Shown one piece after another: positions 1 through 64,000 of a stretch of 64,000 nt of DNA. Source of the stretch: an uncultured delta proteobacterium (GTDB lineage Bacteria; Desulfobacterota; Syntrophobacteria; BM002); the NCBI GenBank assembly GCA_963712115.1, contig CAVQGX010000030.1:170856-234855 (forward strand), in the 5' to 3' direction. Within the stretch, counting starts at the first letter, position 1. The number at the start of each line of letters is the position of its first letter. A program made the position numbers and the translations under genes. The notes under the pieces were generated by a model that worked only from the letters and a program-made list of their open reading frames with translations, was not told the DNA's origin and did no database searches.

Positions 1-2
1 AC

Positions 3-1715
3 TACCAACCCGAAGCTTATGTTCCCCAGACGGACACCTACATTGCCAAGGATGCCTCAATCAATGAAGAGATTGACAAGATGCGACACTCGGCCACCCG
101 CTCCTTGCTCGAGCGGCGTGACGTCATAATTGTAGCTAGCGTCTCTTGTATTTACGGACTGGGTTCCCCAGAGGCCTATCAGGGCCTACTGCTCCACCTT
201 GATCGAGGACAGCAAATTGAGCGGGAGAAAGTACTGAGAAAGTTGGTGGAAATCCATTATCAGCGCAGTGATATGGATTTCCACCGGGGTACCTTTAGGG
301 TCAGGGGTGATGTGGTGGAAATCTTCCCCGCCCACGAGGAAGAGCGGGCCGTTCGGATTGAGTTCTTCGGGAACGAGGTGGAGCGCATACTCGAGATTGA
401 CCCGCTATGGGGAAAGGCGGTAGGGGAGCTGTCCCGACTGGCAGTTTATCCAGCGAGTCACTATGTTACCACGCGGCCAATGTTAGAGCAGGCCATTAAG
501 AATATACAAGCTGAACTCCAGGAAAGATTAGTTGAATTAAGGGGGCAAGGAAAGCTACTGGAGGCCCAGCGGTTGGAAGAGCGATGCCGTTTCGATTTGG
601 AAATGCTCCAGGAGCTGGGGTACTGTACGGGGATTGAGAACTACTCGCGCCACCTTACGGGCCGGGCACCAGGGGAACCGCCGCCTTGCTTGCTGGACTA
701 CTATCCGGATGACAGCCTTTTCTTTATCGATGAAAGCCACATCGCCGTGCCGCAGCTGCAGGGAATGTATCGTGGAGACCGGTCAAGAAAGCTTACGCTG
801 GTGGATTACGGATTCCGTCTTCCTTCCGCCCTAGACAACCGGCCGTTATCCTTTGAAGAATTTGAGGTTGTAGTGCCGCAGCTTATTTATGTGTCGGCCA
901 CCCCGGCAGATTATGAGCTGAGGAAGGCCCAGGGAGTTGTAGTAGAGCAGATAATCCGGCCGACAGGGCTTATGGACCCGCAGATCAGCGTGAGGCCGGC
1001 CGAGCATCAGGTTGATGACCTCATCGGCGAGATCCGTCGCCGTGCAGAGCGCAATGAAAGAATTCTTGTCACCACTCTGACCAAGAGAATGGCGGAGGAT
1101 CTCACCGAGTATCTCACAGACATGGGCATAAAAGTCCGCTATCTCCATTCTGACATAAATACCATCGAGCGAGTGGAGATCATCCGCGATTTGAGACTTG
1201 GGCGCTTTGATGTGTTGGTCGGCATAAATCTACTGCGAGAAGGTCTTGACATTCCGGAGGTTTCATTGGTCTCCATCCTGGATGCAGACAAAGAGGGGTT
1301 TTTGCGTTCGGCAAGATCACTAATTCAGACTTGCGGCAGGGCAGCTCGGAATGTGGCTGGCGAGGTAATTCTCTATGGAAGCGAAGTAACCCGATCAATG
1401 AGCAGAGCAGTGGAGGAGACCAACAGAAGACGCCTGATGCAGGCAGAATATAATCGAAAACATGGGATTACCCCGGAAAGCATTAGGAAGGAAATTCATA
1501 ATATCCTGGATTCCGTTTACGAGTGTGACTATGTAACCGTACCGACTGTAGAGGAAGAAATTGTAGAATATAAGACAGTTGAAGAATTGGATCAGTACAT
1601 AGCAGGATTAGAAAAACAGATGAAAGAGGCGGCCACCAACCTGGAATTCGAGGAAGCCGCCCGTTTGCGAGATGAAATAAGGGATCTCAAAGAACAGAGG
1701 TTGGAGGTTTATTGA
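3..1715 (+). CDS. uvrB: Excinuclease ABC subunit B (5' end outside window)
   Basis: Frame open from position 3 ([29 protein letters not shown], the UvrB beta-hairpin); DESH Walker [18 protein letters not shown]-terminal UVR domain. Confidence 0.98.
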
Positions 1716-1734
1716 CGCGCTTAGCGCGTCAATA
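1710..1734. other. Perfect 11-bp hairpin overlapping the uvrB stop codon
   Basis: tattgacgcgc-tta-gcgcgtcaata; no U-tract, so not called a terminator. Confidence 0.6.
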
Positions 1735-1810
1735 GCGAGACTGGATGTCGGGGGGAAAGCGATTTGATGTCCCCGTCTCGCACCTCTTGCCAGTCTCGCA
1801 CGTCTCGCAA
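1735..1810. repeat. GCGAGAC / CGTCTCGC(A/C) 9-mer family with inverted arms
   Basis: gcgagactgg followed by ccgtctcgca-cctcttgcc-agtctcgca-cgtctcgca. Confidence 0.7.
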
Positions 1811-1841
1811 TTTGCTGTCGTTGGTAATTGGACACACTAAC

Positions 1842-3701
1842 ATGACCAAACCCAACAAACTTAAGGAAAAGCTGGACAACTTTCCCTCAAGCCCTGGTGT
1901 TTATCTTATGAAGGACTCCCGGGGCAAAATTCTCTACGTGGGGAAAGGAAAGGACCTGCGCAAGCGGGTTCTTTCATACTTCCAGGGAAAGGATCACTCT
2001 TCTCCCAAAATCAGGGTGCTGGTCAAGAAGGTCTCGGATTTAGAGTTCATTATCACAGGTTCAGAGAAAGAGGCACTTATTCTTGAGTCAAATCTTATCA
2101 AACACCACCGGCCCCGATACAACGTAGTCCTCCGGGATGACAAGAGATACCTGGTCCTGCGCTTGGATCCGAAGGAAGATTATCCAAGGCTAACCCTGGT
2201 GCGGAGCATCCGTAGAGACGGTGCCCTTTACTTTGGCCCATACGCTTCAGCCCATGCAGTGAGGCAGACTCTCAAGATGTTACACGGTATGTTCCCTTTG
2301 CGTCAGTGCAGTGGCCGCAAGTTTAAGAGCCGCCAGCGCCCCTGTTTGAATCACCAGATGGGCCGTTGCCTTGGATTGTGCGCCGGCACCGTCACACCTG
2401 GGGAATATGCGCCGGTAGTTGAGCAGGCCGTGCTTTTCTTGAGGGGTCGCACTCGGGACCTGCAGATTAAATTGCGGCGGGAAATGGAGCGAGCTGCTGA
2501 TGGGCTCGAGTTTGAAAAGGCCGCTATGTATCGAGACCGTCTGAAAGCGGTGGAAAAGACTCTGGAGAAGCAGCTAATGGTTTCTTCCCGCTTTCGAGAT
2601 CAGGATGTGATTGGCACGCATGAATCCGGAGAAAATCTTGGCCTGGCAATCCTCTTTATCAGAGAAGGCCGCATGGTTGGGAGTCGGGCCTTTGTCTTCA
2701 AAGACAGTAAGAACAGCGCGCCGGAGATATTGCGCGGTTTTATTCTGCAATATTACGACAAGGGCAAGTCGATCCCTGAAGAAATATTGATGAGTGAATC
2801 TGTCTTAGAACAAGATTTACTGGCGGAATGGCTATCAGACCTTAAAGAGAAACGGGTCACCCTTCGGGTCCCTAAAAGAGGAGAGGGTAGGCGCTTATTG
2901 ACCATGGCCTGTCAAAATGCAGCGAACTATGTAATGAGTGAAATGCCAAGGCCTACCGATCCTCTTCCTGCGTTGGAGCGATTACAACAAAGGTTGGAGT
3001 TGGAATCTTTTCCCCATCGCTTGGAGTGTGTTGACATATCCAATTTCCGCGGCCAGTTTCCGGTGGGTTCGCTTGTGGTTTTTGAGGATGGTGAGCCGGA
3101 CAAATCGGCCTACCGCAGGTATCGTATCCGGGATGTTGTTCAGATAGACGATCCAGCGATGATGGCTGAAGTTATAAAACGAAGGTTCACTGATGAACGA
3201 GACTCGAAAGTGTTGCCAGATCTTCTCGTGGTTGACGGTGGAAAGGCGCAACTTAACCAGACCATGGCGATCCTTGATGACCTCGACTTGAAGTGGATGG
3301 TACCGGTGGTGGCCCTGGCGAAGAAGCAACGGCCAGCAGAGCAGGCTGAACCAGGTAAAAGTGACCGGCTTTATCTGGCGGGAAGAAAGACTCCTTTGCT
3401 ACTTAAGAATGATCCGCCATTACAATTTCTCCTTGGCCGCCTGCGCGATGAGGCCCATCGTTTTGCCATAGAGTATTATCAAAAACGTCACCGCAAAAGC
3501 ACACTTCACTCCCGACTGGATGATATTCGTGGAATAGGACCTAAACGACGTCGCGCTTTGATTCAATATTTCGGCTCGGTAAAGCAGTTGGCTAAAGCCA
3601 CTGTTGAGGAAATTAGTGAGGTTGCAGGGGTCAGCAGTAAACTGGCAGAAGAGATCTTATTTGCTTTGAGAAGTAATTCCTCTGACAAAATGACAATTTA
3701 G
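1842..3701 (+). CDS. uvrC: Excinuclease ABC subunit C
   Basis: GIY-YIG (PGVYLMKD..ILYVGK), Cys cluster, UVR, RNase H-like domain (DISN, VDGGK), HhH GIGPKRR; start set at MTKPNK. Confidence 0.98.
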   Translation: MTKPNKLKEKLDNFPSSPGVYLMKDSRGKILYVGKGKDLRKRVLSYFQGKDHSSPKIRVLVKKVSDLEFIITGSEKEALILESNLIKHHRPRYNVVLRDDKRYLVLRLDPKEDYPRLTLVRSIRRDGALYFGPYASAHAVRQTLKMLHGMFPLRQCSGRKFKSRQRPCLNHQMGRCLGLCAGTVTPGEYAPVVEQAVLFLRGRTRDLQIKLRREMERAADGLEFEKAAMYRDRLKAVEKTLEKQLMVSSRFRDQDVIGTHESGENLGLAILFIREGRMVGSRAFVFKDSKNSAPEILRGFILQYYDKGKSIPEEILMSESVLEQDLLAEWLSDLKEKRVTLRVPKRGEGRRLLTMACQNAANYVMSEMPRPTDPLPALERLQQRLELESFPHRLECVDISNFRGQFPVGSLVVFEDGEPDKSAYRRYRIRDVVQIDDPAMMAEVIKRRFTDERDSKVLPDLLVVDGGKAQLNQTMAILDDLDLKWMVPVVALAKKQRPAEQAEPGKSDRLYLAGRKTPLLLKNDPPLQFLLGRLRDEAHRFAIEYYQKRHRKSTLHSRLDDIRGIGPKRRRALIQYFGSVKQLAKATVEEISEVAGVSSKLAEEILFALRSNSSDKMTI

Positions 3702-3720
3702 TATTATTATTTAAATATTT

Positions 3721-3842
3721 AAGGTTTCAGTGTTCAGTGTTCAGGTTTCAGCTTTTATGTTTCTTTTTCCTGACACCTGAAACCCGAAACCCGACACCTA
3801 AGACCCTGAGATTTGGTGCTTGGAATTTGTAGTTTTGCAATG
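3721..3842. repeat. GGTTTCA/GTGTTCA ... CTGACAC heptamer hairpin plus TTTGGTGCTTGGAATTT arm
   Basis: Inverted heptamer arrays around a T-rich loop; homologous to 22372-22500 and 52484-52611. Confidence 0.8.
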
Positions 3843-3914
3843 GACGCAGGGGGCAGCTCAAAGCCGGACACTTTGGAATTATTCTATTGATTGCCCAGAG
3901 AGGAGAACAGGCAG

Positions 3915-5390
3915 ATGGAAGAGGTAAGAGTTCGTTTCCCGCCCAGTCCCACTGGATACTTACATATCGGTGGAGCCAGAACCGCTATCTATAACTGGCT
4001 TTTTGCTCAAAAGACAGGAGGAAAGTTTATCCTCCGCATTGAGGACACTGATGTTGAACGGTCCACCAAAGAATCTATCAGGGGCATTGTGGATGGGCTC
4101 GACTGGCTTGGAATAACCTGGGACGAAGGTCCTTATTTTCAATCGGCCTATGCGGATGATCACCGGAGAGCGGCGCAGAAATTGGTGGAGATCGGTCATG
4201 CTTACAAATGCTTCTGTACCCAAGAGGAACTGGAAGGAAAGCGACAAGAGGCAAAAAGGAGAAAGGAAGACTATCATTACGACGGCACCTGCCGAAACCT
4301 TTCTGTTGATGAAGTAAAGCGATTGGAGGCTGAGGCCAGACCCTACGTGATTCGTTTCAGGGTGGTTCGTGGTCCAGGGGGTGTGGTTTTTCAAGATGCG
4401 GTTTACGGAGTGATAGAGAAGAAATACAGGGATATTGAAGACTTCGTTATCCTTCGCTCCGATGGTTCTCCCCTCTATGTTCTTTCCAACGCCGTGGATG
4501 ATATCCGCGATCGAATTACCCATGTGATTCGAGGTCAAGACCATCTGGCCAACACACCCAAGCAAATAATGATTTATGAGGCCCTTGGAGAAAAGTTGCC
4601 CCGATTCGCTCACATGCCACTTACTCTGGATCCACAAAAGCGCAAGATTTCCAAAAGGGCTCACGGTGAGGTGGTGTCAGTGCAGTATTATCGTGAGCGG
4701 GGCTTCTTGCCCTGGGCTCTGGTTAATTTCCTTGTTCTCCTGGGATGGTCCACTTCAGATAATCGGGAGATTTTTTCTCAGGCGCAACTCATTGAGGCTT
4801 TTTCTTTGGAAGGCATCAACCGGGCAAATTCCGTATTCGACATTCGCAAGGATGACCCCAAGTTCTTCACCGATCCCAAGGCGATAAGTATCAATGCCCA
4901 TTACTTACGAACTATTGAGGTTGAAGAGTTGTTGCCTTACGTACAAGCAGAAATGGAGGCAGCCGGGTTGTGGGATCCCGCCTTCGGTTCCGAAAAAAAA
5001 TCCTGGTTTGCCTCCACCGTGGACCTCATCCGCAGCCGTTACCACACCACAAAAGATTTCGTCAATCTGGGACGATGTTATTTTGCAGATGACTTCCCAA
5101 TTGAAGACCAGGTGCTGCGCAAGAACATCTTGAAGCATGAAAATCTCAAACAATGGCTGCCCTTGATGGCGGACCGGCTAGAAGAACTGGAAGAGTTCAC
5201 CGTCGATCTGATAGAGCAGGTTATCCGTGACCTTGCTGCCGAGTTGGATGTCAAGGCAGGGATTCTCATAAATGGCGCACGGGCTGCTGCTACCGGGCAG
5301 GCTGCCGGGCCCGGTCTTTTCGAGGTGCTCGCAGCTGTGGGTAAAGAGAGAGTGCTGCACCGTCTGCGAGAAGCCCCCAATTTGTATTAG
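3915..5390 (+). CDS. gltX: Glutamate--tRNA ligase
   Basis: RVRFPPSPTGYLHIGG (HIGH), KISKR (KMSKS), anticodon-binding domain. Confidence 0.97.
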   Translation: MEEVRVRFPPSPTGYLHIGGARTAIYNWLFAQKTGGKFILRIEDTDVERSTKESIRGIVDGLDWLGITWDEGPYFQSAYADDHRRAAQKLVEIGHAYKCFCTQEELEGKRQEAKRRKEDYHYDGTCRNLSVDEVKRLEAEARPYVIRFRVVRGPGGVVFQDAVYGVIEKKYRDIEDFVILRSDGSPLYVLSNAVDDIRDRITHVIRGQDHLANTPKQIMIYEALGEKLPRFAHMPLTLDPQKRKISKRAHGEVVSVQYYRERGFLPWALVNFLVLLGWSTSDNREIFSQAQLIEAFSLEGINRANSVFDIRKDDPKFFTDPKAISINAHYLRTIEVEELLPYVQAEMEAAGLWDPAFGSEKKSWFASTVDLIRSRYHTTKDFVNLGRCYFADDFPIEDQVLRKNILKHENLKQWLPLMADRLEELEEFTVDLIEQVIRDLAAELDVKAGILINGARAAATGQAAGPGLFEVLAAVGKERVLHRLREAPNLY

Positions 5391-5508
5391 AAATAACACA
5401 CCGCCTGCCTCTAAATCCCCCATAAATTTTCCTTTAGGCGAAGAGGATATGGCTGATCAGTCTTCTCTGACGCTGGCACGTTTCTTGAACGTATTACTCC
5501 CTGCACTA

Positions 5509-5703
5509 TAACCCGGATGTTTTATGAATTACTTACTACGACCACGGATATGGTCATCCTTCCGTGCGTCCTCGGGTGTTGGCCCCTGCGACGTACCATT
5601 CAGGTACGCCTCGGATCCAATCCCGCGGTACCGCGGGACGGTTGCCCGGTGGCACGCCCATCTTCGTGGTCTCGTGACAGCAATTCATGAAACATCCGGG
5701 CTA
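5509..5703 (+). mobile_element. MITE copy 1 (195 bp including flanking TA)
   Basis: Terminal inverted repeats ta(a/g)cccggatgttt(t/c)atgaat / attcatgaaacatccgggcta; internal palindrome tcccgcggtaccgcggga; three more copies in window. Confidence 0.9.
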
Positions 5704-5770
5704 AGACTTTTAAAGATGCGGAGAAGAATTTTGAGTGGAACTTAGCTGGTCAGAGAGGAGTAGGTGTTAA

Positions 5771-6280
5771 ATGACACTCGGTGAACTGCCTTCTAGCGGA
5801 ATTTACATTGATATTGCTTTAGGGCTGGTGGTACTGCTAGTGCTGTTCTATCAGATGGCCGCACAGCAGAGAGCAAGGAAAAAAATTGGCGAGCTGGAGA
5901 AACGAATCGCCGCAGCTGAGGAAGTCCAGGCGGCGGTGTTCGCCAACTTGGAAAAGAAGGCTAATGCATTAAAGGAAATAGTCTTTGAGAAAACAAAGCC
6001 CATGACTAACAAGCTCAATGAACTCTCCAAGAAAGCCAGCATAATGCTCGAGAAAAATGAAGCGGTCCGACGTGAGTTGGAAGATCAAATAGGACCCCTC
6101 AGATCTTCAATAGATGAAACAACTACCAAATTTAATTCCTCCCAGGATGCCATAAGGCAAGTGGTCCAAGATGGTAAGAACGAGATCGAGAGAATGACAA
6201 AAGAAGTAGAAGGGTTTAAAGAGGAAATCAAAAAAGTAAAAGATTTCATCCGGGACGGCATTATTGACGTTGAGCTATAG
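5771..6280 (+). CDS. Single-TM coiled-coil hypothetical protein
   Basis: N-terminal hydrophobic helix (IDIALGLVVLLVLFY), then a heptad-rich K/E helix; RBS gaggag upstream. Confidence 0.8.
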   Translation: MTLGELPSSGIYIDIALGLVVLLVLFYQMAAQQRARKKIGELEKRIAAAEEVQAAVFANLEKKANALKEIVFEKTKPMTNKLNELSKKASIMLEKNEAVRRELEDQIGPLRSSIDETTTKFNSSQDAIRQVVQDGKNEIERMTKEVEGFKEEIKKVKDFIRDGIIDVEL

Positions 6281-6283
6281 CCC

Positions 6284-7378
6284 ATGAAAGAAAGCAACGC
6301 TACCATCCTTTTCGCCGACCTCATGAATTCTACGGAGTTGGCCAAGAACCTTACCCTGCTGGAATACGATGACATGCTCGTCGATTTTCAGAACACCATG
6401 TTCGAGGTGGTTTCTCACCACCTGGATTACTTTGGATATGAAGGGGAGGGCGTGGACTCGGAATGGTCAATCTCTGGAGACGAACTTAGAGTTTTCCTCT
6501 ATTCCGACAACATGGATTTCGATATTCGCAGCGCCCTGCTGATAGCCACCAAGATCAAACTTGCCTGGCTGTCTTCAGGCTTCAACCAAAGAGTGCTCAG
6601 CGAACAGCGGCTGGTATCTCGTATCGGAGTGGGTATCAATTGCGGCAAGGTGATAAAAGATGTCAGGCCATGGCGGGTGAAGATAGGCAAGGCGGGGCAA
6701 AATATTGAAGGTTACGCCATCAATCTGACCAAGCGTATAGAGTCAGCCTCGCGGGAAGGCAACGTTTATCAGATCATGGTCGGTGCCAGTCTCTACAAGA
6801 GATGTCAGCAAAACAAACGAATGAATGTGGCTTTCAGCCACCCGAGGAGTCTGGTTTTTAAGGGTCTTGGCCAAAAAATACCGGTGTACGAGGTTGTTTC
6901 TTTTATCAACTTCGAGATATTGCCCTCCATGCCCGCCCCCTTACAAGAGGGTCTCATGGAAAAGATGGAGAACACCGTTCGAGATGCTATGCCCGAACCG
7001 TGGATTTTTATCGTTCTCTTGCGTTCTTACATTTCCATGTTGGCCTCAAGTCGCGACGAGTACGCCGATGTCAAAGCAGTGGAGCTTGCCCAACAGGCGC
7101 TGGACGTGGTGGATTACAAGCCGGTTATTTACAATATGCTGGGGTGGCTTTACACTAATGGTAAAAATGTTCGGAATTTGGAAATGGCCTTTCACTATCT
7201 TGACCAGTGTCTAGGCCTAGAGCCCAAGAATGAAGCTGCCCTTTTGCACCGGGCTAGAATTCTAGAGGAGATGGGCCAGACCGATCTTGCCCGGCATGCC
7301 TATCAAGAAATTCTATTTCAAAACCGAGAACACCCCATAGCAAGAAGAAAACTTGCCCAGTACCAGGTCGCCAATTAG
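6284..7378 (+). CDS. Class III nucleotidyl cyclase domain + C-terminal TPR
   Basis: TILFADLMNST, SISGDEL, RIGVGINCG, GYAINLTKRIES; TPR-like helices (YNMLGWLY, LEPKNEAALLHRARILEEMGQ). Confidence 0.85.
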   Translation: MKESNATILFADLMNSTELAKNLTLLEYDDMLVDFQNTMFEVVSHHLDYFGYEGEGVDSEWSISGDELRVFLYSDNMDFDIRSALLIATKIKLAWLSSGFNQRVLSEQRLVSRIGVGINCGKVIKDVRPWRVKIGKAGQNIEGYAINLTKRIESASREGNVYQIMVGASLYKRCQQNKRMNVAFSHPRSLVFKGLGQKIPVYEVVSFINFEILPSMPAPLQEGLMEKMENTVRDAMPEPWIFIVLLRSYISMLASSRDEYADVKAVELAQQALDVVDYKPVIYNMLGWLYTNGKNVRNLEMAFHYLDQCLGLEPKNEAALLHRARILEEMGQTDLARHAYQEILFQNREHPIARRKLAQYQVAN

Positions 7379-7534
7379 TGTCGATAAAACCGTTTACATC
7401 GTTGAAGTCGTTCAAATCGTAGAAACCGTCCATCACAGAGGTCAGAAGTCGGAGATCAGAGATCAGCTTTAGCTCTGACCTCTACCTGCTGCCAGCTGTA
7501 TTTCCCCATGCCCTTTGCGCTATGCTCTATGCCC
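7379..7534. repeat. Composite short-period arrays between convergent genes
   Basis: 9-mer (aaccgttta/catcgttga/agtcgttca), TCAGAGG/TCAGAGA heptamers with inverted tctgacctct, GCTATGC heptamers. Confidence 0.75.
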
Positions 7535-8074
7535 TCAAAAAGAGATGGGCTCAACATCGTCCTCGTTGAGTTCTACTGAAACCGCCTGTTGAATAATATC
7601 TATGGCCACTACCAATCTTGATTTCTCATGCTTCTTGCGAACCAAAATCCCTTCACAACCATAGAGAGGGCCATTGACAATCCTTACTAGCATTCCTTCC
7701 TTTAAATAGGGATGAACCGTAAGCACAGTGGCGTTGCTGAGAAGTGTTATCAGGCTGCTCATCTGACTGTCAGGTACTGGCAGGGGGCCGTCCTCGTTGC
7801 GAACTATTCGGACAACTCCAGGTGTCTGCAAAATCTTCAATTGTTCGTAGTTGTCGAGTGAGGCACGCACAAAGAGGTAGCCAGGGAAAATCGGCATCTG
7901 GATCTTTTTGCGTCGGTCCCTCCGTTTACTCCAGCGCTCCATCTGCGGCAAGAGACAGTCGAAGGACTTGGCCAGCAAACGAGAGTATACCTTGCTCTCG
8001 TGGCGAACCTGGGCGTAGACGGCATACCAAGCTGGTGTCATATGAGAGACCGGATCTGTCATTACTTGTTCCAA
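7535..8074 (-). CDS. NusG paralog (UpxY/LoaP/RfaH-like antiterminator)
   Basis: NGN domain WYAVY..RHESKV..PIFPGYLFV; KOW GMLVRIVNGPLYGCEG. Confidence 0.9.
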   Translation of the reverse strand: MEQVMTDPVSHMTPAWYAVYAQVRHESKVYSRLLAKSFDCLLPQMERWSKRRDRRKKIQMPIFPGYLFVRASLDNYEQLKILQTPGVVRIVRNEDGPLPVPDSQMSSLITLLSNATVLTVHPYLKEGMLVRIVNGPLYGCEGILVRKKHEKSRLVVAIDIIQQAVSVELNEDDVEPISF

Positions 8075-8145
8075 TATGAAGATATTATCCAGCCAGAATC
8101 TCTGGATGGATATTACTAATGCAATCCTTAAAGAAACGGTCCCCC

Positions 8146-8363
8146 TAGCCCGGATGTTTCATGAATTGCTGTGGCGAGACCACGAGGATGGCTGTGCCAC
8201 CGGGCAACCGTCCCGCGGTACCGCGGGATTGGATCCGAGGCGCACCTGAACGGTACGTCGCAGGGTGAGCTTGTCCTGAGCCCGTCGAAGGAACACCCGA
8301 GGACGCCCGGAAGGACGGTCATATCCGTGGTCGCAGTAAGCCATTCATGAAACATCCGGGCTA
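8146..8363 (-). mobile_element. MITE copy 2 (inverted, 218 bp, carries a 26-nt insert)
   Basis: ctagcccggatgtttcatgaat ... attcatgaaacatccgggctag; insert at 8266-8291. Confidence 0.9.
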
Positions 8364-8580
8364 GTGTTTCAAAGGATGGTATCGCTCCGTTCTTCTGGTT
8401 GTCAAGAATTAATTGGCGGGCCGAATTACCCATTGAATACCCTCCTTGATACCACTTGACAAAGCAGGTTAAATAAACGAAATAATAGGAACCTTCAGCT
8501 AGCCGCGTCATTCACGAATCCTTTTGGAGTTACCCGTAGACAATCTACCTGGTAATATCGCCAGTAAGGGAGCCGCTGAT

Positions 8581-9372
8581 ATGGCTCAGTTGCAAGTTCA
8601 AGATCTTCACTTAATTTTTGGCGGCTTAACCGCTCTCAACGGCATTAGCCTTTCGGTACATTCAGGTGAAATTTTTGCCATCATTGGTCCCAACGGTGCT
8701 GGTAAGACCTGCATTCTGAATTGTATTTGCAGGTTCTACCATCCGGACCAGGGCAGCGTTACCTTTGAAGGCCAGGAAATCACCAATTTTGCCCCCCACA
8801 AGATAGCAGGATTGGGCATAGCCCGAACTTTTCAGAACATTGAACTGTTTCAGGGAATGACTGTGTTGGACAATATTAAGCTTGGGGCACATGTCCACTT
8901 GCAATCTGGTTTTCTCGCCGGCGGCTTTTACTGGGGTAAAGCTCGCAGAGAGGAGATAAAGCTCAGGCGGGAGGTGGAGGAACAGATCATTGACTTGTTG
9001 GAAATCCAGGCTATTCGCAAAAAAATCGTTGGCACTCTGCCTTACGGCTTGCAGAAGCGAGTAGAATTGGCCCGTGCTCTGGCCATGAGGCCAAAGATTT
9101 TACTTCTAGATGAACCCATGGCAGGGATGAATTTGGAAGAAACAGAGGACATGGCTCGCTTTATACTAGATATTAATGAAGAGAGGGGAGTGACTATAGT
9201 TCTTATCGAACACGATATGGGCGTGGTCATGGACATTTCAGACCGGGTTTTCGTGCTTGATTTCGGCACTAGAATTGCCGAAGGGCCGCCGGAAGAGATC
9301 CAGCATAACGAACACGTGATAAATGCCTATTTGGGCGGCTCGGATGCGGCATTTTCCAAATTGGGAATTTAA
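8581..9372 (+). CDS. Branched-chain-type ABC transporter ATP-binding protein (LivG-like)
   Basis: GPNGAGKT, ARTFQNIELF, LPYGLQKRVELARAL, LLDEP, IEHDM. Confidence 0.93.
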   Translation: MAQLQVQDLHLIFGGLTALNGISLSVHSGEIFAIIGPNGAGKTCILNCICRFYHPDQGSVTFEGQEITNFAPHKIAGLGIARTFQNIELFQGMTVLDNIKLGAHVHLQSGFLAGGFYWGKARREEIKLRREVEEQIIDLLEIQAIRKKIVGTLPYGLQKRVELARALAMRPKILLLDEPMAGMNLEETEDMARFILDINEERGVTIVLIEHDMGVVMDISDRVFVLDFGTRIAEGPPEEIQHNEHVINAYLGGSDAAFSKLGI

Positions 9373-9376
9373 GACC

Positions 9377-11383
9377 TTGGTAACAAACTCGTTGACTGCG
9401 ATAAGAAAAGATATTGAAGGTAAGCCCCTTCCTGTGCTCTTGCAACGCAATGCACTCCGCTACAACGACAGCCGGGTGGCCTTGCGTGAGAAAGAATATG
9501 GCATTTGGCAACCGGTAACCTGGCAAAGGTATTATGATCACGTTAGGTATTTTTCCCTAGGTCTCAAGGCTTTAGGCTTCAGAAAAGATGACAAGCTAGC
9601 GATTATCGGAGACAACCGACCTGAATGGGTTTATGCGGAGTTGGCAGCACAATCTCTTGGCGGCATTCCCCTTGGTATCTACCAGGATTCCATTCTGACG
9701 GAAGTAGCCTACATTATAAATCATTCTGAAGCTCGAATAGTTATTGCTGAAGACCAGGAGCAGGTGGACAAGATCCTTGAGATGAAGGATGAACTGCCCT
9801 TGCTCGAAAAGATCGTGTACACGGATCGTAAGGGTATGCGCCACTATAACGAGGATGAGCTCCTTTACTTTCCAGATTTGGAGAAACTCGGTAAGGACTA
9901 CGAGGGTGAACACCCGGGGCAATTTGAAGATGGTTTGGGGGCATTAAAAGACTCGGAAATCGCCCTCATTTCTTATACCTCGGGCACCACCGGATTTCCC
10001 AAAGGCTCCCTGTTGACTCACCGCAACATGTTGCAAATGGCCCTCAACCTGCACGCGGTGGACCCCAAACATGAGTCGGACGAATTTGTCTCATTCCTGC
10101 CATTGCCCTGGATCGGCGAGCAGATGATGGCGGTGTCAAGTGCCCTGGCCATTGGTTTCACGGTAAACTTTCCTGAGGAGCCTGAAACTGCTAACGTCGA
10201 TCTTTACGAAATTGGTCCCCACGTTATGTTTTCACCTCCCCGTGTCTGGGAAGGAATCTCCAGATCAGTGATGGTCAAGCATCTGGATGCCAGCTGGCTC
10301 AAGCGCAGGCTCTACAAATTGGCCATGCCTGTGGGCTACCGGATGGCAGACTTCAAGTTTGCCAGAGCAAAAGCCCCCTTTGGTTGGCGGCTTATCTACG
10401 GTCTAATGCACCTGTTGGTATTCAGGGCGCTAAAGGATCGGTTGGGATTCGCCCAATTACGGAGTGCTTCCACCGGTGGCGCCGCTTTGGGGCCTGACGT
10501 GTTCCGTTTCTTTCATGCCTTAGGTGTCAACCTTAAACAAATCTACGGTCAGACGGAGATTTCGGGAATCTCTTGTATCCATCGTGACGGGGATATTGAT
10601 TTTGACACTGTGGGAAAGCCCATTCCAGAGACTGAAATCCAGATCCATAACCCTGATCCCTCAGGAGTTGGAGAAATTGTCTCTCGGAGCCCAGCTCTAT
10701 TTCAGGGGTATTACAAAAATCCTGAGGAAACCAAGAAGACTTTGCGGGAAGGCTGGCTGCATTCAGGTGATGCCGGCTACATAAACGAGGATGGCCATCT
10801 GGTCTGCATTGATCGCATCTCTGATCTGATGAGCCTGGAAGACGGGACTCAGTTTTCTCCCATGTACATAGAAAACAAATTGAAGTTCTGTCCGTACATT
10901 GTTGAAGCAGTGGTGCTCGGTCATGAGAAGCCCCACGTTACAGCGATTATTTGCATAGACTTTAAACACACGGGCAAATGGGCAGAGGATCGTCGCATAG
11001 GTTACACTACCTATACAGATTTGGCTGGCAAAACAGAAGTCTATGACCTGATTGAGCGTGAGGTGGTGCGAGTCAATCGCAGCCTGCCGGAAGGAGCTAG
11101 AATCCAGAAGTTCCTTCTATTGTATAAAGAATTGGACCCGGACGATGAAGAACTCACCCGGACCAAGAAGGTGCGTCGCAAGTTCATCAATGAGAAGTAT
11201 ATCAAGGAGATCGACGGTCTTTACAGCAATCAACAAAGCTTGGACATAGAGTCAATCATCCGCTACCAGGATGGCAAAACGGCCACCTTGAATACCACGC
11301 TGCAGGTGCGGACGGTGAAGCCTCCTGAAGAGTATGCAGCAACAGAGCGGGTTTCTCTGTGGAAGAGGGTTTTTGGTGGATAA
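9377..11383 (+). CDS. Long-chain fatty acid--CoA ligase (AMP-binding)
   Basis: YTSGTTGFPKG, QIYGQTE, GWLHSGDAG; TTG start inferred. Confidence 0.93.
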   Translation: MVTNSLTAIRKDIEGKPLPVLLQRNALRYNDSRVALREKEYGIWQPVTWQRYYDHVRYFSLGLKALGFRKDDKLAIIGDNRPEWVYAELAAQSLGGIPLGIYQDSILTEVAYIINHSEARIVIAEDQEQVDKILEMKDELPLLEKIVYTDRKGMRHYNEDELLYFPDLEKLGKDYEGEHPGQFEDGLGALKDSEIALISYTSGTTGFPKGSLLTHRNMLQMALNLHAVDPKHESDEFVSFLPLPWIGEQMMAVSSALAIGFTVNFPEEPETANVDLYEIGPHVMFSPPRVWEGISRSVMVKHLDASWLKRRLYKLAMPVGYRMADFKFARAKAPFGWRLIYGLMHLLVFRALKDRLGFAQLRSASTGGAALGPDVFRFFHALGVNLKQIYGQTEISGISCIHRDGDIDFDTVGKPIPETEIQIHNPDPSGVGEIVSRSPALFQGYYKNPEETKKTLREGWLHSGDAGYINEDGHLVCIDRISDLMSLEDGTQFSPMYIENKLKFCPYIVEAVVLGHEKPHVTAIICIDFKHTGKWAEDRRIGYTTYTDLAGKTEVYDLIEREVVRVNRSLPEGARIQKFLLLYKELDPDDEELTRTKKVRRKFINEKYIKEIDGLYSNQQSLDIESIIRYQDGKTATLNTTLQVRTVKPPEEYAATERVSLWKRVFGG

Positions 11384-11401
11384 TGTTTAACGCATTATCC
11401 A

Positions 11402-11486
11402 GCGAGGCGAGAGGGCGGGCGAGACAGGAGGTCGGGTAAAAGCAAGGTTTGATTCCAAAGAATTCCACGTCTCGCTCGTCTCGCCA
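11402..11486. repeat. GCGAGACGG-family inverted arms
   Basis: gcgagagggcgggcgagacaggaggtcggg ... cgtctcgctcgtctcgcc. Confidence 0.7.
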
Positions 11487-11563
11487 TTTTTTGCCGATTT
11501 GCTTGGGTTCAGCGAAGAGCTATTGCCCGGCGCAATAAGGTCTTTACAGTTTGAGGAGGCCAG

Positions 11564-12460
11564 ATGAGTCCAGGATTTCTCCATTTCGCCCAGTTAGTGG
11601 TTACTGGCTTGGTTATCGGCAGCGTGTATTCCCTCGTGGCCCTTGGTTTTGTTCTCATCTATAAAGCCACAAGTGTTATCAACTTCGCCCAGGGTGAATT
11701 TGTTTTGGTTGGTGCTTACATCTGTCTCGACCTCATATTGCGTTTTCAAATTCCCTTTGTTTGGGCTTTTTTCCTCACTATGGTTTTTTCGGTAATCTTG
11801 GGTCTGTTGGTGGAACGGCTGACTCTGAGACCGCTCATAGGGGAGCCCATCATCACTGTAATCATGGTAACTATTGGGCTGGCTACAGTGCTCAGGAGCA
11901 CGGTAACCCTTTTCTGGGGAACTCAGATAAAAGTGTTTCCTTCAATCTTTCCTCAGGAACCTCTGAACTTCCAGGGCATAGTTATTTCGGAGGTTTATCT
12001 CTGGACCCTGGGGTTCGCTCTTCTTTTTATGGCTATTTTCGCTGTATTCTTCAAGTACTCCAGGGCTGGAATCGCCATGCGCGCCACCGCTGCTGACCAG
12101 CAGGTTTCACAATCAATGGGCATCAGCGTCAAGAAGATTTTCGCTATCTCTTGGTGTATTGCCGCAGTTGTCTCCGGAGTGGGTGGCATTCTAATAGGCA
12201 ACATAAATGGTATAAATGTCACCCTGGCAGATTTCGGCCTCAAGGTATTTCCCGCAGTTATCCTTGGAGGTCTCGACAGTATTGTGGGAGCAATCATTGG
12301 TGGCTTAACCATAGGCATTCTGGAAAACCTCATGGGAGGCTACCTTGACATGTATTTTGGCGGTGGGGTGAAGGAGGTGGCTCCCTTCGTGGTTTTGGTG
12401 GTGATCCTTATGATCAAGCCTTACGGCCTATTTGGCACGGTGGAAATAGAGAGAGTCTGA
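11564..12460 (+). CDS. ABC permease (LivH-like)
   Basis: GSVYSLVALGFVLIY..INFAQGE, GIAMRATA, AVILGGLDS. Confidence 0.93.
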   Translation: MSPGFLHFAQLVVTGLVIGSVYSLVALGFVLIYKATSVINFAQGEFVLVGAYICLDLILRFQIPFVWAFFLTMVFSVILGLLVERLTLRPLIGEPIITVIMVTIGLATVLRSTVTLFWGTQIKVFPSIFPQEPLNFQGIVISEVYLWTLGFALLFMAIFAVFFKYSRAGIAMRATAADQQVSQSMGISVKKIFAISWCIAAVVSGVGGILIGNINGINVTLADFGLKVFPAVILGGLDSIVGAIIGGLTIGILENLMGGYLDMYFGGGVKEVAPFVVLVVILMIKPYGLFGTVEIERV

Positions 12461-12465
12461 CAAAC

Positions 12466-12616
12466 GGGGAAGTCGGAACGCGGAAGGCGGAACTATTTAC
12501 CATGGGAAAATGAACCACAGAGCACACGGAGGCCACAGAGAATTAGTTTGAGCATCTGAACTGGTTAAAATACTAAATGTACTAACTTCCTCTGTGTTCT
12601 CTGTGCTCTCTGTGTT
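12466..12616. repeat. GGAAG(T/G)C heptamers + CACAGAG / CTCTGTG 9-mer inverted arms
   Basis: ggaagtc-ggaacgc-ggaaggc-ggaac; ccacagagcacacggaggccacagagaa ... ttcctctgtgttctctgtgctctctgtg. Confidence 0.8.
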
Positions 12617-12676
12617 TTTAACTTTCTTTCGAACAAAGATTTTGCTCACGAGATAAGGGAAAGATGGTCAGCGCCA

Positions 12677-13744
12677 ATGCCTACTGGTCTGTTTTATACT
12701 AAATACCAAGATGACGAGAAGATCTTCCATACTCTCTGGGTAAGAATCTGGATGGGGGCTCTTCTCATTTTCCTTTTCGTGGGTTTCCCCTTTGTTGCTT
12801 CTCCTTTGAGCGGTTTTTTCGGCTTTAGTGTGCAACATATGGCCAACATGATCGGTATTTTTATTATTGGCGCCCACGGCCTTAATCTTCTCACCGGCTT
12901 CACCGGTCAGATCTCCCTCGGTCATGGGGCCTTTATGGGAGTTGGTGCTTTCACCTCGGCGATTCTTTTTATGAAAGCTGGATGGCCCTTCTGGCTCTCC
13001 CTGCCGGCTGCAGGGTTGGTAACCGCCGGAGTGGGTATGATCTTTGGAGTTCCGTCTTTGCGCCTCCGGGGGCTCTATCTGGCCATCGCCACCATGGCTG
13101 CTCAGTTTATCATTGGGTACGCCATGCGTAACTGGACATCCCTTACCGGAGGGAGCGGTGGTCTGAACGTAGACCGCCCCAGCATTTTTGGTTTTGCCCT
13201 AGATACTGATCTGCGTTACTACTACTTAATCCTTGTATTGGCCATTTTTTCCACCTTATTTTTGAAAAACTTACTTCGCACCAAGACCGGTCGGGCCATG
13301 GTGGCCATTCGCGACCGCTATCTTTCAGCTGAAATAATGGGGGTTAACCTGTTCAAATACCGGCTTCTTGCCTTCGGAATCAGTTCCTTCTACGTAGGGG
13401 TTGCTGGGGGGCTTTTTGCCCACTACAATCTGGTTGTCAGTGACGAGCACTTTACCATGTGGCTTTCCATCCATTATTTGGCCATGGTAATCATCGGTGG
13501 TTTGGGCCATGTTTTGGGGGGTATCTTCGGGACCATCTTTATGGTATTACTCCCTGAATTGCTGCGTATTCCAACTGAGATACTAAGCAACATCTATCCC
13601 AACATTTTTGCTATCTTCGGGACCTTGAGAGAACTGGTGTTTGGCCTGGTTATTATTCTATTTTTGATTTTTGAACCGGATGGTCTGGCTGCGCGCTGGC
13701 ACACTGTACGCGCCTATTGGAAGTTGTGGCCCTTTTCTTACTAG
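12677..13744 (+). CDS. ABC permease (LivM-like)
   Basis: GLNLLTGFTGQISLGHGAF, LRLRGLYLAIAT, TGRAMVAIRD. Confidence 0.93.
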   Translation: MPTGLFYTKYQDDEKIFHTLWVRIWMGALLIFLFVGFPFVASPLSGFFGFSVQHMANMIGIFIIGAHGLNLLTGFTGQISLGHGAFMGVGAFTSAILFMKAGWPFWLSLPAAGLVTAGVGMIFGVPSLRLRGLYLAIATMAAQFIIGYAMRNWTSLTGGSGGLNVDRPSIFGFALDTDLRYYYLILVLAIFSTLFLKNLLRTKTGRAMVAIRDRYLSAEIMGVNLFKYRLLAFGISSFYVGVAGGLFAHYNLVVSDEHFTMWLSIHYLAMVIIGGLGHVLGGIFGTIFMVLLPELLRIPTEILSNIYPNIFAIFGTLRELVFGLVIILFLIFEPDGLAARWHTVRAYWKLWPFSY

Positions 13745-13892
13745 TGTGCGAAAATATACAGTCCGCCGATGTTAGGAGAGGAGGTGAGAAAGGACTGGAA
13801 TAAGACCTACAGGGTAAAAAAATGCCAACAAGGATGGAGCCAAAGTGGCTGCCACCCTACTGATAACTGAAAAATAGAGGGGGAGGGAGATA

Positions 13893-15113
13893 ATGAAAAG
13901 GATGAAGATTTTCCAATGGGCCTGCGTGGTATTGCTTGTGACTGGACTGGTGTTCTGGGGCTGTGGCAAGAAAGAGGCTGAACCCCTCAAGATCGGTGGC
14001 ATCTTCGACATCACTGGCGCCACCTCGGGAGTGGGTAAGGACTACGCTCAGGGCGCTAAAGATGCCGAACGTTACATTAACGAAAATGGCGGGATCAATG
14101 GCCGCAAGATTCAGTTAATTGCCAATGACTATGCCTACAAGATTCCGGAAGCCGTAAGCCTTTACAAGCAATACAAGGACGTGGACAAGGTTTTTGTCAT
14201 CCAGGGATGGGGTACGGGAGACACCAATGCGCTGAAACAGCAGGTTAATAATGACAAGATTGTTTATATTTCAGCGTCTTACGACTCAAACCTCAACGAT
14301 CCGTCCAAGACTCCCTACAATTTTTATGTCGGAACCAGCTATTCGGACGCCATCCGCCTTGCAATGAAGTTTGTCAAAGACTCCTTTAATGAGATGTTTC
14401 CGGATGCGAAGAATCGGGCTCCCCGGGTAGTTTTTATCTACCCTGATCACCCCTATGGCAAGGCTCCCATACCTGCTGGTAAGGCAATGGCTCAGGAGCT
14501 GGGTATCGAAGTGGGGCCAGATGAAATTGTCGGATTGAGGGCGATCGACGCCACCAGCCAGTTGTTGCACATGAAGGAGTTTGATCCTGACTGGGCCTGG
14601 GTTGGTGGCACAACTCCTTCCACTTCTGTAGTGGTGAAGGACGCTGCCAAACTTAATCTCCGGACCAAGATCATCTCTAATGTCTGGGGATTTGATGAAA
14701 ATATTATCAAGCTTGCAGGTGACGCTGGCAACGAGCGCATTTACGGCATGGCACCCTTCGCTTTTTGGGGGGAAGATGTTCCCGGGATGAAAGCTGCCAT
14801 GGAGTCAGCAAAAAAGAGCTCTCCGGATGCCAGCTATACTGTGCGCTACATTCAAGGATGGACGGCAATGATGGTCATGTGGGAAGGTCTCAAGCTCGCC
14901 GATAAGGCTGGCCAGCTGAACGGACCAGGACTTAGGGCGGCTCTTGAGACTCTTGAGAATTTTGATACCGGTGGACTAACTGCAACTGTTTCCTTTACGC
15001 CGACTGACCATCGTCCCAATACTGCCCTGCGGATCTTTAAAATGAGCGACAACAAGTTGGTCCCGGTGAAGGCTGTCTCCATTGAAAGGGAAGACCGTTT
15101 CCTGGGCTGGTAG
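13893..15113 (+). CDS. ABC substrate-binding lipoprotein (LivK/PBP1 family)
   Basis: Lipobox VFWGC, KIGGIFDITG, INENGGINGRKI; strong RBS. Confidence 0.92.
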   Translation: MKRMKIFQWACVVLLVTGLVFWGCGKKEAEPLKIGGIFDITGATSGVGKDYAQGAKDAERYINENGGINGRKIQLIANDYAYKIPEAVSLYKQYKDVDKVFVIQGWGTGDTNALKQQVNNDKIVYISASYDSNLNDPSKTPYNFYVGTSYSDAIRLAMKFVKDSFNEMFPDAKNRAPRVVFIYPDHPYGKAPIPAGKAMAQELGIEVGPDEIVGLRAIDATSQLLHMKEFDPDWAWVGGTTPSTSVVVKDAAKLNLRTKIISNVWGFDENIIKLAGDAGNERIYGMAPFAFWGEDVPGMKAAMESAKKSSPDASYTVRYIQGWTAMMVMWEGLKLADKAGQLNGPGLRAALETLENFDTGGLTATVSFTPTDHRPNTALRIFKMSDNKLVPVKAVSIEREDRFLGW

Positions 15114-15137
15114 TCAAGAAGCGCATAGCGCTTCCAT

Positions 15138-15944
15138 GTGCGAGACGAGCGAGAGTCGGTGATAATGGGAATTACCCTCAGATCTTTTAGTTCCCATCTC
15201 GCCCGACCTCCCGTCTCGCCCGACCTCCGGTTTCGTCCGACTTCCGGCCTCGCTTTTCATGCGGTTTGTTCTCCCATAGGGAATATCTTTTGCCTGGTTT
15301 ATTTGCTCACAGCCGTTAGTTGCGCCTACCTCCGGCCGCACCTGACGCCAGCAGAACTGAGCGAACGGCTTCAGTATTGTCAAGACAGATTTCTGGAAGA
15401 GTTGGTTAACATCACTTTATCCAAGGGCTATGAGGCAGTCAACGGCGAGGGTCGAGCCAGGCAAGTCCTGGAACTGAATAATTCGCGTTCCGTTACTATT
15501 CACCGGCAGTTTTTCGAAGTGCAACCTTATGGGGATGGACTATCGGAAGTATTTTTCTTGGAGAACAGAGGCTCTGTAAACCACTCGAAGTTAAGCAGTT
15601 TCCCACGCCATGCCCGGAGAGCCATCAGAGATTTTCTGAATGGATTACCCAAAGACAGGAGGAGTCAGTACAAACCACTGTTGATCCGGCAGGAGAAGCT
15701 CTCGCGCCGGATGATCTTTTATGAGACGGATAGGGGAAAAAAGACTTTCGAATTCACTCGTAAGGTGGGTTGTTTAGAGATAAGCAATTTATACGGACTT
15801 TACCCTCTACCAGATGGGCCATTCATTTTTTTCGGGCAGGAAAGAGAAAGACTCTCCAGGAAAGATTTTCTGCAAGCAGACGATCATTACCAAGATCTGG
15901 TAAACAATTTCCTCAGAGAGTTTCGCGGGGAAATCAAGCTATGA
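15138..15944 (+). CDS. Hypothetical protein, possibly a lipoprotein; true start uncertain
   Basis: Long ORF with lipobox-like LLTAVSC; about the first 38 codons lie in a GCGAGAC/CGTCTCGC array. Confidence 0.6.
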   Translation: MRDERESVIMGITLRSFSSHLARPPVSPDLRFRPTSGLAFHAVCSPIGNIFCLVYLLTAVSCAYLRPHLTPAELSERLQYCQDRFLEELVNITLSKGYEAVNGEGRARQVLELNNSRSVTIHRQFFEVQPYGDGLSEVFFLENRGSVNHSKLSSFPRHARRAIRDFLNGLPKDRRSQYKPLLIRQEKLSRRMIFYETDRGKKTFEFTRKVGCLEISNLYGLYPLPDGPFIFFGQERERLSRKDFLQADDHYQDLVNNFLREFRGEIKL

Positions 15945-15986
15945 CATGGCTTTTCCTATCCGCCTTTTGGGGAGTAATGGAGCATA

Positions 15987-16084
15987 GACGATTGATGATT
16001 TTAGATTGTAGATTGCAGATTGAAGATTTTTGTCGAAGATTGAAATAATAAAAGATTTTGATGCGAAATCTTAAATCTGAAATC
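15987..16084. repeat. AGATTG(C/T) / (A/C)AATCT heptamer inverted arms
   Basis: tgatttt-agattgt-agattgc-agattga-agattt ... aaatctt-aaatctg-aaatc. Confidence 0.7.
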
Positions 16085-16127
16085 AGTAGAGGTGGATTGA
16101 GGCTGACTTCGGATAAAGGATTCGTGG

Positions 16128-16928
16128 ATGGCTTTGCTCAACGTAAACAACATCGAAGTAATATACAACGACGTTATTCTGGTACTGAAAGGGTTGTCCT
16201 TGAGCGTCAACCAGGGACAGATTGTTTCACTTCTAGGTGCAAATGGAGCAGGTAAGACTTCCACTCTCAAGGCTATTTCCGGATTGCTAAAGACCGAGGA
16301 AGGGGAAGTCACCGATGGGGTTATAGAGTTTGAAGGCGAACCCATTCATCGTCTTGAACCAGAGGAGATTGTTCGGCGGGGTATTTTTCAGGTTATGGAA
16401 GGCAGGAGAGTATTTGAGGATCTAACCGTAGAAGAAAACCTGATAGCAGCGGCCCATCTACAAAAGGGACGAAAAAAGATTAAAGGGTTACAGGAATTGG
16501 TTTATTCCTATTTCCCGAGGATCAAAGAACGGCAAAACGCTCTTGCCGGCTATTTGAGCGGCGGGGAACAACAGATGCTGGTTATTGGCAGGGCACTCAT
16601 GGCCCAACCAAAACTTATGCTGCTGGATGAACCGTCCTTAGGACTCAGCCCCCTGTTGGTGGGTGAAATCTTCCACATAATCAAGAAGATCAACGAAGAA
16701 CAGAAGACCACAATTTTGTTGGTTGAGCAAAACGCTCGACTGGCTCTGACCATATCTGACTACGGCTATATCATGGAGAACGGACGGATCGTCCTGGATG
16801 ATACTGTGGAAAAGCTGCGGGACAATGAGGACGTGAAGCGATTTTATTTGGGCTTGACTGAAGTGGGTACTAAACGCTCTTACCGGGATGTTAAATATTA
16901 CAAACGCCGTAAGAGGTGGCTGACCTAG
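16128..16928 (+). CDS. ABC ATP-binding protein (LivF-like)
   Basis: GANGAGKTS, LSGGEQQML, LDEPSLGLSP, LVEQNA. Confidence 0.94.
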   Translation: MALLNVNNIEVIYNDVILVLKGLSLSVNQGQIVSLLGANGAGKTSTLKAISGLLKTEEGEVTDGVIEFEGEPIHRLEPEEIVRRGIFQVMEGRRVFEDLTVEENLIAAAHLQKGRKKIKGLQELVYSYFPRIKERQNALAGYLSGGEQQMLVIGRALMAQPKLMLLDEPSLGLSPLLVGEIFHIIKKINEEQKTTILLVEQNARLALTISDYGYIMENGRIVLDDTVEKLRDNEDVKRFYLGLTEVGTKRSYRDVKYYKRRKRWLT

Positions 16929-17175
16929 GCAGCGGGCAGAAATAAGAGGTCAGAGATCAGAGGTCGGAGGTCAGACGAAAGAAGACAGCTTGCAGTGTGG
17001 TTATCCGTTATTACTTCTTCGGGTGATTTGTTCCTATGAGCTGTTTTAAAGGTTTCTACGATTTCTACGACTTTTACGGTTTCAACGATTTGAACGACTT
17101 GAACGATTTCAACGGTTTTAACGATTTGACCATTTGACGAATTGACCAATTGACTACTAGGCTATGGGCATAGCG
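16929..17175. repeat. Composite arrays: TCAGAGG 7-mer, AACGA(T/C)TT(G/C) 9-mer, TTGACCA(A/T) 8-mer
   Basis: About ten 9-mer units at 17043-17128 grading into 8-mer units. Confidence 0.85.
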
Positions 17176-17189
17176 AAAGGCTGGTAGCT

Positions 17190-17579
17190 ATGACACTTCA
17201 CTCCTATGTGGGCAGCAACACGATTATAAAGGGCAATCTTGAGTGCAGTGAAGATTTTCTCGTGGAGGGCGCCGTTGAAGGCAACCTGAGTTCCGAGGGC
17301 CTAATAGTCTTGGGGAAGGACGCGGTGGTTAAAGGTGAGGTATCGGCAAAGGAAGTTGCCATTTCAGGAATTGTCGCGGGTACAGTAAGATGCTCGGAAA
17401 GACTTGAAATCTACGAGTCTGCCAAAATCATAGGCACAATTCAGGCGCCTGTCCTCAAGATGGCCGCAGGCGCACAGATTGACGCCAGAATAATAATGTC
17501 TCGGAAAGTTGACGACGTTGAGCTTATTTCTCAATCCCCCGAAGATTCATATCCCTCACTGGTCAAGTCCGGCAACTAG
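17190..17579 (+). CDS. Bactofilin (polymer-forming cytoskeletal protein)
   Basis: Repeating beta-helix pattern SYVGSNTIIKGNL..VEGAVEGNL..VKGEV..ISGIVAGTV. Confidence 0.9.
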   Translation: MTLHSYVGSNTIIKGNLECSEDFLVEGAVEGNLSSEGLIVLGKDAVVKGEVSAKEVAISGIVAGTVRCSERLEIYESAKIIGTIQAPVLKMAAGAQIDARIIMSRKVDDVELISQSPEDSYPSLVKSGN

Positions 17580-17697
17580 AGTTGTCAGTGGTCAGCAGTC
17601 AGTGGCAAGGCATGGGGCATAGGGCTAAAAGGAAAACTCTATGCGCCAAGCTCCATGCTCCAGGCGGTGAACGCAGTGAACCAACAACGGACGATAA

Positions 17698-18168
17698 TCA
17701 TTCCGGCATTGGTTCCAAAGTCAATTCGTGACTGATATCGATACAGCCAATCACGCTCTGTGCCCCAGGACACAGGGGCAGGTAAGTATTCAGGGCTTCC
17801 CTGGCATCTTCCCATTTTTCCTCTGGGGCTTTGAGCGTATAGTGGACTTTGATCCGTGTAATTTTCAGAACTTTGTCAACCTCTTCAATATCACCTGTTA
17901 CCTCAGCCTCATATAGATGTTCGAAGGTTCGAATTTTTTTGCCGGCCAGTACCACGGCCAGTGTGCCCATCATTCAGCCGCCCACCGCGCCGACGATGTG
18001 ATCCAAAGTGGCGGCGTGCTCTTGTTCAGGTTCTACCTTGTAAAAATCCTTTATTCCACCGTGGATGCCATAATAAACCGGTTCACCAAAGCCTTTGATG
18101 AGGGCCTTCCTGGTTGGTCCCTTCTCTCTCGTAATGGTGATCTGTGAACTGTGCACAACCTTACCCAT
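17698..18168 (-). CDS. OsmC-like selenoprotein (UGA at 17974-17976 read as Sec), 156 aa
   Basis: Two abutting in-frame ORFs joined by TGA (HIVGAVGG-U-MMGTL); second Cys in LPLCPGAQSV; SECIS-like hairpin after the UGA; RBS aggagg. Confidence 0.85.
17942..17961 (-). promoter_or_regulatory. Putative bacterial SECIS hairpin
   Basis: Minus strand ctggcc-gt-ggt-ac-t-ggccgg; GG-containing apical loop 20 nt after the UGA. Confidence 0.6.
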
Positions 18169-18188
18169 GATTTCCTCCTAATTTAATC

Positions 18189-18620
18189 CTAGCTTCGCAG
18201 CAGGTCATCAACTGGCGTAGCTTTTTCGAGTATATCTCCAAGGCTCAGGGAGAAAAGCTGTTGCTTGAGCATATCCGTCATTCCGACCCAGATCTCCCTC
18301 GTTGGACACTCGGTAGCACGATAACAGAGCTCGGGTTCCAAGACACAATCTACGACCGATAGTTTTCCTTCGAGTGTCTCAACTATCTCGCCCACACTTA
18401 TCGCTTCAGGCTTTCTCGCCAGCATGTAGCCACCGCGTCTCCCCCTAACACTTCGAATAAGACCGGCCCCTCTTAGCAAGATGATTAGCTGCTCAAGATA
18501 CTTGGCGGAAAGATCCTGTCGCTTGGCGATCTCAGCAAGTGGTACAGGCCCATCAGCATAGTGCTGAGCCAGATCAACCATCAGTCGAGTACCGTATCTA
18601 CCGCGCGTCGAGAGTCTCAT
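18189..18620 (-). CDS. Rrf2-family transcriptional regulator (IscR-like, three Cys)
   Basis: MRLSTRGRYG, YLEQL, SVRGRRGGYML, C-x6-C-x5-C. Confidence 0.93.
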   Translation of the reverse strand: MRLSTRGRYGTRLMVDLAQHYADGPVPLAEIAKRQDLSAKYLEQLIILLRGAGLIRSVRGRRGGYMLARKPEAISVGEIVETLEGKLSVVDCVLEPELCYRATECPTREIWVGMTDMLKQQLFSLSLGDILEKATPVDDLLRS

Positions 18621-18795
18621 AAAGCCTCCCCAATACATACAATATATATAGATTAGCTAGAGATTAACAGGCTACACACCGACTGTCAAAACAAATCTTT
18701 GAAAATGCTACAGCGAGCGCATTCCCCGTCTCGCCCGGGCGGGACTGCGGGGGTAGCAGGCGAACTACAATAAAATGGAATCTCTTCTTTACATT

Positions 18796-18991
18796 TAGCC
18801 CGGATAATTTCATGAATCACCTGCTGCGACCACAGATATGGCCGTCCTTCCTGGCGTCCTCGGGTGTCGATCCCTGCGACGGACCCTTCAGGTACGCCTC
18901 GGATCCAATCCCGCGGTACCGCGGGACGGTTGCCAGCTGGCACGCCCATCTTCGCGGTCTCGCAACAGTAATTCATGAAATATCAGGGCTA
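18796..18991 (+). mobile_element. MITE copy 3 (196 bp)
   Basis: tagcccggataatttcatgaat ... attcatgaaatatcagggcta; the terminal CTA is the cdaA stop on the minus strand. Confidence 0.9.
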
Positions 18992-20458
18992 GGGAAAGAG
19001 TTGTTCTGGAGAATCTTCGGAGTTGGGTTTGGACTTAAGTTGAATAGTGACCAGGACCTTTTTGTTCTGTCCGGGAAGCAGTCTAAGAGAAGCCGGAGAG
19101 AGTACCACTGGAACTTCCACGATTTTCTCTCCACTTTGAGGTTCTATGTCGCCTACACTGATAGGCTCGGTTTTTAGGCTAAGCATATTGTTGAGCGTTG
19201 ATAATGGGCCGGTTACCCTTACAGAACCCGGTCTGACCCTTATTCTGTCAATCAGATATCCGGGGGGGGGAGATCCAACTATATTTGGCTCTACCGCTAT
19301 TTCTCTCTCTACTCGAGTTTCCATTTCTAATCTTATTGCCGCTGGGGTTATACGTACCACCTCCAGACCTAGTGGTAGTTCGATATTGTCTCCGTTCAAC
19401 ACAATTCGGTGAAATCCCGCTTCAATCGCACTGAGATCCAAGAAAGCACCCACCTGTTCTGGTTTGAGAGCGCTAACAAGCCTGCGTTTACCAGTAATTT
19501 GTACTTCTACTCTCTCGGCAGATGATCTCCTGAGTTCTAGGCTCTCCGGTATGTTACGAAAATCCACCGCAGTGGTAACATTAATCAGAGATAATTGCTT
19601 GCCCGAGTAGATTCCCCAGGAGGCCGAAACCAGCAGGAAGGTTAGTAGAAGGCCACCAGCTTGAATAAGCAACTCCCTCACCCTGGTTCTTGGTTTTACG
19701 GCTGTGTAAGTCCCCAGGAGCAATCTACCTAGCACCATCTGGAGTTGAGGCGGTTTAGGGACCAATTCCACTTCACCCCGATGTACCACCGAGACCTCGC
19801 CACGCTCTTCGGATACTACTACTATGACCACATCAGTCATCTCACTCAGACCAATGGCGGCTCTGTGTCTGGTCCCGTATTGTCGGGGTAAACCCTCTTT
19901 TTTAGTTAAGGGCAAGTATGCCCCAACTAACTTGATCCGGTCTCCCTGTATTATTGCCGCGCCGTCATGCAGAGGACTTTCTTTGGCGAAGATGCTGGCC
20001 ATAATTTCAGGGCTCCACTTGCCTTGGAGAGTAATTCCTTCACTCAAGTGTTCGGCCAACCTGTCTCGCTGTTGGAAAACAAGCATAGCACCTATTCTGT
20101 TCTTGGCCATCTTGAAGGCCGTCCTCTCTACCTCAGGCAGGTCAATTGTCCCAGGTTGGTAAGGTCGACCTAGGAAAAGACGAGCGGGGCTGGTCTGAAT
20201 TACAACGTCGCGGATTTCATTTCTGAAAACCACCACGATGACAAGCACAGCAATAGCACCTAAACCCTGGAAAAACCAGCTGGTGAGTATAAGGCCGCTT
20301 GCCTGGGCAAGGGTGTGACACACCCAAAGGAATAGAAGGCCTAAGAGTATTTGTAAGGCCGTAGTTCCACGGAAGAGGAGAAACAGCCTGTGGATAAGAA
20401 AGCTGATTACCAAGATGTCTACAACATCTTGCCATTTGAAAGAGAAAAGGAAATCCAT
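18989..20458 (-). CDS. cdaA: Diadenylate cyclase CdaA fused to CdaR/YbbR repeats
   Basis: Three N-terminal TMs, DisA_N with HDGA and GTRHRAA, a further TM, then two YbbR-like repeats. Confidence 0.9.
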   Translation of the reverse strand: MDFLFSFKWQDVVDILVISFLIHRLFLLFRGTTALQILLGLLFLWVCHTLAQASGLILTSWFFQGLGAIAVLVIVVVFRNEIRDVVIQTSPARLFLGRPYQPGTIDLPEVERTAFKMAKNRIGAMLVFQQRDRLAEHLSEGITLQGKWSPEIMASIFAKESPLHDGAAIIQGDRIKLVGAYLPLTKKEGLPRQYGTRHRAAIGLSEMTDVVIVVVSEERGEVSVVHRGEVELVPKPPQLQMVLGRLLLGTYTAVKPRTRVRELLIQAGGLLLTFLLVSASWGIYSGKQLSLINVTTAVDFRNIPESLELRRSSAERVEVQITGKRRLVSALKPEQVGAFLDLSAIEAGFHRIVLNGDNIELPLGLEVVRITPAAIRLEMETRVEREIAVEPNIVGSPPPGYLIDRIRVRPGSVRVTGPLSTLNNMLSLKTEPISVGDIEPQSGEKIVEVPVVLSPASLRLLPGQNKKVLVTIQLKSKPNSEDSPEQLFP

Positions 20459-20474
20459 GAAATATCCGGGCTAG
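20456..20474. repeat. Solo MITE terminal repeat containing the cdaA start codon
   Basis: catgaaatatccgggctag; 18/19 identical to 18974-18992. Confidence 0.8.
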
Positions 20475-20581
20475 AGAAAAATGTACCACCCCGAAGGGGT
20501 TGAACAGCATCTGCCTCCAACTACACAAGTTACAGAACTAGCAAGATTCATACTTGAATGCAAGTGTACTCAAAAGACTTT

Positions 20582-20882
20582 TTGTCAGTTGTCCGTGGTC
20601 CGTTGCGAGAAAGCATAGAGCATAGGATTATACGGGCGAGACGGGCCCTTCGACAGGCTCAGGGTAAACTCACGAGAGGTCGAGCGAGACGGGATCAGGA
20701 CTCAGAGGACAGCTGGCAGGGGGCGGGTAACTGCCAGAGGTCGGAGGTCGGAAGTCAGAGGACAATCTTCCTGTGAGCTAACTGACGATTTCTACGACTT
20801 CTACGGTTTCTACTATTTACCGCTTACCAATTACTAAAACTAATCAACTATTTGACCAATTGGCGCCATGCAATGCGCTCTG
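20582..20882. repeat. Composite arrays upstream of tRNA-Arg
   Basis: GTTGTCA/C, GCATAGA, GCGAGACGG (with a 26-nt insert), GGCAG, TCGGAGG, TACGA(T/C)TTC, TTACCGC and TTGACCAA modules. Confidence 0.75.
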
Positions 20883-20978
20883 TGGGCGAAAACAGAAACC
20901 CCTTGCAAACAATTGGTCATTGGTGTAAGAATTTTTCACGATTCTAGACAAACATCTCTTCAATAAGCCAGCCTAAAT

Positions 20979-21055
20979 GCCCCCGTAGCTCAGGCGGATA
21001 GAGCTCCGGATTCCTAATCCGGGCGTCGCAGGTTCGAGTCCTGCCGGGGGCACCA
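20979..21055 (+). tRNA. tRNA-Arg(CCT)
   Basis: Acceptor gcccccg/cgggggc, anticodon arm ccgga-ttCCTaa-tccgg, ggttcgagtcc T-arm, encoded CCA. Confidence 0.97.
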
Positions 21056-21060
21056 AAATA

Positions 21061-21261
21061 AAAAAACCCGGCCTTGATCTGCCCCCAAGTGGGCTCTAAG
21101 GGTCTTTCAATCACAGGGGAGTCAGCTGGTGTAATCGAGTGGTCGGATGAAGGAGTCTGTGAAATCCGAAACTCCAAGCACCAAATTACAAACAAATCTC
21201 AAATTCCAATACCAAATGACCGAAACAGGTTTGGAATTTTTATCACTCCAGTAATCCATCA
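21061..21261 (-). repeat. Nested-repeat element (TGGAGT / AAATTCCAAA / TTTGGTGCTTGG arms with ggggcagatcaaggccgg tail)
   Basis: Shares modules with 3809-3868, 22455-22560 and 52484-52530. Confidence 0.65.
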
Positions 21262-22107
21262 CTAAAGTATCGGTTGCGGATCCGTATCCGAAATGTATTG
21301 TATTTTTGATTTCCAGAAGGTAGTAAATTTGTCGATATTATTTGCAGACATAAATAGATTTCTTGCTGCTACACAGTCTTCGACGGATATTATCGCCCAG
21401 CCGACACTCTTGTTCTTTATTTCAAATATTGCAGAATAGTCGAAGAATAATTCTGAAGGATGCCAACTCACATGTTCAGCTAAAATAGCTGCAGCAATTA
21501 TTGCAGCTTCAGTAAATTTGTCTTTATTGAAATTCACTTCTGATGAATATCTGTTTATCATGATTGCGAACTTGCCTCGATGTTTCCGTGAATGAAAAAT
21601 CTCCACATAGCATTTGTAACCATTGTCTTCTAGGTACTTTTCAAGGTATTGGACTGCAGGTCCTTGCTCTGTTGGTGTTGTTTCTTTGACTGCCGCTGTG
21701 AGAAGGATACTACTGGTTTGGCCAGTTTCACTGTATTTCTGTTTAATAGCCAAGGTTTTCTTTTCATTTGATTCTAGAGTTACCGCAGCCTTAGCCTCCT
21801 CGACAGTTTTAGCCTTGAGATCGAAATGAATCAAGCGATCACCGGTCTCACTCGACCTGCAAAGAACTTCTGAGTCGTAATAACCCTTCTTTTGAACTTG
21901 ATAACAGCGTGCCTCCCAGGCTTGCCCGTATATAGATCTTTCAAAAGGAGTAACATAGTCGGTGTCTACAAAATTTGACTGAGAATAGCCCCAATAGATA
22001 TCTGCACCTGGTGGCTCCGAAGTAATGCGTTCTTTATAGGTGGAGGCGCAACCTTGACTGGCTATTGCTGTGAAGAGCAAAAGAGATAGGATTTTTCTAT
22101 AACACAT
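21262..22107 (-). CDS. Hypothetical lipoprotein with a PEGA-like N-terminal domain
   Basis: Lipobox ASQGC; ITSEPPGADIY..TPF..KKGY; visibly AT-rich. Confidence 0.7.
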   Translation of the reverse strand: MCYRKILSLLLFTAIASQGCASTYKERITSEPPGADIYWGYSQSNFVDTDYVTPFERSIYGQAWEARCYQVQKKGYYDSEVLCRSSETGDRLIHFDLKAKTVEEAKAAVTLESNEKKTLAIKQKYSETGQTSSILLTAAVKETTPTEQGPAVQYLEKYLEDNGYKCYVEIFHSRKHRGKFAIMINRYSSEVNFNKDKFTEAAIIAAAILAEHVSWHPSELFFDYSAIFEIKNKSVGWAIISVEDCVAARNLFMSANNIDKFTTFWKSKIQYISDTDPQPIL

Positions 22108-22371
22108 GAACCCCTTACCTGCGTGGATAGATCATAGTGTGTTTACAGATTACAGAAATAACACGATAAGTGGCAAGAAGAAAGTATCCAGACAAAAATC
22201 AGTTTACCTCTTCAGTCTTTACCATGTATGCTCTGGTTGATTCCAACCTCCTTAACGTTCCACCTGAGCACGGCCAAAAATGTGAGGAAGAAGATATTTC
22301 ATTAGGGTCCCGTAAACCTGGTCCTTTTGGGCCAGGTCAAAGCTAGATGGCTTTGCCGGTAAAGATGAAGA

Positions 22372-22580
22372 AAGGTTTCAGGTTTCAGTGTTCAGGTTTA
22401 AGGTTCTAGCCTTTATTTTTCTTTTTGCTGACACCTGACACCTAAAGCCCTGAGATTTGGTGTTTGGAATTTGATATTTTGCAATACTCCATCACTCCAA
22501 TAGAGTCCCCCATGCGGTAAAGACCATTGAAGTCTTCTCAGGAGCCAGCTTAAAGCCAGTTCCACCGGGCCTGGATTCTC
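22372..22580. repeat. Nested-repeat element (GGTTTCA hairpin, TTTGGTG arm, TACTCCA arm)
   Basis: aggtttcaggtttcagtgttcagg ... ctgacacctgacacct..ccctgagatttggtgtttggaattt..atactccatcactcca. Confidence 0.8.
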
Positions 22581-22607
22581 TGTTTAACTGTAAATGATCA
22601 GCAAGGT

Positions 22608-24389
22608 ATGCACGCCATGAGACGGGAAGCTCTTATATGTTTGGTTTTGGCTGTATCTATCCTTGCTGTTTACTGGCAGGTAAAGGATCATGAGTTTATC
22701 GACTACGACGATAATGTCTACATCACCGACAACCCTCACGTGCAATCTGGATTGACGAGCAAAAGCGCGGGTTGGGCCTTTACTACAACTCGGGCCGGAA
22801 ATTGGCATCCTCTCACCTGGCTCTCCCACATGATGGACTACCGACTGTTTGGTCTGAATCCCCGGGGACACCATCTAACCAGCGTCTTTTTACACATAAC
22901 AAACAGCATTTTACTGTTCTTGGCTTTGAGATGGGCCACCTCCACTATCTGGCCAAGCGCTCTCGTGGCCAGCTTATTTGCCATCCATCCGCTGCACGTC
23001 GAATCGGTTGCCTGGGTAGCTGAGCGCAAAGATGTAATAAGCACTTTTTTTTGGCTTTTAACTATTTTGGCTTACATCAATTATGCGAAACGTCCAAAAA
23101 GAAGAACTTACTTGCTGGTCCTTGTCCTTTTCACCCTAGGCCTTGCAGCCAAACCTATGTTGGTGACACTCCCATTTGTATTGCTCCTGTTGGACTACTG
23201 GCCCTTAAACCGTTTCCAACTAAGGCGAGATTACGGTTCGGCGAAAAATAAGAGCGCTAGATCTCTTGATTCAAGTACCCAGAAGTTGCCGCCCTCCAGG
23301 TTGATAGCGGAAAAGCTGCCAATGTTTATGCTTTCCGGAATATTCAGTGTTATCGCTCTGTGGGCTCAAGAGAAAGCAGGGGCCATGTCTGGACTGGAGA
23401 TAGTGCCATTCAAGTGGAGAATAGCAAATGCTCTGGTATCCTATGTGTCCTACATAGGAAAGATGATATGGCCCCGAGGCCTGGCGGTATTCTACCCCCA
23501 TCCGCAAGACAGTCTGCCAATTTGGCAAGTAGTATTGGCTGGCCTCTTCTTGTTAATTCTATCTACTGTGGTTGTTAGCCTAGCCGCTCGCTATAAGTAC
23601 GGTCTTGTTGGCTGGCTGTGGTATCTGGGGACTCTTGTGCCGGTAATTGGTCTCGTGCAGGTTGGCGAACAGGCCATGGCGGATCGTTACACCTATGTAC
23701 CTCTCATAGGGCTTTACATTATCATTGCCTGGGGCCTTGCTGATTTAGGAAAAAAAAGTCACCGCAGACTAACTCTGTTGATAGTATCGGTAACTTCAGT
23801 TTTAATGGTGTTGGCTCTATGCAGTTGGCAGCAAGCAAGACTTTGGCGGAACAGCATTGGCCTTTTCGAACATGCCATCAAGGTAACCAACAACAACTAT
23901 GTAGCCCACTATACCTTGGGAAATGCTTTGGCCCTGCAAGGAAACTTGGCTGGAGCAATGGCTCAATATAAGGAGGCATTGAGAATTAGGCCAAATCATG
24001 CGGAAGTTCACAACAATCTCGGTAATGCCTTGGTCCTAGAAGGAAACTTGGCCGGGGCAGTTGGACACTACAAAGAGTCCTTGCGAATCATTTCCAGCCA
24101 GGGGAAAACGCACCGCAACCTGGGCGTCGCCCTGGATCGGCAGGGGAAGCATGAAGAGGCCATTCGTCATTATAAGGAAGCATTGCGAATAAATCCCCGA
24201 GATGCACAGTCGCATAACAACATTGGGGTAACACTTGCGGAGCAGGGAAAACTCGAGGAGGCTATTGCCCATTTTTCCGAAGCAGTAAGGATCAACCCCA
24301 GTTTCACTGAAGCGCAACGCAACCTAGAAAAGGGTCTTAGACTCTTGGGCAAGACGACATCAAAGAATCCAGTAGATAGTAGTCAGTAG
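22608..24389 (+). CDS. TMTC-like multi-TM glycosyltransferase-type protein with C-terminal TPRs
   Basis: YDDNVY, NWHPLTWLSH, HPLHVESVAWVAERKD, ADRYTYVP, about four TPRs. Confidence 0.88.
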   Translation: MHAMRREALICLVLAVSILAVYWQVKDHEFIDYDDNVYITDNPHVQSGLTSKSAGWAFTTTRAGNWHPLTWLSHMMDYRLFGLNPRGHHLTSVFLHITNSILLFLALRWATSTIWPSALVASLFAIHPLHVESVAWVAERKDVISTFFWLLTILAYINYAKRPKRRTYLLVLVLFTLGLAAKPMLVTLPFVLLLLDYWPLNRFQLRRDYGSAKNKSARSLDSSTQKLPPSRLIAEKLPMFMLSGIFSVIALWAQEKAGAMSGLEIVPFKWRIANALVSYVSYIGKMIWPRGLAVFYPHPQDSLPIWQVVLAGLFLLILSTVVVSLAARYKYGLVGWLWYLGTLVPVIGLVQVGEQAMADRYTYVPLIGLYIIIAWGLADLGKKSHRRLTLLIVSVTSVLMVLALCSWQQARLWRNSIGLFEHAIKVTNNNYVAHYTLGNALALQGNLAGAMAQYKEALRIRPNHAEVHNNLGNALVLEGNLAGAVGHYKESLRIISSQGKTHRNLGVALDRQGKHEEAIRHYKEALRINPRDAQSHNNIGVTLAEQGKLEEAIAHFSEAVRINPSFTEAQRNLEKGLRLLGKTTSKNPVDSSQ

Positions 24390-24530
24390 AACTGAGCATG
24401 GGGCATAGGGCAGGGAGCAGAGATCAGAGGTCGGAAGTCCGAGTTCAGAGGACACCATGCAGGAGGCAGCAGGCAGCTTGCAGCAAGCAGCTCGATTGAG
24501 CTTTACTTCAATCCGCAATCCGAAATCCCC
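24390..24530. repeat. Composite heptamer arrays (GCAT(A/G)G, TCAGAGG, GCAG(C/G)AG, AATCCG(C/A))
   Basis: Successive 7-nt periodic tracts. Confidence 0.7.
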
Positions 24531-24657
24531 AACCTCTTTTCTCTTGCCACTTAGGTCTTGCTGCTGTAATCTAACCAGGTCTAGTTCTCAGACCTGGTCC
24601 CCAACAATCATAGAACACCATGCTACTGAGAGATTATACCTTCAAAGGGATCAATGT

Positions 24658-24999
24658 ATGGTGATTTCTCGGGAAAGACGTAAGCACCCTAGGGCAAGAG
24701 CCAAGTGGGCTGTTACCTTGCAGACCGCTCAAGGCGTGATCAACACGGAAATACACGATATTAGTACCGAGGGCGCATTTATCCGCTGCTTGGACCCTCT
24801 AGAGCCAGCAGAGACTTTCAAAATGGTCATCAACATCCCACGATCAGATCGTCGTCTGATAGTCGATTCGGAAGTGGTCTGGATAAACAGCCTTGGAGCA
24901 GATCACTCTGTTACCCCCCGTGGTATGGGAGTTCAATTCACCGAGATTTCCGGTAGTGATCGACAGTTTCTCAGCAGAATGATTTTGAATCGCATCTAA
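24658..24999 (+). CDS. PilZ domain protein
   Basis: ERRKHPR (RxxxR), DISTEG (DxSxxG), GMGVQF. Confidence 0.9.
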   Translation: MVISRERRKHPRARAKWAVTLQTAQGVINTEIHDISTEGAFIRCLDPLEPAETFKMVINIPRSDRRLIVDSEVVWINSLGADHSVTPRGMGVQFTEISGSDRQFLSRMILNRI

Positions 25000-25177
25000 T
25001 CCGGATGTTTCCAACCTTCCACTCTTCCGCATTATGCCAAACCTCTATCACTCTAAAAACCGCGAGAGCTAGGTTGGTTCTTTGGTATGGATCATGCACT
25101 CCAATAGGAGGGTGTGGAGTATTCAGCCAGGGTTATGTTGACTTTTATATCATATCAGGGTCCTGCTAAGAAGAAAC

Positions 25178-25678
25178 ATGGCTTTAGGGTGGATTTTAAT
25201 AGGCGGCTTCATTGTTTTCGTTTTACTTCTCCTGGCAAAAGATGAGTACTACGACAGGCAGGAGAAGAAAAAACGCATGGAACTCAGGGCAGAAATAGTA
25301 TGGCCCGTTATAATATCTAAAGAGGTTGAAGTTCTGCAAGGCAGGACAATCAATATCAGTGCTAGCGGGGCATTGCTATACTGTCCGGACCAACTCTCAT
25401 TAAATGAGATCGTCCGTCTCACCATGAAGCCCCCCATAAGAGCTCAGCTGGAAATTACAGCGGAGGTGGTAAGAACCAATGTTCAGTGCTCTGAAGACGA
25501 CGACCCACCTCAGGGAGTTGCTGTTCGTTTCATCATAATCTCAGAGAAAGACCGGCAGTTCATTTCTTTTAGTGTCTATGATCACCTCCGAGGAGAGAGG
25601 TTTCCCGACCAGTCACTTTACTCTCCGGCCAACCCTTCGCAGAAAGCCAGAACATTAATGCCCAAGTCGGGAAGGTAG
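25178..25678 (+). CDS. PilZ domain protein with N-terminal TM
   Basis: TM, then RMELR, NISASG, AEVVRT, GVAVRF. Confidence 0.85.
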   Translation: MALGWILIGGFIVFVLLLLAKDEYYDRQEKKKRMELRAEIVWPVIISKEVEVLQGRTINISASGALLYCPDQLSLNEIVRLTMKPPIRAQLEITAEVVRTNVQCSEDDDPPQGVAVRFIIISEKDRQFISFSVYDHLRGERFPDQSLYSPANPSQKARTLMPKSGR

Positions 25679-26388
25679 TAACCCCCCTCGAGTACAGTAA
25701 AAAATCTCCCTTGACATAGACGCAGGGCTGTACTCCTTATAGCCGCACCCATCGCCCGATAATCGTCAGTTTCCAAGATGCCTCCCCAATCCCGAACATA
25801 GGTGTCGAAACCTGCAGATAGAGCTAAGAGATCAACCTCACGGCAGTTTTCCAGCTCTTCCTCCAAAGAATCAAGATAGGCTTTTCTTGTCTTACCACGA
25901 ATATTGACCACAGTTACTGCCTGATTGTCCTTGAAGATATTCTCCGTTCCGTCACCATAATGTAAGTCCAGGTCTAAAACCAACACACTTGCAACTGATC
26001 CTTTCGCTATCAATTTAGAGATGGCTACCGCGATGTTGTTAAAAAAACAATAACCCCAGTAGCGTTCAGGGCCAGCGTGATGTCCAGGTGGACGAATGAG
26101 AGCTAGGGCTGGTATCCTTCTAACCGCCTCCTCTGAGGCAGTGATGGCTCCGCCAGCGGCGAGAAGGGCTGTTTGGTAGGTGTCTCGGCCCTCCAGTAGT
26201 ACCCGCTCCACCATAGCTCGAGAGTGGACTCTATAGATGTCTTCGAGCACTGCAGGTTCCGGCCTAATTAAAGGGAAACGATCTCTCAGCTTGAAATAAA
26301 CGGCTTTTACTCGCTCGGGACATTCAACCGTAGAAGTATAGTAGGGAGTAAGACATCCTTCATGGTAGACAAAGGAAAAAGGCGCCAT
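25618..26388 (-). CDS. Histone deacetylase family protein
   Basis: ECPER, RPPGHHA, GYCFFNN, DLDLHYGDGT, SAGFD, LEGGY. Confidence 0.93.
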   Translation of the reverse strand: MAPFSFVYHEGCLTPYYTSTVECPERVKAVYFKLRDRFPLIRPEPAVLEDIYRVHSRAMVERVLLEGRDTYQTALLAAGGAITASEEAVRRIPALALIRPPGHHAGPERYWGYCFFNNIAVAISKLIAKGSVASVLVLDLDLHYGDGTENIFKDNQAVTVVNIRGKTRKAYLDSLEEELENCREVDLLALSAGFDTYVRDWGGILETDDYRAMGAAIRSTALRLCQGRFFTVLEGGYYLPDLGINVLAFCEGLAGE

Positions 26389-26435
26389 CTCGAACTCTTA
26401 TTGCCAGTTTATTCTGGTGTGCGAATGAAAGTGTA

Positions 26436-26654
26436 TTTGCTGATGTCTCTTCTATCGTTCCCACCGGGGCGTAGGCCCCTATGGGCCGGAGGCCAGGGCT
26501 CATCCGCCTGCGGCGGAGTCACTTCTATCCTGGCTGTGGCCGGGGGAAGGCGCCCTCTCCCTGTTTCCGCCTTCGGCGGACCAGGGGCTCCCCCAGCCAC
26601 AGCCAGGGAAGTGGCACAGACCTTCCGCAGTCACTCAGAAGAAACATCAGCAAA
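26436..26654. ncRNA. Candidate structured RNA, about 220 nt, unassigned family
   Basis: 18-bp closing stem (26436-26453 / 26637-26654), inner long stem cctggctgtggccggggga / tcccccagccacagccagg, small hairpins. Confidence 0.45.
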
Positions 26655-26896
26655 GGCCAGAAGGGAAGGCTGCGAAACAACGAGCATCTGAGCAACCTAT
26701 CTTTACGAATCTCAGCCTTGAAAGGGCTTGCATGAAGATGTGGTGCTTCCTAAGCAGGAACTCTGCCAATAAATGGCGCGAATATGATCGTTGTGGAGTA
26801 GCCTTCCCGTGGCCTATGTCACAAAAATATTTTTGGGAAACTCCTGGTCAGTTTACCATTGACAGAGGAGCAAATCGAGACTAAGCTCAGCCGACC

Positions 26897-27091
26897 TAGC
26901 CCGGATACTTGATGAATCGCTTGCTGCGACCACGGATATGGACGTCCTTCCGGGTGTCCTCGGCTGTTGGCTCCTGCGACGTACCATTCAGGTACGCCTC
27001 GGATCCAATCCCGCGGTACCGCGGGACGGTTACCCGGTGGCACGCCCATCTTCAAGGTCTCGCGACAGCAATTCATGAAACATCCGGGCTA
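26897..27091 (+). mobile_element. MITE copy 4 (195 bp)
   Basis: tagcccggatacttgatgaat ... attcatgaaacatccgggcta. Confidence 0.9.
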
Positions 27092-27158
27092 AGAGCGGGA
27101 AAGCCGAAATCGGTTATTCGCCCTTGAGCAATTGAACTTCATATTCAGTTAAGGAAGT

Positions 27159-27566
27159 TTGCTTGTGAAACCATCCATAAGAGTTCCCCACTCGACTTTG
27201 TCTGAGCAACCGAACGTTTTCATTCTACACTGTGGCCTGGATATCAAAAAAGTGGAAAGGTCATGCGAAAAAGCAGATCTCCCGGTAAATTTAATTCTTT
27301 TTCGACGGGAAGAGGTTTTTTCCTACTATGTGCGGCTAGGCAGACCTAGGCCTGACCTGATAATCATCCGGAGTCACTTCCGTTCGCTACTCACCTCCTT
27401 GGGTCAGGTCAAAGAGATTCCAACCATTGTGGTTTCAACTCATGGGAAGCCCACAGACTGCCTCCATCCCTTTATTCGGGCCTGGCAAGGCTATGATGGT
27501 CCTGACACCTTCAAGCTGTATGAGAAACTGGCCCTGTCTATGAGCAAAGAACTTTCCGTCCATTAA
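27159..27566 (+). CDS. Hypothetical protein, possible degenerate receiver domain
   Basis: NVFIL..RPDLIIIR..KEIPTIVVST resembles CheY-like beta strands. Confidence 0.5.
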   Translation: MLVKPSIRVPHSTLSEQPNVFILHCGLDIKKVERSCEKADLPVNLILFRREEVFSYYVRLGRPRPDLIIIRSHFRSLLTSLGQVKEIPTIVVSTHGKPTDCLHPFIRAWQGYDGPDTFKLYEKLALSMSKELSVH

Positions 27567-27570
27567 GATC

Positions 27571-28800
27571 TCACAGTGCGTTATTGTAAAAGGCCACGCT
27601 GGCGAAGGTGACAAAGGAACCTTCGTTGTCTACCCTGGTATAGTCGTAGCGTAGAAGTTCTCCTTCCACCGTCCGCTCTAGTGCTTTTAGCATGGTGTAG
27701 AGAGGAGGTAAGCCACAAATCCGGCGCCGATTGCGCTCCCGTATCAAGGTGGTAGCGAAGGTTTCAGCGTCGGCATTAGAGACAATCTCCAGTAACCTGT
27801 GGTCGGCCTCCTTGTGTTCACGCACAGTTCCCGCGTGAGGCCTAAAGGAATCTCCGTAACGAGGGCCGATATGAGCCAGATCTACACTGGACAGGAGACA
27901 AACTGGATGGGGATAGTTATCTATAGTCTCCTTGAGCGCTTGCACCGCATGTTGAATGTCATCGGTACGCTGCTCAAGCTCCTCAACCCCAAATGAACAA
28001 AGAATTGGCACAATCCGAACCTCAGGAAGCAGGAGTCGAAGAAAAAGGGCTTGGAATTCAATTGTGTGTTCACGCCGATGAGCAAATTCGTCTGCAAAAA
28101 GATCTAACTTGCAACGGCTGGATAATTCACCGATGAATTCTTTGTCCACAACCACAATGCCTAAGGGGGTTTCAAAGTCCTTGCGACACAAAGCAAAGTA
28201 ATGGGGCAAAGGTTCATGCCCGGTGCCCAAGACAACGCAGGTGTGCACAGCATTTGCCTCCACTAATGCCTTGTAAGCATAAGCGAAACAGGGACCACCA
28301 GAGCGCAAATCGATATGGGGGGCAATCAGTCCGGCTATAGTTCTCCTAGGTTCAATGGGACTTGGGTCGCCAGGCCCGCCGCTTTCAGGGGCAAAGAAAC
28401 TTTTTAGCTGAACCCGAAGATCGTCTCCGTTATTCTCATAGCTGAGTCCAGCGTGATAGGCTGGACGGGTAGGTTGATTATGAAACTCGGCGGTTAATTG
28501 CCGCATGCGGCCGCGGCTGTTCTCATTTTCTAGAAAAAAGTGGGTATCCAGTTTTTGCAGGAGACCATCCAAGTTTTCCCTGTAAAGGATACCTCCAAAC
28601 CTTCTCATGTAGGCGGCTTGAATATCCACTACCGAGTTTGATCCATCCATGAGGGTTACTAGAAAGTAGGCCTGGGGACTGAGTATCAAAGTCTCCGGAT
28701 TGAGACCCTCAAGGTCCCGGAGGGCAATGTATAACTCTTGCCCACGGCGAATAGGAATGGCTTCCAAACGATTCCGCAATTTTGGCAACTTTTCACTCAT
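27571..28800 (-). CDS. AmmeMemoRadiSam system protein B (MEMO1-like) with N-terminal extension
   Basis: RPAYHAGLSY, IAPHID, FETPLG, EHTIEFQ, SVDLAHIG, ICGLPP. Confidence 0.9.
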   Translation of the reverse strand: MSEKLPKLRNRLEAIPIRRGQELYIALRDLEGLNPETLILSPQAYFLVTLMDGSNSVVDIQAAYMRRFGGILYRENLDGLLQKLDTHFFLENENSRGRMRQLTAEFHNQPTRPAYHAGLSYENNGDDLRVQLKSFFAPESGGPGDPSPIEPRRTIAGLIAPHIDLRSGGPCFAYAYKALVEANAVHTCVVLGTGHEPLPHYFALCRKDFETPLGIVVVDKEFIGELSSRCKLDLFADEFAHRREHTIEFQALFLRLLLPEVRIVPILCSFGVEELEQRTDDIQHAVQALKETIDNYPHPVCLLSSVDLAHIGPRYGDSFRPHAGTVREHKEADHRLLEIVSNADAETFATTLIRERNRRRICGLPPLYTMLKALERTVEGELLRYDYTRVDNEGSFVTFASVAFYNNAL

Positions 28801-29201
28801 GAAAATCTCTTCAATTGGCCTCAATATTGCTATAATCTGCTGGTGATGGACTTACCCCGCTCACAAAACCTCAGACCCGGCAGACTTCCTTTGGGGCAAT
28901 ATCTAAGGGGTAGTTTCTCACCAAAAAGTAGACAAGGAAAGCAATTATCGCAAAGCGCATAGCGTTTTGAGACGGACGTAGAGTATAGTGAAAAAGAGGA
29001 GACGGAGCAATGTTTTTTTGGACAAGGAAAGTGTTTGACTGCACAAATAAAATGTGTTATTTCAACATTATAAGTCACTTAGCCCAGGTTCAGCCTCGTC
29101 AGTGTGAATAATCCTTTTTCGGGCTTCAACTTCAAAGCCAGATAAACTTGAGCTATAATTTCCCGGACGGTTGTTCAATGGACCTTATTTGACATCTTAT
29201 T

Positions 29202-30950
29202 ATGATTAGGAATTTAAACTACAAATTGATCGCCTCAATCCTCCTGTCATTAGTGTGGAGTTGTGCCCATTATGGACAAAATGTTCCCGTGGGAAATAAG
29301 GTTGCAGCCGAAAAACCAGAGATGGAATCCTACCTCACCTCCCGCAGTGAAGCTTATTACCATTTTATCCGATCACGCCAACTTCTTTACCAGAACCTGG
29401 TGAAGGAGGCACTGGCAGAACTTGAACTTGCTGCGGCGGCCGACCCTGAGGCACCATACCTTTTTGCAGAGCTGGCATCCTTTTACTTGCGCCAGGGTGA
29501 GAATGCGAAAGCACTGGCCGCGGCAGAGAGGGCGAGGAATCTAGATCCAAGTTCAATCAAAGCAAGAATGATGCTTGCCGGCTTGTACAGCAGTCTTAAC
29601 CAACCGGAGCTTGCTATTGCAGAATACAAAGGAGTCCTCGAGCTGAATCCTAAAGAGCAAAAGGCTCTGTTGTGGCTCGCTTCCCTGTACGCCGCCGAGA
29701 GTCAATATGCAGAAGCTGCAGATGTCCTAAAAATACTGGTGGAACTGGATCCCGAAAATCCGGTGGCAAATTATTATCGTGCCCGAATGGAGCTAGAGCT
29801 GAAGAATTATAAAGAAGCTGAAAGCTATTATATGAAGGCCCTGGAAATCCGTCCGGACCTCGAAATGGCTCTCATGGATTTAGCCTACCTGTACGAATTG
29901 CAGAACCGTTATCAAGATGCCGAGAAAACATACAAGAAAATTCTTGCATTCGATCCAGAGAATAGGCAGGCTCACTCGCGACTGGGAGATCTGTACTTAC
30001 GGCAGAATAACTACCGTGGGGCCTTGGCCGAGTATCAAAGAATAACTGAGCCTGCGGAAAAGGGCCTGGAGATGCGGAGCAAAATCGGCCTCATTCATTT
30101 GGAGTTAGGAGAATATGACCAGGCCATAGAAGTATTCAGCGCTTTGCTGGCAGGACAACCCGATAACGGGCAGATTAGATATTATCTGGCAATAGCCTAC
30201 GAAGAGAATGGTGATATTGAGGAAGCTTTGGCACAGTTCGAAGCGATTCCTTCTGACGGGCCTTATGGAGTTAAATCCAGAATCCATCGTGCCTTCATTC
30301 AGGAAAAGAAAGGGGATATAGAAGGGGCCATTGCCACTCTCCAGCAAGTGATGGCAGATTACCCCGATGAAGAGGATGGTTATCTTTATTTAGGGAACAT
30401 GTATGAAACGCTCGATCGATTTACCGAAGCGGAGGCAGTGCTCAGGCAGGGATTGGAGATGGTTCCTGATCGACAGCGGCTTCATTTCCGTCTCGGAGTG
30501 GTTTTGGATAAATTGGGGGAACGTCAGGGTAGCATTTCTGAGATGGAGAAAGTAATAGCCCTGGACCCCAACCATGCCAACGCTCTAAATTACTTGGGAT
30601 ACACTTTGGCGGAGCTGGGAATCAGACTAAAGGAGGCGGAGGAGCTTATTAAACGTGCCCTGGAAGTGAGACCGGACGATGGCTACATCACTGACAGTCT
30701 GGGCTGGGTTTATTTCAAAATGGGCCGCCATGACGATGCGCTTCTTTACATCCAGAAGGCTCTCGAGAAATTACCAGAAGATCCCCTGATTACGGAACAT
30801 CTCGGGGATACCTACATGGCTTTGGGCAAATGGCATGAAGCACAGGAGGCTTATGAGAAGGCATTACGGTTGGGTCACGAAAATCCGGGTCAATTAGAAA
30901 ATAAAATAGAGAAAAGCAGAAGCAAAGCAAACAATAAGAAGGCCCGGTAA
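29202..30950 (+). CDS. TPR-repeat lipoprotein
   Basis: Lipobox LVWSC; many TPRs; NALNYLGYTLAE..DSLGWVYF. Confidence 0.9.
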   Translation: MIRNLNYKLIASILLSLVWSCAHYGQNVPVGNKVAAEKPEMESYLTSRSEAYYHFIRSRQLLYQNLVKEALAELELAAAADPEAPYLFAELASFYLRQGENAKALAAAERARNLDPSSIKARMMLAGLYSSLNQPELAIAEYKGVLELNPKEQKALLWLASLYAAESQYAEAADVLKILVELDPENPVANYYRARMELELKNYKEAESYYMKALEIRPDLEMALMDLAYLYELQNRYQDAEKTYKKILAFDPENRQAHSRLGDLYLRQNNYRGALAEYQRITEPAEKGLEMRSKIGLIHLELGEYDQAIEVFSALLAGQPDNGQIRYYLAIAYEENGDIEEALAQFEAIPSDGPYGVKSRIHRAFIQEKKGDIEGAIATLQQVMADYPDEEDGYLYLGNMYETLDRFTEAEAVLRQGLEMVPDRQRLHFRLGVVLDKLGERQGSISEMEKVIALDPNHANALNYLGYTLAELGIRLKEAEELIKRALEVRPDDGYITDSLGWVYFKMGRHDDALLYIQKALEKLPEDPLITEHLGDTYMALGKWHEAQEAYEKALRLGHENPGQLENKIEKSRSKANNKKAR

Positions 30951-31020
30951 ACCGGGACCTGGTTTATTGCCAGACAGGAGAGCCGTGGAGCCAGAGTCAG
31001 ATCCCTTTTGGTCAAATTAT

Positions 31021-31809
31021 ATGGACATTGTATCGGTGGTGCCCAGAAGGGTGCTGCTATGCGCTTCCTTCCTCTTTCTTCTCATCGGTTGTGCTAGGGA
31101 AATACCCACCTTCGAGCCGGCAGATATGCCGGCCTCTGTGGTTGTAGAACATCTAGAAAAGGGAAAAGAACAGCTCCGGAGTTTTCGTGCAGTTGGTTCG
31201 ATTCAGGTTAAGGGGGATAAACAGCGCTGGTCGGGCAGGGCCTTTTTCCTGGCCCAACTTCCAAGTTCTTTGCGGCTGGAGGTGTTGAGCTTTTTTGGAC
31301 AGCCAGTCATTTATGCAGCGAGCGATGGTTCCGAATTCCTTGTCTGGGAGCCCGGTAATAACCGTGCCTATCAAGGGTTAGCTGCCCATGGGACTTTGGC
31401 GCGCCTAATCAAATTTCCACTGCATGATCAGGAGGCAGTGCTACTCTTGGCAGGCCTTGTACCTACCTGGTACCAGGTAGAACAGAAGCTTTTCAAATTG
31501 CCGGATAACGGGAGGATGCTGCTGCAATTGGAGGACACTTCTTCGCGGCTTACACAGAAGGTTTGGCTTGAAGGCGAGAGCCTGGTTGCCACAAAAATCG
31601 AGCGTATACGAGGTGGCAAACTAGAGCTGGAGGCTACATTTTCGGACTTTATGGACATCGAGGGATGGTTTTATCCCAGAAGCATTGTGATGGAGGGAGC
31701 CAAAACCCGCGTCACTATCCGCTATGAGCAAATCGCTATCAATGAAAGTCTGGATCACAGTGTTTTTCACCTTACTCTCCCTGAAGGGGTAGAGATCATT
31801 CCCTGGTAG
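31021..31809 (+). CDS. LolA/LolB-fold (DUF4292-like) lipoprotein
   Basis: Lipobox LLIGCA, PSSLRLEVLSFFGQ, C-terminal FHLTLPEGVEI; follows the TPR lipoprotein. Confidence 0.7.
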   Translation: MDIVSVVPRRVLLCASFLFLLIGCAREIPTFEPADMPASVVVEHLEKGKEQLRSFRAVGSIQVKGDKQRWSGRAFFLAQLPSSLRLEVLSFFGQPVIYAASDGSEFLVWEPGNNRAYQGLAAHGTLARLIKFPLHDQEAVLLLAGLVPTWYQVEQKLFKLPDNGRMLLQLEDTSSRLTQKVWLEGESLVATKIERIRGGKLELEATFSDFMDIEGWFYPRSIVMEGAKTRVTIRYEQIAINESLDHSVFHLTLPEGVEIIPW

Positions 31810-31875
31810 TTCCACACCCAAACTATTTGGCTGTCCTCTCTCCTCAAAGAGTGGGCAGGTAGCTGTCTAGAGTTG

Positions 31876-32337
31876 ATGCAGCGATTTGTTGCCGATCGCA
31901 TGCTGGGAAAATTAGCGAAGTGGCTGAGAGTTCTCGGCTATGATGTAGTCTATTTAAAAACGGCTGCCGAGGAGGAAATTCTCGAGAACCTTCAGGAGGG
32001 CCGGACGCTGCTGACAAGAAACCGTAGGGCACGGTTATGGCGAGGGAAGGGTAGAGTTTTCATGGTAAACGACAATGACCCCAAAATACAGCTGCGCGAG
32101 GTAGTAAAGGGTCTGAGGTTGGCGGAGTCGGGTGGTGCTATCTTCAGTCGCTGCCTAAACTGTAATCGCTTTCTTGACGCAGTCAGTAGAGAAGAAGTCC
32201 GTGAGGAGGTACCTGATTACATCTACCAGAGGCAAAAGGAGTTTCATCGGTGCAGTGATTGCGGAAAGGTATACTGGCATGGGAGTCATGCAGTGAGAAT
32301 GCGGCAACAGTTGAGAAAGATACTGGATGCTGGATGA
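31876..32337 (+). CDS. Mut7-C RNase (PIN) domain protein
   Basis: RFVADRMLGKLAKWLRVLGYD, RCLNCN, CSDCGKVYWHGSH. Confidence 0.92.
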   Translation: MQRFVADRMLGKLAKWLRVLGYDVVYLKTAAEEEILENLQEGRTLLTRNRRARLWRGKGRVFMVNDNDPKIQLREVVKGLRLAESGGAIFSRCLNCNRFLDAVSREEVREEVPDYIYQRQKEFHRCSDCGKVYWHGSHAVRMRQQLRKILDAG

Positions 32338-32442
32338 TGGAATCAGGATATTCGATGCTGGATCGCGGTTAGGTACTACCTGTTCTGCAAATTTTAGACA
32401 TTTTAGATCATTTTAGGCACTTGATTTGTAGGGAGGCCAAAA

Positions 32443-32808
32443 ATGTCTATGGCAGGAAACCTATTGAATAAATTTTGGCTGTGGCTGTACTCTTGGCTTC
32501 GTGCTTCTTTCTATTGGTTCAGCAAAGTAGCAATGGGTGGTAGCATCCGATTCCGTCGTCGGCTTCTTAAGGTTAGGGAAAAGAAATCATTGTTGAAAAT
32601 GGGTCGAAGAATCCATAAGTTGCATCAAGACGGTCAGAATGATTGGGCTGGAGACAGCAAGGTGAAGGAGATTCTGCAAGTACTTGAGGAGAGCAGTCGG
32701 AAGACAGAGGAGCTGAAATCTCGCTTGCAGGAGAGGAAAGACCGTTATAGGGAGAAGGTTCAGAAACTAAAAAATAAAACATCTAGCCCGAAAGGAATCA
32801 AGAGCTAG
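32443..32808 (+). CDS. Basic coiled-coil hypothetical protein
   Basis: RBS ggagg; 121-aa ORF. Confidence 0.6.
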   Translation: MSMAGNLLNKFWLWLYSWLRASFYWFSKVAMGGSIRFRRRLLKVREKKSLLKMGRRIHKLHQDGQNDWAGDSKVKEILQVLEESSRKTEELKSRLQERKDRYREKVQKLKNKTSSPKGIKS

Positions 32809-32831
32809 GCTGAAGGGGAAAGCTCAAAATC

Positions 32832-32991
32832 AAATTCGAAATCCTAAGCACGAAGCACGAAACAAATTCGAAATTCTAATGTTCCAATTCTCGAAACAAT
32901 ACAAATCAAAAATCATTCACAGGAGGTTTTTGTCATTTGGATTTGGAAAATTTGAATTTGTTTCGGATTTAGATATTCGGATTTAGGATTT
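32832..32991. repeat. AAATTCG/AAGCACG ... GGATTT heptamer inverted arms between convergent genes
   Basis: aaattcgaaatcctaagcacgaagcacgaaacaaattc ... gaatttgtttcggatttagatattcggatttaggattt. Confidence 0.8.
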
Positions 32992-33022
32992 ATCCGGATG
33001 TTCCCAGTTAAGCATTCCAGAT

Positions 33023-33529
33023 TTATCCAGATATGTCTCCACATTCACTGGGATCGCCCTGGATTTTGGCCAGAGCGTGCTCGAGGGCCGGGAGAAGTGC
33101 TTCCATGTTTTCCTTTGCACCTTTGACGCTACCAGGAAGGTTTATAATAAGTGTTTGACCTCTGATTCCCACCACGGCACGTGAAAGCATGGCATGAGGG
33201 GTCTTGGCCAGGCTGTTTGACCTCATGGCTTCAGCCATACCTGGCACTTGGCGGTCTAAGACCGCAAGAGTGGCATCCGGTGTAACATCCCGTGGACTAA
33301 CGCCGGTGCCACCGGTGGTGACCACGAGATCGAGGCAGGATTCGTCGGCTAGATGGCGGAGTCGTTGTTCCAGCAACGGCTGATCGTCTGGCAGAATCTC
33401 CAAGTTAGCTATGGAAAATCCTGCCTTGTCCAGAATTTCCCTGAGCACCGGTCCACTTCGGTCCTCCCGCTCGCCTTTGAACCCTTTGTCACTGATGGTC
33501 AATATTGCCGCTCGCCGCATACCCACCAT
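33023..33529 (-). CDS. mog: Molybdopterin adenylyltransferase (MogA/MoaB family)
   Basis: ILTISD..REDRSG, TTGGTGVSPRDVTP, LSRAV, INLPGS. Confidence 0.92.
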   Translation of the reverse strand: MVGMRRAAILTISDKGFKGEREDRSGPVLREILDKAGFSIANLEILPDDQPLLEQRLRHLADESCLDLVVTTGGTGVSPRDVTPDATLAVLDRQVPGMAEAMRSNSLAKTPHAMLSRAVVGIRGQTLIINLPGSVKGAKENMEALLPALEHALAKIQGDPSECGDISG

Positions 33530-33543
33530 TTTTCCGCTAAACT

Positions 33544-34446
33544 TTACTTAACACCCTTTTTGATTAGAAATCTGTTCGTAGCAGCAGTCAGCACGCTTGA
33601 GACACCCTTGCTTTTTGACAGTCTTTTGAGATCTGAGATCATTAGTGTGCCGATAATTCTGAGTCCAATGGTAAGAGGCGTTTTGGGATTATTTGCCAGA
33701 GCCAGGCGGACTTGGTAATTCTTCATCCAGTCCCGGTTACCGGCAATCTTTCGAAGTAGCTCCTCTCCCACATTGCGTGAGTTGGCAATGGCGACAATCT
33801 CGGGCTCTGTTATCCGTGGACTGTCCAGTACCGCCTCCTGAATCTGTTTGTTACTGTCCTTGACGAGAATGCTTCGCGCCTCTTTGTCGCCGCTCATGGC
33901 GAGCTTGACCTTTTCGGGGACCGGTAGGTCTTGTATCTCTTGATAGCGGCTTTTGGCCCTTTTCTCCTCCTTTTCCTGCTTGGGTGTTGTAGGGGCACGT
34001 TGAGCGATTGTCCTCTCGGCAGCAACTACTAGCTCTTCAGGCAGCACTTTGCTCTTGGCTAGGTCTGTGAGGTCTAAGTCCCGGAGGGTGGTTACCAGTT
34101 TGAGGGCAAGGGGAAGGGGTGTCTTGGGATTATTCACCAAAGCCAGACGGACCTGATAATTCTTTAACCATTCACGGTTAGATGCAATCTTGCTAAGTAG
34201 AGCAGAGCCGATCTCAGCTGACCTGGCAAAGGCCACTATCTCCACTTCAGTGATCCGGGGGCTGTCGATCACCGCCTCCTGGACCTGCCTATTACTATCT
34301 CTGACAAGAAGGGCGCGCAACTCTCTGTTGCCCGTTTTTTGGGCCAATTCTATTTTTTCGGAAACTGGTAAAGCCAGGATCTGCTGGATCCGGCTTTCGC
34401 TTAAATGGGCTTTATCATTAGCCGCCGGCTTTCCCGTCTCATCCAT
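33544..34446 (-). CDS. Conserved hypothetical helical protein with an internally duplicated domain
   Basis: Two copies of DSN(R/K)Q(V/I)QEAV(I/L)DSPRITE..W(L/M)KNYQVRLAL(V/A)NNPKTP. Confidence 0.85.
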   Translation of the reverse strand: MDETGKPAANDKAHLSESRIQQILALPVSEKIELAQKTGNRELRALLVRDSNRQVQEAVIDSPRITEVEIVAFARSAEIGSALLSKIASNREWLKNYQVRLALVNNPKTPLPLALKLVTTLRDLDLTDLAKSKVLPEELVVAAERTIAQRAPTTPKQEKEEKRAKSRYQEIQDLPVPEKVKLAMSGDKEARSILVKDSNKQIQEAVLDSPRITEPEIVAIANSRNVGEELLRKIAGNRDWMKNYQVRLALANNPKTPLTIGLRIIGTLMISDLKRLSKSKGVSSVLTAATNRFLIKKGVK

Positions 34447-34706
34447 TAGCGCACCCTTTTGCAGGTTGGACTGGACCATGATCCATCCAGGAACTCTGGG
34501 TGGACACTAGTCCAAGTTTCCAATTCATAAATAAGCAATTTCCTGGGTCCCCTGCGGGACTCAGTCTCATCCTTTGGCGGCGGGTTCCCATTTGGCGTTA
34601 AGCCAAAAGATTGGGCGGAGCCGCAACGGATCAACCGCATCCCGCCACAACGGGACCGATTGATCCGCCTGAAGCAGATAAAAACGGTATTTATGAAGGG
34701 AAACTA

Positions 34707-36797
34707 CTAGTCTTCTTTCTCGTTTTGAGCCTCTGCTATCAACTGTTCCTGCAAGTGAGCGGGCACTTCATCATAATGGGAAAGCTTCATAGTGAACATG
34801 CCCCGGCCACCGGTTTTGGAGCGAAGGTCAGGAGCATATTTAAGTACTTCCGCCATTGGTACGAGGGCTCTCACTATCTGGTTCTTTCCTTTGGAGTCCA
34901 TACCCAGTACCTTACCGCGTCTGGAGTTGAGGTCGCCGATTACATCACCCATATTCTCATCCGGGACCGTCACTTCCACCTCCATAACCGGCTCAAGCAA
35001 GGTGGGTTGAGCTTCTGCTACTCCTTTCTTGAAGCACATGGACGCAGCAATCTTGAAGGCCATTTCTGAGGAGTCAACCTCATGGGATTTACCATCGTAG
35101 AAGCGCACTTTGAAATCCACCACTGGATAGCCTGCTCGCACTCCGGTCTGCATGGCCTCCGCAATTCCCTTTTCTACCGCAGGAACAAAACCGCGGGGCA
35201 CATTCATGCCCACCAGGGCATTTTCGAATTCAAATCCCGTGCCACGATCGAGGGGAGTGAGATCAAAATGAACTTCTGCGAACTGGCCCCGACCGCCAGT
35301 CTGTTTCTTATGCCTATAAACGATGCCCTTTGCTGGCTTTTTAATAGTTTCGAGGTATGGAACCTTTGGGGGGGAGAGATTCACCTCTACACCGAACTTC
35401 CGCTTGAGTTTATCCATGGTAGCCTCAATGTGAATTTCACCCATACCGGAGAGAATTGTTTCCTTGGTTTGCTCTTCACGGTGCACCTTTAGAGTAGGAT
35501 CTTCTTCCATCAATCGAGCCAGAGACGAAAAAATCTTCTCCTCATCCCCTCTACTTTTTGGCTGTACCGCCATTGAGACAATAGGCTCCATGGTTCGGAT
35601 AACTGGGTAAATGATAGGTTTATTCGGATCACAAAGGGTGTCGCCGGTAAGAGTCTCTTTCAACTTGGCAACAGCAACAATCTCTCCTGGTCCTGCACTC
35701 TGGATGGTTTCCTGGTTCTTGCCCTTCATGAGCAGTAGAGCACCAAACCGCTCTTTTACCTCTTTGTTGGCATTGTAGAAATTGCTATCAGCTGAAAGGG
35801 TGCCTGAAAAAATACGCATGACTGTCAGCCGACCGGCATAAGGATCGCTAACTGTTTTGATTACTTGAGCGCTCAATGGTCCTCCTGCCTCAGGTTTACG
35901 CATTTCTTCTTCTTTGTTTTTGGGGTTTATCCCCGTTTTTTCGCCGCGTTCCTGAGGGCTGGGAAGACATCGGACAATGAGGTCCAATACCATCTGTGTG
36001 CCCATGTTCTTGGTGGCTGAGCTACAGGTAATAGGAACTACCTCACCGGCAATGCAGCCGCTGCGCAATCCGTTGAGGAGTTCTTGGTCGGTGAGTTCTT
36101 CTCCTTCCAGGTACTTTTCCAGCAAGGCATCATCGGATTCGGCTATACGTTCAATTATCTGTTCACGGTGAGTTTCCACCAAATCAGCCATATCGTCCGG
36201 AACACTGATCTCTTTTGTTTTGCCGCTTCCATCATCTTGGAACTCATAGGCCTTTCCCCTGAGGAGATCTATAATACCCTTGAAAGTCTCGGCCGCACCA
36301 ATGGGGAGGTGCACCGGGGTAGCCTTGTCACCGAAGATTTCCTTGATCTCATTGAACACTTTAAAGAAATCAGCGCGCTCCCGGTCCATTTTATTTATCG
36401 CTATTATGCGGGGCAGATTGAAATCATCGGCAAAGTCCCAGACTTTTTCTGTCTGGACTTTTACTCCATCAATGGCATCAATCACTACCAGCGCTCCGTC
36501 AACCCCACTGAGGCAGGTCTGGGTGTCCGCTAGGAAGTTAAAATCTCCCGGTGTGTCGATGATGGTAATGGGTGACTTCTTCCAAACGAAACTACAAAAG
36601 GAGGAACTTATGGTTATTTGCCTGGCAATCTCTTCGGCTTCGTAGTCTAATATGGAGGTGCCGTCGTCCACCTTGCCCAGCCGTTTGGTATCACCCGTGT
36701 TAAAGAGCATCGCTTCTGCCAGGCTTGTTTTTCCTGCACCCCCATGGGAAATTATTCCTACTGTTCTCAGATTGGCTATGTCTTTGCTCATGGACAC
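34707..36797 (-). CDS. Elongation factor G paralog (EF-G-like, FusA2)
   Basis: SHGGAGKT, DTPGD, NKMD, KKQTGGRGQF, HEVDSSEMAF; not in an str operon. Confidence 0.93.
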   Translation of the reverse strand: MSMSKDIANLRTVGIISHGGAGKTSLAEAMLFNTGDTKRLGKVDDGTSILDYEAEEIARQITISSSFCSFVWKKSPITIIDTPGDFNFLADTQTCLSGVDGALVVIDAIDGVKVQTEKVWDFADDFNLPRIIAINKMDRERADFFKVFNEIKEIFGDKATPVHLPIGAAETFKGIIDLLRGKAYEFQDDGSGKTKEISVPDDMADLVETHREQIIERIAESDDALLEKYLEGEELTDQELLNGLRSGCIAGEVVPITCSSATKNMGTQMVLDLIVRCLPSPQERGEKTGINPKNKEEEMRKPEAGGPLSAQVIKTVSDPYAGRLTVMRIFSGTLSADSNFYNANKEVKERFGALLLMKGKNQETIQSAGPGEIVAVAKLKETLTGDTLCDPNKPIIYPVIRTMEPIVSMAVQPKSRGDEEKIFSSLARLMEEDPTLKVHREEQTKETILSGMGEIHIEATMDKLKRKFGVEVNLSPPKVPYLETIKKPAKGIVYRHKKQTGGRGQFAEVHFDLTPLDRGTGFEFENALVGMNVPRGFVPAVEKGIAEAMQTGVRAGYPVVDFKVRFYDGKSHEVDSSEMAFKIAASMCFKKGVAEAQPTLLEPVMEVEVTVPDENMGDVIGDLNSRRGKVLGMDSKGKNQIVRALVPMAEVLKYAPDLRSKTGGRGMFTMKLSHYDEVPAHLQEQLIAEAQNEKED

Positions 36798-37120
36798 TCC
36801 TCTCCGGCGCTATTTTATATTAGAGTATGCTTTTTAGGGCGATTGACGAGCCTTTGGGATTGGATTCTGAATACGGAAGGGTATTCACAGGTAAACTGGT
36901 CCGTCTTATGTCGCCTTACTTCTTTCTACTGATAAGGAGTTGTTACCACATTTCAAAACAGGTTTTGCCTGGCAAAGCGTGGCAAAGAGGTAACAAATGA
37001 AATTACCTCAGCGCAGAAATCAAAGTCAAGAAAAAGTTTGGCACCCACTTTTTCGTTGATTCTTTTTCTGGCACTGTGCTAAATATCAAGTTTTCCACTA
37101 TTTATCTGGAGATAGCCGCA

Positions 37121-38065
37121 GTGAAGAAAGCACTTCAGGACTTTCTCAGATACCTCAGGGTGGAGAAAAATTACTCTGGCCACACCTTGAGAAATTATGA
37201 GAGCGATCTTCACCAGTTTATCGGCTTCCTGGGCGATAGGAGCGAGCGGAAGAGTTCATCAGATCGGATCGTTCCGCAACAGGTAGGCCATTTAGATGTT
37301 CGTGCTTATCTGGCTTCACTCTACCGGCGAAATGCCAAAAGTTCTGTGGCGCGGAAGCTGTCTGCACTCAGATCTTTTTTTGCCTACCTGGTCAGACAGG
37401 GGGAGATTAAACAGAATCCCGCAGACATGGTCTCCGCCCCTAAGATGGGGAAGGCCATTCCCGATTTTTTGCAGGTAGATGAAACCTTCCAGCTCATGCA
37501 CGGTCCAGAGGGTGATAATTTGCTGGGAAGTCGCGACCGGGCCATTCTTGAAGTCTTATATTCGTGCGGCCTGAGGGTCAGTGAACTGACAGCCTTGAAT
37601 TTGGATAATGTTGACCTCGAATTGGGAATTATTCGGGTCATGGGCAAGGGAAGCAGGGAGAGGGTAGTACCCGTCGGCAGCAAAGCAATAGAGGCACTTT
37701 CCGGCTATATGCAAAGAAGAGGGGAATTGCTGGGCATGCAGGTGGAACACGGCGCAATATTTCTAAACAATCGTGGCGGTCGCTTGAGTTCCAGGAGTGT
37801 GGCTCGGTTGCTGAAGAAACACATGCAGAGATGTAATATAGGAAGGCCGCTGAGTCCCCACGGACTCCGGCATAGCTTCGCTACTCATTTGCTCGATGCG
37901 GGAGCCGACCTTAGGGCCGTGCAGGAAATGTTGGGCCACGTCAGTCTATCTACCACGCAGCGTTACACTCATCTGAGTGTAGACAAGCTCATGGCTGAGT
38001 ACGACAAGGCACACCCGCGCAGCCGGCTGCAGAAGGTGAAGGAACCAAAAACAGGGGAAGATTAG
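37121..38065 (+). CDS. xerC: Tyrosine recombinase XerC
   Basis: RDRAILEVLYSCGLRVSEL, GKGSRER, HGLRHSFATHLL, LGHVSLSTTQRY; directly upstream of hslVU. Confidence 0.92.
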   Translation: MKKALQDFLRYLRVEKNYSGHTLRNYESDLHQFIGFLGDRSERKSSSDRIVPQQVGHLDVRAYLASLYRRNAKSSVARKLSALRSFFAYLVRQGEIKQNPADMVSAPKMGKAIPDFLQVDETFQLMHGPEGDNLLGSRDRAILEVLYSCGLRVSELTALNLDNVDLELGIIRVMGKGSRERVVPVGSKAIEALSGYMQRRGELLGMQVEHGAIFLNNRGGRLSSRSVARLLKKHMQRCNIGRPLSPHGLRHSFATHLLDAGADLRAVQEMLGHVSLSTTQRYTHLSVDKLMAEYDKAHPRSRLQKVKEPKTGED

Positions 38066-38107
38066 ATTTTTTCAGACATAGACCGAAAGTAAAGTGCCAG
38101 CCGGCTG

Positions 38108-38251
38108 CGACTAGGCAGTAAGCACTAGACACTAGGCAGCAAAAATGAGTCGGTAGGATTTCACAGGGCAAGTGCTTAGGATTTCGAATTTGATATTGAG
38201 CGCTCCCCGTTCCAAGTTGTAGTGCCTAGTGCTTAGTCCCTAGTGCCTAGT
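38108..38251. repeat. CACTAG(G/A) / CTAGTGC heptamer inverted arms
   Basis: gactaggcagtaagcactagacactagg ... gtagtgcctagtgcttagtccctagtgcctagt. Confidence 0.8.
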
Positions 38252-38288
38252 GGTAGACGGGAAAATCGCTTTACAAGGGGATTTGGTC

Positions 38289-38843
38289 ATGAAGGGTACA
38301 ACCATTTTGGTAGTTCGTCGTGGATCCCAAGTGGTGGTTGCAGGCGATGGACAGGTTACTGTGGGAGATACGGTTTTAAAACACCATGCCCGTAAGGTGC
38401 GCCGCCTTTACCAGGGAAAGGTTATAGCCGGATTCGCCGGTACTACCGCAGATGCCTTTACACTTTTCGAGCGATTTGAAGCCAAACTGGAACAATACAG
38501 TGGCAATTTGCGCAGAGCTGCAGTTGAACTGGCCAAAGACTGGCGTACAGACAGAATGCTTCGTCGCCTCGAGGCCTTGCTAGCCGCGGTGGACCAGGAC
38601 AACTCCCTGGTTATCTCGGGGAACGGCGACGTCATAGAACCGGATGACGGTATACTGGCCATTGGTTCGGGAGGCCCGCAAGCACTGGCCGCGGCCCGTG
38701 CTCTGTCGAGACACACCGACCTCAGTGCTCGGCAAATTGCCCAAGCGGCAATGGAGATCACAGCTGAAATCTGTGTTTACACCAACGACCATTTTGTTTT
38801 TGAGGAGCTCGCAGAAGGCAACGATGGAACTAATTCCACCTGA
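38289..38843 (+). CDS. hslV: ATP-dependent protease subunit HslV
   Basis: TTIL..AGDGQVT, GFAG, AIGSGG, ICVYTN. Confidence 0.97.
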
Positions 38844-40191
38844 AATAGTCAAGGAACTAGACAAATATATTGTTGGCCAGAATGACGCCAAGCGGTCTGT
38901 AGCCATCGCCCTAAGAAACCGCTGGCGGCGGCAGCAGGTGCCAGAACATCTAAGGGACGAGATTGCCCCTAAAAATATCATCATGATTGGCCCGACAGGC
39001 GTGGGTAAAACTGAAATTGCCCGGCGTCTAGCTTCGCTGGCCAATTCACCTTTTCTCAAAGTTGAAGCCTCCAAATTTACCGAAGTGGGATATGTGGGAC
39101 GTGACGTAGAGTCCATGATTCGTGATCTCTGCGAACTTTCAGTCAATATGGTCAGGGGTGAAGAACAAGAACAGGTGATGGCCAGGGCGGCTGAGATCGC
39201 GGAAGAAAAGACCCTAGATATTTTACTTCCGGGCGAAAGAGACCAAGAGTACCCAGCCGAGGCTGGTTTTAATACGGCTGCCCAAACTGATCAAGTTGAG
39301 GCGAAAACTGTTTCAGGAACTCGGGAGAAACTTCGCCGGCTGTTGCGGGAAGGGCGGTTTGACCAACGTTTTGTTGACTTGGAGGTGAGCGATAGAAGTC
39401 ACCCCATGATCGAAATCTTCAGTAGTGCGGGGCTGGAGGAAATGGACATCAACTTGCGGGAAATGTTGGGTAACGTGATGCCTCGCCGCACCAAGCGACG
39501 CAAGGTTAAAGTCCCTGAGGCGCTGGAAATTTTGACCCAGGAAGAAGCCCAGCGGTTGATCGACATGGACAAAGTAATCAAATTGGCCATTGAAAGGGTA
39601 GAACATTCGGGCATTATCTTTCTCGATGAAATAGACAAAATAGCTTCCAGGGAGAGTACTAGGGGTCCTGACGTCTCGCGGGAAGGAGTCCAGCGTGATC
39701 TGCTGCCCATTGTGGAGGGTTCAACGGTCAACACCAAGTACGGAATGGTACGAACCGATCACATTCTCTTTATTGCTTCCGGGGCATTTCACGCCTCCAA
39801 ACCAGCAGATCTTATTCCAGAACTTCAGGGACGATTCCCCATTAGAGTGGAACTGGATCCATTGGGAAAGGAGGAATTTGTCCGCATTTTGAAAGAGCCG
39901 GAAAATGCTTTGACCATACAGTATGAAGCGTTAATGGACACAGAAGGTATTGAGCTCATTTTCCAGGAGGATGCTATCGATGAGCTTGCCCAAATAGCCC
40001 ATGACGTCAACTCTCGCACAGAGAACATTGGGGCCAGGCGGCTTCACACGGTGATGGAGCGACTCCTGGATGAGGTTTCCTTTAACGCCCACGAGTTGAA
40101 GGGGCAGCAGATCCTGATAACCAGAAAGTATGTACAGGAAAAACTTCAGGAAATCGTCAAGGACGAAGATCTGAGCCGGTACATCCTGTAG
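38824..40191 (+). CDS. hslU: ATP-dependent protease ATPase HslU
   Basis: [41 protein letters not shown]. Confidence 0.98.
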
Positions 40192-40196
40192 TTATC

Positions 40197-41248
<1,052 letters not shown>

Positions 41249-41299
41249 TCGAAAGACACGGCGAGGCGGGGAGAAGCACTCAGAGATCGGAAGTCGGAC

Positions 41300-41419
41300 G
41301 TCAGAGGTCAGCAAGTCAAATCGTCAACTTGTCGAATAGTCAAATGGTTATGAATCGCCTTAATGACGAATTAACGATTTGACCAATCGACCAATCGACG
41401 AATTAACGAACTAACGGTT
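41300..41419 (+). repeat. 120-bp composite repeat unit, identical to 54792-54911
   Basis: gtcagaggtcagcaagtcaaatcg ... gaactaacggtt matches base for base by eye. Confidence 0.9.
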
Positions 41420-41517
41420 CTAACGATTTGAACGATTTCAGCGATTTCAACGATTTACTGCTTACCGCTTACCGCTTACGAAAACGAATAGGCGCTATGC
41501 GGAGTTCAAAGGTACCT

Positions 41518-42711
41518 ATGGACAGACAAAATCTCATGCATCAATCGCAAAATCATATTTGCCAGACCTATAATCGCTACAACCTGGCCATTGCCCGTGG
41601 AAGCGGCTGCTATCTATGGGACCAGGAAGGCCGAGAATATCTAGACTTCGTTGCTGGCATTGCCGTGTGCAATCTGGGACACTGCCCGATGGAGATTTCC
41701 CGGGTGATGTATGAGCAGGCGCAGCAGTTGGTGCACGTCTCAAACCTTTACTACACGGAACCCCAGGTCAGATTGGCCGAAGCCCTTACTGGCAGTTGTT
41801 TTGCAGATAAAGTATTTTTTTGTAACAGTGGGGCCGAGGCTAATGAGGCAGCTATCAAGCTGGCACGGAAATACTCGCGGAAAGGTTATGGCCCTGGCCG
41901 CTACGGTATCATCACCATGAAGAATTCCTTCCATGGACGCACCCTGGCCACGCTTTCTGCCACCGGGCAGCAAAAGATTCAGGAAGGATTCGAACCTTTG
42001 GTTGACGGCTTTCGCTACGTGGATTTCGATAGCGTAAATGCGGTGGCTGAAGCCATTGATAAAACAGTCTGTGCAGTGCTGGTTGAACCCATTCAAGGAG
42101 AAGGGGGAGTCCGCGTTCCCCACGGGAAGTATTTAGAAGGTCTGCGAGAACTCTGTACAAGGCATGACCTGCTCCTCATTTACGACGAAATTCAAGTGGG
42201 AATGGGAAGAACGGGAAAGCTCTTCTCTCACCAGCACGAAGGTGTAACCCCGGACATCATGACTTTGGCCAAAGCACTGGCGAATGGCATGCCAATTGGC
42301 GCAATGCTCACCATTGATAAAGTGGCAGAGGCCTTCGGCCCGGGTAGTCACGCCAGTACTTTCGGGGGTACACCATTGGTTACGGCAGTGGGTTTAGAGG
42401 TCTTTCGGCAAATCAGTGCTGCATCTTTTCTGGAAGAGGTTCGGAGTGTTGGGGAGTACTTCCAGGAGCGCTTGCTGGCCCTTCAGGAAAAGTATCCTTT
42501 TATTAGAGAGGTAAGAGGCCGCGGACTCATTTTGGGGATCGAACTTGATTTCCCGGGGAGTGAGGTTGTGGCCCAATGTCAGGAGAGAGGTGTTCTGATT
42601 AATTGCACCGCAGAAAAAGTACTCCGTTTTTTGCCTCCACTGATAGTGACCTCCACAGAAGTGGATCGTCTAATTGAGACCATGGAAAGCATTTTCAGGC
42701 AGAAGCATTAA
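41518..42711 (+). CDS. argD: Acetylornithine aminotransferase
   Basis: NSGAEANEAAIK, SFHGRT, EPIQGEGG, DEIQVGMGRTG, TLAKAL; start inferred. Confidence 0.95.
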   Translation: MDRQNLMHQSQNHICQTYNRYNLAIARGSGCYLWDQEGREYLDFVAGIAVCNLGHCPMEISRVMYEQAQQLVHVSNLYYTEPQVRLAEALTGSCFADKVFFCNSGAEANEAAIKLARKYSRKGYGPGRYGIITMKNSFHGRTLATLSATGQQKIQEGFEPLVDGFRYVDFDSVNAVAEAIDKTVCAVLVEPIQGEGGVRVPHGKYLEGLRELCTRHDLLLIYDEIQVGMGRTGKLFSHQHEGVTPDIMTLAKALANGMPIGAMLTIDKVAEAFGPGSHASTFGGTPLVTAVGLEVFRQISAASFLEEVRSVGEYFQERLLALQEKYPFIREVRGRGLILGIELDFPGSEVVAQCQERGVLINCTAEKVLRFLPPLIVTSTEVDRLIETMESIFRQKH

Positions 42712-42852
42712 TTTTGTCTGACACCCAGATTTAGAGAGAAACCTATTGGTGACGTTGAGTTAAGCGTCTTCTTTGTTTCAAAGACAAGAAGCACAAGAGG
42801 CAAGTATTACGAAACGCACGCGCTATGCGCTAGGCGAACTCGGTAAGTAGCC

Positions 42853-43767
42853 ATGAAAAGAGATTTCTTAACCATCCTGGACTTAAGCTTCGAGGAAATT
42901 GACGCTCTCTTGAGACGGGCGTCAACTCTTAAGGAAGATTTAAGAAAGGACGTGCTCAAACCCACGCTAAGGGGGAAAACCTTGGGGCTTATTTTTGACA
43001 AGCCCTCGACCCGCACCAGAGTATCCTTTGAGGTTGCCATGTACCAACTGGGCGGCAGGGTAATTTTTATGAGTTCGCATGACACTCAGCTTTCCCGGGA
43101 CGAGCCTCTGCGGGATACCGCCTTGGTTCTTTCCCGCTATATAGACGGTTTGGTAGTTCGAACCTTTGAGGATGCTGATTTACAGGAACTGGCAAGACAT
43201 GCCGAGATCCCAGTTATTAACGGTCTCACCGACCTCTACCATCCCTGTCAGGTAATGGGTGACATCCTGACCATACAGGAGAAAAAGGGTGACCTCAAAT
43301 CACTGCGAATAGCTTGGGTGGGTGATGGCAACAACGTGGCACACTCTTGGATAAATGCTGCGGCCCGCTTGCCTTTCAAATTATCTCTTGCTTGTCCACC
43401 GGGATATGAACCAAAAAAAGAGATTCTGGAAACGGCGAAAAAATTGGCCGGAGAAAGAATAATTTGCGGAAATGATCCACTGGAGGCGGTGAGAGATGCA
43501 GATGTTATAAACACAGACGTTTGGACAAGTATGGGGCAGGATGAGGAAAGACGAGAGCGGTTGGCTGCTTTTCAAGGCTACCAAATCAATGGCGATCTAC
43601 TGAGAAATGCCAAGTCCGACGCTATCGTTTTGCACTGTTTACCTGCCCACCGCGGCGAAGAAATCACTGATGAGGTGATGGACGGGCCAAACTCGGCTAT
43701 ATTTGATCAAGCAGAGAACCGCATGCACTTGCAGCGGGCCCTTCTCGATTGGCTGCTGCGTGCATAG
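42853..43767 (+). CDS. argF: Ornithine carbamoyltransferase
   Basis: STRTR, HPCQ, DVWTSMG, HCLPAHRG. Confidence 0.97.
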   Translation: MKRDFLTILDLSFEEIDALLRRASTLKEDLRKDVLKPTLRGKTLGLIFDKPSTRTRVSFEVAMYQLGGRVIFMSSHDTQLSRDEPLRDTALVLSRYIDGLVVRTFEDADLQELARHAEIPVINGLTDLYHPCQVMGDILTIQEKKGDLKSLRIAWVGDGNNVAHSWINAAARLPFKLSLACPPGYEPKKEILETAKKLAGERIICGNDPLEAVRDADVINTDVWTSMGQDEERRERLAAFQGYQINGDLLRNAKSDAIVLHCLPAHRGEEITDEVMDGPNSAIFDQAENRMHLQRALLDWLLRA

Positions 43768-43916
43768 TAGTCAAATCCTCAATTGGTCAGTCGGTCAAAT
43801 TGTCGAGTGGTCGATTGGTCGAATAGTCAAATAGTCGATCCGTCTCACAATGTGCCCAACTATACAATCGACGATTTGACCAATTTACTATACTAATTGA
43901 CGATTCGACTAATTGC
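43768..43916. repeat. Octamer inverted arms (GTC(A/G)AAT(A/G) / ATT(T/C)GAC) starting at the argF stop
   Basis: About nine left units and about eight right units. Confidence 0.85.
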
Positions 43917-43945
43917 CCAATAACTGCAGTGTGGAGGAAATAAAA

Positions 43946-45160
43946 TTGTCTGAAAAAGTACGAAAGGTAGTTCTAGCCTACTCGGGTGGCTTGGATACCT
44001 CTATAATCCTCAAGTGGCTATTAGAAGAGTACGAATGCGAAGTCATAGCCTTTGCCGCCGATTTGGGCCAGGGGGACGATCTCGCAACCGTCAGGCAAAA
44101 GGCCTTGGCCACGGGGGCCAGTAAAGTAGTTGTCGAGGATCTGCGAGAGGAATTCGTTCGGGACTACGTGTTTCCGGCCTTCAGGGCCAATGCCATCTAT
44201 GAGGGACATTACCTCCTGGGCACCTCCCTTGCTCGTCCCCTTATCGCCAAAAGGCAGGTGGCGCTGGCTGAGGCTGAAGGGGCAGATGCTGTAAGTCATG
44301 GAGCAACCGGCAAAGGTAATGACCAGGTAAGATTCGAGCTTAGTTACGCTGCCCTCAATCCAAAGCTCAAGATTATCGCGCCCTGGCGGCAATGGCAGCT
44401 CAAATCCCGCCAGGATTTGCTGGAATTCGCGCAAAAACATGGCATCCAGGTACCAGTGACGCCTGAGAAACCTTACAGCATGGACGGGAATCTCCTCCAC
44501 CTTTCATACGAAGGTGGTGTGCTAGAAGACCCCTGGCTCGAGCCGGAACCGGAGATGTTCATGATGACAGTCGCTCCGGAAGCTGCTCCAGACGAACCTC
44601 GATATGTGGAGATCGATTTTGAGCGGGGCAATCCTGTAGCCGTGGATGGCAAGCCTCTTGCCTGCGCGGATATCCTTGCTGCTCTAAATGAACTTGGCGG
44701 GGCCAACGGCATTGGCAGGGTGGATCTCGTGGAAAATCGGTTTGTGGGGATCAAGTCGCGGGGAGTTTATGAGACGCCAGGGGGTACAATTCTTCGGATG
44801 GCGCACCAGGCAGTTGAATCCATCACCATGGATCGCGAGGTGCTGCATCTGCGTGACAGTCTAGTTCCCAGATATTCGAGTATGATCTACAACGGCTTCT
44901 GGTTTTCACCAGAGATGCAATTACTTCAGGAAACTATGGATGCTGCCCAGGAAAATGTATGGGGTAGGGCACGACTCAAGCTTTACAAGGGCTCGTGCCA
45001 AGTGGTGGGTAGAAAATCTTCCCGATCTCTTTATCAGCCTGAATACGCGACTTTTGAGGAGGATACGGTCTACGATCAAAGCGACGCAGACGGTTTTATA
45101 AAACTCCTGGGACTACGGTTGCGCTTACAGGCTCTACAGCGCAAAGCGCAAGGCGCATAG
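43946..45160 (+). CDS. argG: Argininosuccinate synthase
   Basis: [31 protein letters not shown]; TTG start after ggagg. Confidence 0.97.
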
Positions 45161-45298
45161 CGCTTTGCGCAGCGAGAGGAGAGGTCGTGCGAGACGGGAG
45201 GTCGTGGGTTAAAAGGATTCTATGATTTTCGTCTCGCTCTTCTCGCCCGTCTCGCAAATTGCTTGTGTAGCTCACAATTAAATAAATAGGATGCAATA

Positions 45299-46678
45299 AT
45301 GGCTGGAAAGCTATGGCAGGGTCGGTTTCGAGAAGGGACCAGCAAGCTGGTTGAAAGTTTTACCGCCTCCATCAGGTTCGACCAGCGTCTCTACCGTTAC
45401 GATATCGAAGGTAGTATGGCTCATTGCAGGATGTTGTCCCGGCAGGGGCTTCTAAGTCGTGAAGAGGAAGATACCCTCATTCAAGGTCTGGGGGAAATCC
45501 TACGGGAGATCGAGCGTGGTAGTTTCGTTTTCGACGAGGCCCAGGAAGACGTGCACATGGCCATTGAGCAACTTCTCATTGAGAAAGTAGGTGAAGTTGG
45601 AGGTAAGCTCCACACAGGCCGCAGTCGAAACGATCAGGTAGCACTGGATATCCGCCTCTTTCTCAGAGACGAAATTAAGGGTGCCGACGAGGACATAAAG
45701 GATCTGCAAGGCAGCCTGGTTGAACAGGCCAAGGCCAATTTAGGTACAGTCATGCCCGGATTCACCCATCTGCAGCATGCCCAACCGGTGCTCTTTTCCC
45801 ATCACCTTATGGCTTACTATGAAATGCTCAGACGAGATCGGCAGAGGCTTTCTGCTTGTTTGGGCAGGGTTGATGTCTCTCCCCTTGGCAGTGCTGCCCT
45901 GGCGGGGACTTCTCTTCCCATCGACAGCAAGATAACCGCTGAGTTGCTTGCTTTTCCGGCCCTAAGCCGCAACAGCATCGATGCAGTGAGCGACAGAGAT
46001 TTCATAATCGAATTTACCTCAGCTGCTGCCCTGATCATGATGCACTTGAGCCGAATGTGTGAAGAGCTTATTCTATGGTGTTCTACAGAGTTCGACTATA
46101 TCGAGCTTTCGGAGAGTTTCTGCACGGGTTCCAGCATTATGCCTCAGAAGAAGAATCCGGATGTTCCTGAGCTGGTTAGGGGAAAAAGCGGCAGGGTCTA
46201 CGGCCACCTGATGAGCTTGCTTACGGTGATGAAGGGATTGCCCCTGGCTTACAATCGTGATCTCCAGGAAGACAAGGAACCGCTGTTTGATACAGTGGAT
46301 ACAGTGCGTCAGAGCCTGAGAATTTTAGCGCGACTTTGGGAACACGTTACACTAAACAAAGAGCGGATGGAAAAGATGGCATCCTCCGGGTTCACCTTGG
46401 CCACCGATGTGGCCGAATACCTGGTGATCAGAGGAATGGGGTTTCGCCAAGCACATAGGGTAGTAGGAAAAATGGTGCGATACTGTCTGGAGGAGAGCAA
46501 GGAACTGGAGGAAATGACTCTACAGGAGTTCAAGGGATTTGCCTCAGTGATCTCCGAGGATATCTATAATATATTGAACTTGAAAAATTCTGTGGACAGC
46601 CGGAACTCCGTGGGAGGTACCTCGCTGCAGCAGGTGCGGGAAGCAATCACCCGTGCAGAGGAAGAGCTGAGTTCATGA
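45299..46678 (+). CDS. argH: Argininosuccinate lyase
   Basis: KLWQGRF, HTGRSRNDQ, GSSIMPQKKNPD. Confidence 0.98.
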   Translation: MAGKLWQGRFREGTSKLVESFTASIRFDQRLYRYDIEGSMAHCRMLSRQGLLSREEEDTLIQGLGEILREIERGSFVFDEAQEDVHMAIEQLLIEKVGEVGGKLHTGRSRNDQVALDIRLFLRDEIKGADEDIKDLQGSLVEQAKANLGTVMPGFTHLQHAQPVLFSHHLMAYYEMLRRDRQRLSACLGRVDVSPLGSAALAGTSLPIDSKITAELLAFPALSRNSIDAVSDRDFIIEFTSAAALIMMHLSRMCEELILWCSTEFDYIELSESFCTGSSIMPQKKNPDVPELVRGKSGRVYGHLMSLLTVMKGLPLAYNRDLQEDKEPLFDTVDTVRQSLRILARLWEHVTLNKERMEKMASSGFTLATDVAEYLVIRGMGFRQAHRVVGKMVRYCLEESKELEEMTLQEFKGFASVISEDIYNILNLKNSVDSRNSVGGTSLQQVREAITRAEEELSS

Positions 46679-47112
46679 CAAGAAGGAGGCTGTGGCCGCA
46701 TTCATCGGTTTTCATTGTCTTGTGTTGCCTTGGACTATTATTGGGTGGTTGCGGGAAAAAGGGGCCACCCAAACCGCCGCGCCAAGAGGAACTGCCGAAA
46801 GTGAATAATCTTCAGGCAGTTGCTGTTGATACAGGGGTTAAACTGACCTGGACCATGGACTCAAGCGATGAGGACGCGGCCGGATTTAACGTTTATCGCA
46901 GCAAGGTCCTGCCAGAAATAAGCGACTGTCCGGGCTGCACACGGGACTTTGAGGTTATCGCCACTATCAGAGTGAAATCGGGTGAGACCCGCTTTCAATT
47001 AGTTGATCAATATGTCGAGGGCAAGGGTAGGTTCTATTACAAGGTAACACCCTTCGACAAACAGGATCGTCCCGGACCCGATTCCAATGAGTCCAGGGTT
47101 TTTATTGAATAG
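46675..47112 (+). CDS. Lipoprotein (CGKKGPP) with an FnIII-like domain
   Basis: Lipobox LLGGC-GKKGPPKPP; LTW, GFNVYRS, CxxC, YYKV. Confidence 0.75.
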   Translation: MTRRRLWPHSSVFIVLCCLGLLLGGCGKKGPPKPPRQEELPKVNNLQAVAVDTGVKLTWTMDSSDEDAAGFNVYRSKVLPEISDCPGCTRDFEVIATIRVKSGETRFQLVDQYVEGKGRFYYKVTPFDKQDRPGPDSNESRVFIE

Positions 47113-47128
47113 CGCCTTGCGTTTTTAC

Positions 47129-47209
47129 GAGTAAGCAGTAAGCAGTAAACGGTAAGCGGTTATTACGAAGCAACAAGACTGCTTACTGCTCACTGCTTAC
47201 CGCTTACCC
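47129..47209. repeat. GCAGTAA / TTAC(T/C)GC heptamer inverted arms
   Basis: gtaagcagtaagcagtaaacggtaagcggt ... actgcttactgctcactgcttaccgcttac. Confidence 0.85.
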
Positions 47210-47285
47210 CGCTTTGCGATCAGCGGCTTCTTAACAACTTGAAGTCACGAATTACTCGCCCTGCGAACTATTTGAAGGACTAGAA

Positions 47286-48545
47286 ATGCATCACTTCGAA
47301 TATCGAGAAGGAAGGCTTTACTGCGAACAAGTTTCCATTGAAACCATTGCCAGAGAAGTAGGCACACCCTTCTATTGTTACAGCCACGCCACTCTGAGTC
47401 GTCACTTTCGCGCCTTTGACAGCGCCTTCGCCGAAGTTGATCATCTCACCTGTTTCTCGGTCAAATCTTGTTCGAATATCGCCATACTCAATCTTTTTGC
47501 TTCCATGGGGGCGGGCATGGACATCGTCTCCGGAGGCGAACTCTACCGGGCTTTGAAAGCAGGTGTACCCGCTGAAAAGATTGTTTTTTCCGGGGTAGGT
47601 AAGACCGAAGATGAACTAGTTTACGGGCTCGAGAGCGGCATCTTGATGTTTAACCTGGAATCACCCCAAGAGATGTTCTTTTTGAACGACTGTGCTGCCC
47701 GCTTGGGTCGCCGTGCCCCCATTGCCATCCGGGTGAATCCGGATGTGGATCCCAAAACCCATCCTTATATTTCCACTGGTTTGAGGGAAAACAAATTCGG
47801 CATCGACCTTGATATGTCTGAATCCATGTATGCCCAGGCCAAAGAAATGTCCAATTTGGAGGTGATTGGGGTTGGCTGCCACATTGGTTCACAGCTCACA
47901 GAGGTTTCCCCTTTTCTGGACACTATTAAGCGGTTGAGGCTACTAATCGATCGGCTAAGAAAGCAGGACGTAAACATTAGATATCTCGACCTTGGCGGCG
48001 GCTTGGGCATCACCTACTCTGAGGAAGCTCCTCCCCACCCAAGGGAGTACGCTAGGTCGCTCCTGGCGGAGGTCGATGGCATTGATTGTACCTTGATTTT
48101 TGAACCGGGCCGCGTTATTGTGGGTAACGCTGGCACTCTAATCACCCGGGTTTTATACACAAAAGCAGGGCCGGTCAAAAATTTTCTTGTGGTTGATGCC
48201 GGCATGAATGACCTGGTTCGACCCAGCCTATACGGCTCCTATCACCACATCCAACCAGTGGTTGACCATAGGCGACCGCAACTGACTGCTGATGTGGTGG
48301 GGCCTATCTGCGAAACCGGTGACTTTCTCGCTCGTGATCGCAGCCTCCCACAGGTTGAACCCGGAGAACTGCTGGCTGTGATGAGCGCAGGCGCATATGG
48401 TTTTGCCATGTCTTCCAACTACAACTCTAGGCCCAGACCGGCAGAGATTTTGGTCCGGGATGACAAGTTCGAAGTAATACGCTCGAGGGAAACCTACGAC
48501 GACCTATTAAAGGGAGAGCGGCTGCCCGATTTTCTCCGTTTATGA
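47286..48545 (+). CDS. lysA: Diaminopimelate decarboxylase
   Basis: FSVKS, DIVSGGEL, HIGSQ, DLGGG, EPGR, GPICETGD, SNYN. Confidence 0.97.
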   Translation: MHHFEYREGRLYCEQVSIETIAREVGTPFYCYSHATLSRHFRAFDSAFAEVDHLTCFSVKSCSNIAILNLFASMGAGMDIVSGGELYRALKAGVPAEKIVFSGVGKTEDELVYGLESGILMFNLESPQEMFFLNDCAARLGRRAPIAIRVNPDVDPKTHPYISTGLRENKFGIDLDMSESMYAQAKEMSNLEVIGVGCHIGSQLTEVSPFLDTIKRLRLLIDRLRKQDVNIRYLDLGGGLGITYSEEAPPHPREYARSLLAEVDGIDCTLIFEPGRVIVGNAGTLITRVLYTKAGPVKNFLVVDAGMNDLVRPSLYGSYHHIQPVVDHRRPQLTADVVGPICETGDFLARDRSLPQVEPGELLAVMSAGAYGFAMSSNYNSRPRPAEILVRDDKFEVIRSRETYDDLLKGERLPDFLRL

Positions 48546-49396
48546 ATCCAATGGAAAGAGCAATTGATTTTTACAAGATGAGCGGCAGCGGCAACGACTT
48601 TATTCTCGTTGACAATCGCGCCAACCTAATTGAAGCAGCGGTGGCCCCTGAATTGGCCCGTAAACTTTGTAGAAGGAAGGTATCTGTGGGGGCTGACGGT
48701 CTTATCCTCATTGAGAATGATGATGAAGTTGACTTCAGTTGGAATTTTTTCAATGCAGACGGGAGTAAGGCAGAGATGTGCGGCAATGGGGGAAGGTGCG
48801 TGGCCAGGCTCGCTAACATGTTGGGTATTTGTGGCTCAAGTCTCTCCTTCCGGACCCTTGCCGGGATCATCCGGGCAGAGGTCTCAGGAAGGCGGGTGAA
48901 GCTGCAAATGACCGAACCTCGCGATCTGAGGCTCGACCTGGAGCTAGAAGTCAACGGACAGAGGTTTAATACCCATTTCGTCAATACCGGCGTACCCCAC
49001 ACGGTTTTTATCCTTGACGGGCCTGAAATCCTTGCGCAACAGGAAGTTGTGGGACAGGGTCGCAAGGTTCGGTATCACTCCCAATTTGCACCTGCCGGAA
49101 CCAACGTAAACTTCGTTGCCGTGCTCGGCGAGCAGGAGCTTGCCATTCGGACTTACGAACGGGGGGTGGAGGACGAGACCCTTGCGTGTGGTACGGGCGC
49201 CACAGCCGTTGCCCTGGTTGGTGCGGCAAAGGGGATGGTAAAACCTCCTGTGGATGTCCAGACGAAAAGCGGAGAGACTCTCACCATTTACTTTGATCCT
49301 AGGAAGGAACTGCCACAGGAGGTTTACATGGAGGGTGAGACTAGGGTGATCTACCAGGGAAGACTCTCGGAAGAAGCTGTCCAGATTACATTGTAG
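48542..49396 (+). CDS. dapF: Diaminopimelate epimerase
   Basis: GSGNDF, EMCGNG, ERGVEDETLACGTG. Confidence 0.97.
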   Translation: MNPMERAIDFYKMSGSGNDFILVDNRANLIEAAVAPELARKLCRRKVSVGADGLILIENDDEVDFSWNFFNADGSKAEMCGNGGRCVARLANMLGICGSSLSFRTLAGIIRAEVSGRRVKLQMTEPRDLRLDLELEVNGQRFNTHFVNTGVPHTVFILDGPEILAQQEVVGQGRKVRYHSQFAPAGTNVNFVAVLGEQELAIRTYERGVEDETLACGTGATAVALVGAAKGMVKPPVDVQTKSGETLTIYFDPRKELPQEVYMEGETRVIYQGRLSEEAVQITL

Positions 49397-49453
49397 AGTT
49401 GATTGCTCGCCGCGGTTTCTCCAAAATTAGGTTGTAGGATACACCAGTTCTTA

Positions 49454-49481
49454 TTGACAATTCTCCACAAATTAGTAGATT
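49454..49481 (+). promoter_or_regulatory. Putative sigma70 promoter for dapA
   Basis: TTGACA-16 nt-TAGATT. Confidence 0.5.
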
Positions 49482-49606
49482 CTTTCATTTAGCTATCACA
49501 ATCCAGTATCGAGTATCCATTATCCAGTCCAGCATCTAGCATCCAGTAACTTGGAAACAAGAGCAAGGTACAACTTTCAAAGGATAGAAAAGCGAAGGAG
49601 GTTACC

Positions 49607-50482
49607 ATGTTTTCCGGAGTATTGCCCGCCATTGTCACCCCTTTTAAAAACGGTGAAGTGGACGAAGAAGGTCTGCGACAATTGATCGAATTTCAGATCG
49701 AAGATGGAGTTCACGGTATTGTTCCCTGCGGTACCACCGGTGAGTCGGCTACGCTCTCACACGAGGAACATGAGAGGGTGGTGGAAATCACGGTGGAGCA
49801 AGTGAAGGGACGAGTTCCAGTAGTCGCCGGGACCGGTTCCAACAATACCGCAGAGGCCGTAAGATTGACGGCCCATGCCAAAAAAGCTGGGGCTAACGGC
49901 GCGTTAATGATCAGCCCTTACTACAACAAGCCTACCCAGGAGGGCATTTATCAGCACTACAAGAAAGTGGCTGAAGAGGTAGATATTCCCATCATCATTT
50001 ATAACATCCCGGGACGTACGGCCAGCAACATTGAGCCCACTACTTTTGCTCGCCTCGCAGAGTTTAAAAATATTGTCGGGGTTAAAGAGGCTAGCGGTTC
50101 AATGAAACAAATTACCGATATTATACGGCTTTGTGGACCTGAGTTTACCGTTCTTTCCGGTGAGGACTTTCTTACCTATCCCTTGATGGCCGTGGGCGGC
50201 AAAGGGGTTATTTGCGTGGTGGCGAATATTGTGCCGCGAGACATGTCTGACTTGTGCAACCTTCTCTTGGCTGGCGATTTCGACAAAGGCCGTGAGCTTT
50301 ACTATCGTCTTCTTCCTCTCTGCCACTCTATGTTCATCGAGACCAACCCGGCACCGGTGAAAGCGGCCCTTGCGATGATGGGTAAGATTTCCTCTGCGGA
50401 GGTGCGATTGCCTCTGGCCCAAATGTCGGACGATAATCTGGCGAAACTTCGCAAGGCTTTAAGAGATTACGGGGTACTCTAG
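49607..50482 (+). CDS. dapA: 4-hydroxy-tetrahydrodipicolinate synthase
   Basis: CGTTGES, PYYNKP, YNIPGRT, GVKEASG, ETNP. Confidence 0.97.
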   Translation: MFSGVLPAIVTPFKNGEVDEEGLRQLIEFQIEDGVHGIVPCGTTGESATLSHEEHERVVEITVEQVKGRVPVVAGTGSNNTAEAVRLTAHAKKAGANGALMISPYYNKPTQEGIYQHYKKVAEEVDIPIIIYNIPGRTASNIEPTTFARLAEFKNIVGVKEASGSMKQITDIIRLCGPEFTVLSGEDFLTYPLMAVGGKGVICVVANIVPRDMSDLCNLLLAGDFDKGRELYYRLLPLCHSMFIETNPAPVKAALAMMGKISSAEVRLPLAQMSDDNLAKLRKALRDYGVL

Positions 50483-50631
50483 TCTGCCGCTTGCAGACCG
50501 CATAGCGCACAGGGAAGAAACGACACGGAGGAGGGGCGAGACGGAGATATTGCTGCGATTAGTTCGACATCGTCTCATCTCCGCATCACCGTTTCTCCGC
50601 GTCCGTTTTCGAACAATGGGGGGTAATAGCC

Positions 50632-51435
50632 ATGATTAGAGCAATAGTAGCGGGGGCAGCGGGAAGGATGGGTGGCCGAATTATCCATACCATTGAAGCC
50701 ACGGAGGGAATTACACTTGCCGCTGCTTTTGAGCGGGCAGATCATCCTTGTGTAGGTTCTGATGTTGGCGAGGTAATCGGCCTGGGAGCGAAGGGATTGA
50801 AGATTGCTCCTGACCTGCAGTCGGTCCTGAACGCAGGGGATGTGTTAATAGATTTTACTCACCATGAGGCTTCGGTAGGACATCTTCGCCTGGCAGCGGC
50901 TGCCAGAAAACCTGTGGTAATCGGGACTACCGGATTTACTGGTGATGAATTGGAAATCATAGGCAAGTTGGCCAGGGAAACACCTTGTGTTCAAGCACCC
51001 AATATGAGTATGGGTGTCAATTTGATGTTCAAAGTTGTGCAAGATATGGCCAAGGCCTTAGGTGATGGATTCGACGTGGAGATTATTGAGGCTCACCACC
51101 ATCACAAAAAAGATGCCCCGAGCGGGACTGCGGTGAAGCTTGCCGAGAATCTTGCCGCTGCCCTAGGACGAAACCTTGAGGAGGTAGGGGTTTATAAAAG
51201 ACATGGCATGATAGGCGAACGGCGACCAGAGGAGATTGGAATCCAGACCATTCGGGGAGGTGACATTGTCGGAGAGCACACTGTGCTTTTTGCAGGAGTC
51301 GGTGAGCGACTCGAGTTGACGCACAGAGCTCACAGTCGGGATAATTTCGCTCGCGGTGCGGTAAAAGCCGCGAGGTGGATTGTGAATCAACCCCCCGGGA
51401 TTTACGACATGCAGAATGTTCTGGGACTGAAATAA
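50632..51435 (+). CDS. dapB: 4-hydroxy-tetrahydrodipicolinate reductase
   Basis: GAAGRMG, VIGTTG, EAHHHHKKDAPSGTA. Confidence 0.97.
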   Translation: MIRAIVAGAAGRMGGRIIHTIEATEGITLAAAFERADHPCVGSDVGEVIGLGAKGLKIAPDLQSVLNAGDVLIDFTHHEASVGHLRLAAAARKPVVIGTTGFTGDELEIIGKLARETPCVQAPNMSMGVNLMFKVVQDMAKALGDGFDVEIIEAHHHHKKDAPSGTAVKLAENLAAALGRNLEEVGVYKRHGMIGERRPEEIGIQTIRGGDIVGEHTVLFAGVGERLELTHRAHSRDNFARGAVKAARWIVNQPPGIYDMQNVLGLK

Positions 51436-51436
51436 A

Positions 51437-51617
51437 CAGCAGGCAGCAGACAGCGAGCAGGTAGTTAATTAGAGAATTAAAGAACTAGAAGATTAGTATA
51501 AATAAGCAACGCGCTAACGATTTACCGTTCACCGTTTACCATTTACGACTTGAACGATTTGAACGGCTTCAACGATTTGAACGACTTGACTAATCAACTA
51601 ATTGACTAATCGACCAA
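51437..51617. repeat. Composite arrays filling the dapB-folK spacer
   Basis: CAGCAGG, 9-nt AATTAGAG-type, TTACCGT, AACGA(T/C)TTG and TTGACTAA modules running up to the folK ATG. Confidence 0.8.
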
Positions 51618-52115
51618 ATGCAAAGACATCAGGCCTACATTGGATTCGGCTCCAACCTGGGTAATCGTTTGAGCAACTGCAGGAATGCTATCGGAGCCTT
51701 GGCAGCACTGCCTTTTTGCACTCTGCTCAAAACCTCGTCATTCTATGAAACTTCACCAGTTGGCTTGGTGGAACAGCCAGCCTTCATCAACGGGGTAGTT
51801 CTGCTGGAGACAGCTGAGGATGCCCATTGGCTCTTACGCCAAATGGTGGAAATCGAAAAAACCTTCGGCAGAATTCGTACTCTCAAATGGGGTCCCCGAT
51901 CAATTGATCTGGACCTGCTCTTTTTTGACGATCAGATAATCAACACACCCGAGCTATCTGTGCCCCACCCCTTACTCCATGAGCGGCGCTTTGTGCTTGA
52001 ACCGCTTAATGAAGTCGCTCCCAATTTCCGCCATCCTTGTTTGGGGAAAAGCGTGGCTGATCTTCGGCATGAGCTGAATGACGGGGATCAGCGGGTGGAG
52101 GTACTCAAAATCTGA
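51618..52115 (+). CDS. folK: 6-hydroxymethyl-7,8-dihydropterin pyrophosphokinase
   Basis: IGFGSNLG, WGPRSIDLDLL, VPHP..ERRFVL. Confidence 0.96.
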   Translation: MQRHQAYIGFGSNLGNRLSNCRNAIGALAALPFCTLLKTSSFYETSPVGLVEQPAFINGVVLLETAEDAHWLLRQMVEIEKTFGRIRTLKWGPRSIDLDLLFFDDQIINTPELSVPHPLLHERRFVLEPLNEVAPNFRHPCLGKSVADLRHELNDGDQRVEVLKI

Positions 52116-52390
52116 TGATTCGCCTTGCTGTCTTTGTTTTTCTGGTGATTGTTGTTTACAAGCTGTTGAGTGGTTTGCTAAAAGGTTTTGGTGCTTCAGA
52201 CAAACAAGAGGTCTCTGGTGATCGAATCGCAGCAGATTTGATCCAAGACCCCCAATGCGGTGCTTACATTCTTCCGGCGCAGGGAGTTAGCGCCAGAATG
52301 GGGGGCAAGACCTTCCATTTCTGCAGTGAAAGCTGCAAAGATAAATACCTTCTGGGGCAATCAGAGAAGTCAAACGACAAGACTGGCTGA
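52115..52390 (+). CDS. TM + YHS/TRASH domain protein
   Basis: QDPQCGAYI..FHFCSESC. Confidence 0.85.
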   Translation: MIRLAVFVFLVIVVYKLLSGLLKGFGASDKQEVSGDRIAADLIQDPQCGAYILPAQGVSARMGGKTFHFCSESCKDKYLLGQSEKSNDKTG

Positions 52391-52483
52391 GTTAGCATAT
52401 CCCTAGCTCAAGTCTATCCATATCTTCAGACGATATAATATTGCGGAATTTAGGGACTATAAAGATGAGGAGCTGTTTTCGGA

Positions 52484-52611
52484 TACTGGAGTATTGGAGT
52501 AACTGAAAATTCCAAATAAAAAAGCACCGTTACTGAGGTTTCAGTGTTCAGGTTTCAGGTTTTACCCTTTATTTTTCTTTTTGCTGAAACCTGACACCTG
52601 ACACCCTGAGA
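52484..52611. repeat. Nested-repeat element, left half plus GGTTTCA hairpin
   Basis: tactggagtattggagta..aaaattccaaataaaaaagcacc..aggtttcagtgttcagg..ctgaaacctgacacctgacaccctgagat. Confidence 0.8.
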
Positions 52612-52763
52612 TGGGGAACAAGAATTGCATCGGAATAGCATGCGGTTGCCCTGCAGCAAGGGAAGGCTTTGCGGGTTTGTCCGGTGCAATTCAAACAATA
52701 GTGTAGAGCTTCCCCTTCTTCGTTAGTTGGGGACAACCGAAACGCAGAAACAGGAGGCTGTGA

Positions 52764-53423
52764 ATGAAGTTTTTCATTGATACTGCCAACCTCGACGAGA
52801 TTAGAGAGGCCAAAGAACTTGGCATGATTGACGGGGTAACTACCAACCCCACGTTGGTGGCCAAGGAAGGGTGTAAGAATAGAGGAGATTTCAAGAAGCT
52901 CATTTACGAGATTTGTGAAGTTGTTCAGGGTCCCGTGAGCGCCGAGGTGGTAAGCACAGACGTGGATGGCATGGTGAAGGAAGCCAGGGAGCTTGCCGAA
53001 ATTCATGAGCATGTGGTGGTCAAGATTCCGATGATTACTGATGGGCTTAAAGCGACACACCAATTGGCAGAGGCAGGTATCAAGATCAATGTCACCCTGG
53101 TTTTTTCTCCCCTGCAAGCCCTTTTGGCAGCCAAAGCTGGCGCAACTTATGTGAGTCCTTTCGTAGGACGGCTGGACGATATCTCCCAAACAGGGATGGA
53201 ACTGGTGGCGCAAATACTAGAAATATATCAAAACTACATATTTGACACCGAGGTACTAGTGGCCAGCATTCGAAATCCCTTGCACGTGCTTGAGGCGGCC
53301 CAAATGGGGGCTGACGTGGCTACTATTCCGTTTAAGGTGATCTCCCAGCTAGCGAAACATCCACTCACTGATATCGGTATGAAACAATTTCTAGATGACT
53401 GGAAAAAGGTGGATTCGACCTAA
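52764..53423 (+). CDS. Transaldolase / fructose-6-phosphate aldolase family (type 3B)
   Basis: [29 protein letters not shown]. Confidence 0.95.
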
Positions 53424-53478
53424 ATAGGAACTATTAAGTTCGACTTGGCAAGGGCATGACTTCTCTACGAATAGGCTG

Positions 53479-54093
53479 ATGACCAAGATGTCACTTTGGC
53501 TTCTGCGAAATTCAAGGCTTAAATGGCTTTTGGCACTAGTGCTGCTGGCTCCCTTCGCCAGGCCCGTTTGCGCAGATATCTATCGCTACGTAGATGAAGA
53601 CGGAGTAATTCATTTCTCCAATGTCCCCAACCACTATCGGTATCGTCTCTACATTAGCGATGGAAACATGGACTATCAGGCCTACTTCGATCGCTACGAC
53701 AAAATAATAAGACAAGCTGCCCGAAAACACGGGGTAGACTCTTCCCTAATAAAGGCAGTGATCAGGGCTGAGTCGGACTTTGATAAACATGCGGTCTCCA
53801 GTAAGGGGGCGCAAGGGTTGATGCAGCTCATGCCCGAGACCGCCAAAGAGCTGGAGGTCGAAGATTCCTTCGATCCCAAGGAAAATATCCATGCCGGCGT
53901 CCGTTATTTGAAGAGGCAGCTGAAGAATTTCCAAAACGACGTTTCTTTAGCCCTGGCGGCTTACAATGCCGGCGAGAATGCCGTACGCAGATACGGGCAC
54001 CGTATTCCACCATACAAAGAAACCAGGACCTTTGTTGATCGGGTTCTCCGTTACTGGGACGAGTTTAATCTTCAGGGGCAAAATAAACACTGA
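53479..54093 (+). CDS. Lytic transglycosylase (SLT) with DUF4124-like N-terminus
   Basis: ADIYRYVDEDGVIHFSN; AESDF, GAQGLMQLMP, AAYNAG. Confidence 0.92.
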   Translation: MTKMSLWLLRNSRLKWLLALVLLAPFARPVCADIYRYVDEDGVIHFSNVPNHYRYRLYISDGNMDYQAYFDRYDKIIRQAARKHGVDSSLIKAVIRAESDFDKHAVSSKGAQGLMQLMPETAKELEVEDSFDPKENIHAGVRYLKRQLKNFQNDVSLALAAYNAGENAVRRYGHRIPPYKETRTFVDRVLRYWDEFNLQGQNKH

Positions 54094-54170
54094 CACTTTA
54101 GCCATTCTTTGAGTTATACTTCTGCGAACAGCAAGCCATTATCCTAGTCCTATAAAATTTGGGTGGGAGT

Positions 54171-54758
54171 ATGAGTGCAGAAGGGAAGAAATCTATTTTC
54201 AACCTGCCCAATTCACTAACCCTCTTCAGAATAGCTTGTATACCTGTCCTCGTTCTTCTCTTGTTTTTTCCCCACAAGGCTACAAGCTTCCTAGCGGCGC
54301 TGGTGTTTGGACTGGCCTCTCTTTCTGACCTTCTTGACGGGTTTCTTGCTCGCCGTCAGCAGTTAGTCACAACCTTCGGCAAGTTCCTTGATCCCATGGC
54401 TGACAAGCTCGTGGTTTCGGCAGCCCTGATCATGCTCATTCCTCTTGGCCGGGCCCCCGCCTGGATGGTTGTGGTGATTGTGGGTAGGGAGTTGGCAATA
54501 ACAGGACTGCGCTCTATGGCCTTGTCGGAAGGGAAGGTGATCAGTGCCGACGAACTGGGAAAAAAGAAGATGGTTTTTCAGATCGTCGCTATTCTTGGCT
54601 TACTCCTCCATTATGAATACTTCGGGATCAATTTCCACGCCATCGGCATGTTTTTTCTGTGGCTGGCGGTGGTGCTGACACTCTGGTCAGGGTTCAATTA
54701 CTTCCGCAGGTTTTGGGATGTGCTTGAGGAGAACGAGAGCGACTTAGCCGACAGCTAG
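54171..54758 (+). CDS. pgsA: CDP-diacylglycerol--glycerol-3-phosphate 3-phosphatidyltransferase
   Basis: NLPNSLTLFR, DLLDGFLAR..FGKFLDPMADK; tRNA-Gly follows. Confidence 0.95.
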   Translation: MSAEGKKSIFNLPNSLTLFRIACIPVLVLLLFFPHKATSFLAALVFGLASLSDLLDGFLARRQQLVTTFGKFLDPMADKLVVSAALIMLIPLGRAPAWMVVVIVGRELAITGLRSMALSEGKVISADELGKKKMVFQIVAILGLLLHYEYFGINFHAIGMFFLWLAVVLTLWSGFNYFRRFWDVLEENESDLADS

Positions 54759-54774
54759 CAGGCTGCTAAAGTAA

Positions 54775-55040
54775 GAAGTCAGAGGTCAGAGGTCAGAGGT
54801 CAGCAAGTCAAATCGTCAACTTGTCGAATAGTCAAATGGTTATGAATCGCCTTAATGACGAATTAACGATTTGACCAATCGACCAATCGACGAATTAACG
54901 AACTAACGGTTTTAACGACTTGAACGACTTTTACGATTTCTACGGTTTTTACGATTTACTGCTCACCGCTTACTGCTTACCGCTCACTTTAGGTTTGAAC
55001 GATTTCAACCACTTGAACGACTTGAACGTTTTGAACGACC
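54775..55040. repeat. Composite arrays including the 120-bp unit (54792-54911)
   Basis: TCAGAGG x4, octamer hairpin, 9-mer arrays, TTAC(C/T)GC heptamers. Confidence 0.88.
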
Positions 55041-55051
55041 TAAGTTTATTC

Positions 55052-55079
55052 TTGACAAATACGTCATCTTTGCTAAGCT
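55052..55079 (+). promoter_or_regulatory. Putative sigma70 promoter of tRNA-Gly
   Basis: TTGACA-16 nt-TAAGCT with an extended TG. Confidence 0.6.
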
Positions 55080-55097
55080 AACTTTTACTAAAATTAA

Positions 55098-55172
<75 letters not shown>

Positions 55173-55180
55173 TTGCTTAG

Positions 55181-55210
55181 AAGCGCCTGATCCTCGGGCG
55201 CTTTTTTGTT
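55181..55210 (+). terminator. Rho-independent terminator
   Basis: aagcgcctg-atcct-cgggcgctt followed by tttt. Confidence 0.8.
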
Positions 55211-55306
55211 GGCTGAAAATGGCGGTTATTTCGTATAGAGTGATGTAGTATAAACTTTTACAGTTGAGATAGTGGGCAGGGAACCTATAAGGAGAAGGGG
55301 GAGGAG

Positions 55307-55819
55307 ATGACGGGGAAGCAGTTTAGCTTAATAATGGCTCTGGCCCTATCCATTAGCTTGTTTGGTGGGATGGCTACTACAATCCGTGCTGGTGATACTG
55401 AGATTCCCCTTCTTCGTGGTCTCAAAGAGGTGTTCGTAGAGGTAGAAGATCTAGATTTTAAACTTGAACGGGAGGGCCTAACTACAGACCACTTAAGAAC
55501 GGACGCTGTGAATAAACTTAAGATGGCTGGAATCAAGGTTCAATCAGAAAAAGAGTCAATGACAACGCCAGGAAGCCCACACCTTCACATAATGGTCAAG
55601 GTTTTAGGTACTGCCACAGGAAATTATGCGGCGCACATTCGAGTCGAGTTACGGGAGGCAGTGAGTTTGGTGAGACATCCTGGTATGGAGGTTTTTACGA
55701 GCACATGGACTACTGGAAAATTTGGTGTGACTCATTCATTATCAGATGTCAGACGGCAGGAACAAGAACTGATAGATAAGTTTGTCAACGAATATCTAGC
55801 GGCAAACCCTAAACAGTAA
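55307..55819 (+). CDS. Secreted hypothetical protein
   Basis: Signal peptide, strong RBS; LRGLKEVFVEVE..KLKMAGIKV..IDKFVNEYLAANP. Confidence 0.75.
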   Translation: MTGKQFSLIMALALSISLFGGMATTIRAGDTEIPLLRGLKEVFVEVEDLDFKLEREGLTTDHLRTDAVNKLKMAGIKVQSEKESMTTPGSPHLHIMVKVLGTATGNYAAHIRVELREAVSLVRHPGMEVFTSTWTTGKFGVTHSLSDVRRQEQELIDKFVNEYLAANPKQ

Positions 55820-55933
55820 GGGGTATTTTCTAGCATCCTGCTTGGGATGCCTTCGCAAAAGAAAGGTCGCCGAAGTAACCTAAGAAAGTATTAGTAAATC
55901 CTCCTCCCTTGAGTAAGTGTTGCTGGCTTCATT

Positions 55934-56233
55934 TTATTCAGCCTTGCCGGTGATCCTTTTCCAGTAATACCATAATCGATAAGGTGCCAAGCTCATGAAC
56001 GCACAGATGGCGAAGCCCATGGGATGCCTGAAGGCACCAGCGGTATTAGCCTTTATTTCTCTCCATACCCACCACTTGGCCTTATCCCCTAAATGGTAAA
56101 GTTCGTGAGCGGTTACAAATTCTTTGACAAATCCTGGCAGGTCATCTCTAACGTAGGCTACCTGTTTTGAGGGCACGGCGTAGCCAAATCTAGGATAGAG
56201 CTGCTCTTTGCTGCAATAAAAGATTTCTGGCAT
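55934..56233 (-). CDS. Small hypothetical protein with an HExxH motif
   Basis: FVTAHELYH..REIKAN; C-terminal hydrophobic segment. Confidence 0.55.
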   Translation of the reverse strand: MPEIFYCSKEQLYPRFGYAVPSKQVAYVRDDLPGFVKEFVTAHELYHLGDKAKWWVWREIKANTAGAFRHPMGFAICAFMSLAPYRLWYYWKRITGKAE

Positions 56234-56590
56234 TTTTCCACTCTGAGTATAGGTATCACCGAGTCAATCTACCAGCTTTCAACACTACTTGCAAAAGGGG
56301 AAAAAGGTTGCCTCTAAGTTGCAGAATGGGTTAGACTCCAAACAACTTTTCCGGGAATCCCACTTCCCGCTCCAGTAAAAATTGAGGCTTCAGATATGGA
56401 AGCCTTTTTTGTTGCCCCAGGTCATAACAACCTTGTCAGGGAGGTACTATGAGCTCGATTCGGACCTATGCTCTGTGGATTATGCAGTTTGCACTATTAG
56501 TCCTGGGCAGTACTTTTTCTGGCAGATAACTCTCATGCCTTTTTTGAAAATGCCAGATACCGAACCTTCAACAAACAGGAGATTCAGATC

Positions 56591-57088
56591 ATGGAACAGA
56601 CAACGGCCACAATTGAAACAAAATTCGGCGAGATCACTTTGAAATTTTTTCCCGAAGTTGCTCCTAACCACGTGAACAGTTTTATCAAATTGGCAAGCGA
56701 TGGCTTTTACGATGGTACCACCTTTCACAGAATTGTTCCTGGGTTTGTCATCCAAGGGGGTGACCCCAATACAAAGAGCGACGACAGGTCAAGACACGGC
56801 ATGGGCGGTCCCGGCTTCACCCTGAAGGCAGAATTCAGTAAATTACCTCATAAGAGAGGTAGCCTTTCCATGGCGAGAGCTGCACATCCTGACAGTGCCG
56901 GCTCGCAATTCTTCATTTGCGTTGCTGATGCACCATTTCTGGATGGTGAATATACGATCTTCGGTGAGGTCGTCGAGGGGATGGATGTGGTGGACAAGAT
57001 CGTCTCTCAAGCAAAGGACCAGAGAGACAATCCTATCGAACGGGTCGAGATGAAAGTCAAGGTGGTGGCTCCTAAGGAGAAGCCCTAG
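56591..57088 (+). CDS. Peptidyl-prolyl cis-trans isomerase (cyclophilin)
   Basis: FYDGTTFHRIVPGFVIQGGDP, SMAR, GSQFFI, YTIFGEV. Confidence 0.96.
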   Translation: MEQTTATIETKFGEITLKFFPEVAPNHVNSFIKLASDGFYDGTTFHRIVPGFVIQGGDPNTKSDDRSRHGMGGPGFTLKAEFSKLPHKRGSLSMARAAHPDSAGSQFFICVADAPFLDGEYTIFGEVVEGMDVVDKIVSQAKDQRDNPIERVEMKVKVVAPKEKP

Positions 57089-57101
57089 GACAGAGGACAA
57101 A

Positions 57102-57256
57102 ACAGCTGGCAGCGGGCAACTGGCAGAACGCAGAAATCGGAGGTCGGAAGTCAGAGGTCAGTGGACATGGTTAAAACTGATCTCTGACCTCCGACTTCTG
57201 ACCTCTATGATAGACGATTTAAACGATTTGACTAATTAACAAATTACCTAATTGAC
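57102..57256. repeat. TCGGAGG/TCAGAGG ... TCTGACC heptamer hairpin plus 8/9-mers between convergent genes
   Basis: aatcggaggtcggaagtcagaggtcag ... ctgatctctgacctccgacttctgacctct. Confidence 0.85.
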
Positions 57257-57257
57257 C

Positions 57258-59213
57258 CTAAGCTGACTTCGCTGGAAGCGAAATAGTGATGGTGCACCCT
57301 GGACCGTGGTTGTTGTCCGCTTTGACCGAGCCTCCCATAAGAGTGACAAGTTTATTCACCAAGGCCAGCCCTATGCCGGTTCCCCCGGTGGTTCGGGTGA
57401 CGTCACTGTCCACCCGATAGAAATCATCGAAAACTTTTTTTAGATCATGACGAGGTATGCCCGGTCCGGTGTCGGATACGCTGATCTTCGCCATATCCGG
57501 CTCGGAATAAACCTTGATGGTAATTTCGCGACTGGGCATGGACTTGCCGAACTTCATGCTGTTGTCGATCAGATTGATGAGGATTTGAATCATTGCTTCC
57601 CGGTCATACTTGAATGGTGGTAACTCTTCCATTTCCACCTTCAGGCTGAATCCTTCCTGCCGAAGTTTTTCCTGCATGACCTCTTTTACTTCTTGAATGA
57701 CCTCTTCCAAGGTGCCCTCTCTAAGGTCTAGACGGGTCTGTTGCTTCTCGAATTTGGAAAACTCCAGAACATTGTTTATTAAACGAGACAAACGGGAACT
57801 CTCTGACCCCAATATCCTGAAGTACTCTTGCTCCCGCTCTGGGTCACGGGCTATTCCTTGCTCCAGCATTTCTATGTACATTCGAATGTTTGTCAGTGGA
57901 GTTTTCAACTCGTGGGTAACTGATGAGACGAATCTGGAACGGCGCTCTGACAAAGCCATCACTCCCCTGGCACTTTGATAGATGGCGAAAAGTCCCATTA
58001 GGACAATAAAGGCAAGGACAACCATCATTATGTTCAAAGTGCTCCGGCCCACCGATCTTGGTATGCGGTCGCAAGTGAGGGTTGCCCGGAGGAAAGAGAA
58101 GGGGCGGGGAAAGGTCCGTTCAAGGGAGAAGTTAGCATGTTGGACAGTGGCACCAGACTGATGTGAGGTTGTTTCTTCGCCCCGGTCTATTACTGACAAG
58201 CGTAGATTGGCAAAGGCCGCCATGGGCTGCCTAGAAAAGTACTCTTCTGCCAGGTGGGCTAGAAACTCGTTTACCAGTAAAACGAACCCCTGGCGAAATA
58301 TCTGGTTATTAATCACAATACGTCTGAAGATAAAAATCTGCCGGTCATTAATGAAAACGGCTTGCAGGGGGTCCACTTCAACCTGGAGCTTTGCTGAATC
58401 CATTAAAGGGGAAGGGGCTGAAGGTCGGATAGGGGCAGCTCCATATCTGCCCTCAGGCACAACCCCTTTATCCTTGATCGGTTCGCCGGATGTGCGAACA
58501 CCTACTTCAGAGAGGGCCTCCTTCGGTGCCTCTTCTTCGGCTTGTGTCTCTGGTTGTTGCCATCTCTGAGTTGCCGGCTGCTCCTGATCTCTTCGGGCAA
58601 GGTTGACCGCCTGGTCGGGCGTGATCTCCTCAACTCGTGATTTTTCCTGACCAAGAGAAGCTCTCGAGCTTTTTTTGGATCGGGAAAGATCAAGATACTT
58701 GTCGGCAAAGGTTGAAACTTGTTCTTTCTCCCTCTTTGCCAGTATTTCAGCAGATTTGGCTTCTGCGGGCTCGGCCACCGTAGTTCTTTTTTGATTGAAG
58801 ATCTTGTTTGCTTCATTTAATTGAGCCACCAGTTGGGTCCGCTCCGGTGGAATGGCTTCGTCACTCTTCAAAAGAGGCGTTTGAAATGATCCATCCGGGT
58901 CGTTTTGGAGATAACCGAGAATATAGGCTTTCTTGGAGGGCTGAGAAAGGGGTGAGGGTATAAGGTCCTGGGGAGCAGATATTTCCTGTGAGGGGGCGTA
59001 ATAGTAGCGGTACTGGTCGACAGGCCTAGCTTCCTCCTCCAGAACAAAAGAGGCAAGCTCTTCCTCCATCTGGTCGAAGAGGGTCACGGCAAAATAGCGA
59101 AGCTCTGAGATTTCCTCCTGCTCCAGACTCCAGTAGGTTCGCAGGACGAAATAGCCGAGTGGGATCGACAGGGCCACGCAAAAAATAAGTATTAGTATCT
59201 TAAGTTTTTTCAA
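57258..59213 (-). CDS. Sensor histidine kinase (2 TM, large periplasmic region)
   Basis: VTHELKTPL, NLIDNSMKF, DTGPG, GGTGIGL. Confidence 0.95.
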   Translation of the reverse strand: MKKLKILILIFCVALSIPLGYFVLRTYWSLEQEEISELRYFAVTLFDQMEEELASFVLEEEARPVDQYRYYYAPSQEISAPQDLIPSPLSQPSKKAYILGYLQNDPDGSFQTPLLKSDEAIPPERTQLVAQLNEANKIFNQKRTTVAEPAEAKSAEILAKREKEQVSTFADKYLDLSRSKKSSRASLGQEKSRVEEITPDQAVNLARRDQEQPATQRWQQPETQAEEEAPKEALSEVGVRTSGEPIKDKGVVPEGRYGAAPIRPSAPSPLMDSAKLQVEVDPLQAVFINDRQIFIFRRIVINNQIFRQGFVLLVNEFLAHLAEEYFSRQPMAAFANLRLSVIDRGEETTSHQSGATVQHANFSLERTFPRPFSFLRATLTCDRIPRSVGRSTLNIMMVVLAFIVLMGLFAIYQSARGVMALSERRSRFVSSVTHELKTPLTNIRMYIEMLEQGIARDPEREQEYFRILGSESSRLSRLINNVLEFSKFEKQQTRLDLREGTLEEVIQEVKEVMQEKLRQEGFSLKVEMEELPPFKYDREAMIQILINLIDNSMKFGKSMPSREITIKVYSEPDMAKISVSDTGPGIPRHDLKKVFDDFYRVDSDVTRTTGGTGIGLALVNKLVTLMGGSVKADNNHGPGCTITISLPAKSA

Positions 59214-59908
59214 TGTTCAGGCTCCAAACGGTATCCTTCACCCCGGACAGTGAGGATGAAGGGAATATCGTCTATAAGACTGCTGATTTTTTTTCTTAAT
59301 TTGAGCATGTGGATGTCAACGGTTCGGGTCTCAATGTCCGGGTCTGCATAGTTCCAAACCTCGGTGAGGAGTTCTTTCTTGGAAACAATCTGGTCCCTTT
59401 TGCGATGCAAATAAAGAATGATGTCCATCTCTCTTCTCGTCAGCTCTATGACGCGTTCGTTATAAGAGGCTATGAGTGTCTTGCCGTCAAAAAAAATACC
59501 ATGAGAATTGATCTGCTCATCCCCCAGATTCTTTCCAGCTCTCCTCAGCACTGCCTCAACCCGGACCATCAGTTCTCTGAGTGAGAAGGGTTTACTCACG
59601 TAATCGTCTGCGCCGGCCTTGAAACCGCTCACTATGTCGTCCTCTGAGCCTTTAGCTGTAAGGATAATGATTGGCTGATTTGGCTTTTCTTTCCGAATTT
59701 GTTTGCAAATACTGAAACCATCCAGGGTAGGAAGCATCACATCCAGGATGATCAAATCGTGTCTCTCTTCCAAAGCCTTCTCCAACCCCTCGCCACCATC
59801 TTCCACGCCTGCGGCTTGGTAACCGTTGAACACAAGAACGTCGACAAGCCCCTGGAGGATTGCCGTATCGTCTTCTACCACAAGTATGCTCGCCTTAGGT
59901 CTCTTCAT
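59210..59908 (-). CDS. OmpR-family response regulator
   Basis: ILVVEDD, LDVMLP, GADDYVSKPF, RTVDIH..LRKK, TVRGEGY. Confidence 0.96.
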   Translation of the reverse strand: MKRPKASILVVEDDTAILQGLVDVLVFNGYQAAGVEDGGEGLEKALEERHDLIILDVMLPTLDGFSICKQIRKEKPNQPIIILTAKGSEDDIVSGFKAGADDYVSKPFSLRELMVRVEAVLRRAGKNLGDEQINSHGIFFDGKTLIASYNERVIELTRREMDIILYLHRKRDQIVSKKELLTEVWNYADPDIETRTVDIHMLKLRKKISSLIDDIPFILTVRGEGYRLEPEH

Positions 59909-59928
59909 CGGGTCCTATTTACCTCATC

Positions 59929-60021
59929 CAGCAGTAAGCAGTAAGCGGTAAATCGTAAAAACCGTAGAAATCGTAAAAGTCGTCAAGTCGTTAGCTCACA
60001 GCTGATAGCTCACAGCTCACA
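59929..60021. repeat. GCAGTAA, 9-mer and AGCTCAC arrays abutting the IS remnant
   Basis: gcagtaagcagtaagcggtaa-atcgtaaaa-accgtagaa-atcgtaaaa ... agctcacagctgatagctcacagctcac. Confidence 0.8.
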
Positions 60022-60023
60022 GG

Positions 60024-60755
60024 AAGATTGTCATCTGTCGTCGACCTCGTGCTGAAAATGATGACCGCGCCATATTTAAGTCGGCGGTTCAACACTATAT
60101 AGATCTTCGCGATCAGCAGGTGGTGTTGAAGAACAAGATTAAAGCTATGTACCGTCACTGGGGTGTTATTGAGGTAACAGGCCAAGCCGTCTATGGCACC
60201 AGCCGTGATGATTATCTGCAAAGGGTGAAGCATCTTCATATTCGCAATCAACTTCATCGTCTCTATTGTCTAATGGATGAAACCGAGTCCATGCAAAAAA
60301 GAGCTCTTAAGGCAATGAAGCAACTCGGGCGTAAATATCCTGAGATCAAAGAATTCGAAAAGATGCCTGGCATAGGGGAGATTCTTTCCCATATTTTCGA
60401 TGCCTTCATTCAAACTCCCCACCGCTTTGCTCATAAGCGTAAACTCTGGCGCTATTGCCGCTTAGGGATCACCGATCGCTCCAGCGACGGTAAACCGCTG
60501 GGATTTAAACGGCTGGACAGATCCGGTGTCTCAGAACTCAAAGCCTTGAGCTATCGAGCATGGCTTGGTGCCATGGGAGGCGATAACGAGGTTAGAAAGT
60601 TTTACTCACGCTCCTTGCGGCAGACTCTAAGCCATGTCCATGCCAGACTCAATACCCAGCGAAAGATCATTGCCGTCATGTACGGCATGTGGAAAAGAGG
60701 AGATGCCTATAGGCCTGAACTGTTCCTGGATTCGCCACAGATGAACGTTGTCTAA
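60024..60755 (+). pseudogene. IS110-family transposase, 5'-truncated (RuvC/DEDD domain missing)
   Basis: MPGIGEIL, HRF..KRKLWRYCRLGITDRSSDGK, RKIIAVMYGMWK; in-frame stop at 60006-60008 inside a repeat array and no N-terminal DEDD domain. Confidence 0.8.
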
Positions 60756-61265
60756 AGGAGACAGCACCATTAACTGGACTGAAGTGCGCAGACCAGTCCG
60801 GCGGATCCGGGTTGCCGGGTGAGTCTCGATCAATAGACGTCTAGCCACCCCCGATGCTTCGGGGCGACAGGCTCGACCTCTGGATAGGCCCCCGGCCTTT
60901 ATACCCAATGTGACCCTAGTCATTTTCCTCTCAGGAAAAACAGACTCATATATCTGACTGGAAAGAACACGGCCCGCACTGTCATGTTGATCCGATCACC
61001 CGACTGTGTATGCACACTTCATAAGTTAAGTGATGGTCTGCTCCCACATGGCCAAACTTCACGTTTCAACTTATCGTCTCGCCCGTCTCGCTTCTCTATG
61101 CTCCATGCTTATTCAATACAAGAATTGTTCCAGGTTGCAAGCAAAAGTTATGTAAAAAAATCCCAGTGTTTATTTGCACTTCTTTGAATTGTGTTTCAGT
61201 TTCATTCCGCTACCATGGGAAGTAAGACGCGCGTCACCCAATTTTGAACAGAAAGGAGTAAAACC

Positions 61266-62693
61266 ATGAAAAGGAATAAACTGAAACCGTTAATCTTGGT
61301 GGGATGCTTGTTAACCATCACCTGTGCAGCGCTAGTTTATGCTAGCAAAGGAGGTCCATTCCATATATGGTCGCCCCCGGTGATCTCAGGGAAAAACGGC
61401 ATCGTTACTCTCTCCGGCAATCTCACCCAGAACAAAGTTCTCTATGGTGGAGACGGCACAGCAGCATTGGCACTGACTTTGAGTGCTGATGAAGTTCTAG
61501 ATCTGGATCTGGGAGAAGCTAACCATGTGGATATGGTGATCGTTCTGGACCGCAGTGGTTCCATGGGCGGCAAAAAGATCGCAGATGCCAAAATGGCCGC
61601 CCTGAATCTTCTGTCCAATTTAACTTCAGCTGATCGGTTTGGACTGGTGACCTACTCTGATGGTGTCCAAAGACGGTCGAACTTGATCAAGGTCACACCT
61701 GACAACCGCAAACGGCTGGAATCAATCATCAGAAGTATATCAGCCGGCGGAGCAACAAATCTCGGGGCCGGCCTGCAGGAAGGAATTGATCTCCTGCTCT
61801 CAGCCCGAAAGATGGGTAACATCCGCAGAGTCATTCTCATTTCAGACGGTCTTGCCAACAGGGGAATTACTGACCCGGTTTCCCTGGGAAACATGGCCAC
61901 CATTTCTGTGGAAAGTGAGTTTGCTGTCAGTACTGTGGGAGTAGGCTCCGATTTCAACGAGCACTTGATGACCTACATTGCTGACCGTGGTGCAGGTAAC
62001 TATTACTATTTGGAAAACCCCAACCTCTTTGCTGAGGTATTTCTCAAAGAGTTCAAAATCACCAGAGCTGCAGCTGCAACTTCAGTGGAGGTGCGCATAC
62101 CACTGAAGGATGGTCTTACGGTTGTAGATGCATCCGGATACCCCATCCAAATCAAAAATGGTCAGGCAGTAATTCAGCCGGGCAATTTGCTCTCCGGTCA
62201 GAGCAAAAAGCTTTTTCTTACTCTAAGAGTTCCTACCCACAGGGAGCAAACATTTGAAATAAAGGGAATCAATGCTCGCTACAGGTACGAGGGGAAACCC
62301 TATGAGGTTAGCCTGGCTGAGGGATTCCAGCTCGCCTGTGTGAAAGATCAGCAGCAGGTCTATGGATCAATCGATAAAAACGAATGGGAAGAGAAGGTGC
62401 TCAAGGATGACTTCAACAAACTCAGAGAGGAAGTGGCGGCTGAGATCAAAAAGGGTAAGCAGGATCAGGCCATGAAACGAATTGATGAGTACTACAAGGA
62501 ACAACAGTCGGTCAATGCGGTGGTTGCTTCGCCCAAGGTGGCTACCAGCCTGGAAAGAGACCTCGAGGAGCTTCGTGGAGTGGTAAATGAGACCTTCCAG
62601 GGAGAGCCCCAGGAGGTGGAGATTAAACAAAAGAAAAACTCCAAGTCCCTCCAGTACGAAGGCTACAGGGGAAGAAGGAGTAAGAGTGACTAG
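61266..62693 (+). CDS. Exported vWA domain protein
   Basis: Signal/TM; MIDAS DRSGSM, GATNL, ILISDGLAN, GVGSDFN. Confidence 0.92.
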   Translation: MKRNKLKPLILVGCLLTITCAALVYASKGGPFHIWSPPVISGKNGIVTLSGNLTQNKVLYGGDGTAALALTLSADEVLDLDLGEANHVDMVIVLDRSGSMGGKKIADAKMAALNLLSNLTSADRFGLVTYSDGVQRRSNLIKVTPDNRKRLESIIRSISAGGATNLGAGLQEGIDLLLSARKMGNIRRVILISDGLANRGITDPVSLGNMATISVESEFAVSTVGVGSDFNEHLMTYIADRGAGNYYYLENPNLFAEVFLKEFKITRAAAATSVEVRIPLKDGLTVVDASGYPIQIKNGQAVIQPGNLLSGQSKKLFLTLRVPTHREQTFEIKGINARYRYEGKPYEVSLAEGFQLACVKDQQQVYGSIDKNEWEEKVLKDDFNKLREEVAAEIKKGKQDQAMKRIDEYYKEQQSVNAVVASPKVATSLERDLEELRGVVNETFQGEPQEVEIKQKKNSKSLQYEGYRGRRSKSD

Positions 62694-62827
62694 GCACTAT
62701 GCACTAAGCACTAGGCACCGAACCGAAGGAGATAAACAACCAAAAAGTTTCCAACCGCAGAGAGATATTTGCAGTGCGCATGGTGTCAACGCTATGCGCT
62801 CTGCGCTCTGACGAAAAGGAGGAAAAA

Positions 62828-63382
62828 ATGGGCATCATGACGAGATTTATGAGGTTATGCAAGGCAGATATTCACGGTGTTATGGATCAACTGGAGGACA
62901 AGGGCCTTCTTCTCAAGCAATACCTCAGGGACATGGAGGAGGAGCTTGGTCAAAAAGAGGCCAGACTGAGAAAACTGGTAGTGTCCAGGGATAAACTTCA
63001 ACAGGATTGTGACAAGTATTCGGGCGAATGTAAAAAACTGGATGCAGATATCGAATCTGCCCTCAAAAAGGGCAAGGATGACATTGCTCGCCTGCTCATC
63101 AAGAAGCTCAAACCCATGACCTCTCACCGGGATGAACTCACTCGTCACATTCAGAATCTGGGTAGGGAGATAACCCAGTTTCACGGACTGATTGAAGAGC
63201 AACGCCTCCAATATGAACAACTCGAGCTCAGGGCAAAGGAATACTTCCATAGGGAAGAGCGAGAAAAATGGGAAATGACCATAGCCTCAACCATTCCTTC
63301 TCCTCCGTCCGGGGAGCCAAGCGAAGAAGAGGTTGAACTGGAGTTGCTCAAACGCAAGGAAGCAGTCAAGGGAGGTGAATAG
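62828..63382 (+). CDS. PspA/IM30 family protein
   Basis: MGIMTRFMRLCKADIHGVMDQLEDK..LKQYLRDME..GKDDIAR..VELELLKRK. Confidence 0.85.
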   Translation: MGIMTRFMRLCKADIHGVMDQLEDKGLLLKQYLRDMEEELGQKEARLRKLVVSRDKLQQDCDKYSGECKKLDADIESALKKGKDDIARLLIKKLKPMTSHRDELTRHIQNLGREITQFHGLIEEQRLQYEQLELRAKEYFHREEREKWEMTIASTIPSPPSGEPSEEEVELELLKRKEAVKGGE

Positions 63383-63384
63383 CA

Positions 63385-63939
63385 ATGAATATATCAAGGA
63401 GACCAATGTTTACAACCATCATCTATGGATTACTGGCAGGCACGTCCTTCATCCCGATGGTAATGGTGATGAGTAGCCTTCTCCATTGGACTGCGGCCTT
63501 CAGGTTAACAATCTGGCTTGTCCTGGCTGGATACCTGGTTATTCTGACCAGGTGGGGAAGGGTAAGCTTGCTTTCTATACTGTTTCCACTCCTGCTTCTG
63601 CTACTCCTGGTGTTTTGGGGAGACACAAATAGCGCTTTCCTCTTTCTGGCGCTGGGAGTTCTCAGCTGGGTGCGAAGCGGTATTTGCTTCCAGGGAGGTT
63701 TGCTGAAGTCACTTGTTACTGAAGTTGCCCTCTCCCTTGGAGCGGGAGCGCTGGTGGTCTTTTTCACCCCCCATTCCACCATAACCTGGGGAGTGGCGGT
63801 GTGGATGTTCTTTCTGGTCCAGTCTGTCTATTTTGTTGTTTTCGCCGATTTTGGGGAGAAACAAGAGGAACAAATGGAACTTGATCCTTTCCACCAGGCC
63901 AGAACCCGAGCAGAGAGAATATTGTCAACAGGATCTTAG
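63385..63939 (+). CDS. Multi-TM hypothetical membrane protein
   Basis: About six hydrophobic segments; RBS ggaggt; coupled to the pspA-like gene. Confidence 0.8.
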   Translation: MNISRRPMFTTIIYGLLAGTSFIPMVMVMSSLLHWTAAFRLTIWLVLAGYLVILTRWGRVSLLSILFPLLLLLLLVFWGDTNSAFLFLALGVLSWVRSGICFQGGLLKSLVTEVALSLGAGALVVFFTPHSTITWGVAVWMFFLVQSVYFVVFADFGEKQEEQMELDPFHQARTRAERILSTGS

Positions 63940-64000
63940 TGATGAATTCAATCTTTGTTCGCTCAATCGGCAAGTCCGGCAGGCAGCTTGCAGCTAGCAG

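Follow-up and report, generated by a model that had tools for sequence, protein, structure and literature searches.

The short intergenic arrays of this genome are real, and most of them are part of small hairpin-shaped mobile repeats. On balance, we favor the view that they are MITE-like, ORF-less members of a hairpin-cassette family of the intervening-sequence (IVS) type, diversified by slippage. Elements of this kind are already known, as STRR and IVS; joining STRR-type arrays with IVS-type cassettes appears to be new.

We analyzed a stretch of 64,000 nt (the window), which carries uvrB, uvrC, gltX, hslU, argB/D/F/G/H, lysA, dapF, dapA, dapB, folK and a LivM-type ABC permease gene. TRF returned 85 rows in the window. 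Its ORFs of 100 aa or more leave 43 spacers of 20 nt or more, and 25 of these contain one or more non-redundant arrays of period 7-10. Crude ORF calls overran the spacers of another four arrays (1774, 24509, 41455 and 62790), so the initial annotation was right to report degenerate tandem arrays in about 30 spacers. The unit families it named (TCAGAGG, GGTTTCA, GCAGTAA, CACTAGG, AGATTGC, GATGCTG, AAATTCG and AGCTCAC, among others) were all recovered, and it had correctly named the genes of the array-bearing hslU-argBDFGH-lysA-dapAB-folK and ABC operons. Its eight hairpins (3721, 12514, 32832, 38108, 40197, 43768, 47129 and 57137) are likewise real: seven are in the inverted-repeat list, and that at 3721 is visible in sequence and fold. 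Six of these (32832 and 40197 left out) were folded together with hairpins at 45170 and 52533, yielding z-scores of -2.7 to -7.4. The window stretch was found again in metagenome contigs from several studies; this recurrence, with the same architecture in finished plasmids of cultured cyanobacteria, rules out an assembly artefact.

The arrays located by TRF include CGTCTCGCA x4 in the uvrB-uvrC spacer (1774-1809); a chain of AAATCGTTG x4.8, CAGAGAT x4.4 and CCCTATG x4.6 (7387-7535); and, within 15192-16084, the 17-nt unit TCCCGTCTCGCCCGACC x3.6 (15192-15253) and GATTGTA/GATTGAA and GAAATCT arrays (15990-16084). On the plus strand, AGAGGTC x4.4 is followed by TTTCAACGA x8.3 and TTGACCAA x3.6 directly 5' of the next start codon (16937-17154); the 9-mers of this chain have a strong sense orientation across the genome. 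Further along lie GAGGTCG and ACGATTTCT arrays (20737-20818), inverted AGGTTTC/CTGACAC arms of the GGTTTCA family (22373-22443), GCAGCAG and CAATCCG arrays (24459-24532), GATGCTG x6.4 with ATTTTAGATC x2.7 (32319-32416), a chain of AGCAGTA, AAATCGTAA and AGCTCAC (59930-60022), and ACTAGGC x4.3 with CGCTCTG x3 (62689-62810). The longest chain of the window, six arrays at 54774-55039, ends 5' of a tRNA gene (55098-55169). Among the hairpins, one of the GGTTTCA/GTGTTCA family stands 3' of uvrC (3718-3798; arms 3718-3763 and 3775-3798; fold z -2.7). Within the ABC-transporter operon, an AACGCGG array and a CACAGAG-type hairpin, present once at full length, occupy 12463-12616 (arms 12524-12542 and 12597-12615; inverted-repeat list, fold z -3.3). 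An ACTAGGC/GCAGTAA hairpin (38-nt arms, 84-nt loop) lies 5' of hslU (38101-38260; fold z -3.3), a single-copy GTCAAAT-type 8-mer hairpin fills the hslU-argB spacer (40198-40352; inverted-repeat list), and a GCAGTAA hairpin with 30-nt arms of 83% complementarity precedes lysA (47130-47207; fold z -6.3).

The census of tandem and inverted repeats that the initial annotation had proposed revealed both an excess of arrays and above-chance inverted pairing across the genome, a 4.9-Mb Desulfobacterota assembly that is 94% complete. Compared with an order-3 Markov simulation, we counted 2115 versus 81 period-7 rows, 426 versus 115 of period 8, 541 versus 88 of period 9, and 1168 versus 9 rows of periods 7-10 with a score of at least 40. 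Most period-7 rows (1704/2115) fall mainly outside long ORFs, though long ORFs make up 83% of the genome. Inverted pairs accounted for 187 of 1312 adjacent array pairs, against 33.4 +/- 5.5 under partner shuffling (maximum 46 in 200 shuffles). The arrays comprise 1039 canonical unit types, many differing by one substitution, and hold a median of 3.9 copies, few exceeding 5.5.

Whole elements have been copied as DNA into new spacers. Full-length genomic copies number 21 for the GGTTTCA/GTGTTCA hairpin 3' of uvrC (3715), 29 for the dispersed GGTTTCA-family hairpin at 52533 (52536-52605; inverted-repeat list; fold z -4.7), 30 for the TCAGAGG hairpin at 57128 and 43 for that at 32832. The last, a 160-nt element of AAATTCG/AAATCCT/AAGCACG units (32832-32991; 44-nt arms, 72-nt centre; inverted-repeat list), forms the largest family, with copies of ~77% identity and a variable centre. 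Family alignments retain the loops and the order of variant units, and the flanks are unrelated. The arrays are thus not independent slippage products, because hairpins with the same loop and variant-unit order recur 21-43 times; the same recurrence bears out the earlier proposal of a spreading mechanism. A composite module in the argB-argD spacer, followed by a TTACCGC array (41300-41479; TRF and genome copies), has four full-length copies; 131 nt of it reappear at 54792-54922 with 98.5% identity, and two more copies lie on the contig. Of 11 hairpins or modules from the window, six have no second full-length copy, and 155 of 180 hairpin loops had no detectable relative in a search of low power, because the loops are short. 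In the dispersed families we saw no target-site duplication, orientation rule or tie to stop codons, and no known transposase alongside. RAYT-type Y1 transposases, whose enclosure by the same arms had been suggested, are not supported as spreaders, since the four Y1_Tnp genes of the genome are flanked by IS200-type GC hairpins and not by arrays.

Inverted repeated arms border all 13 four-helix-bundle (4HB) loci of the genome (TIGR02436/PF05635, "S23p", Avd-like). The sample of 44 4HB loci combined these 13 with 19 from ten further genomes of Desulfobacterota and 12 carried by plasmids, chiefly of cyanobacteria; 32 of the 44 scored above the mismatched-flank control at its 99th percentile, compared with 0/250 random small ORFs of this genome. 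The association with TIGR02436 put forward earlier therefore holds here and across phyla; that with GxxExxY genes holds in part, clearly at three of the five loci of this genome, and neither gene is within the window, as had been stated. The plasmid exceptions (4/12) are Pseudanabaena and Gemmatirosa, whose flanks are direct and not inverted, Calothrix PCC 7716, a weak case, and PCC 7120 gamma, where the 160 nt read contain no left arm that matches. In Azospirillum lipoferum, the 4HB copy lies within an LSU rRNA gene, as a classical 23S rRNA intervening sequence, and its arms are tandem heptamers.

ORF-less elements and cassettes share their ends. In the window, a TCAGAGG hairpin is flanked by CAGCTGG and ACTAATTA arrays (57103-57253; arms 57131-57161 and 57177-57205; fold z -7.4). 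ORF-less TCAGAGG hairpins, including this one (57131-57205), align with both ends of a 4HB cassette (G000:C30:124460-124834), whose right block of 41-51 nt is 90-94% identical to the TCAGAGG copies and extends into non-repeat sequence; the window hairpin matches this right end at 94% identity over 49 nt. Similarly, the GCGAGACGG unit family of the argG-argH spacer forms the arms of another 4HB cassette of this genome (G000:C30:122789). Overall, 794 of 2051 period-7 arrays are within one mismatch of seven cassette-arm heptamers, versus a mean of 256 for random heptamers. A 4HB profile run against 91 hairpin loops (45-700 nt) matched only six already known cassettes, so ORF remnants are not generally visible. 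The shared TCAGAGG ends, together with a congener that carries a half-deleted cassette with intact arms, support the earlier idea of emptied gene cassettes. The step between the forms may have run in either direction, by loss of the ORF from cassettes or by its insertion into hairpin loops already present.

We compared the lexA-imuB-dnaE2 operon at nine same-genus loci, where spacer A was readable in eight (four filled, one remnant, three empty) and spacer B in nine (five filled, four empty). No two of the four filled spacer A alleles share an arm family, and their 4HB genes also differ. The L180 allele, which is empty, is a mini-hairpin of GCGAGACGA, the arm unit of the filled allele in this genome. 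In L181, the spacer A remnant retains the arms and the 3' 155 nt of the 4HB gene and matches the intact spacer B copy at 92% identity: one cassette was copied with its arms between two spacers, and one was caught losing its ORF. The arg/lys/dap spacers, which the initial annotation had proposed comparing for gene-filled alleles, yielded none in the 13 loci read; a 4HB gene occurs in only 1 of 80 arg loci, at another place in that locus. Array density in the arg locus was at background in 13/13 genomes with no 4HB match and correlated with 4HB matches (Spearman rho 0.41, p = 0.003, n = 50, phylogeny uncorrected); some 4HB-rich genomes (G003 with 9, G015 with 8, G027 with 10) were also at background in the one sampled locus. 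Arrays are sparse in Geomobilimonas luticola (22 in 400 kb reach a score of 40 or more) and cluster at a 4HB gene, at a same-unit empty hairpin and at an island with small accessory genes.

Spacers also vary between close relatives and within populations. The GCGAGACGG hairpin (45138-45255; TRF; fold z -4.3) is present in relatives L001 and L002 with differing unit numbers, and both keep, with changes, the ATCCAGT x7 array of the dapF-dapA spacer (49494-49548; TRF). The dapB-folK spacer holds, on the plus strand, a chain of ACAGCAG, ATTTACC, ACGACTTGA x5 and ACTAATCA (51436-51611; TRF and relatives' spacers). Spacers are replaced wholesale between strains: in metagenome contigs, the argF-argG spacer, with its GGTCAAAT/GTCGAGTG 8-mer hairpin (43770-43914; fold z -4.7), is swapped for other sequence. 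Other contigs carry 7-nt deletions at 41460, 42820 and 47130. Unit number thus shifts in steps of +/-7 nt in natural populations, which looks like ordinary slippage, a process that the initial annotation had underrated.

These 7-nt polymorphisms would also suit pure slippage, in which polymerase slippage in a prone lineage makes local STRR-like heptamer repeats, template switching then inverts them, and 4HB genes insert or survive there. So would the many unit types one substitution apart, the single-copy state of most hairpins and the lack of wobble bias in stems, and passages of PMC4692102 report heptamer excess and a slippage hypothesis for many bacteria. We nevertheless consider this account unlikely, given the multicopy families with a common loop, exact variant-unit order and unrelated flanks, the 131-nt module repeated 13.5 kb away, the non-repeat terminal sequence common to ORF-less copies and cassette, and the placement of the few Geomobilimonas arrays.

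Under the hairpin-cassette reading, the arrays would be arms, and modules joined in chains, within a large population of small dispersed repeats that form hairpins. Degenerate units, mostly of 7 nt and more rarely of 8-10 nt, would be repeated in an arm, usually 3-5 times, and the opposite arm would be its reverse complement. ORF-less elements would form the majority, and the loop of ORF-bearing members would contain a 4HB gene or, with less regularity, a GxxExxY gene of the PD-(D/E)XK type. Such cassettes would be one kind of element with the 23S rRNA intervening sequence, in this case colonising mRNA spacers; candidates for the spreading enzyme are the GxxExxY nuclease and the 4HB protein. 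Copying or template switching of DNA, rather than selection on RNA, probably accounts for arm complementarity, because stem mismatches have no wobble bias (sense strand, G.U 109 versus A.C 117, p = 0.64). The elements may be near-neutral passengers, transcribed inside operons, and their stems potential RNase III substrates by analogy with IVSs; a search detected RNase III in 15 of 17 congeners and not in this assembly. Separately, TTGAACGAY 9-mers are strongly sense-oriented just 5' of start codons genome-wide (10:1, 9:1, 10:0), a pattern that the hairpin-cassette model leaves unexplained.

Arrays might instead be selected cis-elements (RNA processing or stability sites, terminators, translation signals or oligomeric-protein sites) that recur because they are needed between cistrons. 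Array-bearing spacers make up 31% of the co-directional, 36% of the convergent and 26% of the divergent class, RNA-library contigs span the spacers, and the TTGAACGAY 9-mers stand in sense orientation shortly 5' of start codons; passages of PMC4990558 describe RNase III sites in IVS stems, and parts of PMC4679880 propose TAACTGA repeats 5' of start codons as regulator sites in Beggiatoaceae. We regard such a host function as quite improbable: orthologous spacers are wholly different in relatives with ~90% identical proteins, the arg/lys/dap spacers of Desulforhabdus sp. TSK (L018) are short with no evident arrays, a T-run follows only 10/140 hairpins, no Rfam family matches them, their families follow no orientation rule, and stems show no G.U excess over A.C. 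A dedicated writer, that is, a reverse transcriptase or telomerase-like enzyme adding units from a short template, perhaps with an Avd-like 4HB protein as in diversity-generating retroelements, would agree with the short units of uniform length and with the kinship of the 4HB family to Avd, partner of such reverse transcriptases (Pfam description and parts of PMC8934634), but we give hardly any credence to it or to the "template-directed unit addition" suggested earlier, as the 94%-complete assembly has no RVT_1 reverse transcriptase match, arrays are short, within-array degeneracy follows a fixed order copied between loci, and 1039 unit types would require very many templates.

Several known systems resemble these elements in part. 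Parts of PMC4679880 describe the TAACTGA repeats of marine Beggiatoaceae, cyanobacteria and Bacteroidetes as intergenic heptamer arrays, often just 5' of start codons, mixed with other heptamers and patchily distributed across phyla; they differ in being almost only direct repeats of one unit, and the abstract and section 10 of that paper draw no link to hairpins or 4HB genes. REP/REPIN elements with RAYTs also fill spacers with short hairpin repeats in several families per genome, with a small single gene between inverted copies of its own repeat family, whereas here the product of the enclosed gene is a four-helix bundle, which has no known nuclease motif, and not a Y1/HUH transposase, the arms themselves consist of tandem repeats, and the four Y1_Tnp genes lack array flanks. 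Like MITEs, our elements are ORF-less and 80-160 nt long, have inverted ends, occur in tens of copies between unrelated flanks, and share their ends with a longer ORF-bearing element; unlike MITEs, they have a parent with no transposase, no target-site duplication was seen, and their ends are degenerate tandem repeats that differ by family.

The STRRs of heterocystous cyanobacteria share tandem 7-nt units, many intergenic copies and several unit families per genome, and cyanobacterial 4HB genes are bordered by such heptamers. The arms of one cassette in Geomobilimonas are (GGGGACT)n/(TCCCCAG)n, a unit that we take to be the STRR1 unit CCCCAGT. Passages of PMC4692102 cite the heptanucleotides of Calothrix, a report from 2007 that heptamers are over-represented, and the inverted GGGAATC arrays of Xanthomonas. 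The host here differs, being a Desulfobacterota bacterium and not a cyanobacterium, and its arrays are paired arms of dispersed hairpin elements and 4HB cassettes; our literature searches turned up no statement that STRRs are paired hairpin or 4HB-cassette arms. The 23S rRNA IVSs of Leptospira, Coxiella, Xanthomonas and Brucella share the inverted-repeat stem, the PF05635 ORF in the loop and heptamers beside it, and an Azospirillum plasmid rRNA gene carries such a cassette with tandem-heptamer arms. For an IVS with an S23p ORF, parts of PMC4990558 describe terminal inverted repeats that form a 28-bp stem, excision by RNase III and heptameric repeats in variable number, and regard the IVS as selfish and possibly once mobile. 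The elements described here, for which RNase III cleavage is only potential, lie instead in mRNA spacers and not in rRNA helices 25 or 45, are mostly ORF-less, and number hundreds per genome.

TRF returned 85 rows in the window, where arrays of period 7-10 occur in 25 of the 43 spacers; four further arrays (1774, 24509, 41455, and 62790) lay in spacers overrun by crude ORF calls. Across the whole Desulfobacterota genome under study (G000; 4.9 Mb in 70 contigs, 94% complete, 6% contamination; the window is C30:170856-234855), we found 2115 rows of period 7, compared with 81 in an order-3 Markov simulation of equal size. The corresponding numbers were 426 and 115 for period 8, 541 and 88 for period 9, and 455 and 16 for period 14; periods 7-10 at a score of at least 40 gave 1168 rows against 9 simulated. 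Most period-7 rows (1704 of 2115, 81%) fell largely outside long ORFs, which make up 83% of the genome. Once redundancy is removed, 3218 arrays remain, which together take up 1.8% of the genome; they have a median of 3.9 copies, with few above 5.5, and occur in 688 of 2199 co-directional, 174 of 490 convergent, and 141 of 534 divergent spacers. The TRF rows, the Markov comparison, and the ORF-exclusion count thus confirmed the intergenic arrays of the initial annotation, whose gene names were also correct. At the spacer starts of the window (3702..62773), arrays often overlap or begin at the stop codon of the upstream gene. The units GCATAGC, GCAGTAA, and CACTAGG contain stop triplets and, since seven is not a multiple of three, a run of three units places a stop in every frame.

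As had been proposed from the sequence alone, the units cluster into shared families and pair in inverted orientation. Among the 1039 canonical unit types of the genome, shared families include ACTAGGC (144), ACCTCTG (equivalent to TCAGAGG; 120), AAATCCG (103), and the GCATAG[A/G/C] group (63-68 for each member). Inverted adjacent array pairs numbered 187 of 1312 genome-wide, compared with 33.4 +/- 5.5 when partners were shuffled. In the window, the inverted repeats number 33 pairs. All eight hairpins named in the initial annotation are present; six of them, together with those at 45170 and 52533, gave fold z values of -2.7 to -7.4.

Eleven hairpins or modules of the window were searched for across the entire genome, and six proved single-copy. 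The hairpins at 3715 and 52533, both of the GGTTTCA family, have 21 and 29 full-length copies, respectively; the TCAGAGG hairpin at 57128 has 30, and the 160-nt element at 32832 has 43. Module 41300 has four, one of them at 98.5% identity 13.5 kb away within the window. In the alignments, copies of a family agree in their loop and in the precise succession of variant units, and their flanks are unrelated. For example, GGTTTCA copies read GGTTTCA-GTGTTCA-GGTTTCA, a loop TTT(T/A)(A/C)CCTTTATTTTTCTTTTT, and then CTGACAC-CTGAAAC. By this comparison of sequences, the window arrays do not appear to be products of independent slippage. Copies of the TCAGAGG family also keep a conserved CAGCNGG array upstream and a GATGGACGA-CTTCAACGA run downstream; therefore, the chaining of families within one spacer partly reflects a composite element copied whole. 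Both orientations occur among the dispersed families, with no orientation rule. Clustering by the loops alone is low in power. The impression from 'TAAGG' starts that dispersed elements are tied to stop codons was rejected, as only 1 of 33, 0 of 35, and 2 of 43 copies lie within 10 nt of a stop. In the 32832-32991 element and its 42 other genomic copies, the arms and the inner stem (…CAAAAC / GTTTTG…) are conserved, and the central ~25-30 nt are hypervariable and different in every copy.

The initial annotation had noted that similar arrays flank two gene families, namely four-helix-bundle genes (4HB; TIGR02436/PF05635, 'S23p', Avd-like) and GxxExxY genes of the PD-(D/E)XK type. Neither was found in the window. 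The G000 genome contains 13 TIGR02436 loci, three of them with internal stops, and five GxxExxY (TIGR04256) genes. The link held at all 13 4HB loci, each bracketed by inverted repeated arms such as (GAGGTCA)7...(CTGACCT)4, GCATGGA/CTCCATG, GGTCATTA/GACCTAAT, and GCGAGACGA/CGTCTCGCC; for GxxExxY it extended clearly to three of the five genes, with CACGAAG- or CGCAGAGAA-type arms. The same inverted-arm architecture, each time with another unit, was seen at 20 4HB loci spread over ten further genomes, among them Geobacter, Geotalea, and Geomobilimonas. In a plasmid collection, 24 of the 28 records with a 4HB match were cyanobacterial, and 8 of the 12 plasmid flanks read had inverted tandem arms, e.g., CAGGAGT/CAGAATT in Nostoc punctiforme. 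An Azospirillum lipoferum copy with arms of tandem heptamers lies inside an LSU rRNA gene (RF02541, 499 bits) and is therefore a classical intervening sequence (IVS).

To quantify the arms, we locally aligned the 170 nt upstream of each gene with the reverse-complemented 170 nt that follow it, and used mismatched pairs as a control. The 99th percentile of this control was exceeded by 32 of 44 4HB loci and the 95th by 40; among random small ORFs of the array-rich G000 genome, none of 250 exceeded the 99th. Inverted array pairs outnumbered direct ones at gaps of 100-600 nt (57 vs 17). Beyond 600 nt the numbers were 183 and 194, and we attribute to chance the ordinary genes enclosed at such gaps (thioredoxin, TatA, AtpC, NuoJ/K, dUTPase, and others among 30 ORFs scanned). 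Two solved structures, 2RLD and 2GSC, match the 4HB proteins; the depositions contain five chains each. In many cassettes of the two unrelated families, the start codon is immediately preceded by a shared leader, AGGGG(G)CAC, which hints at a common cassette context. On plasmids of Pseudanabaena galeata and Anabaena sp. 90, the cas6 and cas4 genes of a CRISPR-Cas locus enclose a 4HB gene with long heptamer arrays on its flanks; the arrays of P. galeata, (AAAAGCT)16 and (AAAAGCC)n, are in direct rather than inverted orientation.

Turnover of cassettes could be followed at a lexA / imuB-like / dnaE2-like SOS-mutagenesis operon upstream of the window (G000:C30:121500-125000, i.e., 3000-6500 of locus L128). 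Three 4HB cassettes occupy consecutive spacers, upstream of lexA, between lexA and imuB, and between imuB and dnaE2; they are co-oriented with the operon. Within each, the left arm is followed by a short leader that includes a ribosome-binding site, then by the ORF, and finally by the right arm. Across nine same-genus loci, the lexA-imuB spacer was filled in four, held a remnant in one, and was empty in three (eight readable loci), and the imuB-dnaE2 spacer was filled in five and empty in four (nine readable loci). No two of the four filled lexA-imuB alleles have the same arm family, and their 4HB genes differ; the spacer was therefore occupied repeatedly. One empty allele (L180) is a mini-hairpin, (GCGAGACGA)2-GAG-CTCGTCTCGC, whose unit is that of the arms of the filled G000 allele. 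In another congener (L181), the lexA-imuB spacer retains the two arms together with the final 155 nt of the 4HB gene. This remnant is 92% identical to an intact cassette one spacer further on in that genome and 86% identical to the intact lexA-imuB cassette of a third congener (L183). The resemblance to the neighboring cassette indicates that the arm-ORF-arm unit was copied between spacers and that one of the two copies is in decay. At the end of imuB, arrays have replaced the C-terminal tail along with the stop codon: the final ~20 residues of the imuB-like protein and its stop are encoded by a (GAGGTCA)n array, and the tail varies among congeners.

We aligned ORF-less TCAGAGG copies with the cassette at C30:124460-124834. 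Five copies were tested, and four of them, among which is the one at 57128 of the window, matched it in two blocks on either side of the ORF: a left block of 28-32 nt (86-90% identity) and a right block of 41-51 nt (90-94% identity) that extends into non-repeat sequence. The fifth gave short matches only, within repeat units. On this evidence, we infer that the window elements are ORF-less relatives of 4HB cassettes. The suggestion of emptied gene cassettes is thereby supported, both by these common ends and by the decaying cassette of L181; no ORF remnants were found in the hairpin loops beyond the known cassettes. Seven cassette-arm heptamers, with up to one mismatch allowed, accounted for 794 of 2051 period-7 arrays, compared with 256 for random heptamers and 762 for a set of seven units taken from the arrays. 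Cassette arms are thus drawn from the same unit pool as the arrays of the genome. The dispersed elements also have traits of MITEs, being multi-copy (21, 29, 30, and 43), short, and ORF-less, with inverted ends and unrelated flanks; the alignments of dispersed copies show no evident target-site duplication, and their ends recur in a 4HB cassette, whose protein is not known to be a transposase.

The arg/lys/dap spacers differ greatly in length and content among relatives with about 90% identical proteins; they are built from one unit vocabulary, with only a subset of hairpins in common, such as the GCGAGACGG hairpin of the argG-argH spacer, which recurs in relatives with other unit numbers. In Desulforhabdus sp. 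TSK, which has no 4HB match, the spacers are short and no arrays are evident. Among the arg/lys/dap spacers of the 13 loci read, none was seen to be filled by a gene, and only one of 80 arg loci contains a 4HB gene, elsewhere in the locus than the spacers read. All 17 same-genus genomes and 37 of the 50 genomes behind the arg loci have 4HB matches, and the 13 genomes without one are all at background array density in the arg locus; array density correlates with 4HB matches (Spearman rho 0.41, p = 0.003, with one locus per genome and kinship ignored). In Geomobilimonas luticola, a 400-kb sample contained only 22 arrays of score at least 40, clustered at a 4HB gene, at an empty hairpin with the arm unit of that gene, and at an accessory-gene island. 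This island (L173 7800-14200, on G042:C22) looks like a cassette array: HepT/MNT pairs, PDDEXK_3 (GxxExxY-type), DUF2442, HTH, and Y1_Tnp genes are interleaved with AATTCAA/TTGAATT arrays, ~3 kb upstream of sugar-transferase, PglD-like, and DegT-family genes of polysaccharide type (L174).

Window positions 40000-48000 are present in sediment and estuary metagenomes from several studies. In contigs of two DNA and two RNA libraries, we observed 7-nt deletions inside the arrays at 41460, 42820, and 47130, and whole spacers replaced between nearly identical genes. Contigs of the RNA libraries, which do not resolve RNA ends, bridge spacers. Inter-locus array joints (e.g., 41476 to 47178) may be assembly-graph artefacts and were not counted as evidence; stretches lacking RNA contig cover were likewise left out of the interpretation.

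One class of arrays stands apart. The 9-mers TTGAACGAY/TTTCAACGA and the 8-mers TTGACCAA and ACTAATCA lie directly upstream of start codons or a tRNA gene, at 17053-17154, 41422-41456, 51545-51611, 54911-55039, and 59950-59983 of the window. The 9-mers are nearly always in sense orientation (10:1, 9:1, and 10:0 genome-wide), without an inverted partner, and within the TCAGAGG family these arrays form the right end of the composite element. Because the units resemble a -35 box, they may represent a separate, possibly functional class.

Several other readings of the hairpins were weighed. Stem mismatches on the sense strand comprise 109 G.U and 117 A.C (p = 0.64), with no G.U excess; DNA-level copying therefore explains the complementarity better than selection on RNA. 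As intrinsic terminators, the hairpins should be followed by a T-run, and TTTT occurs within 12 nt after the stem of only 10 of 140 hairpins in co-directional spacers; this reading was rejected. The initial annotation had proposed spreading and emptied cassettes, which were supported, or a template-directed writer, which was not: no RVT_1 reverse transcriptase, such as a retroelement of the DGR or telomerase-like kind would need, was found in the 94%-complete G000 assembly. A role for RAYT/IS200 transposases was rejected, as the four Y1_Tnp genes of G000 are flanked by IS200-type GC hairpins and not by arrays. A cyanobacterial origin of the genome is dismissed by the under-representation of HIP1 (29 vs about 75 expected) and by its relatives in ArgG, which are MAGs of uncultured Desulfobacterota of Syntrophobacterales type, labelled 'Deltaproteobacteria bacterium'.

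A wider reading, speculative and in our judgment rather improbable, is that the short tandemly repeated repetitive (STRR) sequences of cyanobacteria, the bacterial heptamer excess, IVSs, and the orphan 4HB and GxxExxY families form one cross-phylum superfamily of hairpin cassettes, whose self-complementary heptamer arms would be recognized in trans by a pentameric 4HB protein, at about one unit per subunit, driving the copying of ORF-bearing and ORF-less members alike. If true, this would constitute a mobility system without a transposase or reverse transcriptase of any known class. 

The evidence gathered links three decades-old puzzles, namely the nature of the cyanobacterial STRR heptamers, the origin of rRNA intervening sequences, and the role of the widespread S23p/4HB genes: one type of inverted tandem-heptamer arm brackets the 4HB gene in Desulfobacterota, in cyanobacteria, and in an rRNA IVS. 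ORF-less arm copies occupy about a third of the G000 intergenic spacers. The origin of such repeats thereby becomes testable, e.g., in cultivable Geomobilimonas or Nostoc, and the findings point toward a possible mobility mechanism without a known transposase. In practice, the arrays break short-read assemblies, mislead operon and terminator prediction, and alter the C-terminal tails of adjoining genes.

Each known system matches the G000 elements in part. Like STRRs, they are tandem heptamers with many dispersed intergenic copies and several unit families; STRR1-3 belong to heterocystous cyanobacteria, whereas G000 is a member of the Desulfobacterota with other units, and TTGACCAA merely resembles what we take to be the STRR2 unit. 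Like IVSs, the window elements have long inverted repeats able to form a stem. However, IVSs carry an S23p ORF in the loop and sit in helix 25 or 45 of 23S rRNA; the window elements lack an ORF, although 13 G000 loci elsewhere have one, and all adjoin tRNA genes or lie between protein genes, with an Rfam search of the window returning two tRNAs and nothing else. PMC4990558 describes the excision of IVSs by RNase III in other bacteria, as for the Coxiella IVS, which has an S23p ORF, a stem of inverted repeats, and heptameric repeats that vary in number. RNase III (TIGR02191, PF14622) was found in 15 of 17 congeners and not in the G000 assembly or in two congeners; its absence from G000 is probably an assembly gap. 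In REP/REPIN-RAYT systems, the repeats flank a Y1 (RAYT) transposase gene, unlike the arrays of G000. Heptamer excess, the Calothrix heptanucleotides, and G-rich heptamers of Xanthomonas and Nostoc, inverted ones included, are already described in PMC4692102, as are TAACTGA repeats of Beggiatoaceae in PMC4679880. Our search, which lay outside subscription journals and database family notes, found no published link between genome-wide intergenic heptamer arrays and 4HB/GxxExxY cassettes or IVSs. STRR-like arrays and IVS-type cassettes are thus known; the unifying picture and the scale of the ORF-less spread appear new.
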